Translations under genes and position numbers: made by a program | DNA from: an uncultured Acidobacteriaceae bacterium | Lineage (GTDB): Bacteria; Acidobacteriota; Terriglobia; Terriglobales; Acidobacteriaceae | Length of the DNA stretch: 64,000 bases | Assembly: GCA_963729555.1 (NCBI GenBank) | Contig: CAVSOH010000010.1 | Location: 1,860 to 65,859 of the forward strand | Direction of reading: 5' to 3' | The notes under the pieces: generated by a model | Seen by the model: only the letters and a program-made list of their open reading frames with translations | What the model was told of the DNA's origin: nothing | The model's database searches: none | Shown here: positions 1 through 64,000 of the stretch, piece by piece | How positions within the stretch are numbered: the first letter of the stretch is position 1 | Layout of the letters: each line of letters starts with the position of its first letter

Positions 1-1007
1 GCTCCGGCGAGTGTGGTGACGAAGGTCTGCGGGTCGACGGTGTGGTTGGTGGTGGGCTCGCCGGTTGCGGAGGGCAGGGGCTTGCCGGGTTCGTCGTTGG
101 GCAGGGGGAGGATTTTGGTTTCGATGTTGAAGCGGACTTTGGCGGCGTTGGCGGCGCGCTCGGCTGCGTGGGGCTGCGATTTGCCGGGGCCTTTGCGGTA
201 GTAGTCGACGTAGAAGGCGGTGAAGCGGAAGAGCTGCTCCACGTAGGTGGGGACGTAGGGGTTGATGAGGTGCTCGTGCGCGGCGAAGGCTACGGATACG
301 GGCGAGAGGGCGAGGTCGTTCTTCTGGTCTGGGAACTGGGTGTGGAGCTTATCGCAGATGAAGGTGCGCTGAGCGTCGGTGCTGGAGATGTCGCGGAGGT
401 AGACGCGGTTTTCGAGAGTGTAGGGGGAGCCGTCGGCGCGGCGGCAGGACTGCGGGTTGTAGAACTGGTCGTGCCAGATGAGCGATACGTGGTCAGTGGT
501 GACGCCGGTGTCGGTCTCGAGGGTGGTGCTGAGCTGGTCGAGGCCGGACTCGAAGGAGGGCAGGGTGTTTTCGGGGCGCAGGCCGCGGCCTCCACGGTGT
601 GCGGAGATGTCGAAGGTGCTGAAGTAGGCGGCGTCGGCGGGGTGGGCTGCGGCTTCTTCTTTGACGACGGCGCGGAGGAGGTCGGGACGGTCGGAGATGA
701 TGCCGTCGACGCGGAGGTTGATGAGGGCGCGCATCTTTTCGGGGTCGTTGGTGGTCCAGGGGACGACCTGGAAGCCGGCTTGACGGAGCTGAGCGACGTT
801 GACCGGAGGATTGGCGCTGAGGAGGGTCGCGTCGACGGGCGAGAGGACCGGGGTAGGGGCACCGTGGGCTTTGGCGTGGTCGCGGGCGGCGGTCATGAGG
901 CCGAGGTAGGGATTGGTGGGCATGGTGTTGGCCTGTTGGGCAGTGGCGATGCCGGTGAGGACGACAAGAGCTGCAGCGGTGCGGGTCCCGAAAGAAATGA
1001 TTGACAT
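1..1007 (-). CDS. Glycerophosphodiester phosphodiesterase (GDPD) family protein, secreted; 3' end runs off the window
   Basis: Not in the ORF track because it has no stop inside the window. Manual translation from ATG 1007: MSIISFGTRTAAALVVLTGIATAQQ (signal peptide-like) ... VVPWTTND ... VDGIISDRPD ... FDISAHRGGRGLRPENTLPSFESGL ... RFNIETK, which are GDPD motifs. Confidence 0.85.
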   Translation of the reverse strand, partial: MSIISFGTRTAAALVVLTGIATAQQANTMPTNPYLGLMTAARDHAKAHGAPTPVLSPVDATLLSANPPVNVAQLRQAGFQVVPWTTNDPEKMRALINLRVDGIISDRPDLLRAVVKEEAAAHPADAAYFSTFDISAHRGGRGLRPENTLPSFESGLDQLSTTLETDTGVTTDHVSLIWHDQFYNPQSCRRADGSPYTLENRVYLRDISSTDAQRTFICDKLHTQFPDQKNDLALSPVSVAFAAHEHLINPYVPTYVEQLFRFTAFYVDYYRKGPGKSQPHAAERAANAAKVRFNIETKILPLPNDEPGKPLPSATGEPTTNHTVDPQTFVTTLAG

Positions 1008-1057
1008 GAGGGCCGATGATAGTGAGTCAGCGTTGCATTGTTGTGAATCTGCCTGGG

Positions 1058-1963
1058 TTAAGGGATTGGTTGGAGGACTGTGGCTAGTCTTCCGTGTGCG
1101 GCCAGGAGTTTGGCTTCGGCGGCTGAGCGGCTGAGCGAGAGCTTCTGCATGACGATGGCGGTTTTGACGGAGCCGGCTTGTTCGAGCAGGTGCGCGGCGG
1201 TGGGCTGGTCTACTCCGGTGGCTGCGGCGATGATGCGCTGGGCGCGGTCGACGAGTTTGGCATTGGTGGGTTGAACGTTGACCATGAGGTTGCTGTAGAC
1301 GGCTCCGGCTTTGATCATTATGCCGGTGCTCAGCATGTTGAGGACGAGCTTGGTGGCGGTTCCAGCTTTGAGGCGCGTGCTGCCGGTGAGGACTTCGGGG
1401 CCGGTGACGGGAGCGATGGCGATGTCGGAGACGGCCGCCATCTGCGAGTTGGGGACGCAGGTGAGGGAGATGGTGAGGGCACCGACAGAACGGGCGTGGG
1501 CGAGTGCGCCGAGAACGTAGGGGGTGCGTCCGCTGGCGGCGATGCCGACGAGGGTGTCCTGCGGGGTGAAGTCGGCTGCGATGAGGTCACGGCTTCCCTG
1601 CTCGGGCGAGTCTTCGGAGCGCTCGCTGGAGGTGCGGAGGGCGGAGTCTCCACCGGCGATGATGCCTCGCACGAGTGTGGGCGGGACGGAGAAGGTAGGT
1701 GGGCACTCAGAGGCGTCGAGTACGCCGAGGCGGCCGCTGGTGCCGGCTCCCATGTAGAAGAGGCGGCCTCCCTGTTCGAGGCGGGCGGCGATGGCGTCGA
1801 CGGCTTTGGCGATGTGGGGGAGTTCGGCGGCTACGGCTGCGGCGACTGTGGCGTCGGCTTCGTTGATGATGCGGAGCATGTCGAGGGTGGGGAGTTGGTC
1901 GATGTGCTCGGAGGCAGGGTTGCGGGCTTCGGTGGGGAGCGTGGCGAGATCCATGTGCTCCAT
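1058..1963 (-). CDS. murQ: N-acetylmuramic acid 6-phosphate etherase
   Basis: TEARNP, GAGTSGRLGVLDASECPPTF, GPEVLTGSTRLKAGTATKLVLNM. Confidence 0.95.
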   Translation of the reverse strand: MEHMDLATLPTEARNPASEHIDQLPTLDMLRIINEADATVAAAVAAELPHIAKAVDAIAARLEQGGRLFYMGAGTSGRLGVLDASECPPTFSVPPTLVRGIIAGGDSALRTSSERSEDSPEQGSRDLIAADFTPQDTLVGIAASGRTPYVLGALAHARSVGALTISLTCVPNSQMAAVSDIAIAPVTGPEVLTGSTRLKAGTATKLVLNMLSTGIMIKAGAVYSNLMVNVQPTNAKLVDRAQRIIAAATGVDQPTAAHLLEQAGSVKTAIVMQKLSLSRSAAEAKLLAAHGRLATVLQPIP

Positions 1964-2026
1964 GATGGAGGATGGAGGGTGCTGGCGGCAATTCGGGGTG
2001 TGGATTGCCGCCGCGGAGCATTCGCT

Positions 2027-2470
2027 TTAGCGAGAGGTGATCTCGACCGGAACAGCTGATTTTGAAGTGGCGATGGCCCCGCAGAGGCAGAGAGCAATCA
2101 AGACCTCGGTGATCACCGGTGGCGGGAAGAAGTACGTCCAGGAGACCTGGGCGAAGGCAAGATAGGTCACCGTGAACGTTGTGAGGATTGGGCGGAGGCG
2201 GAGAGCGTCTGTCTTTGCCAATGAGGCAAGCTGCCAAAAGACTATGGCCTCGGCCGTCAGAAAGTTACTGACGGCGAGGCCCATGCCCATGTAGAAGTCC
2301 CAAAAGCTGCGGGTCGCTCCCATGACTGGAAACGTGGTTGACTTCATCACGGACACGACCGCCTGTTGGGCGCCTGGGGCTGGTGTGCCGAAGACGCCTC
2401 CGATGGTGTGAAGCGCGGCGTGAATAAAGGTCAGGACGGATGCGATGCGGAGGAAGATAACGGGCTTCAT
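2027..2470 (-). CDS. Small integral membrane protein (LIC_13387-like)
   Basis: MKPVIFLRIASVLTFIHAALHTIG..., four hydrophobic segments; ATG overlaps the stop of the SRPBCC gene (ATGA). The ORF track's extension to 2857 is an artefact. Confidence 0.7.
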   Translation of the reverse strand: MKPVIFLRIASVLTFIHAALHTIGGVFGTPAPGAQQAVVSVMKSTTFPVMGATRSFWDFYMGMGLAVSNFLTAEAIVFWQLASLAKTDALRLRPILTTFTVTYLAFAQVSWTYFFPPPVITEVLIALCLCGAIATSKSAVPVEITSR

Positions 2471-2958
2471 GCCTGAGCCTCCCGAGTGGCTGCTTTGGCG
2501 AACTCTGAAAGGGTGCGGGTCCAGGCGTCCGGGGTGTCCAGCATCTCGCGGAGCTTCTCGTAGCCTTCGCCGTGGCGCTCGATTGCACTGTGCTCTAGTT
2601 CGACGAGCGTGGCGGAAGGGCCTTCTTCCGTGAAGCGGATATGGACTTCGCTGGCTTTGGCGAGGTCGGGATTGAACTTCCAGTCCGGGCCGAGGTGCCA
2701 GGAGAAGGTGACACGATGCGGAGGCTCCCATGCGAGGATGTGGCCCCAGTTGCAGTCGTTTCCCTCGGCGTCGCGCTCGTACCAGCGGCCGCCTTTGCGC
2801 GGTTCGACGATGATGCTTTGGAATGGCTTGTCGCCGATGTGGTGTTCGGCGGGCCACCAGGTCTCCATCTGCTCGACGAAGACAGAGAAGGCGCGTTCGA
2901 TGGGAACGGGAACGCGCACGCTTTTATTGACGACGGCTGGTTCGACGATGTTTGCCAT
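2467..2958 (-). CDS. SRPBCC/AHSA1 (START-like) domain protein
   Basis: VRVPVPIERAFSVF...WWP...EPRKGGRWYE...WEPPHRVTFSW...TLVELEH. Confidence 0.9.
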   Translation of the reverse strand: MANIVEPAVVNKSVRVPVPIERAFSVFVEQMETWWPAEHHIGDKPFQSIIVEPRKGGRWYERDAEGNDCNWGHILAWEPPHRVTFSWHLGPDWKFNPDLAKASEVHIRFTEEGPSATLVELEHSAIERHGEGYEKLREMLDTPDAWTRTLSEFAKAATREAQA

Positions 2959-3292
2959 GCTTTACTTCCCCTTTCTGCGATGCGGCATTTTGAGAGGTGA
3001 CAGAGGCTTGAAACGCGCTCATGGCCTTGTCCCAGACCTGGTCGAAGTGCGCACGGAGGCGAGCGACTCCTTCGGGATCTAACTGGTAAAGGCGGCGGGT
3101 TCCGGTCTTCCTGTCGGTGACAAGGCCGGCGTCCTTGAGCACGCGCAGGTGCTGGGAGACTGCCGGGCGGCTGACGGGAAAGGTCTCTGCGAGTTCGTGA
3201 ACGGCCATGGGCCCGTTGGCGAGTCTCTGGAAGATGGCCATGCGGGTGGCATCGCCAAGGGCGTCGAGGCCGGCTTGTAGGTAAGCGTCCAC
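2924..3292 (-). CDS. ArsR/SmtB family transcriptional regulator
   Basis: ALGDATRMAIF...VHELA...VSRPAVSQHLRVLKDAGLV...GTRRLYQL; first gene of an ArsR-SRPBCC-membrane protein operon. Confidence 0.92.
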   Translation of the reverse strand: MDAYLQAGLDALGDATRMAIFQRLANGPMAVHELAETFPVSRPAVSQHLRVLKDAGLVTDRKTGTRRLYQLDPEGVARLRAHFDQVWDKAMSAFQASVTSQNAASQKGEVKHGKHRRTSRRQ

Positions 3293-3331
3293 TTACGGTA
3301 AGTGATAGCTTACGGATAAGGAATCTGTCAA
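3281..3331 (-). promoter_or_regulatory. Promoter plus tandem palindromic operator of the ArsR operon
   Basis: GTAAG-N6-CTTAC at 3281-3296 and 3298-3313; TTGACA (-35, minus strand) at 3326-3331 with TATCAC 18 nt downstream. Confidence 0.7.
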
Positions 3332-3362
3332 TAGCGAATTTTTCTCAAAGCCATTCTCGAAA

Positions 3363-4511
3363 TTAGCCGGGATTCTGCTGTGTCCTGAGGAACCGCTGGA
3401 ATCGCCTTCGTCTCCGCCACACAAGTAACCAGATGATTGCGATAAGAATCGCAGCAGCAAAATAGGGAAGATGGGCAACCAGCCATATTGCTCTTCGGAT
3501 CCGTGCCCTAAGCTGTGTGGCTTTTCGGATCGACTCTGCTGAGATCTCGACCGGTTGGTTCCAGTTCATCGTCCTGAGGCGAGGCAGAAATCCCTGGTGA
3601 ACGCAGCCTGCCAGGTTGTAGACACCTACCACGTGTGAGAAATGGTTGGCAACGATCAGGTCGCGCGAAAATTCCTCCCAATTCAGCGGTGCAAATCGGG
3701 GTGCTGCATTGGAGCCGCTGGTGATGCCGACCGCGATGGCCTGTGCATCCGGGCCATAGACCCAGATCAACGCTGAGTCGAGCCGCTTGTTGAAGCTGGT
3801 GTAGATCATGAGGACTTCGCGATCGCCTCTGACATCGACGATGCCGGCAAGCCGTTCCAACAGAGTGGAACGTATGCTTCGTGCGTCGGCGATAAATGGA
3901 AACTGATAGGTCTCGACCGGATACCCATGGGCTTGAATCTCGTGGATGAGTGAGGCGTAGGATTCCCTGGCGCGTCGAACGCGGTCGATGTCGAAGTAGC
4001 GCTTGATGAGCGTCCACGCCAGACGCGATTTGCTGCTTCGCAATGCGGCGAACTCCTGGATGTTCGGTTCTATGTCCAGTCCTACGCCAGCCCATCGCAG
4101 ATCGTAGGTGCTGGTCCATGTTCGAAAGTCTGCAAAGCGCGTTGCTGCTTCCGGGGCGTTGCTGGCATTCAGGTAATAGCCCTGCTCAGCCGGGAGCGCA
4201 AGCCACGCAGTTACAGGAATGCCAGCGCTGTTCAGTTGACGGACAATGCGAGCACGGTCCGGGCTAAGATCCGGAAGCGCCAGCGCGATGCCTGCATTCA
4301 AGGCTTTGAGATCGGGGATTACATCCGGTTGAGAGAACAGAGTTTCCAGTTCACTAGTGGAGCCATCGCAGGCAAATACCAGATACGGAGGACCGCCTCC
4401 ATTTCCACCCGTGACGTGGATGCCCGGTGACCCGGTGCTTGTTCCCTGGGCGTATCCGCCAATCGAGATAGACAGGACGGCGATTGCCGCGAGTGAGAGC
4501 CAGGAAGTCAT
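3363..4511 (-). CDS. Hypothetical exported protein with C-terminal membrane anchor (possible glycoside hydrolase-like barrel)
   Basis: N-terminal signal peptide, WAGVGLDIEP motif, C-terminal hydrophobic helix followed by RRRRR. Confidence 0.7.
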   Translation of the reverse strand: MTSWLSLAAIAVLSISIGGYAQGTSTGSPGIHVTGGNGGGPPYLVFACDGSTSELETLFSQPDVIPDLKALNAGIALALPDLSPDRARIVRQLNSAGIPVTAWLALPAEQGYYLNASNAPEAATRFADFRTWTSTYDLRWAGVGLDIEPNIQEFAALRSSKSRLAWTLIKRYFDIDRVRRARESYASLIHEIQAHGYPVETYQFPFIADARSIRSTLLERLAGIVDVRGDREVLMIYTSFNKRLDSALIWVYGPDAQAIAVGITSGSNAAPRFAPLNWEEFSRDLIVANHFSHVVGVYNLAGCVHQGFLPRLRTMNWNQPVEISAESIRKATQLRARIRRAIWLVAHLPYFAAAILIAIIWLLVWRRRRRFQRFLRTQQNPG

Positions 4512-4702
4512 ACGCCAGACACTCCACTTCGAGGACCGAAGCGCGAAGGTGTTCCCTCATCTTCAGGTTATGCCATTGCTGACCTGACGGGTGATATGAA
4601 ATCCGTTGTAGGCCCGGGCGAACGGAAGCGACTGTATCGTAAGGGCTGGCATCCTACGGATTAGAGAATCAGGAATTTCGGCGGCCACCTTTTACATTGA
4701 TT

Positions 4703-5767
4703 ATGAGCCCTTCACGCTACGCGCTTTCTGCTGCAGTCGTCGCGGTTGTGCTCTTCCTTGTCTGGCTTGTTTGGCCTGCGCGTACAAACAGCGACGCTTC
4801 AAACCCGCCAACGACCAGTGAGTCGCCTGCGTCGGCACCAAGCGTGGCGGTCGCTCATGACGATGGAGTGACGACGGTCTACGCGCATAACCTGAGGCTG
4901 CGCAAAGGGCCGGACTTTCGCATCTACGTCCGTTGGATTCGCGGCCAGATGCTGCGCACTCGAAAGGGCGATGAGCCTTCGCTTGATGATCCAGAGTCGT
5001 TTGTCTTCCTTATTCAGAAGGGTGTTATTCACGCGAATCTCGGCGACATCGGCACCTTCCTCAACACGAACATGCCTGGATCTCCACTCAAGAAGATCGC
5101 CGTGACGGGAGACGGAGATCAGCTCAGAATCAGCGGCACTTTGCATAAGCTGTTGGTGCCGCTGCCTGTCGAGATGGTCAGCACGATCTCGGCCATGCCG
5201 GATGGGCGCGTTCATCTGCACATTACTAAGATTGGCGTGCTGAGGGTGCCGGTGAAAGGGTTGATGCGCGGGCTTCATCTGGATATCAAGGACATCGTGG
5301 GTTCCACGCCTGTGTCGGGTGTCGAGGTGTCGGGCAACGATCTTTATCTGGATACGACGAAGCTGCTGCCGCCACCCCACATTCGTGGCCTGCTGACCAG
5401 TATTACGGTGGCAACGCCCGATCTTGTGCTGGTTTACGGCAATGCTCCGAATGACGAGACGAAGCTTGCGGAGTGGCATAATTTTCTGCGGTTCGAGGGC
5501 GGCACGGTCGATTTCGGCAAGCTGACTATGCACCGTGCGGATCTGACTCTTATCGATGCGTCGGACGATCCATGGTTTGATCTTGATCTGGTCAATTATC
5601 AGGCCCAGCTCGTTAATGGTGTCAGCCGGATGACGCCAGAGGCCGGGCTCGAGATCTTCATGCCGGACCTCAACGACCAAAATAAGTCGGTTAAAAAGAT
5701 TCCTCTGGATTGGCTTAAGGATCGTAACCGCTCGCTGCCGCAGGGTGTTCCGATGCCGGCCAAGTAG
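4703..5767 (+). CDS. Hypothetical membrane-anchored protein
   Basis: Long ORF with typical codon use and an N-terminal TM helix (AVVAVVLFLVWLVWP); ATG at 4703. Confidence 0.75.
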   Translation: MSPSRYALSAAVVAVVLFLVWLVWPARTNSDASNPPTTSESPASAPSVAVAHDDGVTTVYAHNLRLRKGPDFRIYVRWIRGQMLRTRKGDEPSLDDPESFVFLIQKGVIHANLGDIGTFLNTNMPGSPLKKIAVTGDGDQLRISGTLHKLLVPLPVEMVSTISAMPDGRVHLHITKIGVLRVPVKGLMRGLHLDIKDIVGSTPVSGVEVSGNDLYLDTTKLLPPPHIRGLLTSITVATPDLVLVYGNAPNDETKLAEWHNFLRFEGGTVDFGKLTMHRADLTLIDASDDPWFDLDLVNYQAQLVNGVSRMTPEAGLEIFMPDLNDQNKSVKKIPLDWLKDRNRSLPQGVPMPAK

Positions 5768-5782
5768 CAGAGACTTGGAACG

Positions 5783-7054
5783 CTAGTTCTTCAGCAGCTC
5801 CTCGAGGTTGGGGTTGAGGTCTTTTTTTGTTGTCTTCGCGGGAGTGAGTTCGACGTTCAGTCCGGTTACGTCGCTGTCGGTCACGATGACGGACTGCTTG
5901 CCATCTTGGTAGCTGCGCAGCGTGTTAGTCGACTCAACAGTTATGAAAGCTGTCGGTTTTTTCGTCGAGGGCTCGGTGTCGGCTGCATTGGTGACGAGTA
6001 GGTCATAGGTGCCGGGGGGAACGAATGTCACCGTGAAGTTGCCGTGGGCATCGACTCCGGTCCCTCGTGAAAAGTCCTTATCAAGCTTGTCTTCGAGCAC
6101 CACTAGCCCTGTGTTGAGACCGTGATGGTCCTCGGCTGAAGCGATACGGCCGCTGACGGAGTGCAGGCCTCCGAGTTTGATGGTCACCTCTTCGTCGCCG
6201 CGGTCTTCCGCGGTACGCAGGGTCACGGGCTTCGCGCCGGCCTGATGAAATGCGGCGGGGGCGAAGACGATGAGCGGGGAATCCATCATTTTGCTCATGT
6301 TCATGACGCCGTTCGTCATCGCGAACTGCATGTGGGTCTGCAATATTGCCTTGATGAGATAGTCCCCGGGGACCAACCCCGAGATGCGAAAGTGGCCCAG
6401 GTCGTCGGTGATCGACATCGTACCGCTGCCGCTGCCATTGAGGTTCATTGACAGCATTGCGAACTCTGGCGGAATAGCAGTCTCTTTGGTCTTCGCAGAG
6501 ATAACCGTAACTGTGACTTGCGTAGCCGGGCTACCGTCGTCCCATACGACCTTGCCGGAGATCGCAGCTCCGCGATTGACGAGGAGATCGGCCCGGATCG
6601 AGCGGTCGGCGATGACATGCACCATCGGAGTGTCGGGGATCGACTTGCGGGGATCGGCACCGGCATCGATGGCCGCCCGCACGATATTTCCCGACTGCAC
6701 GTATCCCGGGACGGAGGCGAAGACGTAATAATCTCCCGGAGTCACATTGGTTGCTTCAAAGCTGCCGTCGATGTCGGTCTGGGTCTGCACCATGTTGCCC
6801 TCTGTGTACGACTTCAGCGCGGCCCTGATCTGGGCGGCATCGGGTTTGGCGTTGGGATCGGCGTTCGCCGGCGGTGTGATCTCTGCGGGCACGCCTAGGA
6901 GCATCACGTGAGCGAACCTTGCGGGACGCTGCGTGTCGCTGCATGTGACGTGGCCAGTGACGGTGCCACCGGGCGATGCAGGCGCGGGCTGTTGCGCCAG
7001 AGAGGGGCAGGCGAGCAGAACGAGAATCAGGGCGCGAATCCTGAAGGGTCGCAT
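5783..7054 (-). CDS. Secreted protein with carboxypeptidase regulatory-like (Ig/transthyretin-like) repeats
   Basis: MRPFRIRALILVLLACPSLAQQ signal peptide; repeated GTVTGHV / GAAISGKV / HSVSGRI ... TDxxGxF ... PGDY units. Confidence 0.8.
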   Translation of the reverse strand: MRPFRIRALILVLLACPSLAQQPAPASPGGTVTGHVTCSDTQRPARFAHVMLLGVPAEITPPANADPNAKPDAAQIRAALKSYTEGNMVQTQTDIDGSFEATNVTPGDYYVFASVPGYVQSGNIVRAAIDAGADPRKSIPDTPMVHVIADRSIRADLLVNRGAAISGKVVWDDGSPATQVTVTVISAKTKETAIPPEFAMLSMNLNGSGSGTMSITDDLGHFRISGLVPGDYLIKAILQTHMQFAMTNGVMNMSKMMDSPLIVFAPAAFHQAGAKPVTLRTAEDRGDEEVTIKLGGLHSVSGRIASAEDHHGLNTGLVVLEDKLDKDFSRGTGVDAHGNFTVTFVPPGTYDLLVTNAADTEPSTKKPTAFITVESTNTLRSYQDGKQSVIVTDSDVTGLNVELTPAKTTKKDLNPNLEELLKN

Positions 7055-7140
7055 CGGCCAAGTATCGGATTGGATTTTTGGAGGAGCAAGAGAAAAATTG
7101 CCACTAGCGAAAGGCTTCGCGTTCCCGAAGCGAGGAATGG

Positions 7141-8133
7141 TTATGGGACGATGACTACGGCTCCGTCTGCGGTCTCCTGCTTTACGGCGTGGACGGCTTC
7201 GTTGGCCTGCGCGAGGGGGAAGGTTTTGATGCGAGGTTTGAGGCCGATCTCTCCGGCGAGCTTGAGGAAGTCGCGGGCGTCGGCGCGGGTCATGTTGGCT
7301 ACGCTGCGGATCTGGCGCTCGCCCCAGAGAAGCTTGTCGTAGTCGAAGGCGGGCATCTGGTCGAGGTGGATGGCGTTGATGGCTACGACTCCCCCTTTGC
7401 GCAGGCTGGAGAGCGCGCTGACGACGACGGCTCCGCTGGGAGCGAAGGTGATGGCGCGGTCGAGTTCGACGGGAGGGCTCTGCTGGTCGGTGCCGACCCA
7501 GGTTGCGCCGAGTGCGGTGGCTGCGGCGCGGTGAGCTTCGCCGCGAGTAGAGACGTAGACCTCGCAACCCCAGTGACGGAGGACTTCGATCGTGAGACTG
7601 GCGGAGGAGCCGAAGCCGAAGAGGCCGACGCGTTCGCGGGGTTTGACTCCGGCTACGCGGAGGCTGCGGAATCCGATGATACCGGCGCAGAGCAGGGGGG
7701 CGACATGGGCGTCGTCGAGCGTGGTAGGGAGGGGGAAGGTGAATCCGGCGCGGACGAGGACGTATTCAGCGTAGCCTCCATCGACGGTGTAGCCGGTAAA
7801 GATGGGGTTGTCGCAGAGGTTCTCTTCGCCACGGAGGCAGTACGGGCAGATGCCGTCGGTTCCGCCGACCCAGGAGACGCCGACGCGCGCGCCTGCTGGA
7901 AGTGCCGGTGAGCCGCCTTCGACGACCTCGCCGACGATCTGGTGGCCGGGGATGAGATGGGGCCGGATGGGCGGGAGGTCGCCCTCGATGATGTGCAGAT
8001 CGGTACGGCAGACTCCGCAGGCCAGTACGCGGAGGAGGACGTATCCGGGGATGAGCTTGGGCCGGGGGACGTCCTCGACGGTGAGAACGGGTGGGGCTGT
8101 GCGGCGGAAAGAGTTGAAGACAGCGACCTTCAC
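7141..8133 (-). CDS. Zinc-binding alcohol dehydrogenase (MDR family, AdhP-like)
   Basis: CGVCRTDLH, GHQIVG, structural Zn segment GICPYCLRGEENLC, APLLCAGIIG; GTG start at 8133 preceded by GAGGAG. Confidence 0.9.
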   Translation of the reverse strand: MKVAVFNSFRRTAPPVLTVEDVPRPKLIPGYVLLRVLACGVCRTDLHIIEGDLPPIRPHLIPGHQIVGEVVEGGSPALPAGARVGVSWVGGTDGICPYCLRGEENLCDNPIFTGYTVDGGYAEYVLVRAGFTFPLPTTLDDAHVAPLLCAGIIGFRSLRVAGVKPRERVGLFGFGSSASLTIEVLRHWGCEVYVSTRGEAHRAAATALGATWVGTDQQSPPVELDRAITFAPSGAVVVSALSSLRKGGVVAINAIHLDQMPAFDYDKLLWGERQIRSVANMTRADARDFLKLAGEIGLKPRIKTFPLAQANEAVHAVKQETADGAVVIVP

Positions 8134-8227
8134 GGGTCTCCTCGACAGATGTGAGCGTTGCCAACAGTTGCTGGTTGCTTCGATGCACAAGCGATGGTGG
8201 ACGTACCGGGCTCTCTGAAAAAGTAGT

Positions 8228-9690
8228 TCAGTACTGGCCGTAGCGGCCCTTAATGGAGTCGAAGAGCTTGGCGGAGTCGTAGCCTACGCCATCTTTGAAG
8301 ACGATCCCAACGTTTTCGATGTCGGAGATTTTGGTGCTGGGGTCGCCTTTGATGACGACGAGGTCAGCGTTTTTGCCGGGGGCGATGGAGCCGATGTGCG
8401 CTTGCTGGTTGAGGTAGGTGGCGCCGTTGAGGGTGGCGATTTTGATGGCTTCGACGGGAGTGAAGCCAGCCCGGACGAGGAGTTCGACCTCGCGCTGGTC
8501 GCCGAAGCCGGGCAGGACGTGGCCGTCGCCGGTGGGGTCGGGGCCGGCGAGCAGGGTTCCTCCGGCGGCGGCGAAGGCTCGTTCCATGTCGAGTTCGCGC
8601 TGGAAGAGAACAGCTCGCGGGTTGGGGTTCTGGCGGGCTGTGGGGCGGTGCTCTGGAGGTTGCGGACGTAGAGATAGGCCTCGCGGGCCTGGGGCGTCAT
8701 GGCGGCGAAGATGCGGGGTTCGAGCGGTGGGCGACCGTTGCCGTCAGCCTCGAAGACTGGCAGCGTTGAAGTGATGGCGACGTGGTGATCGATGAGAGTT
8801 TTGAAGAGGGCCTTTGCTTCGGGGCTGTCGGGAGTCATCTTCTGGCGCGTGGGTGTGCCGATGGTCTTGGGGCAGAGGTCGAGCTGCTTGTCGGGGTCGA
8901 GCTGGGTGTTGACGACGAAGCCGTGCTCGAGGTTGTCGATGCCGAGCTCTGCGGCCTCGGGATAGGTGACGGAGCAGAGGTGGCCGGTGACCTTGAGGTT
9001 GAGCTTATGCGCTTCGTCAATGGCGGCCTTCAGCTCGTCGCGGGTGATGTTCATGTACGCCTTGAAGCTGGTGACACCTTGCGCGGCCCAGAAGCGGACG
9101 GTCTGGCGGGCGTCGTCGGCGTCGCGGAGGTTGTGCATCTGCAGGAAGGGGGAGTTGGGGCCTTCGAGGTAGGGGCCGGTGACGTCCATGTGCGGGCCGG
9201 GGAGGTGGCCGGCGTCGATCTCGCGGCGGAGGTTGAGGTCGGTGTAGGGCTCGACGCTGCCGGTGGTGCGCAGGGTGGTGACGCCGGCGGCGAGGTACAT
9301 GCGCGGTGCCGAGAAGGTCATTTGGGGGACAATCAGCGGTGGCTCACTGTTGCCGAGCGCGTCGAAGTTCGGACGGGCGATGTAGTACATGTGATCGTGC
9401 ATGCCCACCAGGCCGGGGATGACGGTGTATCCGTGGAGGTCGAGGACTTCGGCGTGGGAAGTGGTTGGGAGGTCTTTCGCGATGCTGGCGATCTTGCCGT
9501 CTTCGATGAGGATGGACTGGTCTTCGAGGGGGGTAGCGCCGGTGCCGTCGATGATGCGGACGTGGGTAAGGAGAGTCCGGGGGCCGTTGACTCTGATGAA
9601 TTTGGCGACTGCAGGGGTAGGGGTCTGTGCGTGGATGATGGCGGCGGTGGCGAGGCAGATCGTCAGGGCGGCGGTGCGGCGACGGTCCAT
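8228..9690 (-). pseudogene. Amidohydrolase family protein split by a -1 frameshift near 8600-8660 (pseudogene or sequencing indel)
   Basis: The 9690 frame carries GMHDH, FKAY, TGH, LEH; the C-terminal part (AVLFQRELDMERAF...AGPDP...IATLNGA...GKNADLVV) is in a different frame ending at 8228. Confidence 0.8.
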
Positions 9691-9821
9691 GGGGTTCTCC
9701 AGTGGGAGAGTTTACGCGAGATTTGGCCGGGCGCGACGATTTTAGGGTGTTTGGAGCCGTAAAATAGAGAGGATTGCGGAAAATCTGAACGGCGCATGGC
9801 GCAAAGGACGAAACGAGCGGA

Positions 9822-10755
9822 ATGAGCATTGAATCGAAAGCGGTTTTGGCAGGACAGGTAGAGGCAGCGGCGAAGGCGGCCGGGCTGGTGGTGGTTTCGA
9901 GCGAAGTGGGCAAGGACTTCTCCGGCAATCCGACGACGCGGTTCACGCTGGCGCTGGCCGCTGATACGGCGAAGACGGAAGTGCTGGAGCTGAGCGATCA
10001 CTTCGATTTCAGCCGGGCGGATCTGCTGGCAGAGGTCGACTTGTATCTTGCGGAGATCGGCTAAGCGGTTGAGGAATCCGCGGCCCGATTGCTACCTGAC
10101 GCTGCATGGGTTTCCGCTGAGCTTCGGCAACTTTGCGTGGCCCTTCCATCTGTCGACCTCGGGCGCGGATACCTATCTGGTGCATGGTGAGATACGGCTG
10201 GAGGATGGGCAGGAGAGCGTGCTGCACGCGAAGATCGCCGCGTCGATGACGGTGACGTTTGCCGAGATCGTGAAGGCTCCGGAGCAGCCGTTTGCAGAGG
10301 GCTTCATCTATAACGCGGTGCGCAAGACGATGGACCAGGGGCAGCTGGAGCTGGTCAAGAGCGGCAATCGCCAGCCGGTGCCGGTGACGACGCGCTACTA
10401 CAGCCCGTGGAAGAAGCGGTTCAGCTTCAACGACACGACAGAGGCGCAGCGGCAGGAGTTTCTGGCGGCGAAGGCGTTCTGGCTGTCGGGCGTGTTGGGC
10501 GGTGGACAGCCTGTTTGGTTGCTCGATCCACGGGATGCGCAGTACCTGAACACGACGGTCGAGGAGCTGAAGAAGTCCGCAGTGGCGCTGGCTCGCGAGG
10601 GTGTGTTGCTGCTGGCAACGGATACGGAGTTCGCCACGCCGACCGAGGCTCTGATGGGGCATCGCACCAAATATGAGGCAGAAGTTGCGGCGCAACTGGC
10701 GTTCATCAAGCCGTCCTTCAATGAAGAGATGCGCGGCGGCCACACGAATATGTAA
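9822..10755 (+). pseudogene. Hypothetical protein split by a +1 frameshift near 10056 (pseudogene or sequencing indel)
   Basis: ORF 9822-10064 ends ...LYLAEIG*; removing one base from GCG GAG A TCG GCT AAG gives ...LYLAESAKRLRNPRPDCY, joining ORF 10048-10755. Confidence 0.7.
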
Positions 10756-10785
10756 CCAGCCGAAGCATGCGGTTTCGGTGAAATT

Positions 10786-10816
10786 AAGGCCGCGTGAGCA
10801 GGATTCACGCGGCTTT
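10786..10816 (+). terminator. Intrinsic terminator hairpin
   Basis: AAGGCCGCGTGA-gcaggat-TCACGCGGCTTT. Confidence 0.65.
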
Positions 10817-10990
10817 CATATTGGCCCATATCGAATTTGCTGAAACATTTCTGCATGGGGAGCGTCCAATAGCCTGTATTTACTGGAATTGTCCATGCCT
10901 CTTTTGGCGATTTGCCAGTGATTGCGTGGTTATGTTAGTGTCCCTGTCGGCCTTAAGGTGAACCTCGGCCTGTAGGCAATAAATGAGGAA

Positions 10991-11323
10991 ATGATGAAAC
11001 AGCTAATTCGCATTGCAACGCCACTGATGGCAGTGGCTCTTATGAGCGGCGCCCCGATTTTCGCGCATGCCCAGAACCAAACCTCCTCTGCACAGACGCA
11101 GGAATGGAACACTCCGCCGCAAGGCACAGAACAGGCCCAGCAGGGCTATCGCGATGGCGTCGAAGCCGCGCAGCTGGATCGGGCTGCCAAGCGCAAGATC
11201 GATGCCAAGGCATCGCATCTGTATCTGCACCCGCCAGTGAAGGGCGGGGCTCGTGATGAGTACCGTTCCGGCTTTGAAGCGGGGTACGGGGCGGCAATCA
11301 AGCACAGCAACTCGGGCGTCTAA
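10991..11323 (+). CDS. Small secreted hypothetical protein
   Basis: Signal peptide ending AHA-Q; repeated GYRDG / GFEAGY; SD GAGG upstream. Confidence 0.8.
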   Translation: MMKQLIRIATPLMAVALMSGAPIFAHAQNQTSSAQTQEWNTPPQGTEQAQQGYRDGVEAAQLDRAAKRKIDAKASHLYLHPPVKGGARDEYRSGFEAGYGAAIKHSNSGV

Positions 11324-11378
11324 ACGGAGAGAAATTCCGCGGCGTTTGCCGAAATTGCTGTACAAAAGAAATAAGGAG

Positions 11379-11407
11379 AAGGTCCCCAGCGCGGGACCTT
11401 TTTCTTT
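11379..11407 (+). terminator. Intrinsic terminator
   Basis: AAGGTCCC-cagcgc-GGGACCTT followed by TTTCTTT. Confidence 0.8.
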
Positions 11408-11443
11408 GGTCTATGGTTTACATAGGACGCTGTATATGGGGAG

Positions 11444-13762
11444 ATGTTTGCGATGCGGGTGATGGGAGTGCTGTCTGCGGTGTTGCTGGCGAGCTACGCC
11501 GGAATGGCTTTGGCGCAGGATGTTTCTCCGGCAAGCGGTGCGGCGGCGCAGGCGGCACCGGCGGGCAGGGCTGCGGAGGCTCCGATTGATGGGCTGGTCC
11601 GCAAGGATCCATATACCGTTGCGTTGACGCTACCGGGTAAGCACATGGCGCATGGCGTCGACGCGGGGCCTGATCTATTGCTGAACGACTTTGAGTTTGA
11701 AGGTCAGCCGGTAATGACAGACAAGCTGCACTTCAAGCAGCTCGCGCCAGGCGTTGTCGAGATCACCAGCCTGGCGTACTCGGTGGGGGACTGGCGGTTT
11801 CGCGTGCGGGATGCGGGGAACTATTACGGGCTGGGAGAGCGCTTTGACACCCTGAATCATTCGCACACGATTGTGATGAACTCCTCGCAGGACAACGCCG
11901 GATCGAAGGGATCGACGACCTATCAGCCTATCCCGTTTTTCATGAGCACGACGGGCTATGGGCTTTGGCTGGATACAACGTCTGAGGCCGCCTTCGACAT
12001 GAATGCGACGAACGTGTCGGACGTGATCGTCGATGTGCCCGCGCAGAAGCTGCGGCTGGTGCTGTTTACGGGGCCGGAGTTTCCGAAGATTCTCGAACGC
12101 TTCACCGCGCAGGCGGGACGCGCGATTCTGCCGCCGTACTGGGCCTTCGCGCCGTGGATGGGCCGAGACTACCACCAGAATCAGGCGCAGGTGTTGGAGG
12201 ATGTCGACAAGACGCGAGCGCTGGGGCTGCCGGCCAGTGTGATCCTGATCGACTCGCCGTGGACAACTTCCTATAACAGTTACAAATTCAATCCCAAGCA
12301 GTTCGATGATGCTGCGGCGATGGTGAAACATCTGCACGGCGAGGGCTACAAGCTGGTGCTGTGGCATACGTCGTGGATTAATTCCCAGTCGAATTCACCA
12401 GGAGAGAAGGGTTTCGAAGGCAAGATGGAGCCGCATGCGGAGAACTACGACGAGGCGGCGGGTAATGGCTTTTTTGTGAAGGCTCCCGATGGCAAGCCGT
12501 ATGTCGGGCGATGGTGGAAGGGAACGGGGTCGATGATCGACTTCACGAATCCTTCGGCCAAGCGTTGGTGGCAGGATCAGGTGCGGCAGGTGATCGCTGC
12601 GGGAGCCGACGGTTTCAAGGACGATGATGCCGAAGGAAACTTCCAGGGTGAGGTGAAGTTCGCTGATGGGACCGACAAGCGGTTGATGCGAAATCGTTAT
12701 GCCGTGCTCTACAACAACGCGATGGAGGAGTTGATCCAGAAGGATTTGAAGGGCAACGGCGTGTTGTTTGCCCGTAGCGTGACGACGGACGGACATGCTG
12801 GCGCGAACGGCATCGGCTTTCTGTGGGGCGGCGATAACGAGTCGAGCTTCAGCCCCGAAAACGGATTGCCAACCGCTGTTACGGCTGGGCTGAACGCGGG
12901 CATCAGCGGACTGCCGCTGTGGACGGCTGACCTTGGCGGATATCTGAAGGTGGGTGAGAAGCAGGACCCGCTGGTGCAGATGCGGTGGACCGAGTACTCA
13001 GCGTTTTCGCCGACGATGGAGATTCTGTCTCAGACGAATCAGCAGCCGTGGAACTGGGACGAGAAGACCGGTGGGACTCGGGCGCTCGATGTGTATCGCA
13101 AATACGTAACGCTGCACATGAGTCTGTTTCCCTATCGCTATGCTGCGGCGCAGGAGGCAGCGAAGACGGGCATGCCCATCATGCGGGCGTTGGTGCTGAC
13201 GAATCAGAATGACGATCGCGCGCGCATGGCGAAGGACGAGTACATGTTCGGGCCGGATTTTCTTGTGGCCCCGGTTCTCGATGAAAATCCACTCCGCATT
13301 GTCTATTTACCTGAGGGAGACTGGGTGGATTACTGGACGGGTGCGCGTATCGCTGGAGGTAGATCGCTGCCGGTCGATGCGCCAGTCGACGTGCTGCCGT
13401 TGTACGTTCGCGCCGGAGCGGTCATTCCGAAGATCCCCGAAGACGTGATGACGCTGGTTCCGCAGAGCGAGAGCGGGAACAGCAAAGTGAAGTCGATGGA
13501 TGACCGTCGCGTGTATGAGCTGATTGGCGGGGCCGGCGCTGCGGATGCGAGCCTGACGGACTTTGAGGGGCGCAAGCTGTCGCGTGGCGTGAACTCGCTG
13601 AAGATCGGCGGAGACTCTGCGGCGCATATCATCCTGCGTTGGCGGTTCGGCAAGGTAAACACCGTAACAGTGGATGGTTCACCGGTGAAGGTGCAGAACG
13701 GGCCGGATGGGGATTTCGTAGAGTTCGACTACCTGAAGGAGAGCGCAGTCGCGTGGCAGTAA
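11444..13762 (+). CDS. Glycoside hydrolase family 31 (alpha-glucosidase/xylosidase-like), secreted
   Basis: YYGLGERF, YQPIPFFMST, GFKDDDAEG (nucleophile region), WGGDN (acid/base), WTADLGG, PIMRAL, EYMFGPDFLVAPV. Confidence 0.92.
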   Translation: MFAMRVMGVLSAVLLASYAGMALAQDVSPASGAAAQAAPAGRAAEAPIDGLVRKDPYTVALTLPGKHMAHGVDAGPDLLLNDFEFEGQPVMTDKLHFKQLAPGVVEITSLAYSVGDWRFRVRDAGNYYGLGERFDTLNHSHTIVMNSSQDNAGSKGSTTYQPIPFFMSTTGYGLWLDTTSEAAFDMNATNVSDVIVDVPAQKLRLVLFTGPEFPKILERFTAQAGRAILPPYWAFAPWMGRDYHQNQAQVLEDVDKTRALGLPASVILIDSPWTTSYNSYKFNPKQFDDAAAMVKHLHGEGYKLVLWHTSWINSQSNSPGEKGFEGKMEPHAENYDEAAGNGFFVKAPDGKPYVGRWWKGTGSMIDFTNPSAKRWWQDQVRQVIAAGADGFKDDDAEGNFQGEVKFADGTDKRLMRNRYAVLYNNAMEELIQKDLKGNGVLFARSVTTDGHAGANGIGFLWGGDNESSFSPENGLPTAVTAGLNAGISGLPLWTADLGGYLKVGEKQDPLVQMRWTEYSAFSPTMEILSQTNQQPWNWDEKTGGTRALDVYRKYVTLHMSLFPYRYAAAQEAAKTGMPIMRALVLTNQNDDRARMAKDEYMFGPDFLVAPVLDENPLRIVYLPEGDWVDYWTGARIAGGRSLPVDAPVDVLPLYVRAGAVIPKIPEDVMTLVPQSESGNSKVKSMDDRRVYELIGGAGAADASLTDFEGRKLSRGVNSLKIGGDSAAHIILRWRFGKVNTVTVDGSPVKVQNGPDGDFVEFDYLKESAVAWQ

Positions 13763-13763
13763 G

Positions 13764-14207
13764 CTATACGGCAGGCGGGCTGAGGAGCTGATCTGCCGCT
13801 GTGGCCGCTCCGCAATGAGGGCAGAAAGTTGCAGCGGGCTCGATGGCAGCACCGCATGCACGGCAGGGCGGAGTTGTGGTGGACGGTGCGGCCTGCATCG
13901 GGGTGTTGAGGATCTGGGTGGCGATATAGGTGGCCTGCTCGGCGTTGTAGCGACGGACTCGGCCTGGCATAAAGAAGGCGTCGATAAAGCCGAGGATGGC
14001 GGAGATGCCTGTCCAGAAGAAGCAAAGATAGAGGATGCCGAGGCCAGTGCGCCGGATATAAAACTGGTGGATGCCAAAGTTGCCGAGAAAGATAGCGAGA
14101 AGGACGCCGATGACCTCGTCGCGGCGAGCGTGCGCGAACTCGGCGTAGAACCAGGCGCGTTGATGGTCGGTCATGTTGGCGGTGGGGATAGGGTCGATGA
14201 ACTGCAT
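13764..14207 (-). CDS. TM2 (NINE) domain protein with C-terminal zinc ribbon
   Basis: LLAIFLGNFGIHQFY...GILYLCFFWTGISAILGFID; CRAC...FCPHCG. Confidence 0.85.
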   Translation of the reverse strand: MQFIDPIPTANMTDHQRAWFYAEFAHARRDEVIGVLLAIFLGNFGIHQFYIRRTGLGILYLCFFWTGISAILGFIDAFFMPGRVRRYNAEQATYIATQILNTPMQAAPSTTTPPCRACGAAIEPAATFCPHCGAATAADQLLSPPAV

Positions 14208-14236
14208 GGCGTTGGAATCTCCGATCTTGCAGAAGA

Positions 14237-14262
14237 TACGTGCTCTTAGGGGGCAAGGTTCC
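14237..14262 (-). promoter_or_regulatory. Candidate ECF sigma promoter of the TM2 gene
   Basis: GGAACC-N16-CGTA on the minus strand, about 30 nt before the ATG. Confidence 0.45.
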
Positions 14263-14405
14263 CGATGGTTCAGATGGCAATCTAAGACGGGACTGGTCGC
14301 ACTTTACAGGTAATGGAAGTCGCCGTAAAGTTTTGTTAATTCGCGGCGTCGAGGCAACGGCGTATCGCGATCGTCACTCTGAGTAAAGAAACGAGGAGGT
14401 CGTCT

Positions 14406-14615
14406 ATGCAATCGGTACACACTGGGCAGTGTGGGCTCTGTACGCATTTTGGGGAGAACCATGCGAAGAACTCTGCGCTGGTGACGATCCTCACAAGCCA
14501 TAAAGCGCCGTTGAATATGCTGGATGAGTGCGGCCATCCGAAACACGCTGCGTTGCACCTGAAGGTGACGCCGATCAGTGGATGCGATGGCTTCCATGCT
14601 GCGGCTCAGGCCTAA
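14406..14615 (+). CDS. Small four-cysteine protein (HiPIP-like Cys layout)
   Basis: Strong SD GAGGAGG; C9xxC12...C42...C60xxF. Confidence 0.8.
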   Translation: MQSVHTGQCGLCTHFGENHAKNSALVTILTSHKAPLNMLDECGHPKHAALHLKVTPISGCDGFHAAAQA

Positions 14616-14640
14616 GACATATCTAATTGTTGGTTAAACT

Positions 14641-14670
14641 CAAAAGCCCCCGCTGAAGCGAGGGCCTTTG
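14641..14670. terminator. Bidirectional terminator between the small Cys protein gene and rpoD
   Basis: CAAAAGCCCCCGC-TGAA-GCGAGGGCCTTTG, imperfect stem flanked by A/T runs. Confidence 0.6.
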
Positions 14671-14688
14671 ATTTTAAAGCAGCGCAGG

Positions 14689-16401
<1,713 letters not shown>

Positions 16402-16610
16402 GGCTGTGCGCACTCCTGCGAAAGATCCTTTTTGATTGGGTGCCGCCGGTTAGATTCCGGGCGGACAAATCCCTGGGTTGTTTCGTAATGGGCAGGGAGC
16501 AGATAGCGGTTTAGACCGCTTTGGCCAGCCGTATGACCTTCAGAGAGGTCAGGGCATTCAAGGGCACACTTCCCCAGCGAATCACAGCATACCACAGACT
16601 ATTAGACGCT

Positions 16611-16856
16611 TTACGTGGAAAAAAGGTTCGGTGGCGGTGTCCGCAAAGGTTCTCCCTTGACGCCGCTCTGGTGCCGGGGACAGCGGCGCAGGTGAATATC
16701 TTTGCCCGCGGAACCATAATCGTGGCTGCAATGGCTGCAGCGCATGTGGTAAATCGTCTGTCCGGGGAAGGATTCCGAGGGAAAACCGGTCCTGGCGATG
16801 ACGATTTGGCCGTGTTTGTTCTTATATCCGGGGTCTGTGGTCTGAAAACGAGTCAT
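16611..16856 (-). CDS. Small zinc-finger hypothetical protein, third gene of the TA operon
   Basis: ATG overlaps the doc stop (ATGA); CSHC...CPRH. Confidence 0.7.
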   Translation of the reverse strand: MTRFQTTDPGYKNKHGQIVIARTGFPSESFPGQTIYHMRCSHCSHDYGSAGKDIHLRRCPRHQSGVKGEPLRTPPPNLFST

Positions 16857-17248
16857 TTTTCCAAGGGAACAGCGTGCTGGGTGAACCAGGCGGCTAACCC
16901 CTCTTCGCTCAGGGAGCCGTCGGCCAAGTGCAGAAAGGTAAAGTACTTCTCTTCAGGCGTCGAAACAACCCTCAGGCCATTCAGGCGCAGAAAGCCTTCG
17001 GAGATGACCAGAGCCGTGCGCTTATTTCCATCGATGAAGGCGTGGTTTCGCGCCAGCCCGAAGGCGTAGGAGGCCGCAAGTCGCGGAAGGGTCGGATCAT
17101 CGGCATATGCGAAGACATTGCGCGGCTTGGACAGCGCCGAGTCGAGAAGAGCCTCATCGCGAAGGCCATCCGATCCGCCGTGCTCCGCCAGCTGCCTTGA
17201 ATGAACGACTAGAACCTCTGGCTTATCAATCCAGATCGGCTCGTCCAC
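16853..17248 (-). CDS. doc: Death-on-curing (Doc/Fic family) type II toxin
   Basis: HGGSDGLRDEALLDSAL...HAFIDGNKRTA. Confidence 0.93.
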   Translation of the reverse strand: MDEPIWIDKPEVLVVHSRQLAEHGGSDGLRDEALLDSALSKPRNVFAYADDPTLPRLAASYAFGLARNHAFIDGNKRTALVISEGFLRLNGLRVVSTPEEKYFTFLHLADGSLSEEGLAAWFTQHAVPLEK

Positions 17249-17475
17249 TATTCCGCCAGTTTCTTCAGAACATCGCGATTTTCCCGCATCACGTGTTCGA
17301 ACGCGTCGAGCTTATCTGCGAACGAAGCAGTATACGGGGTCAGGCGAACCCCATCCGGCGCTTCCGTGAAGTAGACCGTATCGCCCTTTTCGACATGAAG
17401 CCGGTTCAGGATCTCTTTCGGCAAAATGACCCCTACCGAATTCCCAATGGAGATGATTTTGGCTGCGGTTGCCAT
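17248..17475 (-). CDS. AbrB/MazE/SpoVT family antitoxin
   Basis: KIISIGNSVGVILPKEIL...VEKGDTVYF; stop overlaps the doc start. Confidence 0.9.
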   Translation of the reverse strand: MATAAKIISIGNSVGVILPKEILNRLHVEKGDTVYFTEAPDGVRLTPYTASFADKLDAFEHVMRENRDVLKKLAE

Positions 17476-17493
17476 AGGAGCCTCCTCAGGTAA

Positions 17494-17511
17494 TTATAAC
17501 AATTGTTATAA
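17494..17511. promoter_or_regulatory. Palindromic operator of the TA operon
   Basis: Perfect 18-bp palindrome TTATAACAATTGTTATAA, 18 nt upstream of the antitoxin ATG. Confidence 0.75.
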
Positions 17512-17525
17512 CGCTAAGAAGAGTC

Positions 17526-19031
17526 TCAGGCAAACTTCCGAAACAGCTGTCCCGACATCTTCTTCACCACATCCCCAACCCCAAACAGCGGCCATGAGAG
17601 CCCCGCGACAATCGCTCCCGCCGTCACGGCGAGTCCCATCTGCCAAAGCAAGGGATACGTCGAAGTCCGCTGCAGCAGCCCCAGCGAGACCATCAGCAAG
17701 ACCAGGCAGAGCGTCAACAGTCGCCGCAGGTAGGTAAACTCCAGCGGATCATGCGCGAATAATTCCATATTGAGGCGAAGAATCCGCACGGTCTGGAACG
17801 TCTCCACTGCCAGCCATGTCCAGAGAAAACCAGCAACTCCTGCGAAGTGGACCGTACCTATCGACAGCACAACCATGGTCACGTAGCTGAAAAACATCGT
17901 TCGGGCGAGCGACTCGTGCGTGTTGGTCGAATACTGGAACTGAAACTTGTGCTCTTTCAGGCTAATGACCATCGAGATAGCGGCACTCAGAACGTACGGG
18001 TACGGAGAGAAAAGCTCTGCGCGCCTGTGCATCCAGACGGTGATCAGAATGGGCGACAGCAGTAGAACGCCCGTGTTGACCAGCGGGATCAGGAAGAAGA
18101 CGAACCGCTCCGAGTAGTCATAAAGCCGCGAAAGCGCCGTCCAATCGTCCCGGCCGAACAGGTGCGTGATCTCCGCCCCCATCGACTGCGTAAAGATCGA
18201 CAGCATCTGCCGGCACATGGAGAAGACCAGCCGCATGACGATGAAGCCTGCAACGGCTACCGGCCCAAGTACACGCTGCAGCACGATCAACGGCGCCTGG
18301 TAGGTCAAAAAAGTGGAGACCGCGATCAGGCCGAAGTAGCCGCTGGGCCTGAGGATCTCCTTGACTGCACTTCGATCCCAATATCGGATGTTGGGGAATA
18401 GATCTGGAGCTGTGCGGCGCAGGTCGAAGAGGACGCACACAATCGAAAGGCACATCGTAAACAGCATCACGCCGGCCAGCACAGGGAAGGGCATCCGCAT
18501 CGACACGCACAGCAGCAGCAGCAGAGCAGAAAGAAATGCCTGAAAGTTGCTCCAGTAAGCTCCGCGGTGGGCCCGCGCGACCCCCATGTAGATTCCAGTG
18601 AAATACCCAAAGAGAATATTCAGCAGCACCTGGCAGGCCAGAAGGTATGCGGTGAGTTGCGTCGCGCGCCTTCCGATATCGAGCTTCAGCATCGAGTCGA
18701 TGGGCAGCGCGAAGATGACGAGCGAAAGCGCCATTGCACAAAGAACCACGCTACCCAGCAGGCGAAGCGCAGTCGACTGCCGCACCTGGTAGCCGCCGGC
18801 CTCGCCTCGGTTGTAGCGCACGGCGAGGTCCTGGTTCATGTATGTCTGCACGCCGAAGTTCAGCATCCCCAGCGCAGCCACCGCGCCCGACAGGACGCCC
18901 CACTCGCCGAACTGCGCCGTCGAGTAGCGATGAATGAAGATCGGCGGAATGATGACCTGCTGGATGATCGTCAGCAAGCGGCCCGTAAACATGGCGCCCA
19001 GGTTTTTGAGGATGCGTTGGAATCCGGCCAT
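17526..19031 (-). CDS. Polysaccharide/oligosaccharide flippase-like membrane protein (Wzx/MOP superfamily)
   Basis: 501 aa, about 12-14 hydrophobic segments; FGEWGVLSGAVA..., LGPVAVAGF. Confidence 0.7.
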   Translation of the reverse strand: MAGFQRILKNLGAMFTGRLLTIIQQVIIPPIFIHRYSTAQFGEWGVLSGAVAALGMLNFGVQTYMNQDLAVRYNRGEAGGYQVRQSTALRLLGSVVLCAMALSLVIFALPIDSMLKLDIGRRATQLTAYLLACQVLLNILFGYFTGIYMGVARAHRGAYWSNFQAFLSALLLLLCVSMRMPFPVLAGVMLFTMCLSIVCVLFDLRRTAPDLFPNIRYWDRSAVKEILRPSGYFGLIAVSTFLTYQAPLIVLQRVLGPVAVAGFIVMRLVFSMCRQMLSIFTQSMGAEITHLFGRDDWTALSRLYDYSERFVFFLIPLVNTGVLLLSPILITVWMHRRAELFSPYPYVLSAAISMVISLKEHKFQFQYSTNTHESLARTMFFSYVTMVVLSIGTVHFAGVAGFLWTWLAVETFQTVRILRLNMELFAHDPLEFTYLRRLLTLCLVLLMVSLGLLQRTSTYPLLWQMGLAVTAGAIVAGLSWPLFGVGDVVKKMSGQLFRKFA

Positions 19032-19129
19032 GTTCGGTTCAGCGATCTCCAGGGGTCTTAAGGCAAGAGGCCAGATAGCATTTGCAGGGCCATTCTATCC
19101 TGACCATCCCCGGAGCCGAATACCACCAA

Positions 19130-20917
19130 TCAGTGATTGCGTAGCCAGCCGTCGACCTCTACCTTCTCTGCCGAAAGCTTCTTCAGCATCTCCTCATCAC
19201 CACGCCTGTAGGCCTCGGCGATCAGCGTGCGGATCTCGCGCTGCCGCCGCTGCATGTAGCGAAGTTCGAGTTTGTCGAGGGCATGCTGTACCCGCTCGGT
19301 TAACGGTTGTTGCGAGTCGGCCGCGTCGTCGCCGTGTTGCAGTGCCAGAGCCAGCAGAGCCCGGCTGGGTTGGTCGGGAGCGGCGTCCAGAGGATTGGAA
19401 GGAGCCGGTGCGTGGGCCAGCGCCTCCAGAACTGACGCGGCGGTCAAGCCGTCGTACCACTCCGGATGTTCGGAGAGCCTCGCCGCTGCAAGTCTCCGTG
19501 ACGAGTCATCCTCGGGCAGCACCAGCGCACGCAGCAGGATGCGCTCCATCTCGCTGGCCGGATCGTTCGTATGGGTGCGCACGCTCTCCACGCGCTGTGC
19601 AGCGGCCTGCTTCAACTCCTGCCGCAGGATGGCCGAGTCGATCCCCAGCTTCTGCGCGGCGTCGGCGGCGAACTCGTCGCGTTGGATGCGGTTAGGCATG
19701 CGGCGAATGTGCGGCAGCAGAAAGTTCATCGCCTTTACCTTGCCCTCGGCCGTGCGTGGGGGGAACTGCTGACGGGCGCGCTCGATCAGAAAGTCGCTGT
19801 ACCGCTTGGCCGTGCGCAGCGCAGCCATATAGGCCTGGATTCCATGCTCGCGAACGTAGCGGTCGGGATCGAGCCCGCCTTCGAGCGTAATCACCTTCAC
19901 CTCGAAGTCCTCTTCGGTCAGCAGAGCGATGGCCTTCTCGGCAGCGCCTGCACCGGCGTTGTCAGGATCGAAGTTGACCACGACGCGTTTGGTGAACCGG
20001 CTGATCTGGCGCACCTGCATCTCGGTGAACGCCGTGCCGGAGACTGCAAGGACGTTCCTGATCCCGGCCATATACACCGAGATGCAGTCCATCTGCCCTT
20101 CCACGAGAAGAACAAAATCATGAGCGCGCATATCGGCCTTGGCCTTGTCCAGATTGAACAGAACCTGCCCCTTCGAATACAGCGCAGTCTCCGGCGAGTT
20201 CATGTACTTGGCAATCGCCCGCCCCTTGTCGTCGACCTCATCCAATGCCCGCGCAGTAAACGCAATCGTCTTGCCCTGTTCGTTCGCAATGGGAAAGGTG
20301 ATGCGCTTGCGAAACTTCGCATAGAGCTGTCCCTGCGACCCGTCGGCCTGCTCCTTCGCGCTGAAGAGTCCACTCGTGCGCATCACCTCTTCGTTGAAGT
20401 GAGGCTTCAAACGCTCGCGCATATCGTTGAAGTCATCCGGTGCATAACCAATGCGAAATTTAGCGATCGTCTCCGCGGTAACGCCGCGACCGGTCAGGTA
20501 CTCTCGCGCACGCGCCGCCTCGGGACTCTTCAGATGAGCCTCAAAGTACTGCGTCGCCGCCTCATGGATGTCGATCAACTGCCGCCGCAGCCCAGCCTCG
20601 CGCGCCTCTTCCGGTGAACTGAACTCGCGCTTCGGCAGCGGAACCCCTGCCTTCGCTGCAACGGCGCGAACAGCTTCGGGAAAGCTGATGCTCTCCATCT
20701 TCATCACGAACGTGAAGACGTCGCCCTTCTCGTGACAGCCAAAACAGTAGAAGTAACTGTGCGTCGCGTTCACCGAGAAGGAGCCCGTCTTCTCCTTGTG
20801 AAAAGGGCACAGGCCGGTGTAGTTCTGCGCGCCAGTCTTGCGCAGCTTCACATACTCGCCGATGATGCGGACGATGTCGGCCTGCTGCTTGACGGTTTGG
20901 GCAAAGTTATCCGACAT
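19130..20917 (-). CDS. dnaG: DNA primase
   Basis: CPFHKEKTGSFSV...YCFGC zinc finger, KYMNSPET, TOPRIM VEGQMD, FDPDNAG, DPD; start MSDNFAQTVK at 20917. Confidence 0.97.
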   Translation of the reverse strand: MSDNFAQTVKQQADIVRIIGEYVKLRKTGAQNYTGLCPFHKEKTGSFSVNATHSYFYCFGCHEKGDVFTFVMKMESISFPEAVRAVAAKAGVPLPKREFSSPEEAREAGLRRQLIDIHEAATQYFEAHLKSPEAARAREYLTGRGVTAETIAKFRIGYAPDDFNDMRERLKPHFNEEVMRTSGLFSAKEQADGSQGQLYAKFRKRITFPIANEQGKTIAFTARALDEVDDKGRAIAKYMNSPETALYSKGQVLFNLDKAKADMRAHDFVLLVEGQMDCISVYMAGIRNVLAVSGTAFTEMQVRQISRFTKRVVVNFDPDNAGAGAAEKAIALLTEEDFEVKVITLEGGLDPDRYVREHGIQAYMAALRTAKRYSDFLIERARQQFPPRTAEGKVKAMNFLLPHIRRMPNRIQRDEFAADAAQKLGIDSAILRQELKQAAAQRVESVRTHTNDPASEMERILLRALVLPEDDSSRRLAAARLSEHPEWYDGLTAASVLEALAHAPAPSNPLDAAPDQPSRALLALALQHGDDAADSQQPLTERVQHALDKLELRYMQRRQREIRTLIAEAYRRGDEEMLKKLSAEKVEVDGWLRNH

Positions 20918-21190
20918 ACATACGATCTGAATGCTGAATATTGAGCAAAGGATCTTTTCATGAGTGTAGATGAGCCCGTTCCGCGGACGACTTACCATGA
21001 CGAAACGGCGTTGTCCACTGCAACCTTTGTTGTATCGTCTCGTCAAAACACAGATCAATAAAATAGGGAAACTTCCACGGTGATCGTGTGTTTCAACGTG
21101 GGGTAGGCTGAATGATGGCTTGTTCAGTAGGTTCCAAATTTTGAGGCAGCGCTTCCTTTAAGCGTGTTGCCGTATCCCAGGGGTAGATGT

Positions 21191-22111
21191 ATGAAAGTCA
21201 CGAATTTTGTCCGTAAGTCACTCGTAGCAGCGGCTTTGATGCTCGTTCCGGCAGCATCTTTTGCAGGAGTTCTTATCTCCGTCAACATTGCACCGCCCGC
21301 GTTGCCTGTTTACACACAGCCGCTCTGCCCCGGCGATGGATACATGTGGACACCTGGCTATTGGGCCTATGGACCGGAAGGTTACTACTGGGTTCCCGGC
21401 GTATGGGTCCAGCCTCCTACCGTTGGCATGCTCTGGACGCCCGGTTACTGGGGCTGGACCAACGGAGCGTACCTCTTCCACGCTGGCTACTGGGGCCCGC
21501 ACATCGGCTTCTACGGCGGCGTGAACTACGGCTTCGGCTACGGCGGCGTCGGCTTTGAGGGCGGCTACTGGAACCACGGAGTCTTCGCCTACAACCGCGC
21601 GGTGACCAACGTCAACATCGTCAACGTCCACAACGTCTACTCCAGGACCGTTGTGGTGAATAACACCTACAGCCGCGTCAGCTTCAACGGCGGCAACGGC
21701 GGCATCCGTGCAATGCCAACAGCACAGGAACGCATTGCCGTGAATGAGCAGCACTTCCAGCCCACGGTGAACCAGGTCAGCCATGAGCAGGCGATGCGGG
21801 CTGATCGCGGACAGCTCGCCTCGGTCAACGGTGGCCGGCCGAACACCATGGCCATGGGAACCGTGAATGAGCGTCGCGCGAATCAGCAGCAGCGTATCGC
21901 TAACGGCATCGGCAGTGGACAGATGACCGCCGGTGAGGCCGCGCGTTCGGAGAACCGTCAGGCGCAAATCAACCAGCAGGTGCACGCCGATCGCGCAGCC
22001 AATGGCGGCCAGCTGACCCAGCAGGAACACCAGCAGGTCAACCACGAGCAGAACAAGGCCAGCAAGCAGATCTACAACGAGAAACACAACGACGAAAAGG
22101 CTCCCCGCTAG
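21191..22111 (+). CDS. YXWGXW repeat-containing secreted protein
   Basis: Signal peptide; WTPGYWAY, WVPGVWV, WTPGYWGW, HAGYWG repeats; Q/R/N-rich tail. Confidence 0.88.
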   Translation: MKVTNFVRKSLVAAALMLVPAASFAGVLISVNIAPPALPVYTQPLCPGDGYMWTPGYWAYGPEGYYWVPGVWVQPPTVGMLWTPGYWGWTNGAYLFHAGYWGPHIGFYGGVNYGFGYGGVGFEGGYWNHGVFAYNRAVTNVNIVNVHNVYSRTVVVNNTYSRVSFNGGNGGIRAMPTAQERIAVNEQHFQPTVNQVSHEQAMRADRGQLASVNGGRPNTMAMGTVNERRANQQQRIANGIGSGQMTAGEAARSENRQAQINQQVHADRAANGGQLTQQEHQQVNHEQNKASKQIYNEKHNDEKAPR

Positions 22112-22153
22112 AACAGAATCACCAGGGATCAAGCCTTGACCGAGTAAACAACC

Positions 22154-22192
22154 GAAGCGGCCTGCGCAGTTCATGCGGGCCGCTTCCCTTTT
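22154..22192 (+). terminator. Intrinsic terminator
   Basis: GAAGCGGCCTGC...GCGGGCCGCTTC followed by CCTTTT. Confidence 0.7.
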
Positions 22193-22213
22193 GCGCAGCC
22201 TAAAATAGCCACA

Positions 22214-22969
22214 GTGGAGTCCGGTCCACAACTCGACCGCATCTCGATCGTGCTGGTGCGCGCCCGCAATCCCAGCAACATCGGCGCGGCGGCCCGGGCC
22301 ATGCACGACTTCGGCTTCCGCCATCTGCGCGTGGTCAACGACTACGCCGTCCCCTTCGAGACCGCACGCTCCGCCGTCGATGCCTCCGCCATCCTCGCAG
22401 AGGCGAAGACCTTCGCCACCGTCGCCGAAGCCGTCGCCGACTGCACCCTCGTTATAGGAACGACTGCAGTAGGCGAGCGAGCCCTCCAGCATCCCCTGCA
22501 CGCTCTCCCTGAAGCCGCCACCGCGATCCACGCCGAACTCACGCGCGAAAATGGCCGTGTAGCGCTGCTCTTCGGCTCCGAGAAGACCGGCCTCAGCAAC
22601 GACGAACTCAGCCACTGCCACTGGCTCCTCACCATCCCCATGCAGCAGCACGAGGAGGTTCGCCACCCCTCGATGAACCTCGGACAAGCGGTAGCCGTAT
22701 GCCTTTACGAGCTGGTACGGCAGACCGGAGTCCACCTGGGCACCGGCGTCCCCGAGGCGGCCCGTGCAGACGACGGCGAGCGCTTCACCCTCCTGCTCAA
22801 CGAAGTCCTTGACAAGACCGGCTACACGCGCCGTCATCCCTCCAACTGCGACGAAGCACTGATTCGCAGATTGGTTCTGCGCATGGGCCTCGCCGCCAGC
22901 GACATCCCCGTCTGGATGGGGATTCTACGGCAGATTCTTTGGAAGGTGCGAGGTGCGGGTGATCCGTAG
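22214..22969 (+). CDS. trmJ: TrmJ/LasT family SPOUT RNA methyltransferase
   Basis: IVLVRARNPSNIGAAARAMHDFG, ALLFGSEKTGLSNDEL, SMNLGQAVAVCLYE. Confidence 0.85.
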   Translation: MESGPQLDRISIVLVRARNPSNIGAAARAMHDFGFRHLRVVNDYAVPFETARSAVDASAILAEAKTFATVAEAVADCTLVIGTTAVGERALQHPLHALPEAATAIHAELTRENGRVALLFGSEKTGLSNDELSHCHWLLTIPMQQHEEVRHPSMNLGQAVAVCLYELVRQTGVHLGTGVPEAARADDGERFTLLLNEVLDKTGYTRRHPSNCDEALIRRLVLRMGLAASDIPVWMGILRQILWKVRGAGDP

Positions 22970-23096
22970 CCGCGCTACCGAACGCGTCTCGAACTCGTCC
23001 ATTCATTATCGACACAGGGCACCAATCGCCCGAAATGACGGTAGAATTAGCTCCGTCAATCCCCACAATCTAGTTTGCAAAGCGGAGGCTGTAATT

Positions 23097-25541
23097 ATGG
23101 TGTTTCTTGGTAAGGGTCGCTCGACGATAGCGGCGATCGTGATGGCAAGCTGTGTCGCAGCCTCAGCCATGGCAGAGCCTCCAAAGCAGCTCACGACGGA
23201 CGACTACGCACAGGCTGAGAAGTTCATGAACTACAACGTCAACCCGCTGGTCTACCACGGCGTCGACCACCCCACCTGGCTGGCAGACGGCCGCTTCTGG
23301 TATCGCGACCGCGGCCCCGAAGGCGTCACCTTCGTTCTGGTCGATCCCGCGAAGGGAACCAAAGGCCCAGCGTTCGATCACGTCAAACTGGCCAGCGCTC
23401 TTGCCGCTGTCTCCAACGGACGCACAACAGCCGACGCACACCACCTCGGCATCACCGACTTCACGCTCTCTGGCGAGACGGTCATTGCCTCTCTCGGTAG
23501 TCGTCAGTTCCGTTGCGACCTCAGCGGAAAAGGCGTCTGCACTCCCGTCGCCGCGCAACGCAAAACAGAAGGCAGCGCCCCGCCGGCACGTCCAGCCGGA
23601 GGCCGCAACCGCGCCGCATCCGAACTCTCGCCCGACAAAACCAAAGCCGCATTCATCCGCAACTACAACCTCTGGGTACGCGACGTTGCCACCGGTAAAG
23701 AGACGCAACTCACCACCGACGGCGTCAAAGACTACGGCTACGCCACCGACAACGCCGGCTGGCAGCAGAGTGACAGCGCCATCCTGGTCTGGTCACCCGA
23801 CTCGAAGAAGATCGCCACCTTTCAGCAGGACCAGCGCAAGGTCGGCGAGATGTACCTCGTCCCCGTCACGAACGGCCACCCGCAGCTCAAGTCGTGGAAG
23901 TATCCCCTCGTCGGCGACAAGGATGTGACCATGATCGAGCGCGTCATCATCGACGTCGACGCCCCCAAAGTCATTCGCCTCAAGATGCCGCCCGACCAGC
24001 ACCGCTCCACCCTCTGCGACGACATCAGTTGCCGCGGCGGCAGCGGCTGGGACGACGTCCAGTGGAGTTCCGACAGCGCCCATCTCGCCTTCGTCTCCAC
24101 CTCACGCGACCACAAGCAGGAGTGGTTCCGCATCGCCGATGCCTCCACCGGCGACATTCGCGAAGTCATGGGCGAGACTGCGCCCAAGTTCTACGAGAGC
24201 GGCAACAACAAGGTGAACTGGGCCTACCTGCCCAACTCCAACGAGCTCCTCTGGTTCAGCGAGCGCGACAACTGGGGCCAGATGTACCTCTACGACCTCA
24301 CCACCGGCAAGCTCAAGAACCAGATCACTCACGGCGAAGGCAACGTCACACAGGTCCTCTCCGTCGACGAAGCCGCGCGCAAGCTTTACTTCCTCGCCGT
24401 CGGCAAAGAGCCCGGCCGCGATCCCTACTTCTCCCACTACTACAGCGTCAACTTCGACGGCACCGGCCAGAAGCTGCTGACGCCCGAGAACGCCGACCAC
24501 GCCATCACGCCCTCGCCCGACGGCCGCTACTTCGTCGATGTCTACTCGACCCCAACCCAGCCCCAGACCGCAGTTGCCCGCGACACTACCGGCAAAGTCC
24601 TCGTCGATGTCTCCAAACAGGACATCACAAAACTGGTAGCCACCGGCTGGGTACCGCCCACGCCCATTACGGTCAAAGCGCGCGACGGCAAGACCGATCT
24701 CTACGGCTTCCTCTTCAAGCCCACGCACTTCGACGCTTCGAAAAAGTACCCCATCGTCAACAACGTCTATCCCGGCCCGCAGACCGGATCGTGCGGTGCA
24801 CGCAGCTTCAACGCGGCGCATCGTGACATGCAGGCGCTCGCCGAGTTGGGCTTCGTCGTCGTCTGCATCGACGGCATGGGCACGCCCCTCCGTTCCAAGG
24901 CCTTCCACGAGTTCTACTACGGCAACCTTGGCGACAACACCATCCCCGATCAGGTCGCCGGCATGAAGGAGCTCGCCGCGAAGTATCCCTGGATCGACAT
25001 CGATCGCGCCGGCATGTACGGACACTCCGGCGGAGGCAACGCCACAGCCGCGGCCATGTTCAACTATCCCGACTTCTTCAAGGTAGGCATCGCCGAAAGC
25101 GGCAATCACGATCAGCGTGACTACGAGGATGACTGGGCCGAAAAGTGGGCCGGCCTCGACGTCAAGAACCCTGACGGCACCAGCAACTACGACAGCCAGG
25201 CCAACCAGTCCATCGCCAAAAACCTGAAGGGCCACCTACTTCTCGCACACGGTACCATGGACAACAACGTTCCCCCCAACAACACGCTGCTCGTCGTCGA
25301 TGCGTTGATCAAAGCCAACAAGGACTTCGATCTCCTCATGATCCCCAACGTTCAGCATGGATACGCCGAAGCCTCGCAGTACATGGCCCGCCGCCGCTGG
25401 GACTACTTCGTCCGCAACCTCGCCGGCGACATCCCGCCGCACGAGTATCAGATGAAGCCCTACGCCGAAACCCAGGCCGCCATATCCGCGAGCGGCGGCC
25501 CCAGCGACGACGATCAATCTGATCAGGACTACGCGCAGTAA
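23097..25541 (+). CDS. S9 family dipeptidyl peptidase IV-like protein
   Basis: DPP IV N-terminal propeller (WSPDSKKIA); GHSGGG nucleophile elbow; GTMDNNV; NVQHG; SD GGAGG before ATG 23097. Confidence 0.92.
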   Translation: MVFLGKGRSTIAAIVMASCVAASAMAEPPKQLTTDDYAQAEKFMNYNVNPLVYHGVDHPTWLADGRFWYRDRGPEGVTFVLVDPAKGTKGPAFDHVKLASALAAVSNGRTTADAHHLGITDFTLSGETVIASLGSRQFRCDLSGKGVCTPVAAQRKTEGSAPPARPAGGRNRAASELSPDKTKAAFIRNYNLWVRDVATGKETQLTTDGVKDYGYATDNAGWQQSDSAILVWSPDSKKIATFQQDQRKVGEMYLVPVTNGHPQLKSWKYPLVGDKDVTMIERVIIDVDAPKVIRLKMPPDQHRSTLCDDISCRGGSGWDDVQWSSDSAHLAFVSTSRDHKQEWFRIADASTGDIREVMGETAPKFYESGNNKVNWAYLPNSNELLWFSERDNWGQMYLYDLTTGKLKNQITHGEGNVTQVLSVDEAARKLYFLAVGKEPGRDPYFSHYYSVNFDGTGQKLLTPENADHAITPSPDGRYFVDVYSTPTQPQTAVARDTTGKVLVDVSKQDITKLVATGWVPPTPITVKARDGKTDLYGFLFKPTHFDASKKYPIVNNVYPGPQTGSCGARSFNAAHRDMQALAELGFVVVCIDGMGTPLRSKAFHEFYYGNLGDNTIPDQVAGMKELAAKYPWIDIDRAGMYGHSGGGNATAAAMFNYPDFFKVGIAESGNHDQRDYEDDWAEKWAGLDVKNPDGTSNYDSQANQSIAKNLKGHLLLAHGTMDNNVPPNNTLLVVDALIKANKDFDLLMIPNVQHGYAEASQYMARRRWDYFVRNLAGDIPPHEYQMKPYAETQAAISASGGPSDDDQSDQDYAQ

Positions 25542-25563
25542 TCAACAGTAGGAGAGACGAGTC

Positions 25564-25600
25564 GGGCCAGCGAGATGCACTTGCTGGCCCATCGTTCTTT
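25564..25600. terminator. Terminator hairpin between convergent genes
   Basis: GGGCCAGCGA-gatgcac-TTGCTGGCCC followed by ATCGTTCTTT. Confidence 0.6.
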
Positions 25601-25612
25601 TGTCACCTCTAT

Positions 25613-26266
25613 TTACTCAACGATCCTGCCATCAGCACTCGTAGCCGCATTGCGATTGCCAGGTGTGCTCGAAACTGCCCATCCGTTACTCGTGTTGGTC
25701 AATGTCGCCAGTCCCATCTGTGGACCATCCAGATCGGCGCGAATCTGCGGATAAGCATTCTGCGTCTCAGCCGCAGTCGCCCAACCAGGCGCATCGGAGA
25801 AGCTGTAGTGGTAATTGATCTGAGTTGTCGCGCCCACATCACTCGTCGTTGAGGTAGACCTGTCGATACTGTCGACCTTCCGATGCCCGTAGCAGAAGTT
25901 CCCGAACCCAGGCTGTTGCACATCCGCCGTCCACGCCGAACGCCCTTTATCGGAAATATCGTAGTTGTTTACTTGCTTGCTCCCAAGGATCAACTTCCTT
26001 TTCTCGGCAGTAGTTCTCACCAGCAAGCCCTGATCGACAAGCGCATCGTACCCTGATGTCTTACTCGTGTCCGACGTTTCAACCTGTACAGGAAATTTGA
26101 CTGGCTCCGACCATAAGCACGCCGGATTTGCGCTGTAATACGTGTTGATTGCCCTTGTGTAATTCATCGTGTTATCAGATTTCTTGCTACAGCCTGGGAT
26201 AAGCAAAGCAACTGCGCCGCAAACAGCAACGTTACGCAGCGTAGAACAAATGGAGTGGCTATACAT
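25613..26266 (-). CDS. Hypothetical lipoprotein
   Basis: Lipobox-like ALLIPG-C; SD GAGGAG before ATG 26266. Confidence 0.75.
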   Translation of the reverse strand: MYSHSICSTLRNVAVCGAVALLIPGCSKKSDNTMNYTRAINTYYSANPACLWSEPVKFPVQVETSDTSKTSGYDALVDQGLLVRTTAEKRKLILGSKQVNNYDISDKGRSAWTADVQQPGFGNFCYGHRKVDSIDRSTSTTSDVGATTQINYHYSFSDAPGWATAAETQNAYPQIRADLDGPQMGLATLTNTSNGWAVSSTPGNRNAATSADGRIVE

Positions 26267-26349
26267 GGGTTTCTCCTCTTCCACACCGTCGGATGCAGAA
26301 GAGTCAAAAAGCGTCTTACGCGGAATTGGTTGCCTCGACGCCAGAAGAA

Positions 26350-26964
26350 TTACAGCCAGCCCTTTGCCCGCGCAATCCTCGCAGCATCGACACGATTCGC
26401 AGCCCCCAACTTCGCAATCGCCTCAGAAAGGTAGTTCCTCACTGTGCCTTCCGACAGATGCAACTCCGTGGCAATCTCCGTGCTGCTCTTACCATCGCCT
26501 GCTCGTTGCAGAATCTGCCGTTCGCGATCGCTCAACGGATCAGCCTCCGCGCTCCATGCCTCGGCAGCCAGCGCCGGATCGACCACGCGAAGTCCCTGAT
26601 GTACACGTCGAACCGCATCCGCCAACTCGGCGGCCGGCCTATCCTTCAGCAGATACCCGCGCGCACCCGCATCCATCGCACGCCGCAAATATCCAGGCCG
26701 CGCAAACGTCGTCAGAATAATCGTCCGCACCTCAGGATGACTCGTCTTCAACGCAGCCGCCAACTCCAGTCCCGTCATCTTAGGCATCTCAATGTCGGTC
26801 ACAAGAACATCAGGCGAGCAACTAGCCACCGCATCCAGCGCCGCCCGCCCATTGGCAGCGCGAGCGACAACGCATATGTCCGCCTCCAGATCCAGCAACG
26901 CTGCCAGCGCCCCCAGCACCATTCCCTGATCTTCCGCAATCACAACCCGTATCTCAACCATCAT
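26350..26964 (-). CDS. NarL/DesR-like response regulator
   Basis: IAEDQ, VTDIEMP, LTTFARPGYL, LLKD, LuxR HTH LSEGTVRNYLS. Confidence 0.93.
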   Translation of the reverse strand: MMVEIRVVIAEDQGMVLGALAALLDLEADICVVARAANGRAALDAVASCSPDVLVTDIEMPKMTGLELAAALKTSHPEVRTIILTTFARPGYLRRAMDAGARGYLLKDRPAAELADAVRRVHQGLRVVDPALAAEAWSAEADPLSDRERQILQRAGDGKSSTEIATELHLSEGTVRNYLSEAIAKLGAANRVDAARIARAKGWL

Positions 26965-28112
26965 TGCACCATACCAGTAGTCGAAGATGCCCGAACCGGA
27001 AGTTCCACCAGCAACGTAGTTCCATGTTCATTGCTGATGGAGAAGCGCCCACCCAGCGATTGAACTCTCTCTCGCATCCCGCGCAAACCATTGCCCTCCT
27101 GCTTGATCGTGTTAGGACCATCGTCCTCCACCAGCAACGAGTGGTAACGATCCTCCGTCATAGCAAAGCGCATCCTGCACTGGGTCGCATGAGCATGGCG
27201 AACAATATTGGTAACAGCCTCACGCAGCGCCAGGCACAGCACCGTCTCCTCCTCTGCCGTCAGCTTCGGCACCGGCGACTCGCAGGCCAGCGCCACACCC
27301 GCACTCTGCAGCGTATTCCGGGCCATCTCCACCTCAGCCGCGAGCCCCTGCGACCGATACCCTCCAATCGCCTCGCGCACCTCTTTCAGCGCGGTCCTCG
27401 CAGTCTTCTCCACCTCGCCGATCTCCCGCGCCGCACGCTCCGGATCGCGCTCCAACAGTCTTCCCGCCAGCTCCGACTTCAACACGATCACCGATAGCGT
27501 ATGCCCCAGCACATCATGCAGATCACGCGCAATCCGTTCGCGCTCAGCCAGTGCCGCCAACTGCTCAATCTGATCCTGCGCCATTCTCAACTTGTACTGC
27601 GACCGCTTTTGCAGCGCGATGAAGATGTTGCTCGTCCCGACTACAACCGTGAGGAACAAAGGCACGACAACCGTAATCGGATTGAGATGCATCAACAGGC
27701 CTTGAATCGCGATTCCCAAGCACTGCGCCACCATGACCGCGACCACCGTCGGTACAGAAGCCACAGCAAACGGAAGAAACGCCGCGCTATAAACAAAGAA
27801 GGTCGACGCGCCGGAATTGACCGGAATCGAAACTAAGCCCAGTACGTAGAAGGCGCCCACCAGAACATATCGCCACTTCACCGAACGCGTCTCCATGTAG
27901 CCGACGTAGATCGCCAGGAAGATCGCATAGAACGCCACACATATCAGCCAGTACCGCAGCTGGTGGCGCAGAATCGGATCTATAAAGTAGAACACCGAAT
28001 ACGCAAGCCAGATGTAGCCCGTGCCGCCGTGGTTGCCTATATTCGGACTCTCGCACACTAGTTGTTCTTTATCGCTCATGGCTTCCCCGAAAGTGTATCG
28101 CGCATCAGGCAT
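26961..28112 (-). CDS. DesK-like membrane sensor histidine kinase (HisKA_3)
   Basis: About five TM helices; ERERIARDLHDVLGHTLS; EAVTNIVRHA; GNGLRGMRER. Alternative start at 28079. Confidence 0.92.
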   Translation of the reverse strand: MPDARYTFGEAMSDKEQLVCESPNIGNHGGTGYIWLAYSVFYFIDPILRHQLRYWLICVAFYAIFLAIYVGYMETRSVKWRYVLVGAFYVLGLVSIPVNSGASTFFVYSAAFLPFAVASVPTVVAVMVAQCLGIAIQGLLMHLNPITVVVPLFLTVVVGTSNIFIALQKRSQYKLRMAQDQIEQLAALAERERIARDLHDVLGHTLSVIVLKSELAGRLLERDPERAAREIGEVEKTARTALKEVREAIGGYRSQGLAAEVEMARNTLQSAGVALACESPVPKLTAEEETVLCLALREAVTNIVRHAHATQCRMRFAMTEDRYHSLLVEDDGPNTIKQEGNGLRGMRERVQSLGGRFSISNEHGTTLLVELPVRASSTTGMVQ

Positions 28113-28908
28113 TCTGCTGCGCGCGGTTGAAGATCAGCCAACTCGTCCCCAGCATCACCATCGTGAACCCCGCCAGACCAAACCAATGGCTCGCCGCCGA
28201 ACTCTGATTTGCATACCCGAAGACGCCAAGCATCAACTGTGCCAGATGATACGTCGGCAGAGCAGGCGCAATCCGCTGCAGCCAGTGCGGCAGATACTGA
28301 ATCGGCATCCACAGCCCACTCATAAACGACATGGGCAGATAGATCAAATTCACAATGCCCGGCGCAGCATTCGCCGGTACAAGCAGAGCCAGCAGAAAGC
28401 CCATGCTCGCAAACGAAATAGATCCAACGACGCTCAGACCAAACATCTTCACTAACTCAACACCGGTCACGGAAACCCCACCCATCGTGACCGCAAGCAC
28501 CGTCAAGGCCGTAACAATAATCAGCCCAAAGACAATAGCGCCCATGCACTTCGCGAAAAGATAAGCCTGCGGAGGCATAGGGCTGGCGCGCTTCACCTCA
28601 AGCCAACCCGCAGCCCGCTCTCCCGCCAAACCCACCCCAATGCCAAACAGGGCCGCACCGATCAAACCAAAGCACGCATATCCGCCCAACAAATATCGCG
28701 CCATGTGAATTCCATTGCTATTCGTGCCACGATTGCTCACGCCAAACAGCAGATAAAACATGATGGGAAACCCGATAACCGCAAGCGAAAACGAACGGTT
28801 GCGCGCCAGCTTCAGACACTCGTACTTCGTCTCTTTAGCGAATATCCGCAAGCCGCGAGCGAGGCTGCCATCCAAAACTGTTTGATTAGGAAGAGCTGTA
28901 GTCGACAT
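28105..28908 (-). CDS. ABC-2 type transporter permease (YvfS-like)
   Basis: Six TM helices; ERAAGWLEVKRASP; LPMSFMSGLWMP...LPTYH. Confidence 0.88.
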   Translation of the reverse strand: MSTTALPNQTVLDGSLARGLRIFAKETKYECLKLARNRSFSLAVIGFPIMFYLLFGVSNRGTNSNGIHMARYLLGGYACFGLIGAALFGIGVGLAGERAAGWLEVKRASPMPPQAYLFAKCMGAIVFGLIIVTALTVLAVTMGGVSVTGVELVKMFGLSVVGSISFASMGFLLALLVPANAAPGIVNLIYLPMSFMSGLWMPIQYLPHWLQRIAPALPTYHLAQLMLGVFGYANQSSAASHWFGLAGFTMVMLGTSWLIFNRAQQNA

Positions 28909-28983
28909 GATGATTCTCCATGAAGTCCTGGTTGAAAGGGCACGACTTTAGTCGCGCCGTAAATGCTGTCGTTGTCCGCGGCT

Positions 28984-29946
28984 TCAGCCGCTGAGGGAAT
29001 CTCCCCGCGACGAGGTCAATTCAAGGAAGGCATCTTCCAGCGCAGGACTCGCAATCTCAAGATGGCTCAGCGTCTCATCGCGCAATAGCATCTCGCGCAC
29101 CACCGCCTCGGCCTCGACCGTCGTGACGACCGTAATATCGCGATCCTGCACCACGTTGGTCACGCTATCGAGCCCACGCAGAAACTCCGCCGCCAGCCAC
29201 GTACGGCAGCGAATCTTCCGCCCCGCACTCACACTCTTGATCTCGGCAGGCGTACCCTCGCTGACGATCTTCCCCTTGTTGAGCACGACAATCCGATGCG
29301 CCAAAGCATCGGCCTCTTCCAGATAATGCGTCGTCAGCAGCACCGTCTTGCCGCGGTTCGCCAGCGTACGTATCTGCTGCCAAAGACCGCGCCGTGCCTC
29401 AATATCCATCCCCACAGTCGGCTCATCCAGAAACACAAGATCCGGGTCCCCACACAGAGCCAGTCCGAACAACACGCGCTGCTTCTGCCCACCGCTCAAC
29501 GCGCTGAACATCTTTCCTTCAATCCCCTCAAGCTGCGCAATCGTTACCACCTCCGCCATCGAGAGCGGATTCGGGTAATAACTCCGAAACAAATCCAGAT
29601 GCTCACGAACCCGCAGCGTCTCCGGAATCCGCGCGACCTGCAGCATCGCGCCCACTCGCAGCCGTGTCCCCGGCGTCTGCGGATCGCCGCCAAACACCCG
29701 CGCCGTTCCGGTAGTCGGAGCAATCAACCCGAGCAGCAGACGCACCGCCGTCGACTTGCCCGCGCCATTCGGCCCCAGCAGCGCCACGACCTCGCCCGGC
29801 CGCAGCGCAAGGTTCAACCCATCCAGTGCCAGCGTATCGCCATAACGCTTCGTCACGCCGGTCAACGTAGCAACCGCCTGTTGCGGCTGTATCGCCGAAG
29901 CATATCGTTCAAACTCCGTCTCTCGCATCACTGCAGTAGCGGACAT
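28984..29946 (-). CDS. ABC transporter ATP-binding protein (YvfR-like)
   Basis: GPNGAGKS, LSGGQKQR, FLDEPT, TTHYLEEAD. Confidence 0.93.
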   Translation of the reverse strand: MSATAVMRETEFERYASAIQPQQAVATLTGVTKRYGDTLALDGLNLALRPGEVVALLGPNGAGKSTAVRLLLGLIAPTTGTARVFGGDPQTPGTRLRVGAMLQVARIPETLRVREHLDLFRSYYPNPLSMAEVVTIAQLEGIEGKMFSALSGGQKQRVLFGLALCGDPDLVFLDEPTVGMDIEARRGLWQQIRTLANRGKTVLLTTHYLEEADALAHRIVVLNKGKIVSEGTPAEIKSVSAGRKIRCRTWLAAEFLRGLDSVTNVVQDRDITVVTTVEAEAVVREMLLRDETLSHLEIASPALEDAFLELTSSRGDSLSG

Positions 29947-30019
29947 CCCATGCCTCCTGTGTCATCTGCCGACACAAGAGATCATCCTCCCGCTCACCGC
30001 CCTCGCAACAGTGGAGATC

Positions 30020-30046
30020 GTCACGAAACAACATGACAACTGTCAC
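30020..30046. promoter_or_regulatory. Candidate response-regulator operator for the ABC/TCS operon
   Basis: GTCAC-N8-ATGACA-AC-TGTCAC, overlapping inverted repeats between the gluQ stop and the ABC start. Confidence 0.5.
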
Positions 30047-30051
30047 ACGCC

Positions 30052-30873
30052 TCAACCAGGCATCGCCAGCACATCCTCACGGCTAAGCCCCCGCTGCCGC
30101 AGCGTACGAATCGCCAGCGCATCATGCCGCTTCGCCAGCCGCGCGCCATGCTCATCCACCATCAGCCGCGTATGAAAATAATCCACGCCCGGCAACTCCA
30201 GCGCCCGCTGCAGCAACATCTGCCGTGCCGTGGACTTCAACAGATCAGCCCCCCGCACAACCTCAGTAATCCCCATCGCCGCATCATCGACAACACAAGC
30301 CAGCTGATAACTCGGCAGCCCATCCTTACGCCAAACCAGAAAATCCCCAAAGTCCACACCTGCCGTAAAGCTCTGCGCCCCCCCACTTCCATCAACGAAG
30401 CCAACAACCTCGCCATCCGGAACCCGAAACCGATAATTCATCTCCGGCACCAGAACCCGCAATAAAGCCTCACCAGCAGGCCGACACCGCCCGTCATACA
30501 CCGGCTCATCATCCACATCCTCATGCGGAGCGTGCATCATCCGCGCCAGATCCTTCCGGCTGCAACGGCACGGATAAACAAACCCCGCCTCCAGCAACCC
30601 CTCAAACGCCCCCCGATAAAGCCCCACACGCTCTGACTGCGAAACCATCGGAGGTTCCCACGCGATCCCCAGCCACTCAAGATCTTCGATCATTGCCCCG
30701 ACAAACTCACTCTTCGACCGCTGCGGATCAAGATCCTCATTACGAAGCATCAGAGTCCCACGAGCCGCTTCCGCACGAAACTGCGCCACGCGAAACGTGT
30801 TCGCATGCCCCAAATGCAGCAGGCCCGTCGGCGACGGAGCCAGCCTTCCCACATAGCCGTGTTTCGAATTCAT
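30052..30873 (-). CDS. gluQ: Glutamyl-Q tRNA(Asp) synthetase
   Basis: GRLAPSPTGLLHLGH, RNEDLD, YPCRCSRK, SYQLACVVDD, VVRGADL, RLAKR; catalytic domain only (no anticodon-binding domain). Confidence 0.9.
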   Translation of the reverse strand: MNSKHGYVGRLAPSPTGLLHLGHANTFRVAQFRAEAARGTLMLRNEDLDPQRSKSEFVGAMIEDLEWLGIAWEPPMVSQSERVGLYRGAFEGLLEAGFVYPCRCSRKDLARMMHAPHEDVDDEPVYDGRCRPAGEALLRVLVPEMNYRFRVPDGEVVGFVDGSGGAQSFTAGVDFGDFLVWRKDGLPSYQLACVVDDAAMGITEVVRGADLLKSTARQMLLQRALELPGVDYFHTRLMVDEHGARLAKRHDALAIRTLRQRGLSREDVLAMPG

Positions 30874-30922
30874 CCTTCCAGCAGAATAGCTTCTGTCGTC
30901 ATCTACCCCACCAAAAAAGTCT

Positions 30923-30970
30923 GTCATTCTGACCCTGAGCGAAGTGAATGGGGAAGAACCCCCGATTTTG
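30923..30970 (+). repeat. REP-like repeat family A, copy 1
   Basis: GTCATTCTGACCCTGAGCGAAGTGAATGGGGAAGAACCCCCG; near-identical to copies at 39941 and 43936. Confidence 0.85.
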
Positions 30971-31020
30971 CTTGAAGCGCCTCGCAATCTTCCCGAAGCG
31001 TGGCCCAGCAACGTCCACAG

Positions 31021-32343
31021 CTACATATAATCCACGCCGTACTGCACCGGAATCTGCGTAAACGCGATCCGCGTAGGCGCAGACTCCCGCGCCGGAAGCA
31101 TCCCCGCAAAATGCAGCGTCGTATGCCCATATTTCAAATTCAGCTTGTCCATCGTCGCCGAAAGCTGCCCGCGATTATTCGGGTCACCAAACAGATCCTC
31201 CTGATGCTCATTCTCCGGAATCAGATCCCGCAGCGTCACTCCCACAAAAAACGGCCGCACAAACTCCACCCCTTGAGGCCGCTGTTTCCAAATCCCTCGC
31301 AGCACTTCCAGCAGCGTCAGCGTATCCTGGCAATCCCTGAACCGCGCCTCCATCCCCCACCCCGAGTGCTTGATCCCGCTGAAGTGTTTCTTCGCCTTCG
31401 CCATCCTCTCCGCCTGCTCCCGCGTCAGCTGAAACCGAATCGTCACCGCCATCGACCCCGCATAAAACTTCTCCATCCTCAGCCGCATCGCCGCCTTATG
31501 CAGCAGCTTATGTGCCACCGACCACGCACCCTCCTGCGACCGAAACTCCGGAGCCATCACATGCGAGTGCCCCAGCGACTTCTGCACCCCATTCGACACC
31601 GGCGCGCCATCATCCCCCGTCGCCTCGCCGCGCAGCCAGTGATACAGCCTGTCGCCCCACACGCTATCCCAAAGCTTATGCATCCCCGCACGGTCGAGCG
31701 CCAGCAGCTGCTCCATGGTCGTTATGCCCTTCGCATTCAGCCGAACCTCGGTCCGAGCCCCTACCCCCGGCAGGTCCCGCAGCTCAAGATGCGCAATCGC
31801 CCGCGGCAACTGCGACGGCAGCAGCCCGATCAGCCCATCCGGCTTCTGCATATCGCTCGCAATCTTCGCCAGATAACGATTAGGAGCCATCCCAATCGAA
31901 CACCGCAGCGCCACACCCACGTTCTTATAGATCGACTGCTTAATATCCAGCGCAATCTTCCGCGCCCGCGGAGGCTCCTGCTCCCGCCCAATCAGCTGAC
32001 ACACCATCTCATCGATCGAAGGCGTATGCGCCACCGGACAACAAAGCTCCACCGCATCCGCAATCGCCTTCGAGTACTTCGCATACTCCGTATGATTCCC
32101 CTCGATCAGCACAATCTCCGGACACTTCTTCTTAGCCTCCCCCACCTGCGTCCCGGTCTTGATCCCCAGCGCCTTCGCCTCATAGCTAGCCGCGATGCAG
32201 CAAGTCGTATCCGCCATCGTAGGCACCACAGCCAGCGGCCGCCCACGATACTTCGGCTCCAACTGCTGCTCCACCGAAGCAAAAAACGAGTTCAGGTCGA
32301 TATGCAGAAACCCAAACCGATCGGGATAAGGCGTGAAGTCCAT
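31021..32343 (-). CDS. dinB: Y-family DNA polymerase (Pol IV/DinB-like)
   Basis: HIDLNSFFASVE, IAASYEAKALG, SIDE catalytic motif intact, LAKIASDMQKPDG, LPGVG. Confidence 0.9.
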   Translation of the reverse strand: MDFTPYPDRFGFLHIDLNSFFASVEQQLEPKYRGRPLAVVPTMADTTCCIAASYEAKALGIKTGTQVGEAKKKCPEIVLIEGNHTEYAKYSKAIADAVELCCPVAHTPSIDEMVCQLIGREQEPPRARKIALDIKQSIYKNVGVALRCSIGMAPNRYLAKIASDMQKPDGLIGLLPSQLPRAIAHLELRDLPGVGARTEVRLNAKGITTMEQLLALDRAGMHKLWDSVWGDRLYHWLRGEATGDDGAPVSNGVQKSLGHSHVMAPEFRSQEGAWSVAHKLLHKAAMRLRMEKFYAGSMAVTIRFQLTREQAERMAKAKKHFSGIKHSGWGMEARFRDCQDTLTLLEVLRGIWKQRPQGVEFVRPFFVGVTLRDLIPENEHQEDLFGDPNNRGQLSATMDKLNLKYGHTTLHFAGMLPARESAPTRIAFTQIPVQYGVDYM

Positions 32344-32359
32344 AAGCAAATATGAACAG

Positions 32360-32381
32360 ATTGTATTCGCTTTTTGTTTGC
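32360..32381 (-). promoter_or_regulatory. -10 box and candidate LexA-type direct repeat upstream of dinB
   Basis: TACAAT (minus strand, 32360-32365); ATTC-N7-GTTT (32365-32379), a degenerate GTTC-N7-GTTC. Confidence 0.35.
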
Positions 32382-32505
32382 TTAGCTCACAGTTTCACTG
32401 ACCCTTGCTCCGTAGCTCGCCGCGATGCAGCAAGGTATCAGCTTGAGCGTGGTATGGTCGCTAATCGCCGTGAACGCAATAAAAATTCCCGCTATGATTA
32501 GGTCA

Positions 32506-33318
32506 ATGACTGCTGCCCGTGTTCTATCGCGATTCTTACGCGTTTCTCTGTTCCTCCTGCTGCTTACGATCCCGGTTCTAGCCAAAGATACACCGCTACA
32601 AGTCGTCGAATGGCCCGCCACTGGTACTCCCGTTCTGCGCTTTACCTTCAGCAAATTCAAGCAACTTGAAGGTATGAGCAGCATGAGAGGCTATGTCATG
32701 AACACAATGGTGGAGAACTTGTCGCCAAGGCCGATTTCTGCAGCACGGTTTGCCGTTTATCTCTTCGACAAGAACAAAGTTCGAATCGGCGAAGACTTCA
32801 TCGCGTTGAACAACGTAGGCTCGGGAGAAGCGGTGAAGGTCCAGTTCACCGTCATGGCCTCCGGCACGCCGGTATCCGTATCGGTTCAGGACACGGAGCA
32901 AAACCCAAGGACCGTTTCTCTTACTGTGAATTCGACCCCACAAGGCGCGATGCTCAGATTGGACCAGACCGAGGTGGGCACCACTCCAAAGATCATCAAC
33001 GTAGGCGTCGGCAAGCACACACTCACGTTCAGCAAAGAAGGATTTACTGCCGGTAACTATCCTCTGGAAATCAGCCCCCAAGATGTCTCGGGCGGATCAG
33101 TTACCTATGAACTCGGAGCCTCAGCCTTCGACTCCATCGAATTGCGAGATGGCAGCGTGCTCAACGGTGACCTGGTGTCCATCTCAGGAATGGATGTGGA
33201 GATCCGCGTTGGCGGCACAATCCAGCACATCGACCGCAACAAGATCAAACGCGCGATGTTTGTCCAGCGCAGCGCCCCGATGCCTAACCTGCCAGCGGCA
33301 ACTACTCCGAGCCCATAA
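32506..33318 (+). CDS. Secreted PEGA domain-containing protein
   Basis: Signal peptide (...IPVLA-K); TVNSTPQGAMLRLD...GTTP...GKHTLTFSKEGF. Confidence 0.8.
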   Translation: MTAARVLSRFLRVSLFLLLLTIPVLAKDTPLQVVEWPATGTPVLRFTFSKFKQLEGMSSMRGYVMNTMVENLSPRPISAARFAVYLFDKNKVRIGEDFIALNNVGSGEAVKVQFTVMASGTPVSVSVQDTEQNPRTVSLTVNSTPQGAMLRLDQTEVGTTPKIINVGVGKHTLTFSKEGFTAGNYPLEISPQDVSGGSVTYELGASAFDSIELRDGSVLNGDLVSISGMDVEIRVGGTIQHIDRNKIKRAMFVQRSAPMPNLPAATTPSP

Positions 33319-33478
33319 ATGGCGGCCCGTCGAACATCCGCGCCCCTGCGTGAGCTCACCCACCAGCCCAAACCAGCCTAATTAGCGCCCGCCACGCTAT
33401 GGCCGAGGAAGACGGGTCTGCGACAGTGCTGCGGAAAACTTGGCGGAATTCGGTTATACGAGGAGACGGTCCCGCCCT

Positions 33479-33799
33479 CTACGAACCTTCTTCCGCCACG
33501 CAATAGACAATGCCGAACGGGTCCCTGAAGCAGAGCGAGTCCCCATTATCCAGCAGGATCGTGCACCCATTCGCGATCAGCCCTTCCTTAGCCGCCCGAA
33601 TATCTTTCACCGGAAAGCTGGGAATCGGCGGCCCCGGGTTGAGGTCCGCGTTCACCCTCAGAAGGAAAGTCCCTGCGTCATACGCGACGCTCGTCTCCGT
33701 TCGGCTTACCATCTCGAACTTCATCACGTTCGTGTAGTAGTTCTCCGCTGCCGAAATATCCGTAAGGTGAATCGCCACGCAATTACTCGAATGAAGCAT
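33479..33799 (-). CDS. VOC/glyoxalase family protein
   Basis: [15 protein letters not shown]...[11 protein letters not shown]...FRDPFG. Confidence 0.8.
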
Positions 33800-33886
33800 G
33801 AACGCCTCCCATACACGACAAAATATACGCTCCGCAGACAACCTCTGGCCGCAAGCCCATACCTCCACTTGCTAAAATCGCTCCCT

Positions 33887-35539
33887 ATGGCCGCCGCCGA
33901 ACATCCCGCTCCCCCGCAACAAAAGCCCACGCCCCACCAGCGCAAACTAGCCGAGCTGGCCGCCCGCCACACCATCGCCGAAGAAGGCGGAGGCCCCGAG
34001 CGCCGCGCCCGCGAATCCAAATCCGGCAAGCTCTCCGCACGCGAGCGCATCGACCTCCTCCTCGACGAGGGCACCTTCGAAGAAACCGACAAGTTCGTAA
34101 CCCACCGAGCGACCGACTTCGGCATGGCCGACCAGCGAGTCCCCGGCGACGGCTTTATCACCGGACACGGCCGCATCCAGGGCCGCGTCGTCTTCGTCTT
34201 CGCGCAGGACTTCACCGTCTTCGGCGGCTCCCTCTCCGAGTCCAACGCCGCCAAGATCGTCAAGATCATGGACACCGCCCTCCGCGTCGGCGCCCCCGTC
34301 ATCGGCCTCAACGACTCCGGCGGCGCCCGCATCCAGGAAGGCGTCGTCTCCCTCGCCGGCTACACCGACATCTTCCTCCGCAACACCCTCTCCAGCGGAG
34401 TCATCCCGCAAATCTCCGCCATCCTCGGCCCCTGCGCCGGCGGAGCCGTCTACTCCCCCGCCATCACCGACTTCACCCTCATGACCGAAAAGACGAGCTA
34501 CATGTTCGTCACCGGCCCCGACGTCATCAAGACCGTCCTCCACGAAGAAGTCATCAAAGACGCCCTCGGCGGAGCCGCCACCCACAATGAGATCTCCGGC
34601 GTAGCCCACTTCATGGCCCACGACGACCGCGAGTGCCTCGCCACCATCCGCGAGCTCATCTCCTTCCTTCCCTCCAACAACCTCGACGACCCACCCCGCC
34701 GCGCCACCACCGACGATCCCGCCCGCGCCGACGCCGCCCTCGAGACCATCATTCCCGACGAATCCAACCAACCCTACGACATGGTCGAGGTCATCACGAA
34801 GATCGTCGACGAAGGCTACCTCTTCCAAATCCACGAGCACTTCGCCCGCAACCTCGTCGTCGGCTTCGCCCGCATGAACGGCCGCCCCGTAGGCATCGTC
34901 GCCAACCAGCCAGCCGTCCTCGCCGGAGTCCTCGACATCAACGCCTCCGTCAAAGGCGCCCGCTTCGTCCGCTTCTGCGACGCCTTCAACATCCCGCTCA
35001 TCACCTTCGAAGACGTCCCCGGCTTCATGCCCGGCACCCAGCAGGAGCACGGCGGCATCATCCGCCACGGAGCCAAACTCCTCTACGCCTTCGCCGAAGC
35101 CACCGTCCCCAAGCTCACCGTCATCACCCGCAAAGCCTACGGCGGAGCCTACTGCGTCATGAGCAGCAAGCACCTCCGCACCGACGTCAACCTGGCTTGG
35201 CCCACCGCCGAAATCGCCGTCATGGGCCCCGAAGGCGCCGTCAACATCGTCTACAAGCGCGAGTTCGACGCCACCCTCCGCCGCGCCGAAGCCGTAATGC
35301 CACAAGGCGTCTCCCTAACCGAAGAACAAAAACTAGAAATCCTCGCCGAGATCCGCGCCGAAAAAGTAGAAGAGTTCCGCGAGCGCTTCGCCAACCCCTA
35401 CGTAGCCGCCGAGCGAGGCTACATCGACGCCGTCATCCGCCCCAGCGAAACCCGCCGCCGCCTAAACACCGCCCTCGACATGCTAGCCACCAAGCGCGAA
35501 AAGAACCCCCCAAAGAAACACGGCAACATCCCGCTGTAG
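33887..35539 (+). CDS. pccB: Acyl-CoA carboxylase carboxyltransferase (beta) subunit, propionyl-CoA carboxylase-like
   Basis: [62 protein letters not shown]. Confidence 0.92.
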
Positions 35540-35628
35540 GACCTCTATCAAGAACAACATCACCTTCAACCACCACCTGCACCATCACCATGATGCGTCA
35601 TCCATCACCTAAACCGTCCCCATGATGT

Positions 35629-35684
35629 GTCATCCTGAGCGACGGCGAAGCCGAGTCGAAGGACCTGCGGTTGCCGTTGCCGTT
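35629..35684 (+). repeat. REP-like repeat family A, variant copy
   Basis: GTCATCCTGAGCGACGGCGAAGCCGAGTCGAAGGACCTGCGGTTGCCGTTGCCGTT. Confidence 0.7.
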
Positions 35685-35797
35685 ACTTTTCGCGACCGAA
35701 GGCCAAGCGCAAACAGTTTCCACCTGCCTGAATCTTGTGCATGCCAAAGGCCGCCGGTCCAGATTCTCCGGCGGCTCACTTGGATGCGAAAGTCTAG

Positions 35798-36088
35798 TTA
35801 CTGTATGCGGACGGTGGTGCGGATCTGGAACGTCGAGCTGTTTGCGAGAACGTAGTGGCCGTCAACCATACGCCATTCGTAACCCCGCGGTGGTGCACTC
35901 AGATGGCTTTGGTGATAATCGACTTTATCGCCGCGATCCCAGTCTTCGTGTTTGATCGATGCACCTTTCTTCCAGTCGTTGTGCTCGACGTACGTGTGGT
36001 TGTCGTGGTGGTCTTGGGAGAGAGCGACGCGACCCATAAGACTTGTAGAAAGGATCGCAAGCGCTAAAACAATATGCAAGTTTTTCAT
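35798..36088 (-). CDS. RcnB family periplasmic protein
   Basis: Signal peptide; WKKG...DY...LSAPPRGYEWRMVDGHYVL. Confidence 0.85.
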   Translation of the reverse strand: MKNLHIVLALAILSTSLMGRVALSQDHHDNHTYVEHNDWKKGASIKHEDWDRGDKVDYHQSHLSAPPRGYEWRMVDGHYVLANSSTFQIRTTVRIQ

Positions 36089-36603
36089 TAAGTACTCCTT
36101 CCTCAGTAGGATGCACGAAAGACACGTCGCGTCGTTCGTATTCTGATTGGATACAGGCATTCGGAACCCACGATGTATTGCGAAGCTTCGGACTTGAATT
36201 CGGCATTGGCTTTGACTCCTGAATCTCGTTTATCGGGAACTTCAGTTTCTCAGTTCGTGCAAAGGTCTGTTGCTACCGCAAACTGACGCAAGCGCGGTTT
36301 TCAGGACGTACTGTCTATGCAAAGGGACCGATAGAAGTGCAAAGCGGCGCCAGCATCAACACAACGAACGCGGCTATCCCGTAAGTACGTAAAGCACTCG
36401 GGGCCATAGAAGAGAGCGATGGACCAGGGCCGATTTCAACGCCGGTAAATATATAATGTTGCCAGTACGCGCGCTGCAAATGAAGCTCTCACCTGCCGGA
36501 ATAAAAAACCAGGAAACTGCGGACCAATAATTCCCTTAGAATCGCGGGCCGCAGCTCACGGTCACAGGCAAGTGGAGGTGGCCCTTCACGACTGAGACGG
36601 CGT

Positions 36604-38316
36604 ATGAGCGAACAACCTGCCGCTTTTGACCGCGTAACCCTTCGGCGATTCGTCCGCGCAATCAAGGACTTGTTCACGTCCGAAGTGCGCTGGAAAGCGC
36701 GGGGCCTTTTCGCATTACTCATCGCCTTCGCTTTGGCTGTGAATGGCCTGAACGTCCTCAACAGCTTTGTCGGCCGCGACTTCTTTACGGCGATCGCACA
36801 CCGCGACCAGGCCGGATTCGTCCGGGAAGCGATTTTCTTCGTCTCCGTACTCGCCGCAACCACCGTGGTAGCAGTTTTTTACCGATTTACCGAGGAACGG
36901 CTTGGGCTATTCTGGCGGGTATGGCTGACGGAACGAATCATCCATAAATACCTCGCGGATCGCACTTATCTTTACCTCAAGCAGTCCGCCGCAATTGAAA
37001 ATCCTGACCAGCGGATCGCCGAAGAAGTTCGCGTCTTCACGGCCACTACTCTCTCTTTCACGCTTATGTTCATGAATGGAGTACTCGCCGTCCTATCGTT
37101 CTCGGGTGTGCTCTGGACAATCAGCCCGCTTCTATTCGGTGTCGCGATCGGCTACGCCATCATCGGCACTGTGGTCGCGGTCTATTTGGGTCGGCCCCTG
37201 ATCGGGCTGAATTACCGCCAGTCGGACCAGGAGGCCGCATTCCGCTCGGAGTTGATCCACGTACGCGAGAATGGCGAGTCAATCGCGCTCTTGCGGCGTG
37301 AGGGGCGTTTAACTACCCGACTTCTTCGACGCATCGAAGCCGTTGCGGACAACTTTCGAAGGATCACCTCGGTAAACCGCAACCTCAGCTTCTTCACGAC
37401 CGGTTACAACAATCTCATCCAGCTCATCCCCGCACTGATCGTGGCACCGCTATTCATTCGCGGGAAAGTGGAATTCGGTGTCATCACGCAATCGGCGGCC
37501 GCCTTCGCCCAACTGCTCGGCGCATTCTCGTTGGTCGTTAATCAATTTCAAGCCATCTCGACGTTTGCGGCTGTCACTGCCCGGCTCAGCTCGCTGGTGG
37601 GAGCCGTCGACGACCGTCCGTCACCAACCGGCACTACGGTCGAAGTCGTTGGAGCGGACGACCGCATTGCTTACGACGGCCTGACACTGTTCTCGCCCGA
37701 CGGAGGCCGAGAGGTCCTCAAAAACCTGACCGCGGAGATACGCCGCGGGACAAATGTGTTGGTCGTCGGACCGAACGAAGGCGCTAGAATCGCTCTGTTT
37801 CGAGCTACTGCCAGCATCTGGCCGGCTGTGGAAGGGACGCTCGTCCGCCCGAAGCTCGACGACATTTTCTTCCTGCCCCAGCGACCATATCTGCCACCAG
37901 GAACACTTCGGGATGTTCTGGTTCGCAGCGGTCAGGAACAGGTCATCACCGACGGTCAGATCACGAGCGCCTTGCAAGATATAGGTCTAAGCTCCATTCA
38001 GGAGCGGGTTGGTGGATTGGACACGGAACGCGATTGGTCGACCCTCCTTTCGTTGGGGCAGCAACATCTGCTTGCTTTAACGCGGCTGATCTTCGCACGA
38101 CCCGCCTTCGCCCTGCTTGATCGAGTAACTGAGCCCCTCAAACCAGCACAGTTACGAGAGATATTGCGGCGTTTCGATGAAAACTCCATTACCTACATAA
38201 CTTTCGCCAACGATGCCGAATCGGTTGAGTCGTACGACGCAGTGCTGGAAATCGACAACGATGGCGGATGGACCTGGAGTCCCACCGGCCGCGTTGCCAC
38301 TGCGGCATCGATGTAA
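36604..38316 (+). CDS. ABCD/YddA-type ABC transporter (TMD+NBD fusion) with degenerate ATPase domain
   Basis: TMD motifs NPDQRIAEEVR, FRSELIHVRENGESIALLR; NBD retains FLPQRPYLPPGTLRD but Walker A is GPNEGARI and Walker B is LLDRV. Confidence 0.88.
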   Translation: MSEQPAAFDRVTLRRFVRAIKDLFTSEVRWKARGLFALLIAFALAVNGLNVLNSFVGRDFFTAIAHRDQAGFVREAIFFVSVLAATTVVAVFYRFTEERLGLFWRVWLTERIIHKYLADRTYLYLKQSAAIENPDQRIAEEVRVFTATTLSFTLMFMNGVLAVLSFSGVLWTISPLLFGVAIGYAIIGTVVAVYLGRPLIGLNYRQSDQEAAFRSELIHVRENGESIALLRREGRLTTRLLRRIEAVADNFRRITSVNRNLSFFTTGYNNLIQLIPALIVAPLFIRGKVEFGVITQSAAAFAQLLGAFSLVVNQFQAISTFAAVTARLSSLVGAVDDRPSPTGTTVEVVGADDRIAYDGLTLFSPDGGREVLKNLTAEIRRGTNVLVVGPNEGARIALFRATASIWPAVEGTLVRPKLDDIFFLPQRPYLPPGTLRDVLVRSGQEQVITDGQITSALQDIGLSSIQERVGGLDTERDWSTLLSLGQQHLLALTRLIFARPAFALLDRVTEPLKPAQLREILRRFDENSITYITFANDAESVESYDAVLEIDNDGGWTWSPTGRVATAASM

Positions 38317-38394
38317 CCGGCGACGCGTCGAGCTTCCGATTGCTCGGCGAGGCTCATTGACCGCTCCAGCTAACTAGCCTTGCGCCCGTGAAGT

Positions 38395-38441
38395 CGGGTT
38401 TGCGGCAAGTTCGGTGGCGAAGTTGCCGCAAACCCGTTTTT
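38395..38441 (+). terminator. Long terminator hairpin
   Basis: CGGGTTTGCGGCAA-gTTCG-GTGG-CGAAg-TTGCCGCAAACCCG followed by TTTTT. Confidence 0.7.
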
Positions 38442-38790
38442 CGTGCACTACAAAGTGACAAGCCCCAACGTTAGGATTGTTCCCGGTTTGTCGACTACTC
38501 GTCCGGAACTCGTACAAAGGTTGGCGTCGCGCCTCCACCACCCCTTCGAAAACATGCGCACCGGCCTCTACGCCATCTACCAGCGAGTAGCCCTCCATGC
38601 CCCCACCACCAAAACAAGGGTTGGCCATCGAAGCTGTGACGGCTAGGCGATTAGTTCCTGTGCTTGGTTGTTGCTCATGGGGTTTGGTCCCTAGTCTTTT
38701 GCCATCGATTGTCGGGCGTGGGCTGTTCTCACAGGCAGGACTTGGCCCTGGATCATGCCGGCGAGGGTGGCAAGCGCGAGTGGAGGGGGA

Positions 38791-39738
38791 TTAACGGGAA
38801 TCTGCCGCATGGCCCGCTCCGTGGGTCGAAGATGACGGGTGCTCGTCGATCGCGCCCGGAGTTCCCGGCTGACTTACGGTAGCACCTGGCGGTGATGCCC
38901 ATTGGAGCCGGCCCTTGCTATTCGCGATTTCCTCTACAACTCTTGTGAACAACTGATCTTGCATGGCGATTCGTTTCGTGTAGTCGACCACGTAGCTGAC
39001 GGTGAATTCTAACGATCCCGCATTTACAACAAGAGCGACGATAGGGTCCAATGGAGGGTTTGTGCTTTGATAGTTGTCACTCATCGCTTTCCAGGAGGTC
39101 TGCGCCTCGACCAGATACTCGCCGATCGCCTCCTTAGCTACCCGCAAAAGCATCTCCTTAGCAAGCTGGAAATCGCTGGTGGTTGTAAGCAACACCTTAA
39201 TCTCGTCCCAGATAAAATGGAATCCTTGCGAGTAGTTGAAAACCGATCCTTTCAAGACAGTGCTGTTGGGGATGCGAACGATCCGGCCGTTGTACAAGTC
39301 CTTGCTGACCCAGTTCCCGGTTTCTAGCAAGGTGGTTCGCAGGAGTCCGATGTCGATCACGTCGCCTCGAGTATCGCCGATCTGAACTCTGTCTCCCACG
39401 GCGTATAGCTTCGAGAAGCCGATTGAGAAAGCGCCAGCAATGCTGGCGAGCACGTCCTGCAGGGCTACTGCCACACCCGCACCTGCGACGCCGAAGGCAA
39501 AGCTGAGGCGGGCTAAGCGATCCTCAAAGAGAATGGCAAGGAAAAGGAGAATCGAGAGGTATCCGGAAAAGACGACGAATTTGCGAACCTTATACCGCGC
39601 ATCGGCTCGGCCAAAGCGCCGAGGCAGTGTTTGTTCGAGCACGCGAAACGTGGCGTGAATACAGAGAATTCCGATAACTGCGGCCACGCACTTCCCGAGG
39701 AGCGAAAGCGAAACATCCGGTTTCAAAAGATCATGCAT
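38791..39738 (-). CDS. Small-conductance mechanosensitive channel (MscS family)
   Basis: GVAGAGVAVALQDVLASIAG...VGDRVQI...GDVIDIGLLRT...VRIPNS. Confidence 0.9.
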   Translation of the reverse strand: MHDLLKPDVSLSLLGKCVAAVIGILCIHATFRVLEQTLPRRFGRADARYKVRKFVVFSGYLSILLFLAILFEDRLARLSFAFGVAGAGVAVALQDVLASIAGAFSIGFSKLYAVGDRVQIGDTRGDVIDIGLLRTTLLETGNWVSKDLYNGRIVRIPNSTVLKGSVFNYSQGFHFIWDEIKVLLTTTSDFQLAKEMLLRVAKEAIGEYLVEAQTSWKAMSDNYQSTNPPLDPIVALVVNAGSLEFTVSYVVDYTKRIAMQDQLFTRVVEEIANSKGRLQWASPPGATVSQPGTPGAIDEHPSSSTHGAGHAADSR

Positions 39739-39940
39739 CTAACCACCACCAATCTCGGTTTGCTGCTACAGTGTGAAGTAAGACTATTGAACGTCAATGC
39801 CTTCGAACAACCGCGGTTTCTGATTCACGGGCGCTCGCCTCACTCTTGATCGATCCCTGCCTAGCGTCGAGTTCGGAAATCTCACTTCGTCGGCTCAAAC
39901 TGATCTGCCACCCGTTGCACTTGCCGTTGTTAGTTTTAGT

Positions 39941-39990
39941 CGTCATTCTGACCCTGAGCGATGCCGAAGGGGAAGAACCACCGGATTCGC
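39941..39990 (+). repeat. REP-like repeat family A, copy 2
   Basis: CGTCATTCTGACCCTGAGCGATGCCGAAGGGGAAGAACCACCGG. Confidence 0.85.
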
Positions 39991-40048
39991 CTTTGCGTTT
40001 GTCTTCTACTCCCTACCCCCTACCCCCTACTCTCTATACCCTATCTTC

Positions 40049-40396
40049 ATGCCCGCCAAAATCATCTCCACCACCACCGCCGAGCACTACACCTGGGGCA
40101 ACAACTGCGACGGTTGGCACCTCGTCAAGACCCCCGACCTCAGCGTCATCGAAGAGTTAATGCCACCCGGCACCAGCGAAACCCGTCATCATCACACGCG
40201 CTCTCGCCAGTTCTTCTACGTCCTCCAGGGCGAATTCACCATAGAGATCGAGCATCACGACTTCACCCTCAAGGCAGGCGAGGGAATCGAGATCGCCCCT
40301 GGCCAATCTCATCAAGCCATGAACCGGAGCGCCGCCCCAGTCCGCATCGTCGTCACCAGCCAACCCCCCAGCCACGGCGACCGCATCGACGACTAG
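40049..40396 (+). CDS. Cupin domain protein
   Basis: EELMPPG...HHHTRSRQFFYVLQGE...PGQSHQ. Confidence 0.9.
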   Translation: MPAKIISTTTAEHYTWGNNCDGWHLVKTPDLSVIEELMPPGTSETRHHHTRSRQFFYVLQGEFTIEIEHHDFTLKAGEGIEIAPGQSHQAMNRSAAPVRIVVTSQPPSHGDRIDD

Positions 40397-40465
40397 CCCT
40401 TCCCACAAAGGTCATCGCACCCACGTGTCGGCAGATCTCAGTCCGCGTCTTTTTTCCAGAAGAAA

Positions 40466-40575
40466 TCCACAGAAATATTTTCAAAAGTTGGCATGATGAC
40501 AACGGTTAAATTAAGACCCGCCAATCGCCACCAACCAACCAGGCTTGCCACACATTTCACCGCTAAGTGACCACA
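40466..40575 (+). repeat. Intergenic repeat family C, copy 1
   Basis: TCCACAGAAATATTT (15/15) and ACCAG..TTGCCAC.C.TT.CACCGCTAAGT.ACCACA match the reverse complement of 50598-50696. Confidence 0.75.
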
Positions 40576-40663
40576 GAAAACGGCCAAAGCTCTCCCAACC
40601 CCCTCAAATTTCGCCCAAAAGCCGCGAAATCCCCTCCGGAGCCACGCCGCAAAAAAAGGGCGC

Positions 40664-41059
40664 TTATTTTCCCGTATCGATCTTCAGATTGATCACAAAC
40701 TGGTTCTTGGTATCGAACGAGCTGATCGTCTTCACCGGGCTCTTCTTGCCGTTGCTCTCGGCCCAAAGCTCATAGTCGGTATTCTGCGACAGCTGCCCAA
40801 AACGATACCCACCCTGATCATCCGAGATAAAGCTCTTCACACCAAGCGAACGCCCGTCCTTCAGGTACACCACCGCACCCTTGATGGCCGCCTCGCTCTT
40901 ATCAATCACCTTTCCCTGCACCACCCGCTGCACAGGCCCACGCTGCTGCCCACCGAACAACTGTGCTGCTGGAGCATTCATGGAGAACATCGCGAACGAA
41001 CAGGACAGAACAACCAACCTGCAGGCAAGAGAACCAACCACAAAAGAAGAACGCTTCAT
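40664..41059 (-). CDS. Secreted carboxypeptidase-like regulatory domain protein
   Basis: RVVQGKVIDKSEAAIKGAVVYLKD...GGYRFGQL...DYELWAE. Confidence 0.85.
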   Translation of the reverse strand: MKRSSFVVGSLACRLVVLSCSFAMFSMNAPAAQLFGGQQRGPVQRVVQGKVIDKSEAAIKGAVVYLKDGRSLGVKSFISDDQGGYRFGQLSQNTDYELWAESNGKKSPVKTISSFDTKNQFVINLKIDTGK

Positions 41060-41097
41060 ATGGTCCAGTATACGGCTACCCTTTGGAATAGCTATGT

Positions 41098-41298
41098 TTA
41101 CTCATCATCCTCTTCGCCCAGATGCGCCGGATCCTCATCGTCATAACCGGCCTCTTCCATCGGCGCCAACTCTAACGGGTCGATTCCCACAACCTCCAGA
41201 TCGATGCCACACTCCTCGCACTGGAGCGTATCGCCCTCTTCGACCTCTTCCACGTCAATATCCAGCGGATTATCGCACTCAGGACACACAACAGGCAT
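41098..41298 (-). CDS. LysW-like acidic zinc-ribbon protein (amino-group carrier protein fold)
   Basis: CPEC...[23 protein letters not shown]; SD GGAGG. Confidence 0.85.
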
Positions 41299-41454
41299 AA
41301 TCAGACCTCCAAAAACTTTTGGTTCACTGCCGGCCTATAGGATGATAGGAACGGCACTCGCGGACGCATCCGCTATTCTTTTATCGGCCATACCGCCGCC
41401 ACGTCAAGCTTACGATTTTTTGAGCACTCAGGTTTCCACAAAAGGACGATCATC

Positions 41455-42987
41455 GTGACCATCGCATCCCGCTCCCTTGCTACTTTCAGCCGCCTCCTGT
41501 TGGCATCCCTATTCACTCCAGCGCTCCTGCAAGCCCAGCAAATAGGTGCGCCCATCACCCCAGCCCCCGTTGATCCGGTCATCGCTCAGGCCCTGCAGCA
41601 GGTCTCTGCCGACCACATCCGCGCCACCATAGAAAAATTAGTCTCCTTCAATAACCGCAGCACCCTCTCCAGCATGGAGACCGATCTGCCAGCCAACACA
41701 GGAGTCAGCGCCGCCGCCGACTGGATCGAGTCCGAGTTCAAGCGCATCTCCGCCGACTGCAACAACTGCCTCGAAGTCAAACGCGACGACTTCATCGAGC
41801 CGCCCCAGTCCGGCCCCGCCTCGCGCATCCTCAAGCCCACCAAACTCACCAACGTCTACGCTATCCTGCGTGGCACCGATCCCGCACAAGCCAACCGCAA
41901 AGTCCTCGTCACCGGCCATTACGACTCCCGCAACTCCGATAACTTCAACACCCACGATGCCGCACCCGGCGCCAACGACGACGCCAGCGGCGTAGCCGTC
42001 TCCATCGAGTGCGCCCGCGTCCTCTCCAAACTTAAATTCCCAAGCAGCATCGTCTTCGTCGCCGTCGCCGGTGAGGAGCAGGGTCTCAACGGCAGCCGCC
42101 ACCTCGCCAAACTCGCCAGGTCCGAAGGCTGGCAGCTCGAAGCCGTCCTCAACAACGACATCGTTGGCGGCGACACCACCCCCGGCGAGACCATGCAGGA
42201 CAAGACCGCCGTCCGCGTCTTCTCTGAAGGTGTACCCGGCAACGCAACGATCGAGCAACTCCACGCCATCCAGACTCTGGGAGCCGAAAACGACTCTCCC
42301 TCCCGCGAACTTGCCCGTGTCGTCTCCGACATCGGCGCCACATACTTCACCGCCTCACCGCACCGCGTCGCCGAGGGTACGCCGGCGGGCCGCCCCCGCA
42401 GCAACCTCGTCCACCTCGAGCCCGCCTTCCACCCCGTGCTTATCTTCCGTCGCGACCGTTACCTCCGCGGCGGCGACCACACCAGTTTCAATCTCGAAGG
42501 CTTCCCCGCCGTCCGCTTTACCGAGTGGCGTGAGAACTTCAACCATCAGCACCAGAACGTCCGTGTCGAAAATGGCACCCAGTACGGCGACCTCCTCCAG
42601 TACGTCGACTTCAACTACGTCGCTAACGTGGCCCGCCTCAACGCCGCGACCCTTGCGACTCTCGCCTCAGCCCCCGGTTCTCCGCAAAACGTTCACGTCC
42701 TGACTGCTGCGCTCGACAACAATACCGAACTCACATGGACCGCCCCCGCCGGTATGCCCGCAGGTGCAACCTACGAGATCGTCTGGCGCAACACGGAAGA
42801 CCCCACCTGGACCATGTCGCTCAACGCCGGCTCTGCAACCAGCATCAAACTGCCTATCTCCAAAGACAACGTCGTCTTCGGAGTCCGTTCGGTCAGTCAG
42901 ACCGGCCACCGCAGCCTCGCTGTCCTCCCCACGCCCAGCCGTCCAACACGGGACTTCGCCCGGCCGCAGACACCGCCTAAGTCGTAG
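41455..42987 (+). CDS. M28 family metallopeptidase, secreted, with C-terminal Fn3-like domain
   Basis: GHYDSR, PGANDDASG, AGEEQG, NNDIVG, RGGDH, HQH. Confidence 0.9.
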   Translation: MTIASRSLATFSRLLLASLFTPALLQAQQIGAPITPAPVDPVIAQALQQVSADHIRATIEKLVSFNNRSTLSSMETDLPANTGVSAAADWIESEFKRISADCNNCLEVKRDDFIEPPQSGPASRILKPTKLTNVYAILRGTDPAQANRKVLVTGHYDSRNSDNFNTHDAAPGANDDASGVAVSIECARVLSKLKFPSSIVFVAVAGEEQGLNGSRHLAKLARSEGWQLEAVLNNDIVGGDTTPGETMQDKTAVRVFSEGVPGNATIEQLHAIQTLGAENDSPSRELARVVSDIGATYFTASPHRVAEGTPAGRPRSNLVHLEPAFHPVLIFRRDRYLRGGDHTSFNLEGFPAVRFTEWRENFNHQHQNVRVENGTQYGDLLQYVDFNYVANVARLNAATLATLASAPGSPQNVHVLTAALDNNTELTWTAPAGMPAGATYEIVWRNTEDPTWTMSLNAGSATSIKLPISKDNVVFGVRSVSQTGHRSLAVLPTPSRPTRDFARPQTPPKS

Positions 42988-43040
42988 CCGACCAAGCCAG
43001 GATCCATACAGCTATGGTGAAATAGAAGCGGAAGGAAACC

Positions 43041-43868
43041 ATGCCCCGTTCCGGTCCCATCACGATGGCACTGCCGCCCTTCGCGGGCACAGTGCGAAAG
43101 CTGATCTTCCTCAACGTCGGCGCCTTCTTCGCGCTAGCCATATTGTCCTGGCTTGCTCCACCAATCGCCGGATTTCTCCTCAGCCATCTCATCCTCGAAC
43201 CGCTGGCCGTGGTTCGAGGAGAGATCTGGCAGCTCTTCACCTACTCACTCGTGCAGCAGGGAATCCTCAGTGTTCTCTTCGGCATGCTCACCCTCTGGTT
43301 CACAGGCACGCTGCTCGAAGGAGCCTACGGCAGCCGCTGGCTCGCAGAGCTCTACTGGACCTCCGTCATCGGCGGAGCCATCATCGCCACCGCCATCACC
43401 TTCACCCATGTCTTCGGCTTGCGACCCGAAGTTGGCTCTGCGGGCGTCTGGGCTGGTGTCTTTGGCCTGCTCGTGGCCATTGCCATGCTCTTCGGCGACC
43501 AGGAATTCCTCCTCTGGTTCCTCATCCGCATCAAGGCGAAGTACCTCGTCGCCATCTACATCCTCATCGCCATCGCCGTCCTGCTCAAACAGGCCGACAG
43601 CTTCGGAGCCCTGCTGCAGCTTTCAGGCGCTCTCAGCGGCTATCTCTTCGTCAAGTTCGCGCCACGCCGAGGCATAGCCTTCGGTTTCAGCGAGCGCTTC
43701 TTCGGTCTGCGCAACGGCTACTACCGCTGGAAGCGCCGCCGCGCCGCCCGCAAGTTCGAGGTCTACATGCGCAAGCAAAACCGCGAAGTCCACTTCGACA
43801 AAGAAGGCCGCTACGTCGACCCCGACGAACTCCGCCGCGACCCCAAAGACAAACGCTGGATGAACTAG
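43041..43868 (+). CDS. Rhomboid-family membrane protein, probably catalytically inactive
   Basis: GEIWQLFTY, LEGAYG...FGLLVA...IKAKY; GxSG replaced by GVWAG and AHLGG by LQLSG. Confidence 0.82.
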   Translation: MPRSGPITMALPPFAGTVRKLIFLNVGAFFALAILSWLAPPIAGFLLSHLILEPLAVVRGEIWQLFTYSLVQQGILSVLFGMLTLWFTGTLLEGAYGSRWLAELYWTSVIGGAIIATAITFTHVFGLRPEVGSAGVWAGVFGLLVAIAMLFGDQEFLLWFLIRIKAKYLVAIYILIAIAVLLKQADSFGALLQLSGALSGYLFVKFAPRRGIAFGFSERFFGLRNGYYRWKRRRAARKFEVYMRKQNREVHFDKEGRYVDPDELRRDPKDKRWMN

Positions 43869-43902
43869 CGGATTCTCGCCTTTGCCGTTGGTCTTCTTGG
43901 TT

Positions 43903-43990
43903 GTCATCCCGTAGGGATCTGCTTTTGCCTTTGTTCGTCGTTCTGACCCTGAGCGAAGCCGAAGGGGAAGAACCCCCGCATTTCGCTTTT
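43903..43990 (+). repeat. REP-like repeat family A tandem: short form plus copy 3
   Basis: GTCATCCCGTAGGGATCTGC (43903-43922) followed by CGTCGTTCTGACCCTGAGCGAAGCCGAAGGGGAAGAACCCCCGCATTT (43936-43983). Confidence 0.85.
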
Positions 43991-44066
43991 GCTCTTGACC
44001 GTTCTCCACTCGCGATGAGCGTTTAGCTATATCTATTGCCGCAGTCCCATCGCGCTACGGCAATCG

Positions 44067-45911
<1,845 letters not shown>

Positions 45912-45993
45912 TGTCGCTTCCTTACTGATGATTTCGGCAGCGGAACTCAGCTCACCGTATCTTTGGTATCTATCGATTCAAACCCGATGCGGT

Positions 45994-47286
45994 TTACTGG
46001 CGCAAAGCAGCCGCCAACTCAGCCCGCGGAACCTTCGTCTGCTCTCCCGCCGCAAAGTCCTTCACGGTCAGAATACCGGACGAAACCTCATCCTCGCCGA
46101 CAATCACCATCCGTCGCGCCAGTTTATCCGCCGCTTCAAACGACTTCTTCAGCCGGAAACTCCCGTCGCCAACCTCAATCGACAACCCAGCCCCACGAAG
46201 CTCCCTCGCCAAAACCAGAGCCGCAGCATTCTGAGCCACGCCCATCGGAGCAATAAACGCATCCAGCTTCTTCGTCTCAGCCTCGGCAGCCTGAGCCTGC
46301 AGCGTCAAAATCAACCTGTCCTCGCCAATCGCAAACCCAATCCCCGGAGCCTTCGGCCCGCCAAGCATCTCGCTCAGCCCGTCATACCGCCCACCGCCCA
46401 GCAGAGCATTCTGCGTCCCTAGCCCACTGCCATCGGGAACCGTAAACTCAAACGTTGTCCGCGTGTAGTAGTCCAGCCCCCTCACCAGCCTCGGCTCGAC
46501 GACATACTCCACCCTGCAAGCATCCAGAGCGGCCTTCACCTGCGCAAAGTGCTCCCGCGAAGCGTCATCCAGATAATCCGCAATCTTCGGCAGCCCGTCG
46601 ATGATCTCCTGATCGCCCGGATCCTTCGAATCCAGCACACGCAACGGATTCGTCTCCGCCCGCCGCTGATTGTCTTCGCACATCAGATGCTTCACCGGAG
46701 CCAGCGCATCCCGCAACGCCACGCTATACCGTGCCCGATCCGTCGCCGACCCCACAGAGTTCAACGCCAGCCGCCAGCCCTTCACACCCAACTCATCCAG
46801 CAGAGTCGCCAGCATCTCCAGCACCTCGGCATCCCGCAGCGCACTCTCCGAACCCGACCATGCCGGCCCCATCACCTCCGCGCCAATCTGCCAGAACTGC
46901 CTGTACCGCCCCCGCTGCGGCCGCTCCCGCCGAAACTGCGGGCCAATATAGAAGAGCTTCTGCAGCATCCCCGCATCGCCCATCTTGTGCTCGATATAAG
47001 CCCGCACCACGCCCGCAGTATTCTCAGGCCGCAGCGTCAGGCTCTGTCCTTTATCACTATCGGCGCGCCCGCGGTCCTCCCACGTGTACATCTCTTTCGA
47101 GACGATATCCGTCTCCTCGCCCACGCCCCGCGCAAACAGCTCCGTCGCCTCAAACACCGGCGTCCGAATCTCTCCAAACCCATATCGAGCAAACACCGCC
47201 CTCGCGGTAGTCTCCACCCGGTTCCACAACTCCGTCTCGGGCGGCAAAAGATCGCGCGTCCCGCGTACTGCCTTCAAAATAGCCAT
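45994..47286 (-). CDS. hisS: Histidyl-tRNA synthetase
   Basis: RGTRDLLP, LRPENTAG, FRRERPQRGRYRQF, LVRGLDYY, GGGRYDGL, GEDRL. Confidence 0.97.
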   Translation of the reverse strand: MAILKAVRGTRDLLPPETELWNRVETTARAVFARYGFGEIRTPVFEATELFARGVGEETDIVSKEMYTWEDRGRADSDKGQSLTLRPENTAGVVRAYIEHKMGDAGMLQKLFYIGPQFRRERPQRGRYRQFWQIGAEVMGPAWSGSESALRDAEVLEMLATLLDELGVKGWRLALNSVGSATDRARYSVALRDALAPVKHLMCEDNQRRAETNPLRVLDSKDPGDQEIIDGLPKIADYLDDASREHFAQVKAALDACRVEYVVEPRLVRGLDYYTRTTFEFTVPDGSGLGTQNALLGGGRYDGLSEMLGGPKAPGIGFAIGEDRLILTLQAQAAEAETKKLDAFIAPMGVAQNAAALVLARELRGAGLSIEVGDGSFRLKKSFEAADKLARRMVIVGEDEVSSGILTVKDFAAGEQTKVPRAELAAALRQ

Positions 47287-47312
47287 TTCCTCAAGTGTAA
47301 CGAATCCGCCAC

Positions 47313-47831
47313 CTAAGCCCGGGTCTCTTTAAGGTAGATCGCCGTGTAATCCAGATAATTCTGCGCATACATCAGAATCATCTTCCGGTCCTCATCCCCC
47401 AGCGTCTTCTTCACCTTCCCCGGCACCCCCGCCACCAGCGAGTTCGGCGGAATCACCGTCTGCTCCGGAATCACCGCACCCGCCGCAATAATCGACCCCT
47501 CACCGATCCGCGCATTATTCAGAATCGTCGCCCCAATCCCCACCAGCACGGCATCCTCCAGCACACACCCATGAACCGTGGCATTATGGCCAATCGTCAC
47601 CATCTCGCCCACGATCACCGGATACAGATACCGCATCCCATGCAGCACCGCGCAGTCCTGCACATTGCTTCTCGCGCCAATCCGGATCGCGTTCACGTCG
47701 CCCCGGATCACGGCGTTCATCCACACGCTGGCCTGATCACCCAGAATCACATCCCCGATCACCTGCGCCGAGGCATCCACATAGCAGCTCGCCGGCACCA
47801 CCGGCGTAACACCCTGATAACTCCGAATCAT
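47313..47831 (-). CDS. Gamma carbonic anhydrase family protein
   Basis: VIGDVILG...AVIRGDVNAIRIGARSNVQD..VLH...TIGHNATVHGC hexapeptide repeats. Confidence 0.92.
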   Translation of the reverse strand: MIRSYQGVTPVVPASCYVDASAQVIGDVILGDQASVWMNAVIRGDVNAIRIGARSNVQDCAVLHGMRYLYPVIVGEMVTIGHNATVHGCVLEDAVLVGIGATILNNARIGEGSIIAAGAVIPEQTVIPPNSLVAGVPGKVKKTLGDEDRKMILMYAQNYLDYTAIYLKETRA

Positions 47832-48036
47832 GCAGGCGATTTTACGCCCCCGAACCCATCTCGCCTTCGCCTCTATCCCATGAAAATCCCTCTGCGCCAC
47901 ATCAAAAATGCTAGGCAACTCAGGTTCCAGACCGTTAAAAATCGTTTTAGGTTACTAACATTCCATTTTATTTTTTCCACAATCGAGCGTATTCTTGTAT
48001 TTATCCCGATCAGGGAGTGGTTGGAGGTGTATTTCC

Positions 48037-48234
48037 GTGGCAGAGGTTCGAGTTCAAGAAGGCGAACCCCTTGAAAATGCCCTGCGGCGCTTTAAGCGCA
48101 AGGTGCAGACCGAAGACATTATCAAGGAAGTAAAGCGCCACTCTTTTTACCTGAAGCCAGGTGAGAAGAAGCGCGTGAAAGAAGCGCTCGCTCGTAAGCG
48201 CAATCGCAAGAAGGTACGCAAGGAACAGGACTAA
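48037..48234 (+). CDS. rpsU: 30S ribosomal protein S21
   Basis: GTG start after GGAGGT; LENALRRFKRKV...FYLKPGEKKR. Confidence 0.95.
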   Translation: MAEVRVQEGEPLENALRRFKRKVQTEDIIKEVKRHSFYLKPGEKKRVKEALARKRNRKKVRKEQD

Positions 48235-48511
48235 TCGGTTCCTTGAACTAAGGCAGGCCGTCTCCTATCTCGCATGAGAGACGGTCGCCTCAATCCGCCA
48301 GCGCAAGGACTCCCGCCTCGCGACTGGCCCCGGCAGCAGACCTGACGACCGGCCCGGCTGTACGGCTAACCTGAAGTTTTTGTCCCCGCAACATTTGCGA
48401 CCCCGGGCCCCTGTAGCTCCGCAGTAACGACCAGCTAGGCTGACTTTTCGGCGGACCCCATCTCGATTCCGGCTCACCGATAAGTCACCGCGCAAAACGG
48501 GAGAAGCGGCT

Positions 48512-48913
48512 ATGGAATTTGTGGATAGGCTATTAACCTGTGCAGATTGCGGTGGAGAGTTTATCTTCACCGCCGGCGAACAACTCTTCTTTTTCGATAA
48601 ACAATTCAAGAACGACCCCAAGCGCTGCAAACCGTGCAAGTCCAAACGAGCCGGTGCAAGCATGCGTCCTGGCGCGGGTCCGGCTGCAGCTGGCCTCTCC
48701 CGTACCGAGACTCGCACCCACTGTTCCGAGTGCGGCATCGAGACCACCGTACCCTTCAAACCAACGCAGGGGCGTCCCGTCCTCTGCCGCCAGTGCTTCC
48801 AGAGCAAACGCGCTCCGGCTGTCGCTGCCGCAACCGCTGAACTGGTCGCCGCGGATCGAGCCCCGGTCAGTTCGGAATTGATCGCCGCAGCCGCCCAGGC
48901 CCCGCAGGCCTAG
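48512..48913 (+). CDS. Zinc-ribbon protein with CxxC-x17-CxxC domain
   Basis: LTCADCGGEFIFTAGEQ.FF...PKRCKPC and CSECG...VPFKP...RPVLCRQCF. Confidence 0.9.
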   Translation: MEFVDRLLTCADCGGEFIFTAGEQLFFFDKQFKNDPKRCKPCKSKRAGASMRPGAGPAAAGLSRTETRTHCSECGIETTVPFKPTQGRPVLCRQCFQSKRAPAVAAATAELVAADRAPVSSELIAAAAQAPQA

Positions 48914-49021
48914 CGGCTCCGCTCGGCTCTCTTCGCTCACATTACGATGTGAGTGGGGAGAGCCCTATGCATCAGGCGTCAACCTGCAAACACGGTGTAA
49001 GGGATGTCTGATCTTGAAGAT

Positions 49022-49039
49022 GTCATCCCACAGGGGATC
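49022..49039 (+). repeat. REP-like repeat family A, short form
   Basis: GTCATCCCACAGGGGATC resembles 43903-43922. Confidence 0.45.
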
Positions 49040-49108
49040 AACTACTCAAACTGCGGGAAAAGCCTGCATTTTAAAGGGCGCGGCTTCATAGGCTGCGAAG
49101 AGTTCCAT

Positions 49109-49181
49109 GTTTTGAGATGGCGCGGCTTCAGCCGCGCCGCAAAGGGGAATCAAATCAGTTCGACTTTAGTCCCTGAGGGAA
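49109..49181 (-). repeat. Hairpin repeat family B, copy 1
   Basis: Reverse complement TTCCCTCAGGGACTAAAG...GCGGCGCGGCTGAAGCCGCGCCATCTCAAAAC; matches 52180-52251. Confidence 0.8.
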
Positions 49182-49319
49182 TCTCTCCCTGTCGAATCGG
49201 ACATTTCCACCTCCTAACCCTGACTCCCTGTCCCGCAAAAATCCTGTCAAGCCCCCAAATAGCGAATCCCCGCGCCAATCAAGGAGATTCGCGTTGCGTA
49301 GTAATTCCACTCCATCCGC

Positions 49320-49380
49320 TATAATGGTTATAGAGATAGAACAAAGCCCTGGCCAAACCACCAGGGCTTTCCCATTTTTC
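49320..49380 (+). ncRNA. Candidate short sRNA (about 50 nt)
   Basis: TATAAT at 49320-49325, then AAAGCCCTGG-ccaaacca-CCAGGGCTTT followed by CCCATTTTT; no ORF. Confidence 0.3.
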
Positions 49381-49533
49381 TCGCTTCAAATCAGTTAGAT
49401 CGGTTGTTAAGCCTTTAGAATGGCGATTTTACCCGTAACCCATTTGTTTGGACGATCTTAGCGCCATACAATTTTGTATCTATATGAAAACATACCACTT
49501 GTAAATCGATCCCCCCAGGGGGGAGGGGTATCG

Positions 49534-49563
49534 TTGACCAGTGAGCACGAATCAAGGTACACT
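49534..49563 (+). promoter_or_regulatory. Sigma-70 promoter of rplU-rpmA
   Basis: TTGACC-N18-TACACT. Confidence 0.6.
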
Positions 49564-49574
49564 CATTAAGTTTG

Positions 49575-49706
49575 GCGCTGCAGCCCGTTTGTCTCAACGT
49601 CAGGGACGAGCAGGAAGAAGTCGGCCTCGGTTCAGCCCAGTTGACCTGACGCAGTGCTCCTGTATGCGCCCCATGCAGCACAATTCATGAAGGAAGCGGT
49701 CAGCGC
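49575..49706 (+). promoter_or_regulatory. Structured 5' leader of rplU (candidate r-protein leader)
   Basis: Pairings 49575-80/49701-06, 49585-90/49694-99, 49598-604/49645-51, 49661-66/49672-77. Confidence 0.5.
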
Positions 49707-49733
49707 TCCGCGCCACGCTTGAGGTTTTTCGTT

Positions 49734-50057
49734 ATGTACGCAGTCATCCGCACCGGCGGCAAACAGTACCTGGTCTCCCCAGGCGAAAAGTTGAAGATTG
49801 AGACCACTGCCCACCAGAACGGCGCAGTCGAGTTCTCCGATGTCCTCGCCGTCAGCGCAGAAGAGGGCAAGTTCGAGTCCAACCTCACCGGCGCCAAGGT
49901 GACCGGCTCTGTCATCGGCGAAGGCCGTGGCGACAAGATCCTCGTCTTCAAGCTGAAGCGCAAGAAGCAGTACAAGAAGATGCAGGGCCACCGCCAGAAC
50001 TTCGTTGAGGTTCAGATCAACGAGATCGTGGTCAACGGCAAGAGCTTCAAGGCATAG
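49734..50057 (+). CDS. rplU: 50S ribosomal protein L21
   Basis: MYAVIRTGGKQYLV...KILVFKLKRKKQY...GHRQ. Confidence 0.97.
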   Translation: MYAVIRTGGKQYLVSPGEKLKIETTAHQNGAVEFSDVLAVSAEEGKFESNLTGAKVTGSVIGEGRGDKILVFKLKRKKQYKKMQGHRQNFVEVQINEIVVNGKSFKA

Positions 50058-50145
50058 AAGCTTTCAGCAAAGTTTTAGTCTTTAGTTCCAGATTTTCAGA
50101 TTTCAAGCGCAGCGGCCTTGAAGCCGGCGCGAAAGAGGCAACGGA

Positions 50146-50409
50146 ATGGCACATAAAAAAGGTTTAGGTTCTTCTAAAAACGGTCGCGACTCAAACGCAC
50201 AGCGGCTCGGCGTCAAGGTCTTCGGTGGCCAGACGATCCTCGGCGGCGGCATTATCGTCCGTCAGCGCGGTACACCGCTCAAGCCCGGCGCCAACGTCGG
50301 CCGTGGCTCGGACGACACCCTCTTCGCGAAGGTCGACGGCAAAGTCCGCTTCCAGGACCGTGGCCAGCACGGACGCTTCGTCAACGTCGACCCTGTCGTC
50401 AACGCTTAA
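50146..50409 (+). CDS. rpmA: 50S ribosomal protein L27
   Basis: [24 protein letters not shown]. Confidence 0.98.
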
Positions 50410-50432
50410 GTTTTCCCTGTACCGCTAATAGG

Positions 50433-50464
50433 AGCCCTGCCTCGGCAGGGCTTTTCTGTTTTTG
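50433..50464 (+). terminator. Intrinsic terminator of rplU-rpmA
   Basis: AGCCCTGC-CTCG-GCAGGGCT followed by TTTCTGTTTTT. Confidence 0.85.
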
Positions 50465-50597
50465 CTTTCGGGTATGGCGGATTTTTTCTGGTATTTTTTT
50501 CTGCCGCTTTCGGGATCAGGTGCAGGGCTTCCACCCTACGAAAAGGCGCGTTTTTCATGGGGGTTTTGAAGGAACGTGCGTGTAAGAGGTGGTGATT

Positions 50598-50696
50598 TGT
50601 GGTTACTTAGCGGTGCAAAGCGTGGCAAATCTGGTTAGCGGATGGCGCTTTTTGGAGTTCGAAAAACATGTCACGTTTTTGAAATATTTCTGTGGA
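50598..50696 (-). repeat. Intergenic repeat family C, copy 2
   Basis: Reverse complement shares two conserved blocks with 40466-40575. Confidence 0.75.
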
Positions 50697-50705
50697 AATC
50701 CGATT

Positions 50706-52043
50706 TCAGTGAGAGCCCAGAGGCGCTTCCCTTCGGAGGGTAGCCGACTGAAAAAGATACACGCCCAGCACAGTCAGCAGCGGCTCCAGTGGATGACGGA
50801 AACGCGCCAGCGAGTACACCATGTAATAGGGAATCGGCACCAGCAGAAGCGCCCAGAAAAAAAGCCACGCTCCCGGGACTTTGCGATGGAGCGCAAGCGC
50901 AAGCCCGAGCAGCCCGGCAAAGCTGATGAAGCTGTAATTGAGCATGCGCGGGATTTCAACGGCCCAGGGCACATCGGAAGGCGTCCCCACCCAGAAGAAG
51001 TAAATACGTTTCAAAGTAATCGCGACAAAATGCAATGGATGCGCGTGGACATACGCCTTGGCCAGGGCGCCGCGATGGGCGACATAGGAAACCTCGCCCA
51101 TCGCGACGTACTGTCGAAGCTGTTCGATGGCGACATTCGGATGATCGAACGTCAGCACAAATCCATTTGACCCCGGCCCGTTGCCAAGAAAGTATTCAAC
51201 GCCAAAGTTCCCGCGAATCGGAATGAAGGCATGAAAGACCAGCCAGTTCCGCACCATCCACGGAGTGAGAAAGGCAATAAAGACAAGTCCTGCGAGCACG
51301 GCATTGCGAAAAGCATGCGGACGCTTCCACGTCCCAATCAACACCCACAAACCGCACGCAGGCAAAAAGAGAGTGAGAGTCGATGTAGAGAGAGCAATCA
51401 CTCCCCACATCAACCCAAACAGCAACCAGAGCATCGTCTGCCGCGACGAAGCCTCAATCCTGGAGCTGTCGTCCGAACCAACGCCACGCATCCTGAGGGC
51501 CAGCACGATCACCCACGCGAACAGCGCCGTGCTGATCGACATCTCCCAAAGCCAGCGCACAGAATACTGCATCGCCGCTGGATGTAGCGCCCACAACCAA
51601 CCAGACCACACTGCAACGCGACGGTTGAAGCAGCGCGCTGCAATCTCCCACGTAGCCAGCGCAGTGGCCGCCGAGAAGGCACAGTTGATCGCCAGCAGCA
51701 CCCACGCAGAAGCAGCCGTATAAACGCCAAACACTTTGAAGACCGCCGCAATCAGCAGCGGATACACCGGCGGAACCCAGGCCGTCGGCCCGGTACGTCC
51801 AAGACTCTCAATGGCAAAGGGATTGCCGTAACCATAACCAGTAGCAAGTGACCTGCCGATGCGCCCAGCCTCCCACGCAAACTGGAAATGATCCTCGCCA
51901 GACCGGATCCGGAACGTGTGTGCGAGCGTCATGTAGAGCAGCCGAACCAGAAAAGCGACCCAGAAGAGGCGCCACGGAGCAGGCAGGCCGCGTTCGTCCG
52001 CGGTATCTCGTGCATCCATCCAACTCCAAAGCTTCTTTAACAT
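50706..52043 (-). CDS. GT-C (ArnT/PMT-like) glycosyltransferase membrane protein
   Basis: WEAGRIGRSLATGYGY...PTAWVPPVYP; multiple TM helices; LTPWMVRN; RFRHPLEP. Confidence 0.78.
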   Translation of the reverse strand: MLKKLWSWMDARDTADERGLPAPWRLFWVAFLVRLLYMTLAHTFRIRSGEDHFQFAWEAGRIGRSLATGYGYGNPFAIESLGRTGPTAWVPPVYPLLIAAVFKVFGVYTAASAWVLLAINCAFSAATALATWEIAARCFNRRVAVWSGWLWALHPAAMQYSVRWLWEMSISTALFAWVIVLALRMRGVGSDDSSRIEASSRQTMLWLLFGLMWGVIALSTSTLTLFLPACGLWVLIGTWKRPHAFRNAVLAGLVFIAFLTPWMVRNWLVFHAFIPIRGNFGVEYFLGNGPGSNGFVLTFDHPNVAIEQLRQYVAMGEVSYVAHRGALAKAYVHAHPLHFVAITLKRIYFFWVGTPSDVPWAVEIPRMLNYSFISFAGLLGLALALHRKVPGAWLFFWALLLVPIPYYMVYSLARFRHPLEPLLTVLGVYLFQSATLRREAPLGSH

Positions 52044-52125
52044 TGGATTGATTCTAGCCGTCGATTCGCCTGAAGGAAGCTCTGAACAAGTCTGATAACT
52101 CGAGAATTCCTGACAAAAAAGAGAG

Positions 52126-52251
52126 TTCCCTCAGGGGCTAAAGAGGGTGCCGAAAAAGTCGGATCGCGGCGCGGAAAGATTCCCTCAGGGGCTAAAGCCC
52201 CGTTGAAATTGAGCTAATTGCGGCGTGGCTAAAGCCACGCCCTTTCAAAAC
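52126..52251 (+). repeat. Hairpin repeat family B, copy 2 plus a duplicated 18-mer
   Basis: TTCCCTCAGGGGCTAAAG at 52126-52143 and 52180-52197; GCGGCGTGGCTAAAGCCACGCCCTTTCAAAAC at 52220-52251. Confidence 0.8.
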
Positions 52252-52347
52252 GGCTTGGTTCGGAACTTATTCAGAGTGTCCTTAAGACAGGATGGTTTGC
52301 GACAATGGAAGAACCGATCGAAAAATTACTGAAGGAAATGGTGAAGG

Positions 52348-52791
52348 ATGAGTTTGGGTGCAGTACGGATCAAGGCTATGAAACTGCGTGACGAGGCTCA
52401 ATTGCCTCGATACGCTCACACCGGACCATTCGGCGATCTGGCCGCAGACCTGTACGCCGCCGAGAGCATCACGCTCGCGCCTGCGGCAACAGTAGGCATT
52501 CCAACAGGAATCGCGTTGGAGTTCCCGTCCACACACGGAGCCCTGGTCGAGGATCGTTCGGGACTGGCTATCCGTGGCTTGACCACACTCGCGGGAGTGA
52601 TCGATCCAGGCTATCGCGGCGAGATCAAGGTCGTAGTGACCAACCTGAGCCCGGTTTCGGTAGAGATCAAAGCCGGCGACCGCGTGGCCCAGCTCAGGAT
52701 CGTCCAGCGAATCGAGGCGGAATTTGAAGAAGTTGCGGAGTTGATCGAAGCGCCGCGCGGCGTTGGCGGCTTTGGAAGTACAGGCATCTAG
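52348..52791 (+). CDS. dut: dUTP diphosphatase
   Basis: PTGIA, DRSGLA, GVIDPGYRGEIKV, GDRVAQL, RGVGGFGSTG. Confidence 0.95.
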   Translation: MSLGAVRIKAMKLRDEAQLPRYAHTGPFGDLAADLYAAESITLAPAATVGIPTGIALEFPSTHGALVEDRSGLAIRGLTTLAGVIDPGYRGEIKVVVTNLSPVSVEIKAGDRVAQLRIVQRIEAEFEEVAELIEAPRGVGGFGSTGI

Positions 52792-52851
52792 CGAGGTTTG
52801 GCAAAGGGAGCGCCGACCGCGCGATACATGCGACAATCATAGTAGCGAGCC

Positions 52852-55296
52852 ATGCCAAATCAGCAAGCCCAGCAACCCACCGCAAACCCCTCTCCAGCCA
52901 CCATCACACCGGAGCTGCTTAAGCAGCACAGCATCACCACGGATGAGTATGCACGCATCGAAGCAGCGTTAGGACGCACGCCATCGCTGACGGAGCTGGG
53001 TATCTTCTCCGTCATGTGGTCGGAGCATTGCTCGTACAAGTCGTCGCGCGTGCACCTGAAGCGCTTGCCGACGAAGTCCGCCCGTGTGGTGCAGGGACCA
53101 GGCGAGAACGCAGGCATCATCGACGTCGGCGATGGCTGGGCGTGCGCGTTCAAGATCGAGTCGCACAACCATCCCAGCTACATAGAGCCTTATCAAGGCG
53201 CAGCGACAGGTGTAGGCGGAATTCTGCGCGACATCTTTACGATGAACGCTCGCCCATTCGCTGTAATGGACTCACTGCGCTTCGGCCCGCTGGATGAAGC
53301 CGAACCGGATGAAGCGCTTCGGCGCAAGAACCACCAGATTGCGACTGGTGTTGTGCATGGCGTAGCTGGATACGGAAACTGCTTCGGCGTCCCGAATCTT
53401 GGTGGCGAGACTCGGTTCGAGACGTGCTATTCGGGCAATCCGCTACTGAATGCCTTTGCGCTGGGGCTGGTGAAGATCGACGAGATCTTCTATGCCAAGG
53501 CTGTTGGCGTCGGGAACCCAGTGATCTACGTTGGCGCGAAGACTGGGCGCGACGGGATTCACGGTGCCACGATGGCTTCGGAGGAGTTCACCGAAGGATC
53601 CGAGCAGAAGCGGCCGAATGTGCAGATGGGCGATCCGTTTATGGAGAAGCTGCTGCTCGAGGCTTGCCTTGAGGCCATGGCGACTGGAGCCGTCCTTGGG
53701 ATTCAGGACATGGGCGCGGCTGGGTTGACGTGTTCGACCTGCGAGATGGGCGCTCGTGGCGGCCTTGGGCTGACGGTGGAGCTGGATCGTGTGCCACAGC
53801 GCGAGACGGGGATGACGAGCTACGAGATCATGCTGTCGGAGTCGCAGGAGCGGATGCTTCTGGTGGCCGACAAGGACCGCGCTGTCGAGGTGCTGGATGT
53901 CTTCTCGAAGTGGGGTCTGGATGCCTCGATTGTGGGCGAGGTGACTGCCGAGCCGAGGATGAGGATCACGCAGCGCGGCGTGCTGGTTGCGGATATTCCG
54001 AATCAGTCGCTGACCGACGATGCTCCGGTGTATCACCGTCCGGTGGGCGAGTGGAAGGCTCCGGTGCCGGTCGATCCTCCTGCGCATGTTGTGGAACTAC
54101 TGAAGCAGCCGCGGGATTATGCGGCTGATCTGAAGGTGCTGTTGGCTAGTGCGAACATCTCGTCGAAGCGCTGGGTGTATGAGCAGTACGACTCGATGGT
54201 GCAGACGAATACGGTTCAAGGGCCTGGTGGCGAGGCTGGCGTGATGCGGATCAAGGGCACGGGCGGGGTTTCCAAAGGTGTGGGTACACAAGGGGTCGCA
54301 GAGCTCGTAGCGGCGTCGACTCCGGAGGGTGTGGCCGCGCTTAAGGTCGATTCCAGAGAAACCGCAAAGGGAGATCGCGGGCTGGCGATGGCGCTTGCGG
54401 GCAATGGGCGGTGGACGTATCTCGATCCGAAGCTGGGCGCTATGCATGCCGTGGCCGAGGCGGCGCGGAAGGTGGCTTGTACGGGCGCGACTCCGGTGGC
54501 GGCGACCAACTGCTTGAACTTCGGCAATCCGGAGAAGCCAGAGATTATGGCTCAGCTTTCGAGCGCGATTGACGGCATTGCCGAGGCCTGTATCGCGTTA
54601 GGAACACCAGTGACAGGTGGAAATGTCTCGCTGTACAACGAGACGAAGGGGGTTGGGATTTATCCGACTCCGGTGTTGGGAATCGTAGGGATCATCGAGG
54701 ACGTGACGAAGAGCGTTCCTGCGAGCTTCCGCAACGCTGGTGATGCTGTGCTGTTCGTCTCTGCTTTCCGCGGAGTTGGTCGGAAGGCGCAGCAGGATAT
54801 GGGCTCGACGGATTTTGCTAAGAGTGTTCTGGGTGAGTTGTGGGGTGCGCCTCCCGTGTTGGATCTGCAGGAAGAGGCTGCGCTGCACAAGGCTTTAGTT
54901 GCGCTGGCGGAGAAGGGGCTGCTCGCTTCGGCTGGCGATCTGTCAGATGGCGGTTGTGCCGTGGCGTTTGCGAAGGCTTGCTTCCCGCGTGAGTTGGGTG
55001 TGCGCATCTCGATGCAGCTTGGTTCGGATGATCCGTTTGCGGTGACGGAGCGGTTGTTCAGTGAGATCGGGTCTTCGGTGATCGCTTCGGCTGATCCGGC
55101 GAAGATCGAGGAGATACAGGCGGTGCTGAAGGAGCATCCCGCAGTTTGGTTATTCCGGTTGGGTGATGTGACGGATGGGAGCTTCGAGATTTTGATCAAC
55201 GATAAAGCTGTGATTGATGAGCCGGTGAAGACGTTGAAGACAGTGTGGGCGGAGGCGATGGAAGCACAACTCGCGGATGAGGTGGTGACGGCGTAA
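52852..55296 (+). CDS. purL: Phosphoribosylformylglycinamidine synthase subunit PurL (small type)
   Basis: [54 protein letters not shown]. Confidence 0.97.
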
Positions 55297-56795
55297 TGGA
55301 TAAGCTGCTGGCTCTCCAGAACAATCCGGTGGACGAGATGGACGAGGACGACGCAACGCCATTCGACAAGCTGCGTGAAGAGTGTGGCGTGATGGCGGTC
55401 TATAACCATCATGATGCTGCGCGGTTGACGTATTGGGGCTTGTACTCGCTGCAGCATCGCGGGCAGGAGTCTGCGGGCATTGCTTCGGCGGATGGCACGG
55501 AGGTCAACGACATCAAGGGGATGGGGCTGGTGTCGGAGATCTTTACCGATGATGTGCTGGCGAAGCTTCCGGGTTATATGGCGATTGGTCATACTCGTTA
55601 CTCGACTACGGGTGATTCTGCGTTGTTGAATGCGCAGCCGATCTCGGTCGACAGCACGAGGGGCTTGATTGCGATTGCGCATAACGGCAACCTGGTGAAT
55701 CTGGGGACTGCGAGAGAGCGGCTGGAGCGCGATGGGGCGCTGTTTCAGACGACGAGCGACTCGGAGATCATCATCCAGTTGATCGCGCACTCGAAGAAGT
55801 CGACGCTGGTGGACTGTATTGCTGACTCGTTGTCGCAGGTTGAGGGTGCGTTTTCGATTGTGATGATGACGCGGAACCGCATCTTCGCGGCTCGCGATCC
55901 GCATGGATTCAGGCCGTTGTCGATGGGGCGGATTCCGGGTGTTGACGGTGCTCCGGATACGTTTGTGTTTGCCAGCGAGACGTGCGCGTTCGACCTGTTG
56001 CATGCCAAGTATGAGCGCGACGTGAAGCCTGGCGAGTTGGTGATGGTCTCCGAGGATGGCGTTACTTCGAGGTACTTTGATACGACGACGCAACAGGCTA
56101 GCTGCATCTTCGAGCATGTTTATTTTGCGCGGCCTGATTCGAAGATCTATGGCCGATGGGTGCAGCAGAGCCGGGAACAGATGGGACGACAGCTGGCGCG
56201 TGAGTCTGGCGTTCCCGCGGATTTAGTTGTGCCGGTGCCGGACTCGGGTGTGACGGCGGCGCTGGGTTATGCGGCGGAGTCGGGGATTCCGTTTAATTTT
56301 GGGCTGATCAGGAACCACTACGTGGGCCGGACGTTTATCCAGCCGGAGCAGCGAGTTCGCGACTTTGGTGTCCGGATGAAGCTGAATCCGGTTCGCAGCC
56401 TGCTCGAAGGCAAGCGGGTGGTGCTGATCGACGACTCGATCATTCGCGGGACGACGTCGCGGAAGATCGTGCGGATGGTGCGGGCCGCCGGAGCGAAGGA
56501 GGTGCATATGCGCATCTCGTGTCCGCCGACGATCTCGCCTTGTTTTTATGGCGTGGATACGCCGAGCAAGAAGGATCTGATTGCGGCGAACAATTCGCTT
56601 GAGGGGATCCGCCAGTATATTGAGGCAGACTCGCTGGCATACCTGTCGCTGGTAGGACTGGCGCATGCTTGTACGACTGGCGAACCGGCGGACGGGCTCT
56701 CGCCTGCCAGCTTCTGTACGGCGTGTTATACGGGCGAGTATCCGACGCAGTGGGTGGACGTAGCGGAGATTCTGCCCGCGGTGGCTTCGCGGTAG
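55296..56795 (+). CDS. purF: Amidophosphoribosyltransferase
   Basis: Propeptide then EE-CGV, LQHRGQESAG, GHTRYST, CIFEHVYFARPDS, VLIDDSIIRGTT; TAATG overlap with purL. Confidence 0.97.
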   Translation: MDKLLALQNNPVDEMDEDDATPFDKLREECGVMAVYNHHDAARLTYWGLYSLQHRGQESAGIASADGTEVNDIKGMGLVSEIFTDDVLAKLPGYMAIGHTRYSTTGDSALLNAQPISVDSTRGLIAIAHNGNLVNLGTARERLERDGALFQTTSDSEIIIQLIAHSKKSTLVDCIADSLSQVEGAFSIVMMTRNRIFAARDPHGFRPLSMGRIPGVDGAPDTFVFASETCAFDLLHAKYERDVKPGELVMVSEDGVTSRYFDTTTQQASCIFEHVYFARPDSKIYGRWVQQSREQMGRQLARESGVPADLVVPVPDSGVTAALGYAAESGIPFNFGLIRNHYVGRTFIQPEQRVRDFGVRMKLNPVRSLLEGKRVVLIDDSIIRGTTSRKIVRMVRAAGAKEVHMRISCPPTISPCFYGVDTPSKKDLIAANNSLEGIRQYIEADSLAYLSLVGLAHACTTGEPADGLSPASFCTACYTGEYPTQWVDVAEILPAVASR

Positions 56796-56813
56796 GCCAA
56801 TCGCGGATCTCAC

Positions 56814-56842
56814 GGCAAGCCTATTAGTCTTGCCGATCTATT
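56814..56842 (+). terminator. Candidate terminator after purF
   Basis: CGGCAAG-cctattagt-CTTGCCG. Confidence 0.45.
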
Positions 56843-57190
56843 TGTGTCGACTTGCTAAACTGGATATAGAGAAAAAGAACAGTCCCGTCAAAAACGGGGC
56901 TGTTTCTCGTTAACACATACAATTGCCGCGCGGCAGGAAGCCGCGTCTGCCTTAGCCATTTTTGATAGCGCAGACGTAAAGGTGTCACTATGCTGGGTAG
57001 CACCATTCTCTTCCGTTTTATCCGGCCCTTCGCGTTTCATAATTTCCCGTTCTACTCGCGAGATGCTTAGCAGAACAGACGTGCCATGCCAGATGAGAAC
57101 AGCGGCGCAGCACCACCCGGAAATCCCAATAGCAATCCTCTTCCAGTTGCCCAATCTTCCCAGCCAATTCCAGACCCAATATAGGAGAGC

Positions 57191-57830
57191 ATGATGGGAA
57201 AAAATAGCCAAAGCAACTCTACGAAAAATGGAGATGATTCCAGTGAGCTTGCCAAAGAAGTTCATTGGCTTCAACACGCTACCTTCTGGAGTCAAGTCGG
57301 ACTGTAATCGGTATTTTGGCTCTGGTAATTACTACTGCCAGTTGAAGGCTACCCAGAGTGCTATCGCCTTAACGCGCACCCAGTTTACAAAAGAGCAACG
57401 ACCCTACGTTTGGTAGACGGCGAAAACAACTATTCCACCAACTTTCTACATTAACCCGAAAGACCCAAGCTCTGGTCTGGTGACTTGGGACTGGCACATG
57501 ACCAATTACGGTAAAACTCCGGCCAATAACATATTTTTTACTCAAGAAATCAAGTTGGGGAACGAAGGTTATGTCACTAGTTATGGGGAAAACGGAAAAG
57601 ATATTGGAAGTCCTGAAGCTCCAGGCGGGGACACCTTTGATACCGTTGTCTCCAGACCGATAAAGAAGTCCGAATTTGACAGATTGTTGACGATGAACGA
57701 TGGGATTTCGATCCGTATTGTTATCTGGTACTCGGACGCGGACGGAACGACTTACGAATCTGGTATTTGCCTGAGCCGCACAAATGCTGGTTCCATTACC
57801 TACTGCAAAGAAGGCAACTACATACACTAA
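57191..57830 (+). pseudogene. Decayed AT-rich membrane-anchored hypothetical gene
   Basis: Reconstructed as HWLQHATFWSQVGL / VIGILALVI / YYCQLKATQ...QRPYVW * TAKTT...NYGKTPA, with -1 shifts near 57304 and 57330 and an in-frame TAG at 57414-57416. Confidence 0.65.
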
Positions 57831-57965
57831 AAAAGCTACCTAACCTCGGCATAGAGCTTCGGCAGGATTCGAGTTGGGTTACTGTAGTTAGTTATTACCT
57901 TTGCATGCTTATAGGGGTGAGGGTGCCCCGCTTACCCGCTGAGTGCGAAGTGTAGTGGAAAGCGC

Positions 57966-58466
57966 TTAGGGGAGGGCGATGCCCATGAAGAGGTAGTCGC
58001 CGCCGCCGGGCCAGTCGGCTTTGTAACCGTGTTGGCGGATGAGGGTTCCCAGCTGCGCGTAGTGGCGGATGCTGTGGAACATCGCGTGGAAGAAGATTGT
58101 TTTGCGGGAGGCGCTGGCGGGGCCGTAGGTGCGGGTGATGAAGTCGATAATTTGGTCCCAGTCGAGGTCGGCGGCGAGGGATTGATGGTAGATGTCTAAG
58201 GCGCGATCGTGGGTGGCGTAGATGGCGTCTACGGAGCCGAAGGGGACTTGGTCGAAGTTGGTTTCGGGGAGGCGGGCGATGCGCTCGGCCCAGCGGAGTT
58301 CGACGGCGACGATGTGCTGGAGGACCTGGGCAACGGTGACGGAGTTGGCTATGTCACAGGAAATAGAGAGGATATCGGGGTTGTCAGACAGGAGTTTGCG
58401 CCAGTTGTTGGAGGTCGTTTCGAACCATTTCAGGGTTTCCCTGGCAGTGAGGACGGGTTCGCTCAT
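57966..58466 (-). CDS. DinB/YfiT-like (DUF664-type) four-helix protein
   Basis: VAQVLQHIVAVELRW...FHAMFHSIRHYAQLGTLIRQHG. Confidence 0.85.
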   Translation of the reverse strand: MSEPVLTARETLKWFETTSNNWRKLLSDNPDILSISCDIANSVTVAQVLQHIVAVELRWAERIARLPETNFDQVPFGSVDAIYATHDRALDIYHQSLAADLDWDQIIDFITRTYGPASASRKTIFFHAMFHSIRHYAQLGTLIRQHGYKADWPGGGDYLFMGIALP

Positions 58467-58481
58467 GTGGCTCCTTTTCAG

Positions 58482-59750
58482 TTAGTTGCGGATGGCTCTG
58501 TGGCCTATGTCGCGGCGGTATTGCATATTTTCGAAGGAGATTTTTTGGAGCTGGTTGTAGGCCTTTTCCAGTGAATTTCGCAGGTTATCTGCGTGGGCGG
58601 TGATGGTTAGAACGCGGCCTCCTGCGGTTAGCAAGCGGCCATCTTTCAACGCTGTGCCGGAGTGGAAGACGACTACCGAGGGGTCGGCGGGGGCGGCGAG
58701 GCCTTCGATGGGGAGGCCGGAGGTGTATTGGCCGGGGTAGCCTCCGCTGGCAGCGATGACGCAGGCGCTGGCTCCGGGGAGCATTTTGATGTGGAGTCGG
58801 TCGGCGGTGCCGTCGATGGAGGCGTTGAAGAGATCGAGGATGTCGGTTTCGAGGCGGAGGAGGATGGCCTGGGTCTCGGGGTCGCCGAAGCGGGTGTTGA
58901 ACTCGAGGACCATGGGGCCGCGAGGGGTCATCATGAGGCCGATGAAGAGGATTCCGCGGAAGGGATTGCCTTCGGCGGCCATGCCGTCGACGACCTTCTG
59001 GGCTACGTTGTCGATGATCCAGCGGGTGAGTTCGGGGGAGGCGAGGGAGTCGGTGGAGTAGGCGCCCATGCCGCCGGTGTTGGGGCCGGTGTCGCCTTCG
59101 CCGACGCGCTTGTGATCCTGGGCAGCTGCGATGGGGATGGCGTGGGTGCCGTCGCAGAGGGCGAAGAAGGAGAGCTCTTCGCCGGTGAGGAACTCTTCGA
59201 GGACGATCTCAGTGTCAGCGGTGCCGAGGAGGGTGCCGGAGAAGATCTCGGCGGCGGTGGTGAGGGCTTCGGCGTGGGTGTCGCAGATGACGACGCCTTT
59301 GCCGGCGGCGAGGCCGGAGGCTTTTACCACTACGGGTGTCGCAAAGCGGGGGAGTTGCTCGCGGACTTCGTCGAGGGAGGTGCAGAGAGCGTAGGCGGCG
59401 GTGGGGATGTCGTGGTGGCGCATGAAGTCCTTGGCGAAGGCTTTGCTGGACTCGAGGCGGGCGGCTGCCTGGGTGGGGCCGAAGACGCGGAAGCCGCGGG
59501 CGGCAAGCTCGTCGACGATGCCGAGGGCAAGAGGGACTTCGGGGCCGATGACGGTGAGGGCGGGGTTCTCGATGGCGACGATGTTGATGAGGGCGTGGAG
59601 ATTGCTGACGTCGACGGGGATGCAGCGGGCGATTTGAGCGATGCCGCCGTTGCCGGGGGCGGCGATGACTTCAGTGACTGCCGGGGATTTGCGGAGGGAC
59701 CAGACGAGTGCGTGCTCGCGGCCACCGCCGCCGATTACTAAAACCTTCAT
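58482..59750 (-). CDS. purD: Phosphoribosylamine--glycine ligase
   Basis: GGGGREHAL, APGNGG, ESSKAFAK, KASGLAAGKGV, QDHKR..EGDTGPNTGGMGAY, EFNTRFGDPE. Confidence 0.97.
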   Translation of the reverse strand: MKVLVIGGGGREHALVWSLRKSPAVTEVIAAPGNGGIAQIARCIPVDVSNLHALINIVAIENPALTVIGPEVPLALGIVDELAARGFRVFGPTQAAARLESSKAFAKDFMRHHDIPTAAYALCTSLDEVREQLPRFATPVVVKASGLAAGKGVVICDTHAEALTTAAEIFSGTLLGTADTEIVLEEFLTGEELSFFALCDGTHAIPIAAAQDHKRVGEGDTGPNTGGMGAYSTDSLASPELTRWIIDNVAQKVVDGMAAEGNPFRGILFIGLMMTPRGPMVLEFNTRFGDPETQAILLRLETDILDLFNASIDGTADRLHIKMLPGASACVIAASGGYPGQYTSGLPIEGLAAPADPSVVVFHSGTALKDGRLLTAGGRVLTITAHADNLRNSLEKAYNQLQKISFENMQYRRDIGHRAIRN

Positions 59751-59767
59751 AGGCTTTCAGCGTAGCA

Positions 59768-62206
59768 TTACTCATTGCGGAGAGCGATGACGGGATCGAC
59801 GCTCGCCGACCGCCGTGCCGGCACGATCGACGCAACAACAGCGGCGAACAGCAAACTAAACGCAGCAAAGACCAGCGAAAGCGACAGCCCTGTATTCATC
59901 GCCGCGAACGCATGGATCAGTACGCGCTGTGCAACAAAGGTGAGCACAAATCCCGCCAGTATGCCCGCACCGATCAGCACGAGAGACTCTTGCAGGATGA
60001 GCGAAACGACCTGCCACCGTTGCGCGCCAAGCGTCATACGAATACCGATCTCCGCCGTACGCTGCGCTGCGGTGAAGCTCAACAATCCGTAGATGCCAAT
60101 TGCCGCCAACAATAAAGCGAGTCCGCCGAAAAGCGTCAGCAACCACACCATCAGGTGTCTTGCCGCCAGCGAATCGTTCACAAATCGATCGAGCGTCTCG
60201 ACGCCGTAGACAGCCTCAGACGAATCTACCGCGCGCACGGCCTCTATCAGCGGTGTCCGCATGGCATCGGCACTCGTCTTCGTCCGCACGACGAAGACTG
60301 CTTCGCCGATGGGCTGTTGCGCCATCGGCCGATAGATCACTCCCTTGTTCTCTTCCACTTCCAACGAATCACGCCTCACATGACCGATGACGCCGACGAT
60401 CTCTACCCGCAGCGAGTTCCTGCCAAATCGCACATGCTGTCCTATCGCACTTCGGCCCGGCCAGTAAGCCTTAGCGAGCAAGTCATCGATCACAGCGACC
60501 GGCGGACTTCCAATCCTGTCTTCTTCGCTGAACCATCGTCCCTGCATCAGCGGAATCTGCATCGCCGCAAGATATCCGGAGGTGGCCCAGCTTCTGTCGC
60601 TGTGCGGCCCCGGATCATCCGGTGACGCGGGGGGTCGCTCTTCGATCCCAAAACTCGCCGATGGATATTGCATGCTGCCAAATGGCAGCGGATAGACTGC
60701 CGCTGCCGCCACAACACCCGGCTGTTCGTTCAAACGGGAGGTCACGTCATGAATGAAGTTCGCCTGCTTCAAATCCTGATTGCGATAGTTGGTCGCATCG
60801 AGCGTTACTTTGCCGGTCAGCACGGAGTCGCTCTTGAACCCTGGGTCGACCGTCTGCAACTTCCTCAGGCTTGCGAGAAATAATCCGCTCCCGGCAACCA
60901 GCAGAAATGCCAACGCAACCTCTGTGCACACAAGAACGTTCCGGAAGCGTTGCCGTCCGGCGCCCGCCGTCGCGCTCTTGCTGTATTCGGTCAGTCGCAG
61001 AGACTTATGGGTCCGCACAAGCTGGACAATCGGTGCCAGCCCCGCCAAAAATGCAGCGAGCAGGCCGAAGCCAGCGGCTGCAGCTACGACCCTCAAATCC
61101 GTGTGGACGGTAAAACCGGTCGCCAGATCGTGAGGAATCGCAAGGAGGAGCAACTTGCCAAGGAATGGTCCAGCAACGACACCAATCAGCGTCGCAGTAC
61201 CCGCAAGCAACGCGGTTTCCAGAACGAACTGCATCGCAAGCTGGCGCAACGATGCGCCCAGCGCCGTCCGTATCGCCAGTTCCCGCATCCGCGTCGAGGC
61301 CCTTGCCAGCATCAGCCCCGAGATATTGGTGCAGGCGATCAATAGAATCATCGCAACGACTGCAAACAGCGCGAACAACGGCTTACGCAGATCTCCTGCC
61401 GCATCTTCAGTCCAGGGTTGAGCAGACATTGCCCACCCTGAGCTGAGAGCGTAGCTGCCTGTACCCTCGCGCCGAATCTCTTCCAACCTTTTCTGTTCGA
61501 GACCGGCATTGAGTTGCGCTACAGTCACCCCGGGCTTGAGCCGTACGACGCTGTTATAGAACTCGTTGAAGCGCTGGTTCGGGGCGAACGCGGTTGGTGG
61601 AAGTCCCAGAGGTGTCCAAAGCTCCGCACCCCGCGGCCAGGCGAAGTCGCTGCGCATCACGCCAATCACGCGGTACGCTTTGTTATCCAACAACAGCTTC
61701 TTGTCGATTGCATCGTGCTGGCCGCCGAACATCCGCTGCCACGCAGCGTAGCTCAGTACGATCACGCGGTCGGCGCCGCTTTGATCTTCTTCCGGCAGAA
61801 ACGTGCGGCCAAGAATTGGCTCCGCTCCAAACACCTGAAACCACTGCCAGGTCACCAGGCCTGCTTGCAGATGCTGAGTCCGTCCATTAAAGGTGGCATT
61901 GAAGCTGGCCGACTGGACCATCGCTGCAGTGTCCACGAGGCTGTGCATCGACTGCGCATCTGCAAAATCTGGCGCGGAGATCCCGATGCTCGGCAGATTC
62001 AGTTGGGTGTAGTGCGAGTGGAAAGAGGCGACTCGTTCCGTGTCCTGAACACCGGATGGGTGTAGAAGAACCGCCTGAATCACGCTGAAGATCGCTGTGT
62101 TTGCGCCAACGCCCAGAGCGAGGGTCAGGATGGTCACAATCGTGAAGGTGGGGGCCCGGAAGAGCTGCCGTATCGCATATCGCAAGTTTTCAGGCACAGT
62201 TTGCAC
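59768..62206 (-). CDS. Duplicated MacB/FtsX-type ABC permease (ADOP family), no linked ATPase
   Basis: LRYAIRQL..APTFT...LALGVGANTAIFS; LLIACTN...RELAIRTALGA; EIGIRMTLGAQ; ASVDPVIALRNE. Confidence 0.92.
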   Translation of the reverse strand: MQTVPENLRYAIRQLFRAPTFTIVTILTLALGVGANTAIFSVIQAVLLHPSGVQDTERVASFHSHYTQLNLPSIGISAPDFADAQSMHSLVDTAAMVQSASFNATFNGRTQHLQAGLVTWQWFQVFGAEPILGRTFLPEEDQSGADRVIVLSYAAWQRMFGGQHDAIDKKLLLDNKAYRVIGVMRSDFAWPRGAELWTPLGLPPTAFAPNQRFNEFYNSVVRLKPGVTVAQLNAGLEQKRLEEIRREGTGSYALSSGWAMSAQPWTEDAAGDLRKPLFALFAVVAMILLIACTNISGLMLARASTRMRELAIRTALGASLRQLAMQFVLETALLAGTATLIGVVAGPFLGKLLLLAIPHDLATGFTVHTDLRVVAAAAGFGLLAAFLAGLAPIVQLVRTHKSLRLTEYSKSATAGAGRQRFRNVLVCTEVALAFLLVAGSGLFLASLRKLQTVDPGFKSDSVLTGKVTLDATNYRNQDLKQANFIHDVTSRLNEQPGVVAAAAVYPLPFGSMQYPSASFGIEERPPASPDDPGPHSDRSWATSGYLAAMQIPLMQGRWFSEEDRIGSPPVAVIDDLLAKAYWPGRSAIGQHVRFGRNSLRVEIVGVIGHVRRDSLEVEENKGVIYRPMAQQPIGEAVFVVRTKTSADAMRTPLIEAVRAVDSSEAVYGVETLDRFVNDSLAARHLMVWLLTLFGGLALLLAAIGIYGLLSFTAAQRTAEIGIRMTLGAQRWQVVSLILQESLVLIGAGILAGFVLTFVAQRVLIHAFAAMNTGLSLSLVFAAFSLLFAAVVASIVPARRSASVDPVIALRNE

Positions 62207-62224
62207 TCCTTACTGCTCCACTCA

Positions 62225-62250
62225 TACGCAAGAGGAACACAGCTTGTTCA
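62225..62250 (-). promoter_or_regulatory. Candidate ECF sigma promoter of the ADOP permease
   Basis: TGAACA-N16-CGTA on the minus strand, 18 nt before the GTG. Confidence 0.45.
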
Positions 62251-62310
62251 CCCTATGTCGAATGTGCTGAATCGGCTGACGATGGAGCGCTGGGCGTCAA
62301 GTGAAATCTG

Positions 62311-63279
62311 TCATACGGTTATGACCACTTTTCCGCGGGCGTGACCTTCTTCCAGGTAGCGGATGGCTTCGGGGAGTTCACTCAAGCTGTAATGCCTGTC
62401 GATAACCGGGGTTACCTTTCCGGTCTCCATGAGATTTTGCAGGATGGTCAGGTCTTCTTTGGTTGATTTCGCTAGAAGTCCGGTCAGCTTCCGGCTACTG
62501 AATTGTGACCACACGAGCGCTTTGATTCCGCTAGCCAGACCCATCTTCCATCGGCCGCTTGGTCCTCCGGCCATGACGCAGATTCCTTTTGGGGATAAGA
62601 CTCGCCTGCGGGCTGACAATGAATGGTTTCCGACGGCGTCGAAAATCAGGTCGTAACGTTGTTTGCTTTTGGTGAAGTCTTCCTGGGTGTAATCGATGAC
62701 CCGATCTGCACCGATGGATCGGACCATGTCTGCGTTTCTCGTGCTGCACACGCCGGTTACCTCTGCGCCGAATGATTTGGCGATCTGCACGGCGAATGTG
62801 CCGATGCCTCCCGACGCGCCGTTGACCAAGACCTTGTGTCCCGGCTGAATCTTTCCCTTGTCGCGAAGTCCCTGCAAGGCGGTAAATGCCGCTATAGGGA
62901 CGGCAGCCGCTTGCTCGAACGTTACGTTAGCTGGCTTGATGACCAGATTTGATTCGGAGGTACACACGTACTCGGCGAAGGCTCCACGGCATGTGCCGAA
63001 GACCTCGTCGCCCGGTTCGAACTGCGTTATGTTTCTGCCGACCGCTTCAATCTGGCCGGCCACATCCACGCCTAGTCGTGGGTTCTTTGGTTTGCTTAGT
63101 CCGGTCATTACTATGCGGACGATGTACGGCGTGCCTCTCATGAAGTGCCAGTCCAGTGGATTGAGGGAGGCTGCGCGGACTTTTATCAGAACTTCATTGT
63201 CTGCGGCGGTTGGCTTTTCAATTTCTTCCAATCGAAGAACGTCGGGTGAACCGTAGTCGTGATAAACGATGGCTTTCAT
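62311..63279 (-). CDS. NAD(P)-dependent MDR oxidoreductase (quinone oxidoreductase-like, no catalytic Zn)
   Basis: MKAIVYHDYGSPDVL, ASLNPLDW, NGASGGIGTFAVQIAK, GHARGKVVI. Confidence 0.9.
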   Translation of the reverse strand: MKAIVYHDYGSPDVLRLEEIEKPTAADNEVLIKVRAASLNPLDWHFMRGTPYIVRIVMTGLSKPKNPRLGVDVAGQIEAVGRNITQFEPGDEVFGTCRGAFAEYVCTSESNLVIKPANVTFEQAAAVPIAAFTALQGLRDKGKIQPGHKVLVNGASGGIGTFAVQIAKSFGAEVTGVCSTRNADMVRSIGADRVIDYTQEDFTKSKQRYDLIFDAVGNHSLSARRRVLSPKGICVMAGGPSGRWKMGLASGIKALVWSQFSSRKLTGLLAKSTKEDLTILQNLMETGKVTPVIDRHYSLSELPEAIRYLEEGHARGKVVITV

Positions 63280-63442
63280 CGATGTATTCACCAAACGGCA
63301 CAAGCAGTCCAAAGGTCCATTGATCCCACGAGGACAAGCTATACGGGATAATTTGGGAACGCAATGACAGGCTGAAACGTACCCACTCAAAGTAAAGACT
63401 TTCAGCATAATCGAGTAGTGGGCCGCTCCTGGAGGTTATGGA

Positions 63443-63967
63443 GTGATAGAACAGATGCGAGAAGTGTCGCCGGGGGGCAAGGCCAGGACTGCTGGTGTCT
63501 TTTATTTGCTCGCCGTGCTGACGGCCGTATCAGGCGAGTCCTTCCTTCGCGGCAGGTTGAGTTACGCGGCGGGCCTCATCGCGGTTGCGTGCTTTGTCGT
63601 TGTGACGCTGGTGCTTTACGGCATATTCAAACCGGTGAATGGGCGCCTCGCTTCGCTTGCAGCGGCTTCCGGGCTCGTGGGACTCAGCTTTGAGGCTCTT
63701 CGATGGAATCCCTGGGGAGTGGACGTCGCTATGGCGTTTCATGGGCTCTATTGCCTGCTGATCGGCTACCTCGTTTTCAGATCGACCTTTCTACCGCGAA
63801 TTCTGGGCGTGCTGATGGCGTTTGCCGGTTTGGCATGGATGATGACTCTTTTGTCACAGAGGCTTGTGGTCTGCGGTTTTCTCGGGGAAGGAGCGCTCAT
63901 GCTATGGCTGCTTGTGATGGGTGTGAATGTTCCACGCTGGAAGGAGCTTCCTGGTGGCTCCACTTGA
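63443..63967 (+). CDS. DUF4386-like membrane protein (short)
   Basis: ARTAGVFYLL...YGIFKPVN...LLIGYLVFRSTFLPRILGVLM...GEGALMLWLLVMGV. Confidence 0.75.
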   Translation: MIEQMREVSPGGKARTAGVFYLLAVLTAVSGESFLRGRLSYAAGLIAVACFVVVTLVLYGIFKPVNGRLASLAAASGLVGLSFEALRWNPWGVDVAMAFHGLYCLLIGYLVFRSTFLPRILGVLMAFAGLAWMMTLLSQRLVVCGFLGEGALMLWLLVMGVNVPRWKELPGGST

Positions 63968-64000
63968 AGCCTCGGCGGCGGTATGGAGATTCGGATGACG

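Follow-up and report, generated by a model that had tools for sequence, protein, structure and literature searches.

The window considered here, i.e., the whole stretch of 64,000 nucleotides that was analyzed, belongs to the chromosome of an Edaphobacter-like representative of Acidobacteriaceae. Its features are listed below together with the skew of G versus C at third codon positions (GC3 skew); the strands of the genes were verified with NCBIfam/Pfam, and the dispersed repeats stem from a repeat search of the window.

1..14300, genes on both strands: G+T-rich domain with positive top-strand skew, harboring a GDPD-like gene, murQ, an alcohol dehydrogenase, an amidohydrolase, an alpha-xylosidase-like gene and others; GC3 skew of the syntenic genes +0.28 to +0.70
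1964..7140: weak-skew island in the first domain, a lineage-specific insertion; GC3 skew between +0.43 and -0.37
14300..22900: transition zone of the terminus type (+ to -), the skew having change points at 17.1 and 23.2 kb
14689-16413, - strand: rpoD, in this zone
16853-17248 and 17248-17475: Doc/Fic toxin and MazE antitoxin, preceded by a small Cys-rich ORF, in the same zone
19130-21058, - strand: dnaG, preceded by a 501-aa gene of unknown function, in the same zone
21218-22837: low-complexity ORF, in the same zone
22953..47918, genes on both strands: C+A-rich domain (negative skew) with a peptidase, a two-component system, an ABC transporter, dinB, a pccB-like gene, an M28 peptidase, a rhomboid, aspS, hisS and a gamma-carbonic-anhydrase-like gene (gamma-CA); GC3 skew of most syntenic genes -0.37 to -0.72
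28977-29017, 49161-49195 and 52162-52202 (the last copy inverted): REP/MITE-like family B
30916-30975, 39935-39994 and 43930-43989: a second REP/MITE-like family
35540..40048: weak-skew island, a lineage-specific insertion, with an RcnB-like gene, an SbmA/BacA-type ABC transporter and an MscS-like channel
47919..52851: origin-type (- to +) shift zone, beginning at the divergent gamma-CA/rpsU intergenic region
48038-48234: rpsU (S21), followed by a zinc-ribbon gene, in this zone
48969-49496: REP-bearing insert of 528 bp, past which rplU-rpmA, a PMT_2 membrane protein and dut follow in the same zone
52852..59750: second G+T-rich domain with purL and purF (+ strand), a DinB-family gene and purD (- strand)
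56796-57965: variable spacer inside this domain
59751..64000: non-syntenic weak-skew DNA with an ADOP permease and a quinone oxidoreductase, following an abrupt fall in skew between purD and ADOP, in their intergenic region

The skew pattern itself is plainly seen in 1-kb bins: GC skew amounts to +0.10 to +0.39 at 1-15 kb, about zero at 15-22 kb, -0.14 to -0.34 at 22-36 and 40-48 kb, about zero at 36-40 and 48-53 kb, and +0.16 to +0.32 at 53-59.75 kb (with a dip at 57 kb), being weak past 59.77 kb. On the top strand, G+T prevail at 1-14 kb and 53-59.75 kb, and C+A at 23-48 kb in between. The sign changes three or four times within 64 kb. Third-codon GC skew reaches ±0.6-0.8 in genes of both strands. 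When pooled over the C-rich domain (22.9-47.9 kb), where about half of the genes lie on each strand, it is -0.48 for the + strand genes and -0.46 for the - strand genes (z = -24 in both cases); in the two G-rich domains it is positive in both orientations (+0.20/+0.52 and +0.31/+0.75; z 7-22, with 7.3 for the + strand and 21.6 for the - strand genes of the first domain). Intergenic DNA carries the sign of the surrounding domain. Since AT3 and GC3 skews are anticorrelated across the genes (r = -0.69, p = 4e-8), the two strands are distinguished as G+T-rich versus C+A-rich. According to change-point analysis of the third positions, the skew breaks chiefly at 17.1, 23.2 and 52.9 kb, with lesser steps at 1.9, 35.5, 57.97 and 59.80 kb. 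Within the 14300..22900 zone GC3 skew stays within ±0.2, except for an 81-codon ORF (16611-16856, +0.32); a weaker gene of the negative domain (25613-26284) shows -0.14, and the skews in the second G+T-rich domain are +0.31, +0.39, +0.72 and +0.77.

The seven 60-nt C/G counts reported in the initial annotation were all exact on recount. Its view that the domains are independent of gene orientation is borne out by the similar behavior of both orientations in the negative and positive domains, and third codon positions do carry the signal. The proposed alternation of G-rich and C-rich states calls for a refinement, as three states (positive, negative and about zero) are present rather than two.

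The strong asymmetry turned out to be a trait of the family (Edaphobacter/Tunturiibacter/Granulicella) and not a local oddity. Across 80 genomes, the coding-strand GC3 skew of purD orthologues spans -0.72 to +0.83, and the conserved purD-purF-purL-dut block has one sign throughout, either positive or negative depending on the genome. In the related loci sampled (4.4 Mb), the sign switches about once per 40-70 kb. Acidobacteriaceae are abundant in soil and grow slowly. Misassembly is known to show itself by skew reversals (Lu & Salzberg 2020, PMC7717575), and a chimeric contig joined in an arbitrary orientation could in principle produce them; the chance of such an artefact is practically negligible here, as the gene order and skew profile are repeated in independent assemblies (L081/L165, L082/L166, L083/L324 and L089/L161) and the 42.6-56.8 kb stretch is matched at ~90% nucleotide identity by a single 6.15-Mb contig (GCA_003945235.1, RSDW01000001.1).

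Inversions cause local skew reversals, and recently acquired DNA ameliorates. Several boundaries of the window resemble these cases: the edges near 50.5 and 59.76 kb are synteny breakpoints, and the 59.76 kb edge and all the weak-skew islands lie at synteny breaks or insertions. The islands at 2-7, 35.5-40, 56.8-57.9 and 59.8-64 kb are lineage-specific insertions: the stretches at 2-7, 32.4-33.3, 35.5-40, 57.5 and 59.8-64 kb lack homologues in the covering related loci or are bridged there, with |GC3 skew| mostly ≤0.3, weaker than in the flanking backbone; for genes without a homologue in any related locus covering their position it is ≤0.28. Thus, murQ adjoins the homologues of the genes at 7141 or 9822 in four related loci (L179, L198, L084 and L160), and pccB adjoins the homologue of the gene at 40049 in L084, L142, L144, L161, L165, L166 and others; the 35540..40048 island, with GC3 skew within ±0.21, has no homologue in any related locus, and the gene at 32425-33318 behaves in the same way. 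An ADOP homologue next to purD was found in none of the 93 related loci carrying purD.

One alternative is a pure rearrangement mosaic, according to which the origin and terminus are ordinary and situated elsewhere, the domains are inverted or translocated blocks on the way to a new equilibrium, and the rpoD-dnaG transition reflects flip-flop inversions or a history hidden by collinearity. Small-scale synteny is indeed highly fluid: close relatives differ in the orientation of rplU-rpmA, the 40664-43868 block is placed to one side of the rpsU locus in some genomes and to the other side in others, and the purD block has many different neighbors. Sharp switches coincide with synteny breaks at 59.76 kb and also in L002, L008, L035 and L051, and the switch frequency in the related loci points in the same direction. 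Nevertheless, inversion is expected to yield sharp edges and a uniform interior, and a collinear block flipped by half over approximately one relaxation time is impossible on this account; nor do random events predict the one-sided signs recorded at rpsU and beyond rpoD (see below). Hence, such a mosaic is regarded as a possible but rather unlikely explanation of the whole pattern. Switches that map to inversion breakpoints were named in the initial annotation among the outcomes that would speak against a mutational process; synteny breaks or insertions do coincide with several boundaries and with all the weak-skew islands, but not with the rpoD-dnaG boundary.

The latter boundary deserves particular attention. 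Collinearity at the DNA level extends over the whole 9-31 kb stretch, both with L081/L082/L083/L089 and with Tunturiibacter-type loci; the 14300..22900 zone is collinear with L081/L082 at 83-87% nucleotide identity, and with L087 as well. Per-gene GC3 skew follows a monotone sigmoid over ~20 kb, nearly identical in five genomes, whereas in eight Tunturiibacter-type genomes it is uniform (-0.4 to -0.8) through the same collinear stretch. An inversion-generated reversal was therefore rejected for rpoD-dnaG, since its left edge (14-23 kb) lies inside DNA collinear with L081-L083, L089 and L087 and since, instead of a uniform interior with step-like edges, the five genomes display the sigmoid. The switch noted earlier between dnaG and rpoD does exist; it is not a sharp point but a near-zero zone of ~9 kb within a sigmoid of 20-25 kb.

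Four-fold degenerate sites suggest how the flip arose. In the flipped flank, their identity between the window and L087/L125 is 0.19-0.20, less than composition would lead one to expect (0.33); in the middle flank it reaches 0.49 with both, and 0.49 (L087) and 0.42 (L125, over only 81 sites) in the rpoD-side flank. Since the two flanks do not differ much in amino-acid identity, the flip must have arisen in place by substitution: one flank of the collinear block was rewritten in situ and the other was not, and the earlier argument against a simple inversion holds for this reason. The five sigmoid genomes differ by ~0.6-1.0 substitutions per four-fold site (own calculation) with both flanks still strongly opposite, so neither flank is a decaying relic. 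Beyond rpoD, the flank is negative in 30 of 32 species and positive in none, and the flank upstream of dnaG is variable. Where dnaG lies 25-40 kb from rpsU, the position of the sigmoid varies, the fall always being monotone. A search at a threshold of at least 19 of 28 positions with the Koribacter/Solibacter dif (Kono et al. 2011, PMC3025954 supplement), which may differ from the dif of Acidobacteriaceae, returned no site of this type in the window or at the syntenic place in relatives.

Import of the 23-31 kb flank from a lineage of opposite skew by homologous replacement was considered as well, given the opposite-skew alleles of the block in L137, L148, L155 and L140. It appears very improbable: the proteins of the flipped flank are 59-83% identical to those of Tunturiibacter-type genomes, i.e., at least as similar as to those of the opposite-skew lineages (55-83%), their identities scale like that of dnaG itself (79% versus 73%), and the profile changes smoothly rather than in one step.

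At the other end of the negative domain, the -/+ switch near rpsU/hisS/aspS (48-53 kb) recurs at the same locus in most of the relatives compared, with one-way polarity. Among 35 rpsU loci with the gamma-CA/S21 gene pair, the signs to the left and right are -|+ in 12, -|0 in seven, 0|+ in two, +|+ in six, -|- in four and +|- in none. The switch is sharp at gamma-CA/S21 in two complete chromosomes (CP132938.1 and CP132942.1); in the window, the rplU-rpmA inversion, the PMT_2 gene and the REP insert make the 47919..52851 zone less distinct. In four long contigs (CAVTVC, CAWCVD, CAWBTR and CAWIQU), the sign of the dnaG locus, 0.8-1 Mb away, matches that side of the rpsU-locus switch, the comparison covering a single distant locus on one side per contig and replichore-scale structure being judged from one to three samples of 20 kb in each contig. 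The region around rpsU, hisS and aspS is a candidate origin region, because the switch recurs, never has the +/- polarity and agrees in sign with the distant loci of these four contigs. A DnaA-box cluster, a recognizable oriC and a dnaA gene were not found in the 64-kb window, and no -|+ switch was seen around dnaA-rpmH in five relatives of strong or moderate skew. In JANXYX010000001.1, the gene order is the same, the blocks flanking rpsU are opposite in sign at moderate strength, and the DNA 190 kb left of the dnaG block is negative; because of these signs, the opposite ones at rpsU also fitting the rearrangement mosaic, the simple origin picture does not apply to every relative.

The initial annotation had ascribed the domains to a local process possibly linked to dispersed repeats. 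This idea finds no support in view of the family-wide asymmetry, the repeats lying inside the domains and the classical signature of replication strands. One switch was said to lie near family B at 52.1-52.3 kb, and the 52.16 kb copy is near a boundary, but the five others of the six copies fall inside domains; hence, the repeats are not associated with the switch points. More generally, a replication-independent, strand-asymmetric process of mutation or repair acting in chromosomal domains (via transcription, R-loop exposure or domain-bound repair, repeat-linked or not) might account for the dnaA-rpmH regions devoid of an origin-type switch, for both types of boundaries occurring at different places of collinear DNA across lineages, and for boundaries lacking an oriC or dif motif. 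Transcription, however, cannot set the sign, because + and - strand genes behave alike in the 25-kb negative domain; the repeats do not map to the boundaries, and the G+T versus C+A signature together with the sign agreement over 0.8-1 Mb is what replication asymmetry would give. We know of no replication-independent domain process of such a kind, and this explanation is deemed improbable.

In replication-associated skew, the leading strand has more G than C and more T than A. Such GC and AT skew has reportedly been described since Lobry's work of 1996, and it has been reviewed (PMC7717575). The pattern in Acidobacteriaceae is similar in that the same signature is present at third codon positions and in intergenic DNA regardless of the gene strand, and in that the sign 0.8-1 Mb from the shift point agrees with that side in several relatives. 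It differs in the magnitude, which greatly exceeds what is usual (GC3 skew up to 0.7-0.8, a G:C ratio of ~7:1), in the three or four sign changes over 64 kb, and in the main origin-type shift point, located at rpsU-hisS-aspS and not at dnaA.

The explanation favored here, to which about an even chance is assigned, is that the window comprises domains of replication direction with boundaries of the origin and fork-convergence types only ~30 kb apart. In Acidobacteriaceae, a strand-asymmetric mutational bias of unusual strength affects every weakly constrained site, no matter which strand is coding, and makes one DNA strand G+T-rich and its complement C+A-rich. The asymmetry would be that of the leading and lagging strands, the G-rich strand being taken for the leading one from general knowledge, so full-strength domains may record long-term fork direction. 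The 23-48 kb domain would then be replicated leftward, and 53-59.75 kb rightward, from an initiation region near rpsU/gamma-CA (~48-53 kb), the putative origin. The 1-14 kb block would be replicated rightward by forks from the far side, and hence the forks would meet in the rpoD-dnaG zone, the presumed fork-convergence zone; the weak-skew islands would be recent arrivals at their present place, not yet equilibrated.

A single-origin bidirectional chromosome would not be expected to have its origin within 30 kb of a fork-convergence zone, and two flips at this distance in unrearranged DNA are not explained by ordinary two-arm replication. In contrast to inversion cases, the reversal at rpoD-dnaG lacks a breakpoint, takes the form of a smooth sigmoid and has been kept over ~0.6-1 substitutions per four-fold site. 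Forks of E. coli carrying ectopic origins are held at Ter sites, making the arms very unequal, and archaeal chromosomes can have multiple origins; by analogy, boundaries of the origin and convergence types need not lie half a chromosome apart, and the sharp origin-side and diffuse convergence-side transitions may be likened to those of such chromosomes. To our knowledge, no natural bacterial chromosome has such boundaries ~30 kb apart. This spacing might be due to a fork trap that makes replication nearly unidirectional, to a second site of initiation or to some other cause. A more specific version, quite doubtful at present, is that the Edaphobacter-like clade with the dnaG-rpoD block beside rpsU-hisS-aspS actively initiates replication in a region that lies only 15-35 kb from a stable zone of fork convergence, with either near-unidirectional replication and one fork trapped by the origin (which could follow inversion of a whole replication arm) or more than one initiation site; the main shift point of Acidobacteriaceae would then be at rpsU, up to ~0.8 Mb from dnaA.

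No account of such a pattern was found in the searchable literature, the coverage of which is incomplete. If the skew does track fork direction, Acidobacteriaceae would carry a natural and unusually sharp record of how their DNA has been replicated over time, and with silent-site G:C ratios of up to ~7:1, insertions and rearrangements could be dated gene by gene. The replication layout would also depart from the textbook scheme, in which the origin is linked to dnaA and the two arms are equal, and skew-based origin prediction and misassembly checks would misfire on the genomes of this family.

The top strand of the window is G-rich at 1–15 kb, close to zero in sliding-window skew at 15–22 kb, C-rich at 22–36 and 40–48 kb (with near-zero stretches at 36–40 and 48–53 kb) and G-rich again at 53–59.75 kb, past which the skew is weak. 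Such G/C domains had been proposed in the initial annotation from C and G counts on single lines, all of which proved exact on recount, and the observation is confirmed overall. By change-point analysis, the main breaks fall at 17.1, 23.2 and 52.9 kb and further steps at 35.5, 57.97 and 59.80 kb. Genes were called via the GC3 frame signal, and the strand of the main ones was confirmed with NCBIfam and Pfam:

minus strand: murQ, rpoD, the MazE/Doc pair, dnaG, dinB
plus strand: pccB-like carboxyltransferase
minus strand: aspS, hisS, gamma-carbonic-anhydrase-like gene (gamma-CA)
plus strand: rpsU, rplU-rpmA, dut, purL, purF
minus strand: DinB-family gene, purD, ADOP permease

GC3 skew, i.e., the G-versus-C imbalance at third codon positions, reaches +0.77 in purD and −0.72 in dinB. 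As the annotation had held, the domains are not set by gene orientation: in the negative domain, GC3 skew is −0.48 for plus-strand and −0.46 for minus-strand genes (absolute z ~24 each). Intergenic DNA matches the skew of its domain, and AT3 skew is opposite in sign to GC3 skew (r = −0.69). The skew domains are thus genuine, lie far beyond chance expectation and do not depend on gene orientation. Transcription as their source is out, because plus- and minus-strand genes, each making up half of the negative domain, share identical skew. An artefact of codon usage is limited to rpsU, rplU and rpmA, whose bias ignores orientation: rplU-rpmA codons are C-ending in either orientation and rpsU, too, retains a bias of its own, a pattern suggestive of translational selection prevailing over strand bias in genes for ribosomal proteins. 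These three genes were left out of the skew arguments.

Absolute GC3 skew is ≤0.28 in genes for which none of the related loci spanning their position has a homologue; comparison with related loci (loci and contigs of relatives, hereafter numbered with the prefix L) located these genes as follows:

32425–33318, weak skew, no homologue
35798–39738, weak skew, no homologue
57480–57830, weak skew, no homologue
59768–64000, weak skew, no homologue

In relatives, pccB directly adjoins the homologue of the gene at 40049, murQ directly adjoins the homologues of those at 7141 or 9822, and the ADOP gene beside purD is present in none of the related purD loci. The weak-skew islands are best interpreted as DNA that reached its current position recently. 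The ORF at 21218–22837, situated in the near-zero transition zone, has no protein hits, yet aligns to relatives at the DNA level. It comprises 539 aa without a family match, its GC distribution over codon positions is unusual (0.77 at position 1), and it harbors short CGTCAAC-type tandem repeats; its DNA is conserved in L081–L083 and L087 and undetected by tblastn, so it may encode a low-complexity protein or not be a gene. As to the pccB-like ORF (33440–35539, 699 aa), the family match begins at residue 169, so either the TTG start as listed lies too far 5′ or the protein has an unusual N-terminal extension.

Protein-anchored searches placed the window in the Acidobacteriaceae (Edaphobacter/Tunturiibacter/Granulicella). 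The closest DNA found was a 6.15-Mb contig of assembly GCA_003945235.1, with ~90% nucleotide identity over the 42.6–56.8 kb compared and the same gene order (rhomboid gene via aspS as far as purD); the MAG contigs L081/L165 and L082/L166 are 83–87% identical across 9–31 kb. An assembly artefact is excluded, since independent assemblies share the gene order and the skew profile. In purD, coding-strand GC3 skew spans −0.72 to +0.83 across 80 genomes, and the conserved purD-purF-purL-dut block is all negative in some genomes and all positive in others. Strand asymmetry is a trait of the family Acidobacteriaceae. Almost no skew was seen over 10–20 kb at the same loci in L009, L052, L065, L066, L076, L124, L130 and L241–L255, including an Edaphobacter MAG and Granulicella rosea; therefore, the strength of the asymmetry differs between lineages or regions. 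Sampling of one to three loci of ~20 kb per contig revealed skew mosaics at the 100-kb scale in several relatives, e.g., T. lichenicola CP132944.1 (positive at 2.71–2.73 Mb, negative at 2.845–2.858 Mb, positive at 2.859–2.866 Mb). A search of the accessible literature found no paper on this asymmetry in Acidobacteriaceae. In the supplement of Kono et al. (PMC3025954), Acidobacterium capsulatum has a low skew index (GCSI) of 0.079, and its predicted dif is offset by 27% from the skew shift point; these two values are consistent with a genome skew that is not simply organised.

The origin-type switch (negative to positive on the top strand) recurs in relatives next to gamma-CA and rpsU, a divergently oriented pair. 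Flanks were usable in 35 related loci, where the signs to the left and right of this pair were −/+ in 12, −/0 in seven and 0/+ in two; the rest were +/+ (six), −/− (four) and 0/0 (four), and the convergence-type +/− occurred in none. The complete chromosomes CP132938.1 and CP132942.1 display a sharp switch, from ~−0.45 in aspS and hisS to ~+0.1–0.2 in the zinc-ribbon (zf) gene right of rpsU and +0.5 to +0.78 within 4 kb, except for one gene pair at −0.2/−0.3 in CP132942.1. In four long contigs, the sign of the dnaG locus, 0.8–1 Mb off, matches that side of the rpsU switch. Counter-examples to a simple picture are the 100-kb mosaics above and JANXYX010000001.1, in which the gene order is that of the window and the moderate skews flanking rpsU are of opposite sign.

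Within the clade of the window, local change has spread the transition over 48–52.9 kb. Here rplU-rpmA is inverted relative to L013, L030, L162 and L175, the PMT_2 gene has homologues in only five related loci, a REP-bearing 528-bp insert (48969–49496) is missing from the closest relative, L330, and in the close relative L329 an IS481-family element (14238–15189) lies between the PMT_2 gene and dut, within the zone of the window's sign change. Both orientations of rplU-rpmA (49719–50409 in the window) occur among close relatives (L013, L030, L162, L175, L323, L328). The purL–purD gradient was considered as a moving front and rejected: purL skew is intrinsically lower in relatives too, and 48–52.9 kb is locally rearranged. 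Between rpsU and the zinc-ribbon (zf_Tbcl) gene lies a 277-nt spacer (48235–48511, GC 0.62), similar in length in relatives, which gave no Rfam match and may represent a structured leader or small RNA.

No oriC-like element was found at the 48–53 kb switch, and a search for DnaA boxes (TTATCCACA with ≤2 mismatches; TCCACA cores) gave no significant cluster in the window; the four TCCACA cores in the 47–48 kb bin (mean per bin, 0.44) do not make a convincing cluster. The dnaA gene is 3 kb from the rpsU locus in one distant relative (L045) and 0.2–0.8 Mb away in relatives where both were placed. The order rpmH-rnpA-yidD-yidC-jag / dnaA ... dnaN is conserved in four relatives (L331–L334), and the fifth, L335 (CP121195.1), begins at dnaA and shows dnaA ... 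dnaN only. None of the five has an origin-type switch at dnaA: the signs are +/+, +/+, −/0 and 0/−, with a weak positive skew downstream of the CP121195.1 start. The two dnaA loci scanned (L331 and L332) contain few DnaA boxes of the E. coli type. In a dnaA scan of genome contigs, the matches listed came from other Terriglobales, weakly skewed, and E. coli and Terracidiphilus-like DnaA queries matched only their own close relatives; none of these placed dnaA in the Tunturiibacter genomes. Thus, the origin-type shift point that recurs among the relatives examined is at the rpsU locus, not at dnaA, and this locus is a candidate replication origin. Searches with dif sequences of E. coli, B. subtilis, Vibrio, Haemophilus and Koribacter/Solibacter gave nothing credible, the window has no Rfam match and no tRNA (ARAGORN), and rRNA operons, a marker of leading-strand polarity, are absent from the related loci examined.

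The opposite switch, at rpoD–dnaG (14–23 kb), had been judged unlikely to be a simple inversion, and this holds: the window at 9–31 kb is collinear with L081/L082 (83–87% identity), L083/L089 and Tunturiibacter psychrotolerans (L087), i.e., also with relatives of a uniform-skew type. Eight Tunturiibacter-type genomes have one sign in almost all genes of the block (GC3 skew −0.4 to −0.8 in dnaG orientation), and the small homologue of the gene at 14304 is near zero. In the window and four relatives, the skew in the same orientation changes gradually from ~+0.6 at 30052 and dinB through ~+0.4 at 26961–28908 and ~0 at dnaG and rpoD to −0.3 to −0.55 past rpoD, with near-identical per-gene values in all five genomes. 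Four-fold-site identity of the window to L087 and L125 is 0.19–0.20 in the flipped flank (23–31 kb), less than the 0.33 predicted by composition alone; the middle flank gives 0.49 with either genome, and the rpoD-side flank 0.49 (L087) and 0.42 (L125, 81 sites only). In amino-acid identity, the genes of the flipped flank behave like dnaG. Therefore, the flip arose in place by substitution rather than through import or a local breakpoint.

The five genomes sharing this sigmoid are ~0.6–1.0 substitutions per four-fold site apart, as derived from four-fold identities of 0.48–0.71 against a chance level of 0.31–0.37, and a complete flip was achieved within ~1.1 substitutions per site of divergence. 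The rpoD-side flank has had time enough to flip, yet is unflipped. Beyond rpoD, the flank has negative skew in 30 of 32 species and positive skew in none; upstream of dnaG, the flank is negative in 17, near zero in 10 and positive in five. Where dnaG lies 25–40 kb from rpsU, the position of the sigmoid varies between pccB and rpoD, and the fall is always monotone. Such a moving, always-monotone polarity boundary in collinear DNA is what a fork-convergence zone would produce and an inversion would not.

Between dnaG and rpoD lie genes for a Fic/Doc toxin (16853–17248) and a MazE-type antitoxin (17248–17475), with homologues in ~25 relatives. Just upstream of them is a perfect palindrome, TTATAACAATTGTTATAA (17493–17510), which is probably the MazE/Doc operator, a better reading than dif for the palindromic stretch at 17492–17510; L089 and L126 have comparable palindromes of the TTATAAC type.

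The other part of the earlier interpretation, a possible link of the domains to dispersed repeats, is not borne out, so that the interpretation as a whole is partly supported. Two short, intergenic REP/MITE-like families with GC-rich stem-loop cores were found:

28977–29017, family 1
49161–49195, family 1
52162–52202, family 1
30916–30975, family 2
39935–39994, family 2
43930–43989, family 2

Five of the six copies, one of them carried by the 528-bp insert, lie within domains; the remaining one (52162–52202) is between PMT_2 and dut, close to the change point at 52.9 kb. Two spacers between convergent genes hold an inverted pair of 30 nt (40466–40495 and 50667–50696, 83% complementary, containing TCCACAGAAATATTTC), the second spacer being the rplU-rpmA breakpoint, where orientation differs between genomes. 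Such repeats may assist local rearrangement; they do not explain the skew domains.

In nearly all bacteria, the G-rich strand is the leading strand. If the asymmetry follows fork direction in this way, 23–48 kb would be replicated leftward, starting near rpsU, and 53–59.75 kb rightward out of the same region, while 1–14 kb would be replicated rightward by forks from elsewhere, with convergence at rpoD–dnaG. All three domains of full-strength skew seem to have reached equilibrium in the clade of the window. Origin-type and convergence-type boundaries ~30 kb apart do not fit a chromosome with a single origin and two equal arms; this spacing might reflect a fork held near the origin, a further initiation site or a cause unrelated to replication. 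Overall, the skew is best read as replication-type strand asymmetry of the known kind, unusually strong and overlaid by insertions and rearrangements on a local scale. It departs from the ordinary in two ways: the main origin-type shift point lies at the rpsU-hisS-aspS locus instead of dnaA, and a long-lived polarity boundary without a breakpoint persists only ~30 kb from it.

Follow-up and report, generated by a model that had tools for sequence, protein, structure and literature searches.

An AbrB-Doc Toxin-Antitoxin Cassette Abuts a Conserved Zinc-Finger Gene at the dnaG-rpoD Site of Acidobacteriaceae

We analyzed three small overlapping genes that lie between dnaG and rpoD in a 64-kb stretch of Acidobacteriaceae DNA (the window). 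In our interpretation, which we regard as probable, they represent two independent units that abut one another, an AbrB-Doc cassette and a resident zinc-finger gene, and not a tripartite toxin-antitoxin system.

Results

Organization of the Locus

The features of the locus are listed in table 1. As the first-pass annotation had described, the TAG stop codon of the antitoxin gene and the GTG start codon of doc share one base (TAGTG, at 17248), and the TGA stop codon of doc overlaps the ATG of an 81-aa open reading frame (ATGA, at 16853–16856). The 81-aa product carries CSHC (C40-S-H-C43) and CPRH (C59-P-R-H62), and the Doc motif HAFIDGNKR is intact, both also as first described. Among the flanking genes, orthologues of the rpoD product contain the Pfam domains Sigma70 r1.1 to r4, and those of the dnaG product contain Zn_ribbon_DnaG, Toprim, and DnaB_bind. 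The membrane protein gene directly upstream of the cassette matched NCBIfam WZX_like weakly, with 24 bits (cut-off 300), and it varies among species, being found in most related loci but not all. The other variable genes separating dnaG from the zinc-finger gene have polysaccharide functions (GT2, Wzx-like, and GH79), and none is for defense; because this is the remaining cargo, the reading of the dnaG-rpoD interval as a defense islet was rejected. An Rfam scan of 14000–21500 gave no credible match.

Table 1.— Features of the AbrB-Doc/zinc-finger locus and its neighbors in the window
Feature	Position	Strand	Basis
rpoD, primary sigma factor, 574 aa, downstream neighbor	14689..16413	-	ORF; context only
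Zinc-finger gene/rpoD spacer	16414..16610	-	Alignment of 17 loci
Resident zinc-finger gene, 81 aa	16611..16856	-	Conservation, dN/dS, constant rpoD-proximal position
doc toxin gene, 131 aa, GTG start	16853..17248	-	PF02661, TIGR01550, phrog_577, and 3K33 matches
AbrB-type antitoxin gene, 75 aa	17248..17475	-	TIGR02609 and PF04014 profile matches
GGAGG Shine-Dalgarno of antitoxin gene	17481..17485	-	Sequence reading; after the TATAAT hexamer
TATAAT hexamer, -10-like	17493..17498	-	Sequence reading only; overlaps right arm of palindrome
Perfect 18-bp palindrome, presumed operator	17494..17511	.	Direct reading and pattern search
Wzx-like multi-pass membrane protein gene, upstream neighbor	17526..19031	-	Weak match; context only
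dnaG, primase	19130..21058	-	ORF; context only

The AbrB-Doc Pair and Its Presumed Operator

The identification of the first two genes as an AbrB-fold antitoxin and a Doc toxin, already made in the first-pass annotation, was borne out, as both proteins passed curated cut-offs. The antitoxin matched TIGR02609 "doc_partner" with 74.3 bits (cut-off 55.9; E 7e-21) and PF04014 MazE_antitoxin with 36.2 bits (cut-off 24.7; E 5.7e-9), and by these profiles it is assigned to the "doc_partner" family and to the AbrB/MazE swapped-hairpin fold. Doc matched PF02661 Fic with 60.9 bits (cut-off 24; E 2e-16), TIGR01550 DOC_P1 with 56.6 bits (cut-off 38.65; E 2.6e-15), phrog_577 "Doc-like toxin" with an E of 4e-26, and the structure of P1 Doc (3K33) with an E of 5e-12; HAFIDGNKR aligned with the P1 Doc motif and agrees with the active-site pattern H-x-F-x-(D/E)-(A/G)-N-K-R. 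The small antitoxin gene is located directly 5' of doc in the same operon, joined to it by the TAGTG overlap. Of the 20 species loci with a cassette, 17 had the intact motif, as did the metagenome copies; the three exceptions were L018, which the pattern did not match, and L010 and L012, which have the motif on the other strand.

A perfect 18-bp palindrome, TTATAACAATTGTTATAA, composed of the arms TTATAAC and GTTATAA around AATT, is located 19 nt 5' of the antitoxin ATG and had been missed in the first-pass annotation. It is unique within the window, and 0 occurrences were expected in shuffled sequences. Twelve loci with a cassette have the pattern TTATAAC-N4-GTTATAA just 5' of the AbrB gene, and no locus that lacks the cassette has it; the pattern moves together with the inverted cassette in L010 and L012. 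We presume that the palindrome is the operator of the AbrB-type antitoxin. A consensus promoter scan called no full -35/-10 promoter on the antitoxin strand, and the promoter at the TATAAT hexamer is therefore one that we infer; the promoter and terminator scan was uninformative on the minus strand, and the AT-rich palindrome, which the repeat finder missed, was confirmed by pattern search. Judged by its sequence, the cassette is a known kind of composite toxin-antitoxin module that already possesses the complete classical parts, namely a presumed operator, an antitoxin, and a toxin.

The Phd/Doc pair of phage P1 is a type II toxin-antitoxin system, and its toxin Doc has the Fic fold and acts as a kinase on EF-Tu. 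Like Phd/Doc, the window cassette has a clear Doc homologue as its toxin and an antitoxin gene upstream with a stop/start overlap; unlike Phd/Doc, its antitoxin has the AbrB/MazE fold and not that of Phd/YefM, and the locus is chromosomal, between dnaG and rpoD of Acidobacteriaceae. A composite MazE/AbrB-Doc module, TasA-TasB, is reported from pGI1 of Bacillus thuringiensis (PMC1626090). The window cassette shares with TasA-TasB and with TIGR02609 "doc_partner" the two-gene arrangement of an AbrB/MazE-fold antitoxin plus a Doc toxin, whereas TasA-TasB belongs to another phylum and has an operator other than the one presumed here, and the window cassette abuts an unrelated resident gene.

Presence and Absence of the Cassette at the dnaG-rpoD Site

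We compared 36 species-level Acidobacteriaceae loci, in all of which the zinc-finger gene was located ~200 bp 5' of rpoD. The AbrB-Doc pair lay 5' of this gene on the same strand in 18 loci and was inverted and divergently transcribed in 2 (L010 and L012); an AbrB-like remnant alone was present in 1, and neither AbrB nor Doc was found in the other 15, which kept both the zinc-finger gene and rpoD. In L040, the order was directly dnaG-zinc finger-rpoD. Cassette-bearing and cassette-less states were intermixed across the RpoD tree. Cultured relatives represent both states, as Tunturiibacter empetritectus M8UP27 (L017) has the cassette and T. lichenicola MP8S11 (L015) does not. The pair-less loci aligned to the window from 16860 downstream, with 77–85% nucleotide identity, and not across 16861–17590, their homology beginning 4 nt ahead of the zinc-finger ATG. 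A Doc-type cassette thus occupies the site in 20 of the 36 species, the alleles being divergent (35–94% identity) and both orientations being represented, and the 36 loci revealed no toxin-antitoxin family of another type at this place; the repeated occurrence of Doc-type cassettes at one site could hint at a functional preference, as opposed to common descent plus recombination.

In the next-closest clade (L043–L047), the zinc-finger gene lies 0.7–2.3 kb from rpoD or not near it; no copy of the wider family was near rpoD among the loci compared, and the Fic/Doc motif was absent from all loci with more distant zinc-finger homologues (L043–L047 and L049–L105). The gene-neighborhood comparison proposed in the first-pass annotation as a check on the tie between the third gene and Doc/AbrB accordingly spoke against that tie: the constant neighbor was rpoD (36 of 36), the pair was absent in 15 loci and inverted in 2, and the loci of distant homologues lacked the Doc motif.

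Co-evolution and Selection

Sequence identities of the zinc-finger protein tracked those of RpoD (rho 0.67, p 7e-67), and identities of Doc tracked those of AbrB (rho 0.79, p 2e-42). Neither Doc (rho 0.09) nor AbrB (rho 0.08) tracked RpoD, and no co-evolution was detected between Doc and the zinc-finger protein (rho 0.09, p 0.20). The zinc-finger gene had a median dN/dS of 0.11 at a dS of ~1.3; for pairs of loci that both carry the cassette the value was 0.096, and for pairs that both lack it, 0.142. The gene is under purifying selection whether the cassette is present or not.

Several toxin-antitoxin systems have three genes, including TAC, with its SecB-like chaperone, PaaR-PaaA-ParE, and omega-epsilon-zeta, and in these the third gene encodes a chaperone or regulator dedicated to the pair and moves along with it. 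The window locus resembles them in having three small co-oriented genes whose codons overlap or nearly do so, but its third gene persists in loci where the pair is missing or reversed, and it shows no co-evolution with the pair.

Coupling of the Zinc-Finger Gene to doc

In the genome of the window, the three genes appear to form physically one transcription and translation unit. The zinc-finger gene is without its own Shine-Dalgarno sequence, the 3' end of doc contains no recognizable promoter, and a metatranscriptome contig of a close relative crosses the doc/zinc-finger junction (16758–16929). Given the ATGA overlap, the promoterless 3' end of doc, and the junction-crossing RNA, a regulatory consequence of the coupling for the zinc-finger gene is likely. 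Further metatranscriptome contigs span 16399–16565, but not 16608–16709; the RNA evidence consists of a few contigs from relatives, from which transcription starts are not definable. Among the 18 same-strand loci, the junction is ATGA in 6, a 41-nt overlap in 1, and a spacer of 12–52 nt in 10, with 1 unclassed, and in many loci a TAnAAT-like element is found 11–20 nt 5' of the zinc-finger ATG. On the other side of the gene, 14 nt past its stop codon, the promoter-like TGTGGTATGCT is conserved (16586–16596) and is followed by a conserved rpoD leader of ~165 nt with near-invariant blocks in an alignment of 17 loci; the leader sequence was highly conserved in an alifold analysis, and covariation was too limited to claim a structure.

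The Zinc-Finger Protein and Its Family

The 81-aa open reading frame is evidently a real gene. Its product has 37 close homologues and is 63–98% identical across genera, and clustering divides the family into 2239 groups at 90% identity and into 991 at 50%. A 71-sequence family alignment contains 15 invariant residues, Cys ligands included; C40, C43, and C59 show little or no variation, and position 62 is occupied by either H or C. The protein shows the two-knuckle pattern CxxC ... CPx[CH], its AF2 model has a pLDDT of 85.6, and we regard it as a zinc ribbon or treble-clef-like zinc finger with predicted metal ligands. The Acidobacteriaceae clade has its own C-terminal tail, GEPLRxPPPNLF, which the wider family does not have.

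The protein gave no above-threshold match in Pfam, NCBIfam, PHROG, or PADLOC, no PDB sequence match at E<=10, and no significant Foldseek match against PDB; the Pfam and NCBIfam scans revealed no HTH, RHH, or SecB similarity. Cereblon/Yippee, CarD/CdnL, and VapX were set aside as fold relatives, with E above 0.4. A weak resemblance was seen to homing-endonuclease-like zinc fingers, namely to the CapR homology domain PF21817 (E 0.018, 15.7 bits, under the gathering score of 24.2) and, for the family, to the DUF4379 treble clef (E 0.002–0.1, 13–19 bits, under the cut-off of 24.5); the protein is not assigned to PF21817 or DUF4379, as the gathering score was not reached and the fold similarity was weak. 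The best viral fold matches were CapR-homology, treble-clef, homing-endonuclease, and HNH proteins (probability up to 1.0, TM ~0.45–0.57). All of these profile and fold matches lie under curated cut-offs or have E above 0.03. The domain is most likely a small nucleic-acid-binding module that probably binds DNA; this is the weakest step of our interpretation, with sub-threshold matches as the sole basis for DNA binding.

Members of the family elsewhere often occur as nuclease fusions or within type I restriction-modification operons. DUF429 is fused in 11 of 85 long members, and other fusions involve HEPN_Swt1, DUF4145, HNH, AspBHI_N-HNH, HARE-HTH plus a methyl-directed restriction enzyme, and Phd; the Phd-fused copy is followed by a PIN toxin gene, an arrangement seen on a single 1.1-kb contig. 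Copies also occur with overlapping codons inside type I restriction-modification operons (hsdR-hsdS-X-hsdM), in which p197 and p201, the products encoded after the zinc-finger gene, had no Pfam match, and HsdM/HsdS/p197 queries matched only 4 species-level loci. Copies also lie between GmrSD and NERD, and integrase, resolvase, or AIPR genes adjoin several distant copies. ORF clustering found no single conserved neighbor of the distant copies, and a Pfam scan of 132 neighbors gave a heterogeneous picture; thus, the defense association of the family is frequent but not universal. The family had 2 matches in a plasmid collection and 0 in a phage collection, which indicates that this is not a typical mobile-element gene. 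The idea of a link between the family and conflict systems is therefore not empty, but these contexts provide no tie to Doc. The defense protein RAZR (PD-T7-4) combines a zinc-finger domain with a DUF4145 HEPN RNase (PMC13017515), and HEPN_Swt1 and DUF4145 fusions occur in our family as well; the domain order differs, the zinc finger being mostly C-terminal in the window family. RAZR was rejected as a relative of the zinc-finger protein, which had no PADLOC match and no PDB sequence match to it and for which RAZR was outside the top 50 Foldseek PDB matches.

Discussion

A Proposal of Two Abutting Units

We proposed that two units, probably independent of each other, meet at the ATGA junction. 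The first (~17520–16857) would be a self-contained type II toxin-antitoxin cassette with its own promoter region and operator. By homology with P1 Phd/Doc and with AbrB-fold antitoxins, the N-terminal swapped-hairpin domain of the antitoxin dimer would attach to the palindrome, with repression of the operon as the result; the C-terminal part of the antitoxin would neutralize Doc, and free Doc would phosphorylate EF-Tu, leading to translation arrest. The second unit, the zinc-finger gene, would be a vertically inherited chromosomal gene for a small predicted zinc-binding protein, positioned just 5' of the rpoD promoter. Loss, inversion, and exchange between lineages would all have befallen the cassette at this single site. 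Within the sub-lineage of the window, it would end right on the zinc-finger start codon; thus, the cassette promoter probably drives the zinc-finger gene, whose translation is probably coupled to that of doc, and the gene would be a passenger and not a partner.

Alternative Explanations

The first-pass annotation had proposed a three-gene toxin-antitoxin operon, and the physical coupling that it described stands, given the ATGA overlap and the junction-crossing RNA contig. The role that it suggested for the third gene, as a component of the module acting as modulator or trigger sensor, does not: the gene is kept without the pair in 15 of 36 species, under similar constraint, the pair is inverted in 2, and Doc and the zinc-finger protein show a rho of 0.09 as against 0.79 for Doc and AbrB. 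A true tripartite system, with the zinc-finger protein as modulator, trigger sensor, or extra regulator of AbrB-Doc, could draw further on the presence of a Doc cassette beside the gene in 20 of the 36 species, on the frequent fusion or adjacency of the family to toxic effectors and restriction systems, and on the one zinc finger-Phd fusion ahead of a PIN toxin. However, the ATGA overlap is found in only 6 of the 18 same-strand loci, no distant-homologue locus has the Doc motif, and the presumed operator, the antitoxin, and the toxin already make a complete set without the zinc finger; we consider such a system very unlikely. That the 81-aa frame is no gene but open by chance might be argued from its lack of a database family and of its own Shine-Dalgarno sequence, but the identity across genera, the dN/dS, the number of clusters at 50% identity, the invariant residues, and the confident AF2 model make this virtually inconceivable, and conservation has already refuted it.

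Two further explanations concern the role of the gene itself. It might serve the dnaG-rpoD ("macromolecular synthesis") neighborhood, by regulating rpoD or as a partner of sigma factor, RNA polymerase, or primase, with the cassette irrelevant to it. The invariant place ~200 bp 5' of rpoD in 36 species, the direct dnaG-zinc finger-rpoD order in L040, the co-divergence with RpoD, the rpoD promoter-like element and leader that start 14 nt past the zinc-finger stop, and the C-terminal tail restricted to the clade are all consistent with such a role. Synteny by itself is no proof of function, however; in L043–L047 the gene lies farther from rpoD or elsewhere, the wider family is never near rpoD, and the fold matches to the RNA-polymerase-binding proteins CarD and CdnL are insignificant; we view this role as rather unlikely. 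Alternatively, the gene could be what is left, orphaned or domesticated, of a conflict system: the DNA-binding or sensor part of a former nuclease or restriction module, since fixed at this site, which perhaps still takes part in defense or regulates mobile cassettes that arrive beside it. The fusions to DUF429, HEPN_Swt1, HNH, and methyl-directed restriction enzymes, the copies with overlapping codons within type I restriction-modification operons, and the integrase, resolvase, or AIPR genes beside several distant copies point in this direction, but the other variable cargo on the dnaG side of the gene consists of polysaccharide genes (GT2, Wzx-like, and GH79), plasmid and phage matches are few (2 and 0), and strong purifying selection with strict vertical inheritance across genera suits a housekeeping gene better. 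We regard this origin as unlikely.

A broader and more speculative reading, which we consider quite doubtful, is that this large and undescribed family, for which there is neither a Pfam model nor a relative of solved structure, supplies toxic effectors (DUF429, HEPN, HNH, methyl-directed nucleases, type I restriction-modification operons, and the Phd-PIN module) with a portable adaptor that binds DNA or acts as a sensor, and that one copy became fixed at dnaG-rpoD in Acidobacteriaceae and interacts functionally with the Doc cassettes repeatedly retained next to it. If this were true, the zinc finger might control the release of Doc, or it might connect the activity of the cassette promoter to rpoD-proximal regulation in the captured lineages.

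Implications

On the interpretation of two abutting units, the AbrB-Doc cassette would be one more example of a known composite toxin-antitoxin type, and the locus makes none of the long-standing questions directly testable. It would instead provide a natural experiment, a clean one, in which one site between the essential genes dnaG and rpoD has seen loss, inversion, and exchange of a cassette, and in one sub-lineage a conserved resident gene appears to have had its expression captured by the cassette. That resident gene reveals a sizeable, previously uncharacterized zinc-finger family, whose fusions and operon contexts point to nucleases and restriction-modification, and the ligand of the zinc finger, if determined, could account for the small gene that recurs in type I restriction-modification operons.

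Gene organization between dnaG and rpoD

On the minus strand of the window, the genes follow one another in the order dnaG, Wzx-like, antitoxin, doc, zinc finger, and rpoD (table). The first-pass annotation had described overlapping genes for an AbrB antitoxin, a Doc toxin, and a zinc-finger protein, and these structural points were borne out: as read from the sequence, the antitoxin stop and doc start overlap in TAGTG, the doc stop and the start of the 81-aa ORF overlap in ATGA, and the motifs HAFIDGNKR, CSHC, and CPRH were all found. Both toxin-antitoxin identities also held. The 75-aa protein scored 74.3 bits against TIGR02609 'doc_partner', passing the curated cut-off of 55.9, and exceeded that of PF04014 MazE_antitoxin; the 131-aa protein was above the curated cut-offs of PF02661 Fic and TIGR01550 DOC_P1, matched phrog_577 'Doc-like toxin', and aligned with P1 Doc (3K33) through the active-site motif (E 5e-12). 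A perfect 18-bp palindrome, TTATAACAATTGTTATAA, precedes the antitoxin ATG by 19 nt and overlaps a TATAAT hexamer; it was found once in the 64-kb window, with none expected by chance.

The dnaG-rpoD neighborhood is otherwise compact, and its separation by polysaccharide genes is unusual. In these Acidobacteriaceae, the Wzx-like flippase, a family-2 glycosyltransferase (GT2; in L011, L022, and L025, L numbers designating loci with zinc-finger homologues), and a GH79-like secreted protein (L027, L035, L036, L041, and L002) form a variable polysaccharide-related set between dnaG and rpoD. Since the other variable genes are of this kind, the dnaG-zinc finger interval was ruled out as a defense island.

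Features of the window and of loci carrying zinc-finger homologues
Feature	Locus	Position	Strand	Remark
dnaG	window	19130-21058	-	ORF
Wzx-like membrane protein	window	17526-19031	-	ORF
Palindrome	window	17494-17511		presumed operator
Antitoxin	window	17248-17475	-	75-aa ORF
Doc	window	16853-17248	-	131-aa ORF, GTG start
Zinc finger	window	16611-16856	-	81-aa ORF
Zinc finger-rpoD spacer	window	16414-16610	-
TGTGGTATnCT	window	16586-16596		promoter-like
GACCT...AGGTC	window	~16535-16550		hairpin-like
GCGGT-N4-ACCGC	window	~16506-16519		hairpin-like
rpoD	window	14689-16413	-	ORF
Inverted AbrB-Doc cassette	L010	5153-6045
Inverted AbrB-Doc cassette	L012	5338-5999
Weak AbrB/MazE-like ORF	L002	4751-4963		70 aa
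Weak AbrB/MazE-like ORF	L003	172-384		70 aa
Weak AbrB/MazE-like ORF	L036	5625-5924		70 aa
Swt1-like HEPN fusion	L050	5470-6198
Swt1-like HEPN fusion	L057	3359-4228
Swt1-like HEPN fusion	L065	5482-6210
~270-aa domain fusion	L051	3513-4640
~270-aa domain fusion	L052	5146-6219
~270-aa domain fusion	L067	70-1059
HNH fusion	L070	5992-7011
~200-aa protein	L091	4209-4802
~200-aa protein	L102	3697-4302
~200-aa protein	L081	6110-6787
TIR-NB-ARC-WD40 protein	L094/L095/L096	~5768-8222		>1130 aa

Gain, loss, and exchange of the AbrB-Doc cassette

Metagenomes yielded 37 close homologues of the 81-aa protein, and a scan taking a single genome for each bacterial species yielded 79 loci with homologues; all ORFs of these loci were translated and then searched using the six window proteins as queries. 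The close form of the zinc-finger gene occurred at 36 species-level loci, all in Acidobacteriaceae (Edaphobacter, Granulicella, Tunturiibacter, and relatives), and lay ~200 bp upstream of rpoD in every locus reaching far enough downstream; the closest to the window was that of an Edaphobacter MAG (L008; zinc finger 98% and RpoD 99% identical). Across the 36 species, the AbrB-Doc pair stood directly upstream of the zinc finger on the same strand in 18, was divergently transcribed from the opposite strand in 2 (L010 and L012), was represented only by a weak AbrB-like ORF in 1 (L036, as in metagenome loci L002 and L003), and was absent from 15; in L040, nothing else lies between dnaG, the zinc-finger gene, and rpoD. 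Pair-less loci align to the window from 16860, 4 nt before the zinc-finger ATG; the alignment, of 77-85% nucleotide identity, takes in that gene and the spacer and reaches into rpoD. Because homology begins there, and nucleotide comparison found no counterpart of 16861-17590 in pair-less loci, the cassette is a discrete indel with its downstream edge at the zinc-finger start codon.

The inverted cassettes occupy the same site in two Edaphobacter species, and their operator palindrome, TTATAACTTATGTTATAA, sits directly before the zinc-finger ATG. L010 retains a fragment of a same-strand AbrB gene, which suggests cassette replacement. The motif TTATAAC-N4-GTTATAA was found in 12 loci that have the cassette, directly before the AbrB gene, and in none that lack it; in L010 and L012, where the cassette is inverted, the motif has moved along with it. 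The AbrB/MazE-like ORF of L002, L003, and L036, directly upstream of the zinc finger and with no Doc gene, is possibly an orphan antitoxin after toxin loss.

Pair-bearing and pair-less species were interspersed in the RpoD tree. Pairwise identities of Doc and AbrB were strongly correlated (Spearman 0.79, p 2e-42), and neither tracked RpoD (0.09 and 0.08, respectively). Very different cassettes were present in near-identical hosts: compared with the window, L011 showed 98% identity in RpoD and 71% in Doc, and L010 and L012 showed 98% in RpoD and 35-39% in Doc. Purifying selection on the zinc-finger gene was strong overall, with a median dN/dS of 0.11 (dS ~1.3), and held in both cassette-bearing (0.096) and cassette-less pairs (0.142).

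The zinc-finger gene had been proposed as a modulator or trigger sensor in a tripartite toxin-antitoxin module, and the comparisons spoke against this. The gene was kept without the pair in 15 of 36 species, with the pair inverted in 2 more; Doc identity did not track that of the zinc finger (Spearman 0.09, p 0.20), whereas the zinc finger tracked RpoD (0.67, p 7e-67). In the gene-neighborhood check set beforehand as capable of refuting the proposal, homologues beyond one syntenic site were not beside Doc/AbrB, and the Doc active-site motif was found in none of the loci of more distant homologues (L043-L047 and L049-L105).

Expression of the zinc-finger gene and rpoD

The spacing between doc and the zinc finger varied among the 18 same-strand loci (ATGA in 6, a 41-nt overlap in 1, 12-52 nt spacers in 10, and 1 undetermined). 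A TAnAAT-like element precedes the zinc-finger ATG by 11-20 nt in many loci, both those that have the pair and those that lack it, and suggests a separate zinc-finger promoter there. The cassette of the window's sub-lineage ends at the start codon of the zinc-finger gene, no promoter-like element was seen in the doc 3' end of the window, and the doc/zinc-finger junction is crossed (16758-16929) by a metatranscriptome contig from soil that belongs to a close relative (94% identity); because of these features, transcription from the cassette promoter and translational coupling are both probable for the gene here, on thin evidence in that the contigs come from relatives and may reflect DNA contamination. 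A second contig covers antitoxin and doc (17013-17461). A tentative reading of the coupling is that the inserted cassette has captured the expression of a resident gene, and zinc-finger expression would then be a passenger of the cassette operon in this lineage.

The zinc finger-rpoD spacer is almost invariant across Acidobacteriaceae genera. Within it, the near-invariant TGTGGTATnCT stands 14 nt past the zinc-finger stop, and the ~165-nt leader that comes next is highly conserved and contains conserved hairpin-like elements; RNA contigs covered 16399-16565 and not 16608-16709, and rpoD seems to have its own transcription start. The spacer had no Rfam match and showed too little covariation to call a structure.

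The zinc-finger family

No profile in the family libraries searched matched the 81-aa protein above threshold. A profile search gave 2239 clusters at 90% identity; among the matches listed, most were stand-alone proteins of ~70 aa, those named by their source being mostly annotated 'hypothetical'. An exhaustive HMM search gave 991 representatives at 50% identity, 685 with E < 1e-10. Invariant positions include T7, Q17, Q33, Y36, C40, C43, Y47, G48, G51, D53, R57, C59, P60, G65, and G68, and the H/C exchange at position 62 is what a fourth zinc ligand would be expected to show; the rpoD-linked Acidobacteriaceae clade has a C-terminal tail of its own. The confident AlphaFold2 model (pLDDT 85.6) comprises three strands, a short helix, and two zinc knuckles, and neither fold nor sequence searches found a significant PDB match. 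The family hardly occurs in plasmids (2 hits), and phage genomes gave no hit. Weak profile similarities to PF21817 CapR homology (E 0.018) and the DUF4379 treble clef (E 0.002-0.1) and a viral fold search converge weakly on homing-endonuclease-type DNA-binding zinc fingers; the top hits of the fold search were CapR-homology, treble-clef, homing-endonuclease, and HNH proteins, with probabilities reaching 1.0 but E values of 0.03-0.3. The recently described defense protein RAZR has a zinc-finger plus HEPN theme (PMC13017515), and was rejected as a relative, with no homology detectable in sequence or fold searches.

About a third of the representatives and profile hits examined (88/264) carried the domain, usually C-terminally, in proteins of at least 140 aa. 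DUF429 was the commonest partner (11 of 85 long members scanned); others were Swt1-like HEPN, HNH, AspBHI_N plus HNH, HARE-HTH plus methyl-directed restriction endonuclease, DUF4145 and other DUFs, tandem copies of the domain itself, and Phd/YefM antitoxin, this last seen on one 1.1-kb contig where a PIN toxin comes next. A ~270-aa partner domain ends in EGWILGV and had no Pfam match in two proteins of the tabulated fusion loci, although DUF429 leads among the partners of long members. The zinc-finger domain behaves as a mobile module attached to nucleases.

Among seven distant stand-alone members whose neighbors were looked up, three occupied the position between hsdS and hsdM in type I restriction-modification operons, where codons overlap. 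Of the other four, one was flanked by GmrSD and a NERD nuclease, with an MmeI-like methylase alongside; one had a resolvase, YgjP, and an HsdR fragment in its vicinity; one was next to UvrD/PD-(D/E)xK and RadC; and one lay among unannotated small genes and IS elements. Neighbors were heterogeneous across 38 species-level loci; integrases and resolvases occurred in some, and an AIPR protein was also seen. The gene that comes after the distant zinc-finger gene in type I restriction-modification operons encodes a conserved protein of ~200 aa, which had no Pfam match and whose R-x4-H motif (RCGILH) is reminiscent of HEPN; the two genes recur as an insert separating hsdS from hsdM, an arrangement that brings PrrC-type modules to mind. 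Directly downstream of a type I restriction-modification operon with a zinc-finger copy, L094, L095, and L096 encode a TIR-NB-ARC-WD40 protein, which looks like a typical defense-island arrangement.

Discussion

In the presence/absence, evolution, selection, overlap, operator, and motif results taken together, AbrB-Doc behaves like a cassette that is self-contained and can be exchanged, and the zinc-finger gene like a chromosomal resident. We consider it probable, with good confidence, that the interval consists of these two units. In known three-gene toxin-antitoxin systems, the third gene travels with the pair; the window's third gene does not, and a real tripartite system is very improbable. 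A zinc-finger role tied to rpoD or dnaG is compatible with the two-unit explanation, although we regard it as unlikely. That the gene is an orphaned conflict-system module is distinctly doubtful, as polysaccharide-related genes (GT2, Wzx-like, and GH79) make up the rest of the variable content between dnaG and the zinc finger.

On the two-unit explanation, the cassette would be a classical type II toxin-antitoxin system, in which, by homology to AbrB-fold antitoxins and P1 Doc, the antitoxin would bind the palindromic operator and neutralize Doc, and free Doc would phosphorylate EF-Tu. The window pair is of the same composite AbrB/MazE-fold plus Doc type as the TIGR02609 'doc_partner' family and as TasA-TasB (PMC1626090). 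With the type already described and the third gene not traveling with the pair, the proposed three-gene finding is thus an ordinary toxin-antitoxin cassette adjoining an uncharacterized gene. The 81-aa product would be a resident zinc-binding protein, probably nucleic-acid-binding, with a role in Acidobacteriaceae independent of the cassette; DNA binding in particular we hold with considerably less confidence than the two-unit reading. The only partly novel element is the uncharacterized zinc-finger family, whose function we infer, and its nuclease and restriction-modification contexts.

What the first reader, a model, noticed from the sequence alone, without database searches (positions are those of the whole stretch)
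36604..38316. ABCD/YddA-type transporter with an ATPase-dead nucleotide-binding domain
Seen: all four key motifs are altered while the ORF stays intact. Walker A is GPNEGARI (no GKS/T; 37768-37791); the signature is LSLGQQH; Walker B is LLDRV (catalytic Glu to Arg; 38113-38127); the H-loop position reads ITYITFAND (no His). Neighbouring NBD scaffold (SIWP, FLPQRPYLPPGTLRD) is conserved. Established: these residues are essential for ATP hydrolysis, and SbmA/BacA are ABC-derived TMDs that lost the NBD and use proton motive force. Inference: either an intermediate toward PMF-driven SbmA-like transport or the silent half of a heterodimer whose partner lies elsewhere.
Basis: partly seen in the sequence, partly recalled or inferred. 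Interest (0 to 1): 0.68.

Follow-up and report, generated by a model that had tools for sequence, protein, structure and literature searches.

The report
ABC-fold transporter with dead ATPase domain
A soil acidobacterium carries an intact membrane transporter of the YddA/Rv1819c (ABCD-like) type whose ATP-burning domain has lost its catalytic residues; the same loss is kept under selection in a large clade found in several phyla, often beside beta-1,2-glucan enzymes, so the clade probably moves large sugars without using ATP.

Summary
ORF 36604-38316 (+, 570 aa) is a full-length YddA/Rv1819c/ABCD-type half-transporter. Its nucleotide-binding domain (NBD) keeps the fold but not the chemistry: Walker A is GPNEGARIA, Walker B is LLDR, and the H-loop His is Asn.

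This is not decay:
- Every homologue above about 43% identity is degenerate in the same way. That covers 120 close homologues, about 45 clusters at 50% identity and about 95 loci from Acidobacteriota, a Gemmataceae bin, Methylococcaceae and Chromatiaceae.
- Relatives at or below 40% identity are canonical (GPSGxGKSS / LDEAT / SVGHRP).
- dN/dS of the NBD-like domain is about 0.2, against 0.10-0.20 for the membrane domain.
- A tree built from the membrane domain alone gives one degenerate clade nested among canonical proteins (bootstrap 70/100).

- Only 2 of SbmA's 6 proton-relay glutamates are present, as in canonical relatives. Coupling helices are predicted to remain.
- About 100 loci show no active partner next door. 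Where two paralogues co-occur, both are dead.

New lead: 28 of 100 loci place the gene beside beta-1,2-glucan enzymes, often as an operon. These are a GH94 protein like the C-terminal part of Cgs/NdvB, a GH144-like glucanase, and a six-hairpin/CBM32 protein.

Best reading: an ATP-independent homodimeric carrier for large hydrophilic glycans. This is a new variant of a known kind.

The parts
36604..38316 (+). CDS of 570 aa: full-length YddA/Rv1819c/ABCD-type half-transporter with a pseudo-ATPase domain
   Evidence: ORF. Pfam ABC_membrane_2 at 1e-37. PDB hits to ABCD1 and Rv1819c. The AF2 model matches Rv1819c (6tqe) at TM 0.84.
36604..37623 (+). Membrane domain (residues 1-340): an N-terminal helix plus six long TM helices
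   Evidence: Secondary structure of the model. Pfam match to residues 21-282. dN/dS 0.10-0.20.
36964..36984 (+). Predicted coupling helix 1 (residues 121-127, between TM2 and TM3)
   Evidence: Short helix H121-127 in the model. SbmA lacks such helices (PMC8442886).
37273..37293 (+). Predicted coupling helix 2 (residues 224-230, between TM4 and TM5). The canonical F-Y-x-G here reads L-L-x-R in this clade.
   Evidence: H224-230. Clade-specific substitutions at residues 229, 230 and 232.
37636..38316 (+). NBD-like pseudo-ATPase domain (residues 345-570)
   Evidence: pLDDT 81-92 with an NBD fold. ABC_tran is below its cut-off. dN/dS 0.17-0.51, about 0.2 for well-diverged pairs.
37768..37794 (+). 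Degenerate Walker A, GPNEGARIA (canonical GPSGxGKSS)
   Evidence: The form GPNE[AG]AR.A is conserved in 120 close homologues.
37873..37890 (+). Q-loop, LPQRPY. Intact here; LPERPY in more distant clade members.
38047..38070 (+). Signature, LSLGQQHL (family canonical LSLGEQQR). The invariant Arg is lost.
   Evidence: Arg is 100% conserved in canonical relatives; the clade has Leu, Ala or Gln.
38107..38127 (+). Walker B, FALLDRV. The catalytic Glu is replaced by Arg. 'LDR' is the clade hallmark.
38197..38217 (+). H-loop position, ITFANDA. His is replaced by Asn here and by Glu or Asp in most of the clade.
36409..36603 (+). Conserved upstream leader or promoter region that travels with the gene
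   Evidence: DNA similarity to L001, L007, L014, L018 and L003 starts here and ends about 37 bp after the stop. There is no Rfam match and no significant fold.

Best explanation
The gene encodes a member of a large, apparently single-origin clade of YddA/Rv1819c-type half-transporters. In this clade the nucleotide-binding domain survives as a folded pseudo-enzyme that cannot hydrolyse ATP. In this acidobacterial branch it almost certainly cannot bind ATP either.

I infer three things about how it works:
- It acts as a homodimer with no ATPase-competent partner.
- It carries large hydrophilic solutes through the big cavity typical of Rv1819c-like proteins, by ATP-independent alternating access (facilitated diffusion).
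- The dead NBD pair, still attached through coupling helices, serves as the cytoplasmic gate or scaffold.

Gene neighbourhoods across the clade point to beta-1,2-gluco-oligosaccharides or cyclic beta-1,2-glucans as cargo. Net uptake could then be driven by metabolic trapping. Cytoplasmic GH144-like endo-beta-1,2-glucanase and GH94 phosphorylase would convert the imported glucan to glucose-1-phosphate.

Shown: motif loss, its conservation, purifying selection, retained fold, a single clade, and the genomic linkage.
Inferred: the homodimer, ATP independence of transport, the direction of transport, the substrate, and trapping as the driving force.

The window's own copy is solitary, so the substrate call for this particular gene is the weakest link.
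For: Dead catalytic set: residue-level alignment to ABCD1 and Rv1819c; ABC_tran at 19.5 bits, below the cut-off of 25.

Conservation of the replacement residues:
- 120 homologues at 71-94% identity all carry GPNE[AG]AR.A, LDR and FAED.
- about 45 representatives at 50% clustering are degenerate, while the more distant ones are canonical.
- about 95 loci from several phyla follow the same rule. The switch to canonical motifs comes at about 40% identity.

Selection: dN/dS of the NBD-like part is about 0.2, against 0.10-0.20 for the membrane domain.

Fold: AF2 model with pLDDT 79 (NBD 81-92), best match Rv1819c at TM 0.84, both coupling helices predicted.

Single origin: in an NJ tree of the membrane domain alone, the degenerate proteins form one clade (70/100 bootstraps). 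Basal members still have the Walker A Lys, which suggests stepwise loss.

No active partner: none in the window and none beside about 100 homologues. L098 has two clade members and both are dead.

Glucan link:
- 28 of 100 loci have an adjacent GH94, GH144 or six-hairpin/CBM32 gene. Only about 55 loci have 3 kb or more of flank on a given side.
- L004, L012, L032 and L034 (60-78% identical to the query) have GH94, GH144 and the transporter in the same direction. In L004 the gaps are about 22 bp.
- The GH144-like protein matches XcSGL (8xul) at 5e-115 and endo-beta-1,2-glucanase 5gzh.
- These enzymes show no evident signal peptide at their N-termini by inspection.

Transcription: soil metatranscriptome contigs 90-97% identical cover the CDS, including the NBD part.
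Against: - No biochemical data exist for any clade member.
- The window's gene and its closest relatives (79-95% identity, Acidobacteriaceae MAGs) are solitary, with no glucan genes within 10 kb. The substrate inference is transferred from 45-78% identical relatives.
- I could not run a control on how often canonical YddA-like genes sit next to such enzymes. Only three canonical loci were recovered.
- Conservation of Arg at the Walker B Glu position, and of Glu and Arg in the P-loop, hints at a specific new role for the site that pure scaffolding does not explain.
- A clade-specific conserved Glu (E97) could take part in proton coupling.
- Whole genomes could not be searched for a distant partner.
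- A syntenic pseudogene (L020) shows the gene is dispensable in some lineages.
- The tree is NJ only, with moderate support.
Confidence: 0.45

Rival explanations
1. Proton-motive-force-driven symporter. Like SbmA/BacA, the membrane domain would couple substrate uptake to H+ flow, with the dead NBD a passive remnant.
For: - SbmA shows that this membrane-domain fold can run on a proton gradient (PMC8442886, PMC13316013).
- Pfam SbmA_BacA matches residues 68-330 at 6e-16.
- E140 and E210 align with SbmA E193 and E276.
- A clade-specific conserved Glu, E97, lies near the cytoplasmic end of TM2.
Against: - Four of SbmA's six ladder glutamates are absent (L150, N203, R221, T320). The two present are equally present in ATP-competent relatives.
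- The clade is not on the SbmA branch.
- Coupling helices and the NBD fold are retained, unlike in SLiPTs.
Confidence: 0.2
2. Silent half of a heterodimer. The protein would pair with an ATPase-competent YddA-type half-transporter encoded elsewhere in the genome, giving one consensus site and one degenerate site.
For: - In this protein and its close relatives the loss pattern is the one seen in the degenerate subunit of heterodimeric exporters (review PMC7756269). Walker A, Walker B and the H-loop are lost, while the Q-loop and most of the signature (LSLGEQQ) are kept.
- Whole genomes could not be searched.
Against: - No partner lies within 8-10 kb in about 100 loci. Bacterial heterodimeric half-transporters are normally adjacent, which is general knowledge.
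- L098 pairs two dead copies.
- Across the clade the signature second Gly and the Q-loop Gln are often lost as well: LSVAEQQL in 37 of 121, LPERPY in most distant members.
- The signature Arg that is invariant in canonical proteins is lost throughout.
- Degenerate subunits of known heterodimers still bind ATP through an intact Walker A, which is not so here.
Confidence: 0.1
3. Ligand-gated carrier or channel. The remodelled site would bind a nucleotide or another anion without hydrolysing it. Candidates for that role are the conserved Glu and Arg of the P-loop together with the Arg of Walker B. Binding would control dimerisation of the NBD-like domains and so gate the pore.
For: - The replacement residues are themselves conserved. 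LDR occurs in most of the clade, and E392 and R395 in the acidobacterial branch. Conservation of this kind suggests the residues are used rather than merely lost.
- Basal clade members keep an intact Walker A GxxGxGK[ST] while lacking the catalytic Glu and His (K-- class). That combination is compatible with ATP binding without hydrolysis.
Against: - In the query branch the P-loop glycines and the Mg-binding Ser/Thr are gone, so nucleotide binding is unlikely.
- No ligand can be inferred from sequence.
- The conserved charges could equally form an internal salt bridge that fills the empty site.
Confidence: 0.15
4. No transport role, or a gene on its way out: a relic kept by chance, or a membrane scaffold or sensor.
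For: - L020 is a decayed copy in a locus syntenic with L001.
- L014 and L018 carry frameshifts.
- The gene has no fixed neighbourhood in Acidobacteriaceae.
Against: - dN/dS is about 0.1-0.2 over both domains, and hundreds of ORFs are intact across phyla.
- Cavity-forming membrane-domain motifs are conserved.
- The gene lies in operons with enzymes.
- Transcripts of close relatives are found in soils.
- The L014 and L018 indels are one to four single bases in MAG assemblies and could be assembly or sequencing errors.
Confidence: 0.1

Closest known systems
Rv1819c / mycobacterial BacA (PDB 6tqe), the ATP-driven importer of cobalamin, bleomycin and peptides
   Same: - Best structural match (TM 0.84) and a strong sequence match (7e-61 over residues 30-560).
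- Same half-transporter layout: an ABC_membrane_2 membrane domain followed by a C-terminal NBD.
- Same family motifs: NPDQRI, DW..LS.GEQQ and a C-terminal GGW.
   Different: - Rv1819c has a canonical Walker A, catalytic Glu and H-loop His, and its transport needs ATP (PMC10960864, abstract).
- Here all three are replaced.
- Sequence identity is only about 26%.
E. coli YddA and rhizobial BclA (canonical YddA/BclA clade)
   Same: Same Pfam family and architecture. The degenerate clade nests inside this radiation in the membrane-domain tree.
   Different: - YddA and BclA have working ATPase motifs. YddA reads GYSGAGKTT / LSSGEKQR / FLDE. BclA transport needs ATP hydrolysis (PMC12003926).
- E. coli yddA lies next to a TonB-dependent receptor and a protease, not next to glucan enzymes.
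SbmA/BacA (SLiPT family), proton-driven peptide importers
   Same: - The membrane domain is homologous (Pfam SbmA_BacA 6e-16, PDB 7p34 at 6e-10).
- Both appear to be YddA-derived proteins that gave up ATP hydrolysis (PMC13316013).
   Different: - SbmA deleted the NBD and the coupling helices and gained a six-glutamate ladder and TM0.
- This clade kept the NBD fold and, in the model, the coupling helices. It has only 2 of the 6 ladder positions.
- It is an independent lineage.
Degenerate subunits of heterodimeric type IV ABC exporters (TM287/288, TAP1/2, BmrCD, CydDC)
   Same: The same kind of motif erosion, at the Walker B Glu and the H-loop His (review PMC7756269).
   Different: - Those proteins keep an ATP-binding Walker A.
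- They sit next to, and pair with, an active partner.
- Only one of their two sites is dead.
- Here Walker A is destroyed and no partner is found.
Cgt/NdvA/ChvA, the ATP-driven exporter of cyclic beta-1,2-glucan
   Same: A type IV ABC fold and a genomic or functional link to beta-1,2-glucan. Its existence is cited in PMC11842490.
   Different: - Cgt is a canonical ATPase of the MsbA-like branch, not an ABC_membrane_2 protein, and it works with a synthase.
- Here the neighbours are degradative or phosphorolytic enzymes and no glycosyltransferase is present.

Membership tests
ABCD/YddA/Rv1819c-type ABC half-transporters (PF06472 + PF00005) | ABC_membrane_2 membrane domain | tested here: met
   PF06472 at 1.1e-37, 130 bits, residues 21-282.
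ABCD/YddA/Rv1819c-type ABC half-transporters (PF06472 + PF00005) | Overall type IV fold with a C-terminal NBD fold | tested here: met
   The AF2 model matches 6tqe at TM 0.84 and ABCD1/3/4 at TM 0.7-0.83 over about 570-610 columns.
ABCD/YddA/Rv1819c-type ABC half-transporters (PF06472 + PF00005) | Catalytically competent NBD: Walker A GxxGxGK[ST], Walker B hhhhDE, H-loop His | tested here: not met
   GPNEGARIA, LLDR and FAND. ABC_tran scores 19.5 bits, below its cut-off of 25.
ABCD/YddA/Rv1819c-type ABC half-transporters (PF06472 + PF00005) | ATP-dependent transport | not testable with these tools
   Needs an ATPase assay and proteoliposome transport assays.
SLiPT (SbmA/BacA) secondary transporters | No NBD | tested here: not met
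   A folded NBD-like domain of about 225 residues is present.
SLiPT (SbmA/BacA) secondary transporters | Glutamate ladder (SbmA E193, E203, E269, E276, E287, E378; PMC13316013) | tested here: not met
   Only E140 (=E193) and E210 (=E276) are present. The other positions are L150, N203, R221 and T320. Canonical relatives show the same pattern.
SLiPT (SbmA/BacA) secondary transporters | No coupling helices between TM2/3 and TM4/5 | tested here: not met
   The model has short helices at residues 121-127 and 224-230. This is a prediction only.
SLiPT (SbmA/BacA) secondary transporters | Proton-gradient-driven transport | not testable with these tools
   Needs proteoliposome or CCCP experiments.
Heterodimeric ABC exporters with one degenerate site | A partner half-transporter with consensus motifs, normally encoded next door | tested here: not met
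   None in the window and none in about 100 homologous loci, except a different arrangement in L101. Whole genomes were not searchable.
Heterodimeric ABC exporters with one degenerate site | The degenerate subunit still binds ATP (intact Walker A) and supplies a consensus signature | tested here: not met
   Walker A is destroyed. The signature Arg is lost throughout the clade, and the second Gly is lost in 37 of 121 close homologues.
Beta-1,2-glucan utilisation loci (SGL/SOGP gene clusters) | Co-location with GH144 endo-beta-1,2-glucanase and/or GH94 beta-1,2-glucan phosphorylase genes | tested here: inconclusive
   Met for 28 of 100 homologous loci, including relatives 60-78% identical. Not met for the window's own copy or for its relatives of 79% identity and above.

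The most novel reading that the evidence does not exclude
A widespread bacterial family of full-length ABC-exporter-fold proteins has permanently given up ATP. It did so independently of SbmA/BacA, and it kept its nucleotide-binding domains as pseudo-enzymes that gate or scaffold the pore. This family would be an unrecognised inner-membrane carrier for beta-1,2-glucans (linear oligomers or cyclic glucans), with uptake driven by cytoplasmic phosphorolysis rather than by ATP or protons.
Probability: 0.3. Interest if true: 0.78.

Novelty: new variant of a known kind. Interest (0 to 1): 0.62.

Why it matters
ABC transporters are defined by ATP-driven NBD dimerisation. SbmA/BacA showed that the membrane domain alone can work without ATP once the NBD is deleted.

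A large, selected clade that keeps the whole architecture but kills the chemistry is a second, independent natural experiment. It asks what an NBD does when it cannot burn ATP, and it does so in the form of a stepwise series. Basal members still have the Walker A lysine; derived members have lost everything.

It also matters for annotation. Pipelines call these proteins 'ATP-binding/permease', 'SbmA/BacA-like' or 'B12/bleomycin transporter' interchangeably.

If the glucan link holds, the clade would be a candidate membrane step in beta-1,2-glucan turnover in soil and freshwater bacteria. The enzyme papers I checked describe that transport only through SBP-dependent ABC importers and the Cgt exporter (PMC11842490).

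Tried and rejected
- Riboswitch upstream, for example cobalamin, given that Rv1819c imports B12. Rfam found nothing at gathering threshold in the window, and only two chance-level hits in 35500-36700. The conserved leader does not fold better than shuffles (z = -1.1).
- Sigma-70 promoter and terminator scan. Nothing useful near the gene.
- Synteny with the window's neighbours (DinB, PEGA protein, carboxyltransferase, RcnB-like, MscS-like, cupin, M28 peptidase). None is shared with any of 20 genome loci. DNA similarity stops at the gene borders. The window's context therefore says nothing about function.
- Second ABC ATPase in the window (28984-29946, minus strand). It belongs to an ABC-2 permease and histidine-kinase system and is unrelated.
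- Fused two-half relatives (P0160, P0166, P0172). Their Walker A, signature and Walker B motifs are canonical in both halves, and an H-loop His was matched only in the first half. None resembles the degenerate clade, so they do not provide a fused active/dead pair.
- A --keeplength MAFFT alignment mis-aligned the signature and Walker B columns. I redid it with L-INS-i on excised NBDs.
- A first bootstrap with SbmA as outgroup was corrupted by saturated distances. I repeated it without SbmA.
- Apparent GH144-transporter fusion in L092. Rejected, because the two ORFs are in different frames.
- Literature. 'Degenerate' does not occur in the three SbmA/BacA/BclA papers searched. The one beta-1,2-glucan paper searched for 'transporter' mentions none of this type, and PMC12102758 does not use the word at all. 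These are full-text term searches, not complete readings.
Full report
**1. What is at the coordinates**

One search lists one intact ORF at 36604..38316 on the plus strand (570 aa, ATG start). Pfam gives ABC_membrane_2 (1.1e-37, residues 21-282) and a weaker overlapping SbmA_BacA match (6e-16). ABC_tran scores only 19.5 bits, below its gathering score of 25.

NCBIfam's best hit is the peroxisomal ABCD model TIGR00954, far below its cut-off. Against solved structures the best matches are Arabidopsis ABCD1, M. tuberculosis Rv1819c (7e-61 over residues 30-560), and human ABCD3, ABCD4 and ABCD1.

| Motif | This protein | Canonical relatives | Change |
|---|---|---|---|
| Walker A | GPNEGARIA (389-397; nt 37768-37794) | GPNGSGKSS | two Gly lost, Lys>Arg, Ser/Thr>Ile |
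| Walker B | LLDR (504-507) | LLDE/Q | catalytic Glu>Arg |
| H-loop | TFAND | SISHR | His>Asn |
| Signature | LSLGQQHL | LSLGEQQR | invariant Arg lost, E>Q, Q>H |

The Q-loop LPQRPY and the Walker B Asp are intact.

**2. Decay or design**

The 120 best database homologues (71-94% identity, nearly all 565-575 aa) all carry the same replacements:
- GPNE[AG]AR.A at Walker A.
- LSLGEQQL or LSVAEQQL at the signature.
- F-A-M/L-L-D-R-V at Walker B.
- ITYITFAED at the H-loop.

Codon alignments of the window gene with nine genomic homologues give the following (Nei-Gojobori):
- Membrane domain: dN/dS 0.10-0.20.
- NBD-like domain: dN/dS 0.17-0.51, about 0.2 wherever dS is large enough to be reliable.

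The domain is a little more relaxed than the membrane part, but it is clearly under purifying selection. It fails on both counts.

**3. How far the pattern extends**

An exhaustive HMMER search of 1.84 billion cluster representatives, with L-INS-i realignment of the excised NBDs, shows a sharp divide.
- Representatives down to roughly 40-45% identity lack the H-loop His. They almost always lack the Walker B Glu, and 'LDR' is the commonest form. They usually have a broken Walker A and have lost the signature Arg.
- More distant representatives are uniformly canonical: GPSGxGKSS / LPQ.PY / LSLGEQQR / LDEAT / SVGHRP.

Genome and metagenome loci follow the same rule in about 95 loci. These include Acidobacteriaceae, Terriglobales and Bryobacteraceae MAGs, a 'Gemmataceae' bin, and Methylococcaceae. 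Cluster members also carry Chromatiaceae and Methylococcus labels. Samples come from soil, freshwater, sludge and sediment.

An NJ tree built from the membrane domain alone, so that NBD divergence cannot drive it, puts all degenerate proteins in one clade nested among canonical YddA-like proteins. Strict monophyly appears in 70 of 100 bootstraps. In 18 more replicates only the canonical sister P0143 intrudes.

Basal members keep GxxGxGK[ST] but lack the Glu and His. The derived part, which includes this gene, has lost everything. That is the picture of a stepwise, single-origin loss. The caveat is that this is NJ only, with moderate support.

**4. Structure**

An AlphaFold2 model built on a 28-sequence alignment has mean pLDDT 79, with the NBD-like domain at 81-92. 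It shows six long TM helices and short helices at 121-127 and 224-230, in the positions of the two coupling helices. The C-terminal domain has the alpha/beta pattern of an NBD.

Foldseek's best hit is Rv1819c (6tqe, TM 0.84), followed by ABCD1, ABCD3 and ABCD4. So the fold and the TMD-NBD connection are retained and only the chemistry is gone.

Clade-specific changes also affect coupling helix 2, where canonical F-Y-x-G becomes L-L-x-R. One conserved Glu, E97, is also clade-specific.

**5.

(a) Intermediate toward SbmA. The recent SbmA work defines SLiPTs by three things: loss of the NBD and coupling helices, gain of TM0, and a ladder of six glutamates, E193, E203, E269, E276, E287 and E378 (PMC13316013; PMC8442886).

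I aligned E. coli SbmA and YddA with 30 degenerate and 19 canonical relatives. The query has only E140 and E210, the equivalents of E193 and E276. Nearly all canonical relatives have these too. The other four positions are L, N, R and T. The clade is not on the SbmA branch.

It is therefore not an intermediate toward SbmA but a parallel loss of ATPase. Proton coupling by some other route is not excluded.

(b) Silent half of a heterodimer.
- The window has no second ABC_membrane_2 protein. Its only other ABC ATPase belongs to an ABC-2 system.
- Among about 100 loci with up to 10 kb of flank, only two have a second homologue.
- In L098 both copies belong to the clade and both are dead.
- In L101 the main protein is canonical and lies outside the clade.
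- Across the clade the signature second Gly, the signature Arg and the Q-loop Gln are frequently lost. That is not expected if the subunit must complete a partner's active site.
- I could not search whole genomes, so a distant partner is unlikely rather than excluded.

**6. A lead from gene neighbourhoods**

The window's own neighbours are unrelated to glycans: a carboxyltransferase, an RcnB-like protein, an MscS-like channel, a cupin and an M28 peptidase. None of them recurs next to any homologue.

Even 90-93% identical DNA matches stop about 195 bp upstream and about 37 bp downstream of the CDS. The gene is thus a solitary unit with its own conserved leader.

Clustering the neighbours of all loci reveals recurrent partners elsewhere in the clade:
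- A protein of about 1,300 aa with GH94 supersandwich and catalytic domains. [quoted passage not shown]
- A PF10091 protein that matches the Xanthomonas beta-1,2-glucanase XcSGL (8xul, 5e-115) and the GH144 endo-beta-1,2-glucanase 5gzh (PMC12102758).
- A protein of about 1,085 aa with a CBM32/discoidin domain and a six-hairpin glycosidase-like region.

At least one of these is adjacent in 28 of 100 loci, although only about 55 loci have 3 kb or more of flank on a given side.

In L004, L012, L032 and L034 (60-78% identical to the query) the order is GH94, GH144, transporter, all in the same direction. In L004 the gaps are about 22 bp, which indicates an operon. The GH144-like and GH94 proteins show no signal peptide at their N-termini by inspection, as do most of the six-hairpin proteins. 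If so, the glucan would have to reach the cytoplasm.

**7. Proposed mechanism**

Rv1819c-type proteins are described as carrying bulky water-soluble molecules such as cobalamin, bleomycin and Bac7 (PMC10960864 abstract). I propose that this clade is a homodimeric, ATP-independent carrier for large hydrophilic glycans, most likely beta-1,2-gluco-oligosaccharides or cyclic beta-1,2-glucans. Net uptake would be pulled by cytoplasmic endo-glucanase and phosphorylase (metabolic trapping).

This would explain why the ATPase could be lost without loss of function. The dead NBDs would remain as the cytoplasmic gate or scaffold.

The conserved Arg at the catalytic-Glu position, and the Glu and Arg in the P-loop, may fill the former nucleotide pocket or bind another ligand. 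That part is speculation.

For the window's own solitary copy the substrate is an extrapolation from 45-78% identical relatives.

**8. Other evidence**

- Soil metatranscriptome contigs 90-97% identical cover the CDS, including the NBD-like part. Close relatives therefore appear to be transcribed, although DNA carry-over cannot be excluded.
- One relative, L020, is a decayed copy (44 gap openings, 80% identity) inside a locus whose flanks are 90-95% identical to L001. The gene can therefore be lost.
- L014 and L018 carry one and four single-base indels. These may be assembly or sequencing errors in the MAGs.

**9. Novelty and verdict**

'Degenerate' does not occur in any of the three SbmA/BacA/BclA papers I searched by term. 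The beta-1,2-glucan enzyme papers I searched for 'transporter' mention none of this type. Annotation pipelines name clade members inconsistently.

The parts are known: the ABC type IV fold, degenerate NBD motifs, and ATP-independent relatives. The combination appears undescribed. It has three elements:
- A full-length half-transporter with every catalytic motif lost.
- Conservation of that state as a large clade.
- A link to beta-1,2-glucan enzymes.

I rate it a new variant of a known kind, interest 0.62.

Noticed in passing
window 36409-36603: About 195 bp upstream of the CDS is conserved with five relatives whose flanks are otherwise unrelated. The last 100 bp or so are nearly invariant (…AAACTGCGGACCTATAAT…GGTCACAGGCAAGTGGAGGTGACC…). 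There is no Rfam family and no significant fold. It could be a promoter or operator, or an undescribed leader.
   Followed up: partly
window 36409-38353 versus L001-L020: The gene has no conserved neighbours, even in MAGs with 90-93% identical DNA. Similarity ends at the gene borders, which suggests the gene is relocated or exchanged as a single-gene unit among Acidobacteriaceae. I did not look for repeats or mobile-element genes at the borders.
   Followed up: partly
L020 9996-11565: A decayed pseudogene copy (44 gap openings, about 80% identity, only short ORFs) sits in a locus whose flanks are 90-95% identical to L001, which has an intact copy.
   Followed up: yes
L014 10001-11690; L018 10001-11708: The closest relatives by protein identity (94-95%) are interrupted by one and four single-base indels respectively. 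These could be assembly or sequencing errors in the MAGs, or very young pseudogenes.
   Followed up: partly
L098 2538-9761: Two paralogues of the degenerate clade flank a six-hairpin/CBM32 gene, all on one strand. They may form a heterodimer of two dead subunits.
   Followed up: partly
L101 455-5714: A canonical YddA-like gene lies convergent to a very divergent paralogue (26% identity) with its own degenerate motifs (GNAFIGSK / LLQEAL). This may be an independent case of an active/dead pair.
   Followed up: no
L045 9867-13121 and 17 other loci: A recurrent protein of about 1,085 aa has a CBM32/discoidin domain and a weak six-hairpin glycosidase signal. It has no close solved relative. Some copies have a signal peptide and most do not. 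It may be an uncharacterised glucan-active enzyme family.
   Followed up: partly
window 35798-36160 (-): An RcnB-like (PF11776) small periplasmic protein is transcribed divergently from the transporter. No link to the transporter was found in other loci.
   Followed up: partly
window 26961-29946 (-): An ABC-2 type exporter (NBD plus permease) is followed by a HisKA_3 histidine kinase. This is a typical three-gene module and is unrelated to the finding.
   Followed up: yes

Follow-up and report, generated by a model that had tools for sequence, protein, structure and literature searches.

An acidic LysW-fold zinc ribbon of Terriglobia without the carrier hallmarks of LysW, and its pairing with a small exported transthyretin-like protein

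The 64-kb stretch of DNA analysed here (the window) carries a small gene whose product has two parts, a Cys4 zinc ribbon of the LysW fold in residues 1-46 and, behind it, a disordered acidic tail of 20 residues. This protein, referred to below as the ribbon protein, is a member of a large Terriglobia (Acidobacteriota) family descended from the LysW carrier fold. Both statements are well supported, and so is a third one, that the EDWGE carrier end, a conserved terminal Glu and the association with LysX/Z/Y/J/K have been lost in the family. The gene is no orphan: carrier-pathway neighbours are absent, but a conserved partner gene, encoding an exported PF13620 protein, lies downstream. The two genes probably form a co-translated two-gene module that is class-wide in Terriglobia. 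Our leading, though tentative, reading is that the ribbon protein, a polyanion derived from LysW, serves the exported PF13620 protein as a non-covalent partner, either as its escort or as its regulator. The features are listed in Table 1.

Table 1. Features of the ribbon gene, its product and its neighbours in the window
Feature	Coordinates	Strand	Basis or remarks
Conserved partner gene, encoding a small exported transthyretin-like (CarboxypepD_reg) protein as a 131-aa precursor	40664..41059	-	PF13620, AlphaFold2, Foldseek
Predicted N-terminal signal peptide of the partner, about residues 1-31/33 (MKRSS..., hydrophobic core, A-P-A-A-Q)	40961..41059	-	Judged by eye
Spacer between ribbon and partner genes, 38 nt	41060..41097	-	Sequence and terminator scan; no terminator-like site
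LysW-like acidic zinc-ribbon gene	41098..41298	-	ATG start, TAA stop, 66 aa; ORF list and sequence
Acidic tail, residues 47-66, predicted disordered, net charge -11	41101..41160	-	pLDDT ~52
G-Y-D-D-E-D motif, residues 51-56	41131..41148	-	Stands where canonical LysW has EDWGE
Globular LysW-fold domain, residues 1-46	41161..41298	-	AlphaFold2 and Foldseek
Second zinc knuckle, C27-E-E-C30	41209..41220	-	From sequence; C27 and C30 invariant in alignment A1
First zinc knuckle, C5-P-E-C8	41275..41286	-	From sequence; C5 and C8 invariant in alignment A1
Shine-Dalgarno-like GGAGG	41306..41310	-	7 nt 5' of the ribbon ATG; read from sequence
Divergently transcribed secreted M28 metallopeptidase	41455..42987	+	PF04389, 93 bits; 34/35 loci
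Rhomboid protease downstream of M28	43041..43868	+	PF01694; 33/35 loci

It is well supported that the ribbon ORF is a real, expressed gene under purifying selection. Its GC content by codon position (0.78/0.28/0.61) is in line with that of other genes in the window, and dN/dS against eight orthologues is about 0.04-0.12, equally low in domain and tail. There are 917 homologues at E<=1e-3, nearly all of them 65-68 aa long, and metatranscriptome contigs from soil and rhizosphere, belonging to close relatives, overlap the gene. Sequence and composition confirm what a preliminary description of this DNA had noted, a very acidic 66-aa product that ends in Glu and lacks EDWGE: 26 of the 66 residues are Asp or Glu, Lys and Arg are missing altogether, and the net charge of -26 is divided between residues 1-46 (-15) and the tail (-11), which also has no Trp. 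Read by eye, the protein has no signal peptide, unlike all of the partner proteins described below. An Rfam scan of positions 38000-45000 found no relevant riboswitch or other RNA element upstream of the gene. A promoter scan of the spacer at 41299-41454, of a kind that is uninformative for this phylum, found no sigma-70-like site. It may be added that the 'lysW' of the lysine-riboswitch literature is a transporter gene, unrelated to the carrier LysW.

The Pfam model Zn_ribbon_LysW (PF21344) scores 40.4 bits on the ribbon protein against a gathering threshold of 27, the match spanning residues 4-49 and profile positions 2-46 of 46, and it is likewise the best Pfam match of four distant family members (P0045, P0484, P0390 and P0264). 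A phmmer search against the PDB retrieved the LysW of Thermus thermophilus (3wwl) at E 1.9e-8, and that of Thermococcus was also found. The AlphaFold2 model has a mean pLDDT of 76, with values that drop from about 85 in residues 1-46 to about 52 in the tail; three beta strands are predicted within residues 1-40, where pLDDT is about 82-88. With this model as the query, the six best Foldseek matches are all LysW chains, the first being 5eio_C of T. thermophilus (TM 0.85 on the target, rmsd 1.3 A, 46 residues). The earlier recognition of a LysW-like zinc ribbon is thus upheld. Two other identities were rejected. A Trm112-like match stays below the Pfam threshold (20.5 vs 22) and is far weaker than that of LysW, while rubredoxins, which would suggest a redox protein, appear in Foldseek only at E>3 and their aromatic core is absent. 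Compared with the LysW/ArgW amino-group carrier proteins (AmCPs) of T. thermophilus, Sulfolobus and Thermococcus (3wwl, 5eio, 5k2m, 3vpb), the ribbon protein shares the fold and the Cys4 zinc ribbon, about 47% identity over 46-53 aligned residues including the ...LEVVG.DPL.L core, and a strong acidity with a flexible acidic C-terminal extension.

That extension is 11-12 residues longer than in LysW/ArgW and has a different end. GYDDE is present in 120/120 near homologues, G51, Y52, D53, D54 and E55 being invariant in alignment A1, and position 56 is Asp in 110/116. It is followed by two variable residues, one H/P/R, one hydrophobic residue (L/V/I/M/A), another variable residue and five acidic ones, and in 116 of the 120 near homologues GYDDE has 11 residues behind it. 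Given this fixed length, the invariant GYDDE, the conserved hydrophobic position and a dN/dS of about 0.1, the tail of the nearest clade is a constrained linear motif and not random acid. In a MAFFT alignment the canonical terminal ...EDWGE falls on ...GYDDE, which is indicative only, the tails being of low complexity. On this alignment, the invariant E55, now internal, would be the ancestral terminal Glu, and everything after it an extension of 11 residues. It appears that the canonical C-terminus became an internal G-Y-D-D-E-D and gained a fixed-length x-x-[H/P/R]-hydrophobic-x-[D/E]5 extension. The very last residue varies. It is Glu in 113 and Asp in 7 of the nearest 120 homologues. In a sister Terriglobia clade that has the same gene pair (n=120), it is Ser in 53, Tyr in 48, Gly in 11, Ala in 3, Phe in 3 and Glu in 2, the C-termini reading ...EDGDYS, ...EDSDY or ...DEDEG; other lineages end in ...DEWK, ...DEEA or ...DADY. 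Since the tails of sister clades still finish with an aromatic residue (EDGDY/EDSDY), the common theme across clades seems to be acidity combined with a single aromatic or hydrophobic anchor in the tail.

The hallmarks of AmCPs are 3-4 zinc-binding Cys and a C-terminal EDWGE that includes the attachment Glu and that LysX/ArgX recognises by its GSWGR motif (PMC10433800). Membership was tested for the LysW/ArgW AmCP family as defined by TIGR01206, NF041070 and KO K05826. The zinc-binding Cys are present in the ribbon protein (CPEC and CEEC), whereas EDWGE is absent, as both the sequence and its MAFFT alignment with canonical LysW show, and the scores are below the curated cut-offs of TIGR01206 (34.8 vs 53.2 bits) and NF041070 (26.4 vs 75 bits). 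Although the window protein itself ends in Glu, this residue is not conserved across the family. The gene neighbourhood is also different. In three control loci with canonical EDWGE (L040, L041 and L044), LysW is directly followed by 1-2 LysX-type ATP-grasp genes and then by LysY, and LysZ also adjoins where the contig extends that far; the ribbon gene has no adjoining LysX/ArgX, LysZ or LysY, its conserved neighbour being the small exported PF13620 protein. A tblastn search with the LysX, LysY and LysZ of these control loci gave no match within the window, in agreement with the earlier remark that no lysX/Z/Y gene is nearby, or within +/-8-10 kb at about 50 acid-tail loci. Neither the window nor the related loci yielded a RimK-type gene, and the sole ATP-grasp enzyme found in the window is PurD, beside apparent purL and purF. 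Pfam scans covered about 20 of the approximately 55 ORFs in the window, and the absence of a ligase therefore rests mainly on tblastn. LysW-like AmCPs are also mentioned in secondary-metabolite clusters of Streptomyces and others (PMC8346489). These are likewise small, acidic, LysW-type proteins outside primary lysine/arginine synthesis, but they are clustered with ATP-grasp ligases and tailoring enzymes, and covalent tethering of intermediates is ascribed to them; such genes are absent at the ribbon loci.

The partner protein scores 38 bits against PF13620 (CarboxypepD_reg; cut-off 32.3), and no NCBIfam family names it. Every partner orthologue shows a basic n-region, a hydrophobic core and an AxA-type site, signal peptides having been called by eye. 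The n-regions of some orthologues are rich in Arg, but Tat-type export was rejected, as a twin-arginine motif (also judged by eye) is not consistent among them. AlphaFold2 predicts a 7-8-stranded beta-sandwich with pLDDT >90 for residues 45-127 and <50 for residues 1-39. The best Foldseek match is the NTE domain of SusC-dex (9hfj, E 5e-6), and the next ones are the transthyretin-like domains of carboxypeptidases D and N (3mn8, 2nsm). Their beta-sandwich is similar to the predicted one, but the partner is a free-standing exported domain of about 95 aa, with neither a transporter barrel nor a peptidase attached. In six proteins from distant lineages, the mature partner (about 95 aa) is mildly basic, with a net charge of +4 to +5 and a pI of about 9.5. 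The ribbon proteins have net charges of about -25 to -44, so that the two products are oppositely charged in every lineage checked.

We took as the gene pair any LysW-like ORF whose immediate downstream neighbour on the same strand encodes a PF13620 protein with a signal peptide and a length of about 120-145 aa. The partner gene comes immediately after the ribbon gene in 35/35 Acidobacteriaceae loci (Edaphobacter, Tunturiibacter, Granulicella, Terracidiphilus, Occallatibacter and MAGs). The pair is also found in cultured E. aggregans, whose ribbon protein is identical to that of the window at 62 of 66 residues. Sister clades carry two tandem PF13620 paralogues, the second of which is the orthologue of the window's partner. 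Among seven distant family members, five (P0267, P0264, P0141, P0169 and P0151) have 1-2 PF13620 genes directly downstream, even though the flanks of these five loci are wholly different and include PriA, Tad pilus genes, RmuC, ribosomal protein S1 and an M23 peptidase. The other two, P0205 (beside MagC/VWA) and P0225 (beside an unrelated 159-aa ORF), have no PF13620 partner. In many lineages the stop of the ribbon gene and the start of the partner gene overlap, by ATGA, by GTGA or by 10-41 nt. In such overlapping pairs, GA-rich tail codons double as the ribosome-binding site of the partner, which places a non-protein constraint on the tail. An RNA-derived contig from a relative (88% identical) spans positions 40973-41226, from within the partner gene over the spacer and into the ribbon gene. 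It is consistent with one transcript over both genes, DNA carry-over being possible. Fusions of the two genes, which would be Rosetta-stone evidence, were rejected: the read-throughs P0129, P0140 and P0237 look like frameshifted metagenomic calls. The gene had been called an orphan in the preliminary description. This holds insofar as no carrier-pathway genes adjoin it and profiling of homologue neighbourhoods revealed no LysX/Y/Z at about 50 loci, but the description missed the PF13620 pair, which is strictly conserved (35/35 loci).

Clustering of ORFs over the same 35 Acidobacteriaceae loci revealed a four-gene block, in the order rhomboid, M28 peptidase, divergent spacer, LysW-like gene and PF13620 gene, which is also present in cultured E. 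bradus and E. aggregans. The M28 peptidase and the rhomboid were considered as core partners and rejected, their synteny being confined to Acidobacteriaceae and gone in distant lineages that keep the PF13620 gene. Because only PF13620 persists in the five distant lineages, we take the PF13620 gene as the conserved partner and the rhomboid/M28 arrangement as family-level synteny.

These observations suggest how an escort or regulator might work. From the LysW fold with its motif-bearing disordered tail, the lost carrier hallmarks and the class-wide pairing with an exported basic beta-sandwich, we infer that the ribbon protein acts non-covalently, much as the acidic globular domain of LysW docks on basic enzyme surfaces. 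Its synthesis would be kept in step with that of the partner via translational coupling. The polyanionic surface and the tail, with its aromatic or hydrophobic anchor, could then bind the basic partner precursor through the mature domain, the n-region of the signal peptide or both. Bound in this way, the partner would be held soluble, unfolded or inactive until Sec export, or its production would be tuned otherwise. The ribbon protein would be released at the translocon and remain in the cytoplasm, having no role as an amino-group carrier.

The nearest functional analogy is with small acidic export chaperones encoded next to their substrates, such as VirE1 for VirE2 in Agrobacterium and the class I chaperones of type III secretion. 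These are also small, very acidic cytoplasmic proteins whose gene adjoins, and is coupled to, that of a basic exported protein. The ribbon protein matches the class in size, acidity, adjacency, coupling and opposite charge, a circumstantial resemblance. It differs in that no relation of sequence or fold exists and in that its neighbour has an ordinary Sec-type signal peptide instead of depending on specialised secretion. Several considerations speak against the escort model. Since the two products end up in different compartments, they could touch only briefly, before export; it would be unusual for one small Sec substrate to have a chaperone of its own; relatives with an acidic tail but no partner indicate that the tail may have a partner-independent function; conserved adjacency can reflect mere co-regulation; and in overlapping pairs the tail codons are also constrained as a ribosome-binding site. 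A bolder version of the escort model, which we regard as rather unlikely, is that the LysW fold has been re-used in Terriglobia as a coupled cytoplasmic escort (or an anti-folding/anti-activity factor) of a free-standing periplasmic NTE-like domain, which in turn may modulate TonB-dependent transporters with an NTE, the predominant ones of acidobacterial outer membranes. In a more exotic variant, the internal Glu55 or the tail end may be covalently modified by an unlinked ATP-grasp ligase.

Ranked by weight, the readings are an escort or regulator, a free polyanion, a carrier with an unlinked ligase, a substrate of tail modification and a spurious ORF. The second of these holds that the ribbon protein is a free-standing cytoplasmic polyanion, which might chaperone basic or nucleic-acid-binding proteins or act as a decoy for them, as a DNA/RNA mimic or as a Zn/Fe/Al/Ca buffer, and that its link with the partner is one of shared regulation only. 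We consider this possible, if somewhat doubtful. A net charge of -26 without any Lys or Arg and a tail predicted to be disordered speak in its favour, and related acid-tailed LysW-like proteins do occur without a PF13620 neighbour. Among them are two from Chloroflexota (L037/L038), 94 aa and 135 aa long, in which the tails are even longer and the net charges reach -40 and -67. However, the adjacency of the pair outlasts a complete turnover of all other neighbours, and the frequent stop/start overlap is typical of proteins needed in a fixed ratio. Moreover, the fixed tail length and the invariant GYDDE favour a specific docking partner over bulk charge. The preliminary description had offered a repurposed acidic zinc ribbon as one of its two suggestions. 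This suggestion finds support in general terms, and the conserved exported partner gives it a sharper form; the nucleic-acid mimic named there as an example is no more than a candidate. DNA/RNA mimics present a rigid array of carboxylates in imitation of a phosphate backbone and bind a nucleic-acid-binding protein; the tail of the ribbon protein is predicted to be disordered.

Its other suggestion was a carrier for a different ligase or pathway. The carrier reading is disfavoured, because the terminal Glu is not conserved and because no ATP-grasp ligase adjoins the acid-tail genes, as opposed to 3/3 EDWGE loci. The preliminary description had itself proposed to profile the C-termini of homologues, counting variation of the terminal Glu against its own reading, and such variation is what the homologues display. 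It is nevertheless conceivable, at a low probability, that the ribbon protein is a true AmCP variant, with an unlinked ATP-grasp ligase loading Glu66 or the internal Glu55 for the lysine, arginine or some other pathway. The LysW fold and the acidic surface are kept, Glu is terminal in the window protein and in 113/120 near homologues, the invariant E55 aligns with the canonical terminal Glu, and the ligase searches were confined to the window and related loci. Yet the EDWGE end by which LysX/ArgX would recognise a carrier through GSWGR (PMC10433800) is absent, and both NCBIfam cut-offs for LysW are missed. The last residue is Asp in seven near homologues and Ser, Tyr, Gly or Ala in sister clades that carry the same pair. 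Finally, about 50 loci have no ATP-grasp, kinase, reductase or aminotransferase neighbours, which are always present in canonical LysW loci. A literature search on the use of the DAP or the AAA pathway for lysine in Acidobacteriaceae returned nothing usable.

Less probable still is that the tail is the substrate of a tail-modifying ligase, with lengthening or capping tuning its binding, in the manner of RimK on S6, tubulin tyrosine ligase or polyglutamylases. RimK, an ATP-grasp relative of LysX, modifies the tail of ribosomal protein S6. The ribbon protein has a comparable Glu/Asp-rich C-terminal tail, closing with ...EEDDE, on a small protein, although it is not ribosomal, and such C-termini, together with the ...[DE][DE]Y ends of sister clades, resemble known ATP-grasp tail substrates. 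Against this, no ligase gene is near any of the loci, nothing in the data requires a modification, and the fixed length of the tail in the genome suggests that the encoded tail is already the functional form. A spurious ORF, or the decaying remnant of a lost lysW gene, might be suspected from the small size, the low-complexity acidic sequence and the label 'hypothetical' given to homologues at NCBI, but it is already refuted by a dN/dS of about 0.1 in domain and tail alike, thousands of homologues of conserved length, the ribosome-binding site and the RNA contigs that cover the gene, and has practically no chance of being right.

A profile built from distant members retrieves >5,000 proteins, and those with a taxonomic name come from Sulfotelmatobacter, Terriglobales, Acidobacteriaceae and 'Acidobacteriales'. 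Homologues are labelled 'alpha-aminoadipate carrier protein LysW' in IMG and hypothetical at NCBI. Searches of the literature (LysW in Acidobacteria, LysW-like proteins, PF13620 with a zinc ribbon, and the distribution of AmCPs) found no description of the family or of the gene pair. Databases that call the ribbon family 'LysW' are probably wrong, its members not being canonical carriers. With such labels on thousands of Terriglobia proteins, reconstructions of soil Acidobacteria can include false calls of an aminoadipate-lysine pathway.

The family shows that the LysW fold has taken a second evolutionary course, in which it persists as an acidic docking module associated with an exported transthyretin-like protein in a dominant soil class. 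Cultured Edaphobacter aggregans, E. bradus, Tunturiibacter and Occallatibacter carry the pair, whose function is therefore directly testable. A free-standing, conserved NTE-like protein with a cytoplasmic partner could also be a handle on the unsettled role of the NTE in TonB-dependent uptake. If the bolder version of the escort reading is true, Terriglobia would possess a new, class-wide envelope module made from a metabolic carrier protein.

In the sister clades, two small PF13620 paralogues follow the gene of the acidic-tailed zinc ribbon in tandem (loci L045:8158-8993, L049:5792-6528 and L047:568-1410), and only the second of the two paralogue types is retained in Acidobacteriaceae. At L049, one gene of thioredoxin-like type and one of HupE/UreJ type come after the paralogues. 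At three loci (L058:440-480, L043:10170-10200 and L054:1135-1175), the ribbon gene and its PF13620 partner overlap by ATGA/GTGA. In these overlapping pairs, the acidic tail is encoded by GA-rich codons (GAGGAAGAAGA...) that double as a Shine-Dalgarno-like sequence for the start codon of the partner; therefore, the tail-coding DNA is under double constraint. On the other side of the ribbon gene, the position of the divergent spacer (see table) is conserved across Acidobacteriaceae. This spacer matches neither a sigma-70-like promoter nor any Rfam family, and one metatranscriptome contig, X21, spans the whole of it.

Features in the window and in two related loci
Feature	Location	Strand	Remarks
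Fic/Doc-family toxin (131 aa, PF02661) and MazE/AbrB-type antitoxin (75 aa, PF04014)	window 16853-17475	-	
RcnB-like periplasmic protein (PF11776)	window 35798-36160	-	
SbmA/BacA-type ABC membrane protein	window 36604-38316	+	
Divergent spacer, ribbon gene versus M28 peptidase gene	window 41299-41454		156 nt
Treble-clef zinc-finger protein (133 aa; two domains, PF13451 and PF23477)	window 48512-48913	+	
LysW-like protein with very long acidic tail, Chloroflexota	L037:6768-7052		94 aa, net charge -40
LysW-like protein with very long acidic tail, Chloroflexota	L038:10001-10408		135 aa, net charge -67

Among the other genes of the window, the Fic/Doc toxin gene lies directly after the MazE/AbrB antitoxin gene with a one-base overlap (17248), and the two likely constitute a toxin-antitoxin pair. 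They are flanked by a predicted rpoD (recognized by eye) and by the primase gene dnaG (confirmed by Pfam). The RcnB-like and SbmA/BacA-type genes are a few kb from the ribbon/PF13620 pair, an adjacency not conserved in other lineages. The zinc-finger protein is a second small Cys-rich metal-binding protein of the window; its gene lies a short distance downstream of that for ribosomal protein S21 (47995-48234).

The rhomboid/M28/LysW-like/PF13620 block of Acidobacteriaceae type is also present at L021, L022 and L024, from MAGs whose record titles read 'Verrucomicrobia bacterium Tous-C9LFEB' and 'uncultured Verrucomicrobiae', with ribbon proteins showing 61-75% identity. These titles are probably taxonomically wrong. 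The two long-tailed Chloroflexota genes have neither LysX/Y/Z nor PF13620 as a neighbour; at L038, the next downstream ORF encodes an unrelated 210-aa protein.

Tandem LysW-like ribbons, 2, 3 or up to 12 per protein, are found in P0123 (1052 aa, 12 matched stretches), P0149, P0159, P0192, P0194, P0204, P0231 and P0234, some of them with a basic instead of an acidic tail. Use of the ribbon as a reusable module seems to extend far outside carrier proteins. At L040:34-1901, a canonical EDWGE LysW precedes two LysX-type ATP-grasp paralogues in tandem, which share 51% identity and are possibly a LysX/ArgX pair with one common carrier. A Trueperaceae LysW homologue (L044:9956-10135), adjoined by LysX, LysY and LysZ, keeps EDWGE; all four zinc-binding Cys are missing from the translation used here.

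Thousands of Terriglobia ribbon proteins (P0003-P0120, P0390-P0509) are named 'alpha-aminoadipate(/glutamate) carrier protein LysW' in IMG/JGI; the NCBI label for the same proteins is hypothetical. Because this family has neither EDWGE nor LysX neighbours, the LysW name is probably a systematic mis-annotation, which could yield false aminoadipate-pathway calls in reconstructions from soil metagenomes.
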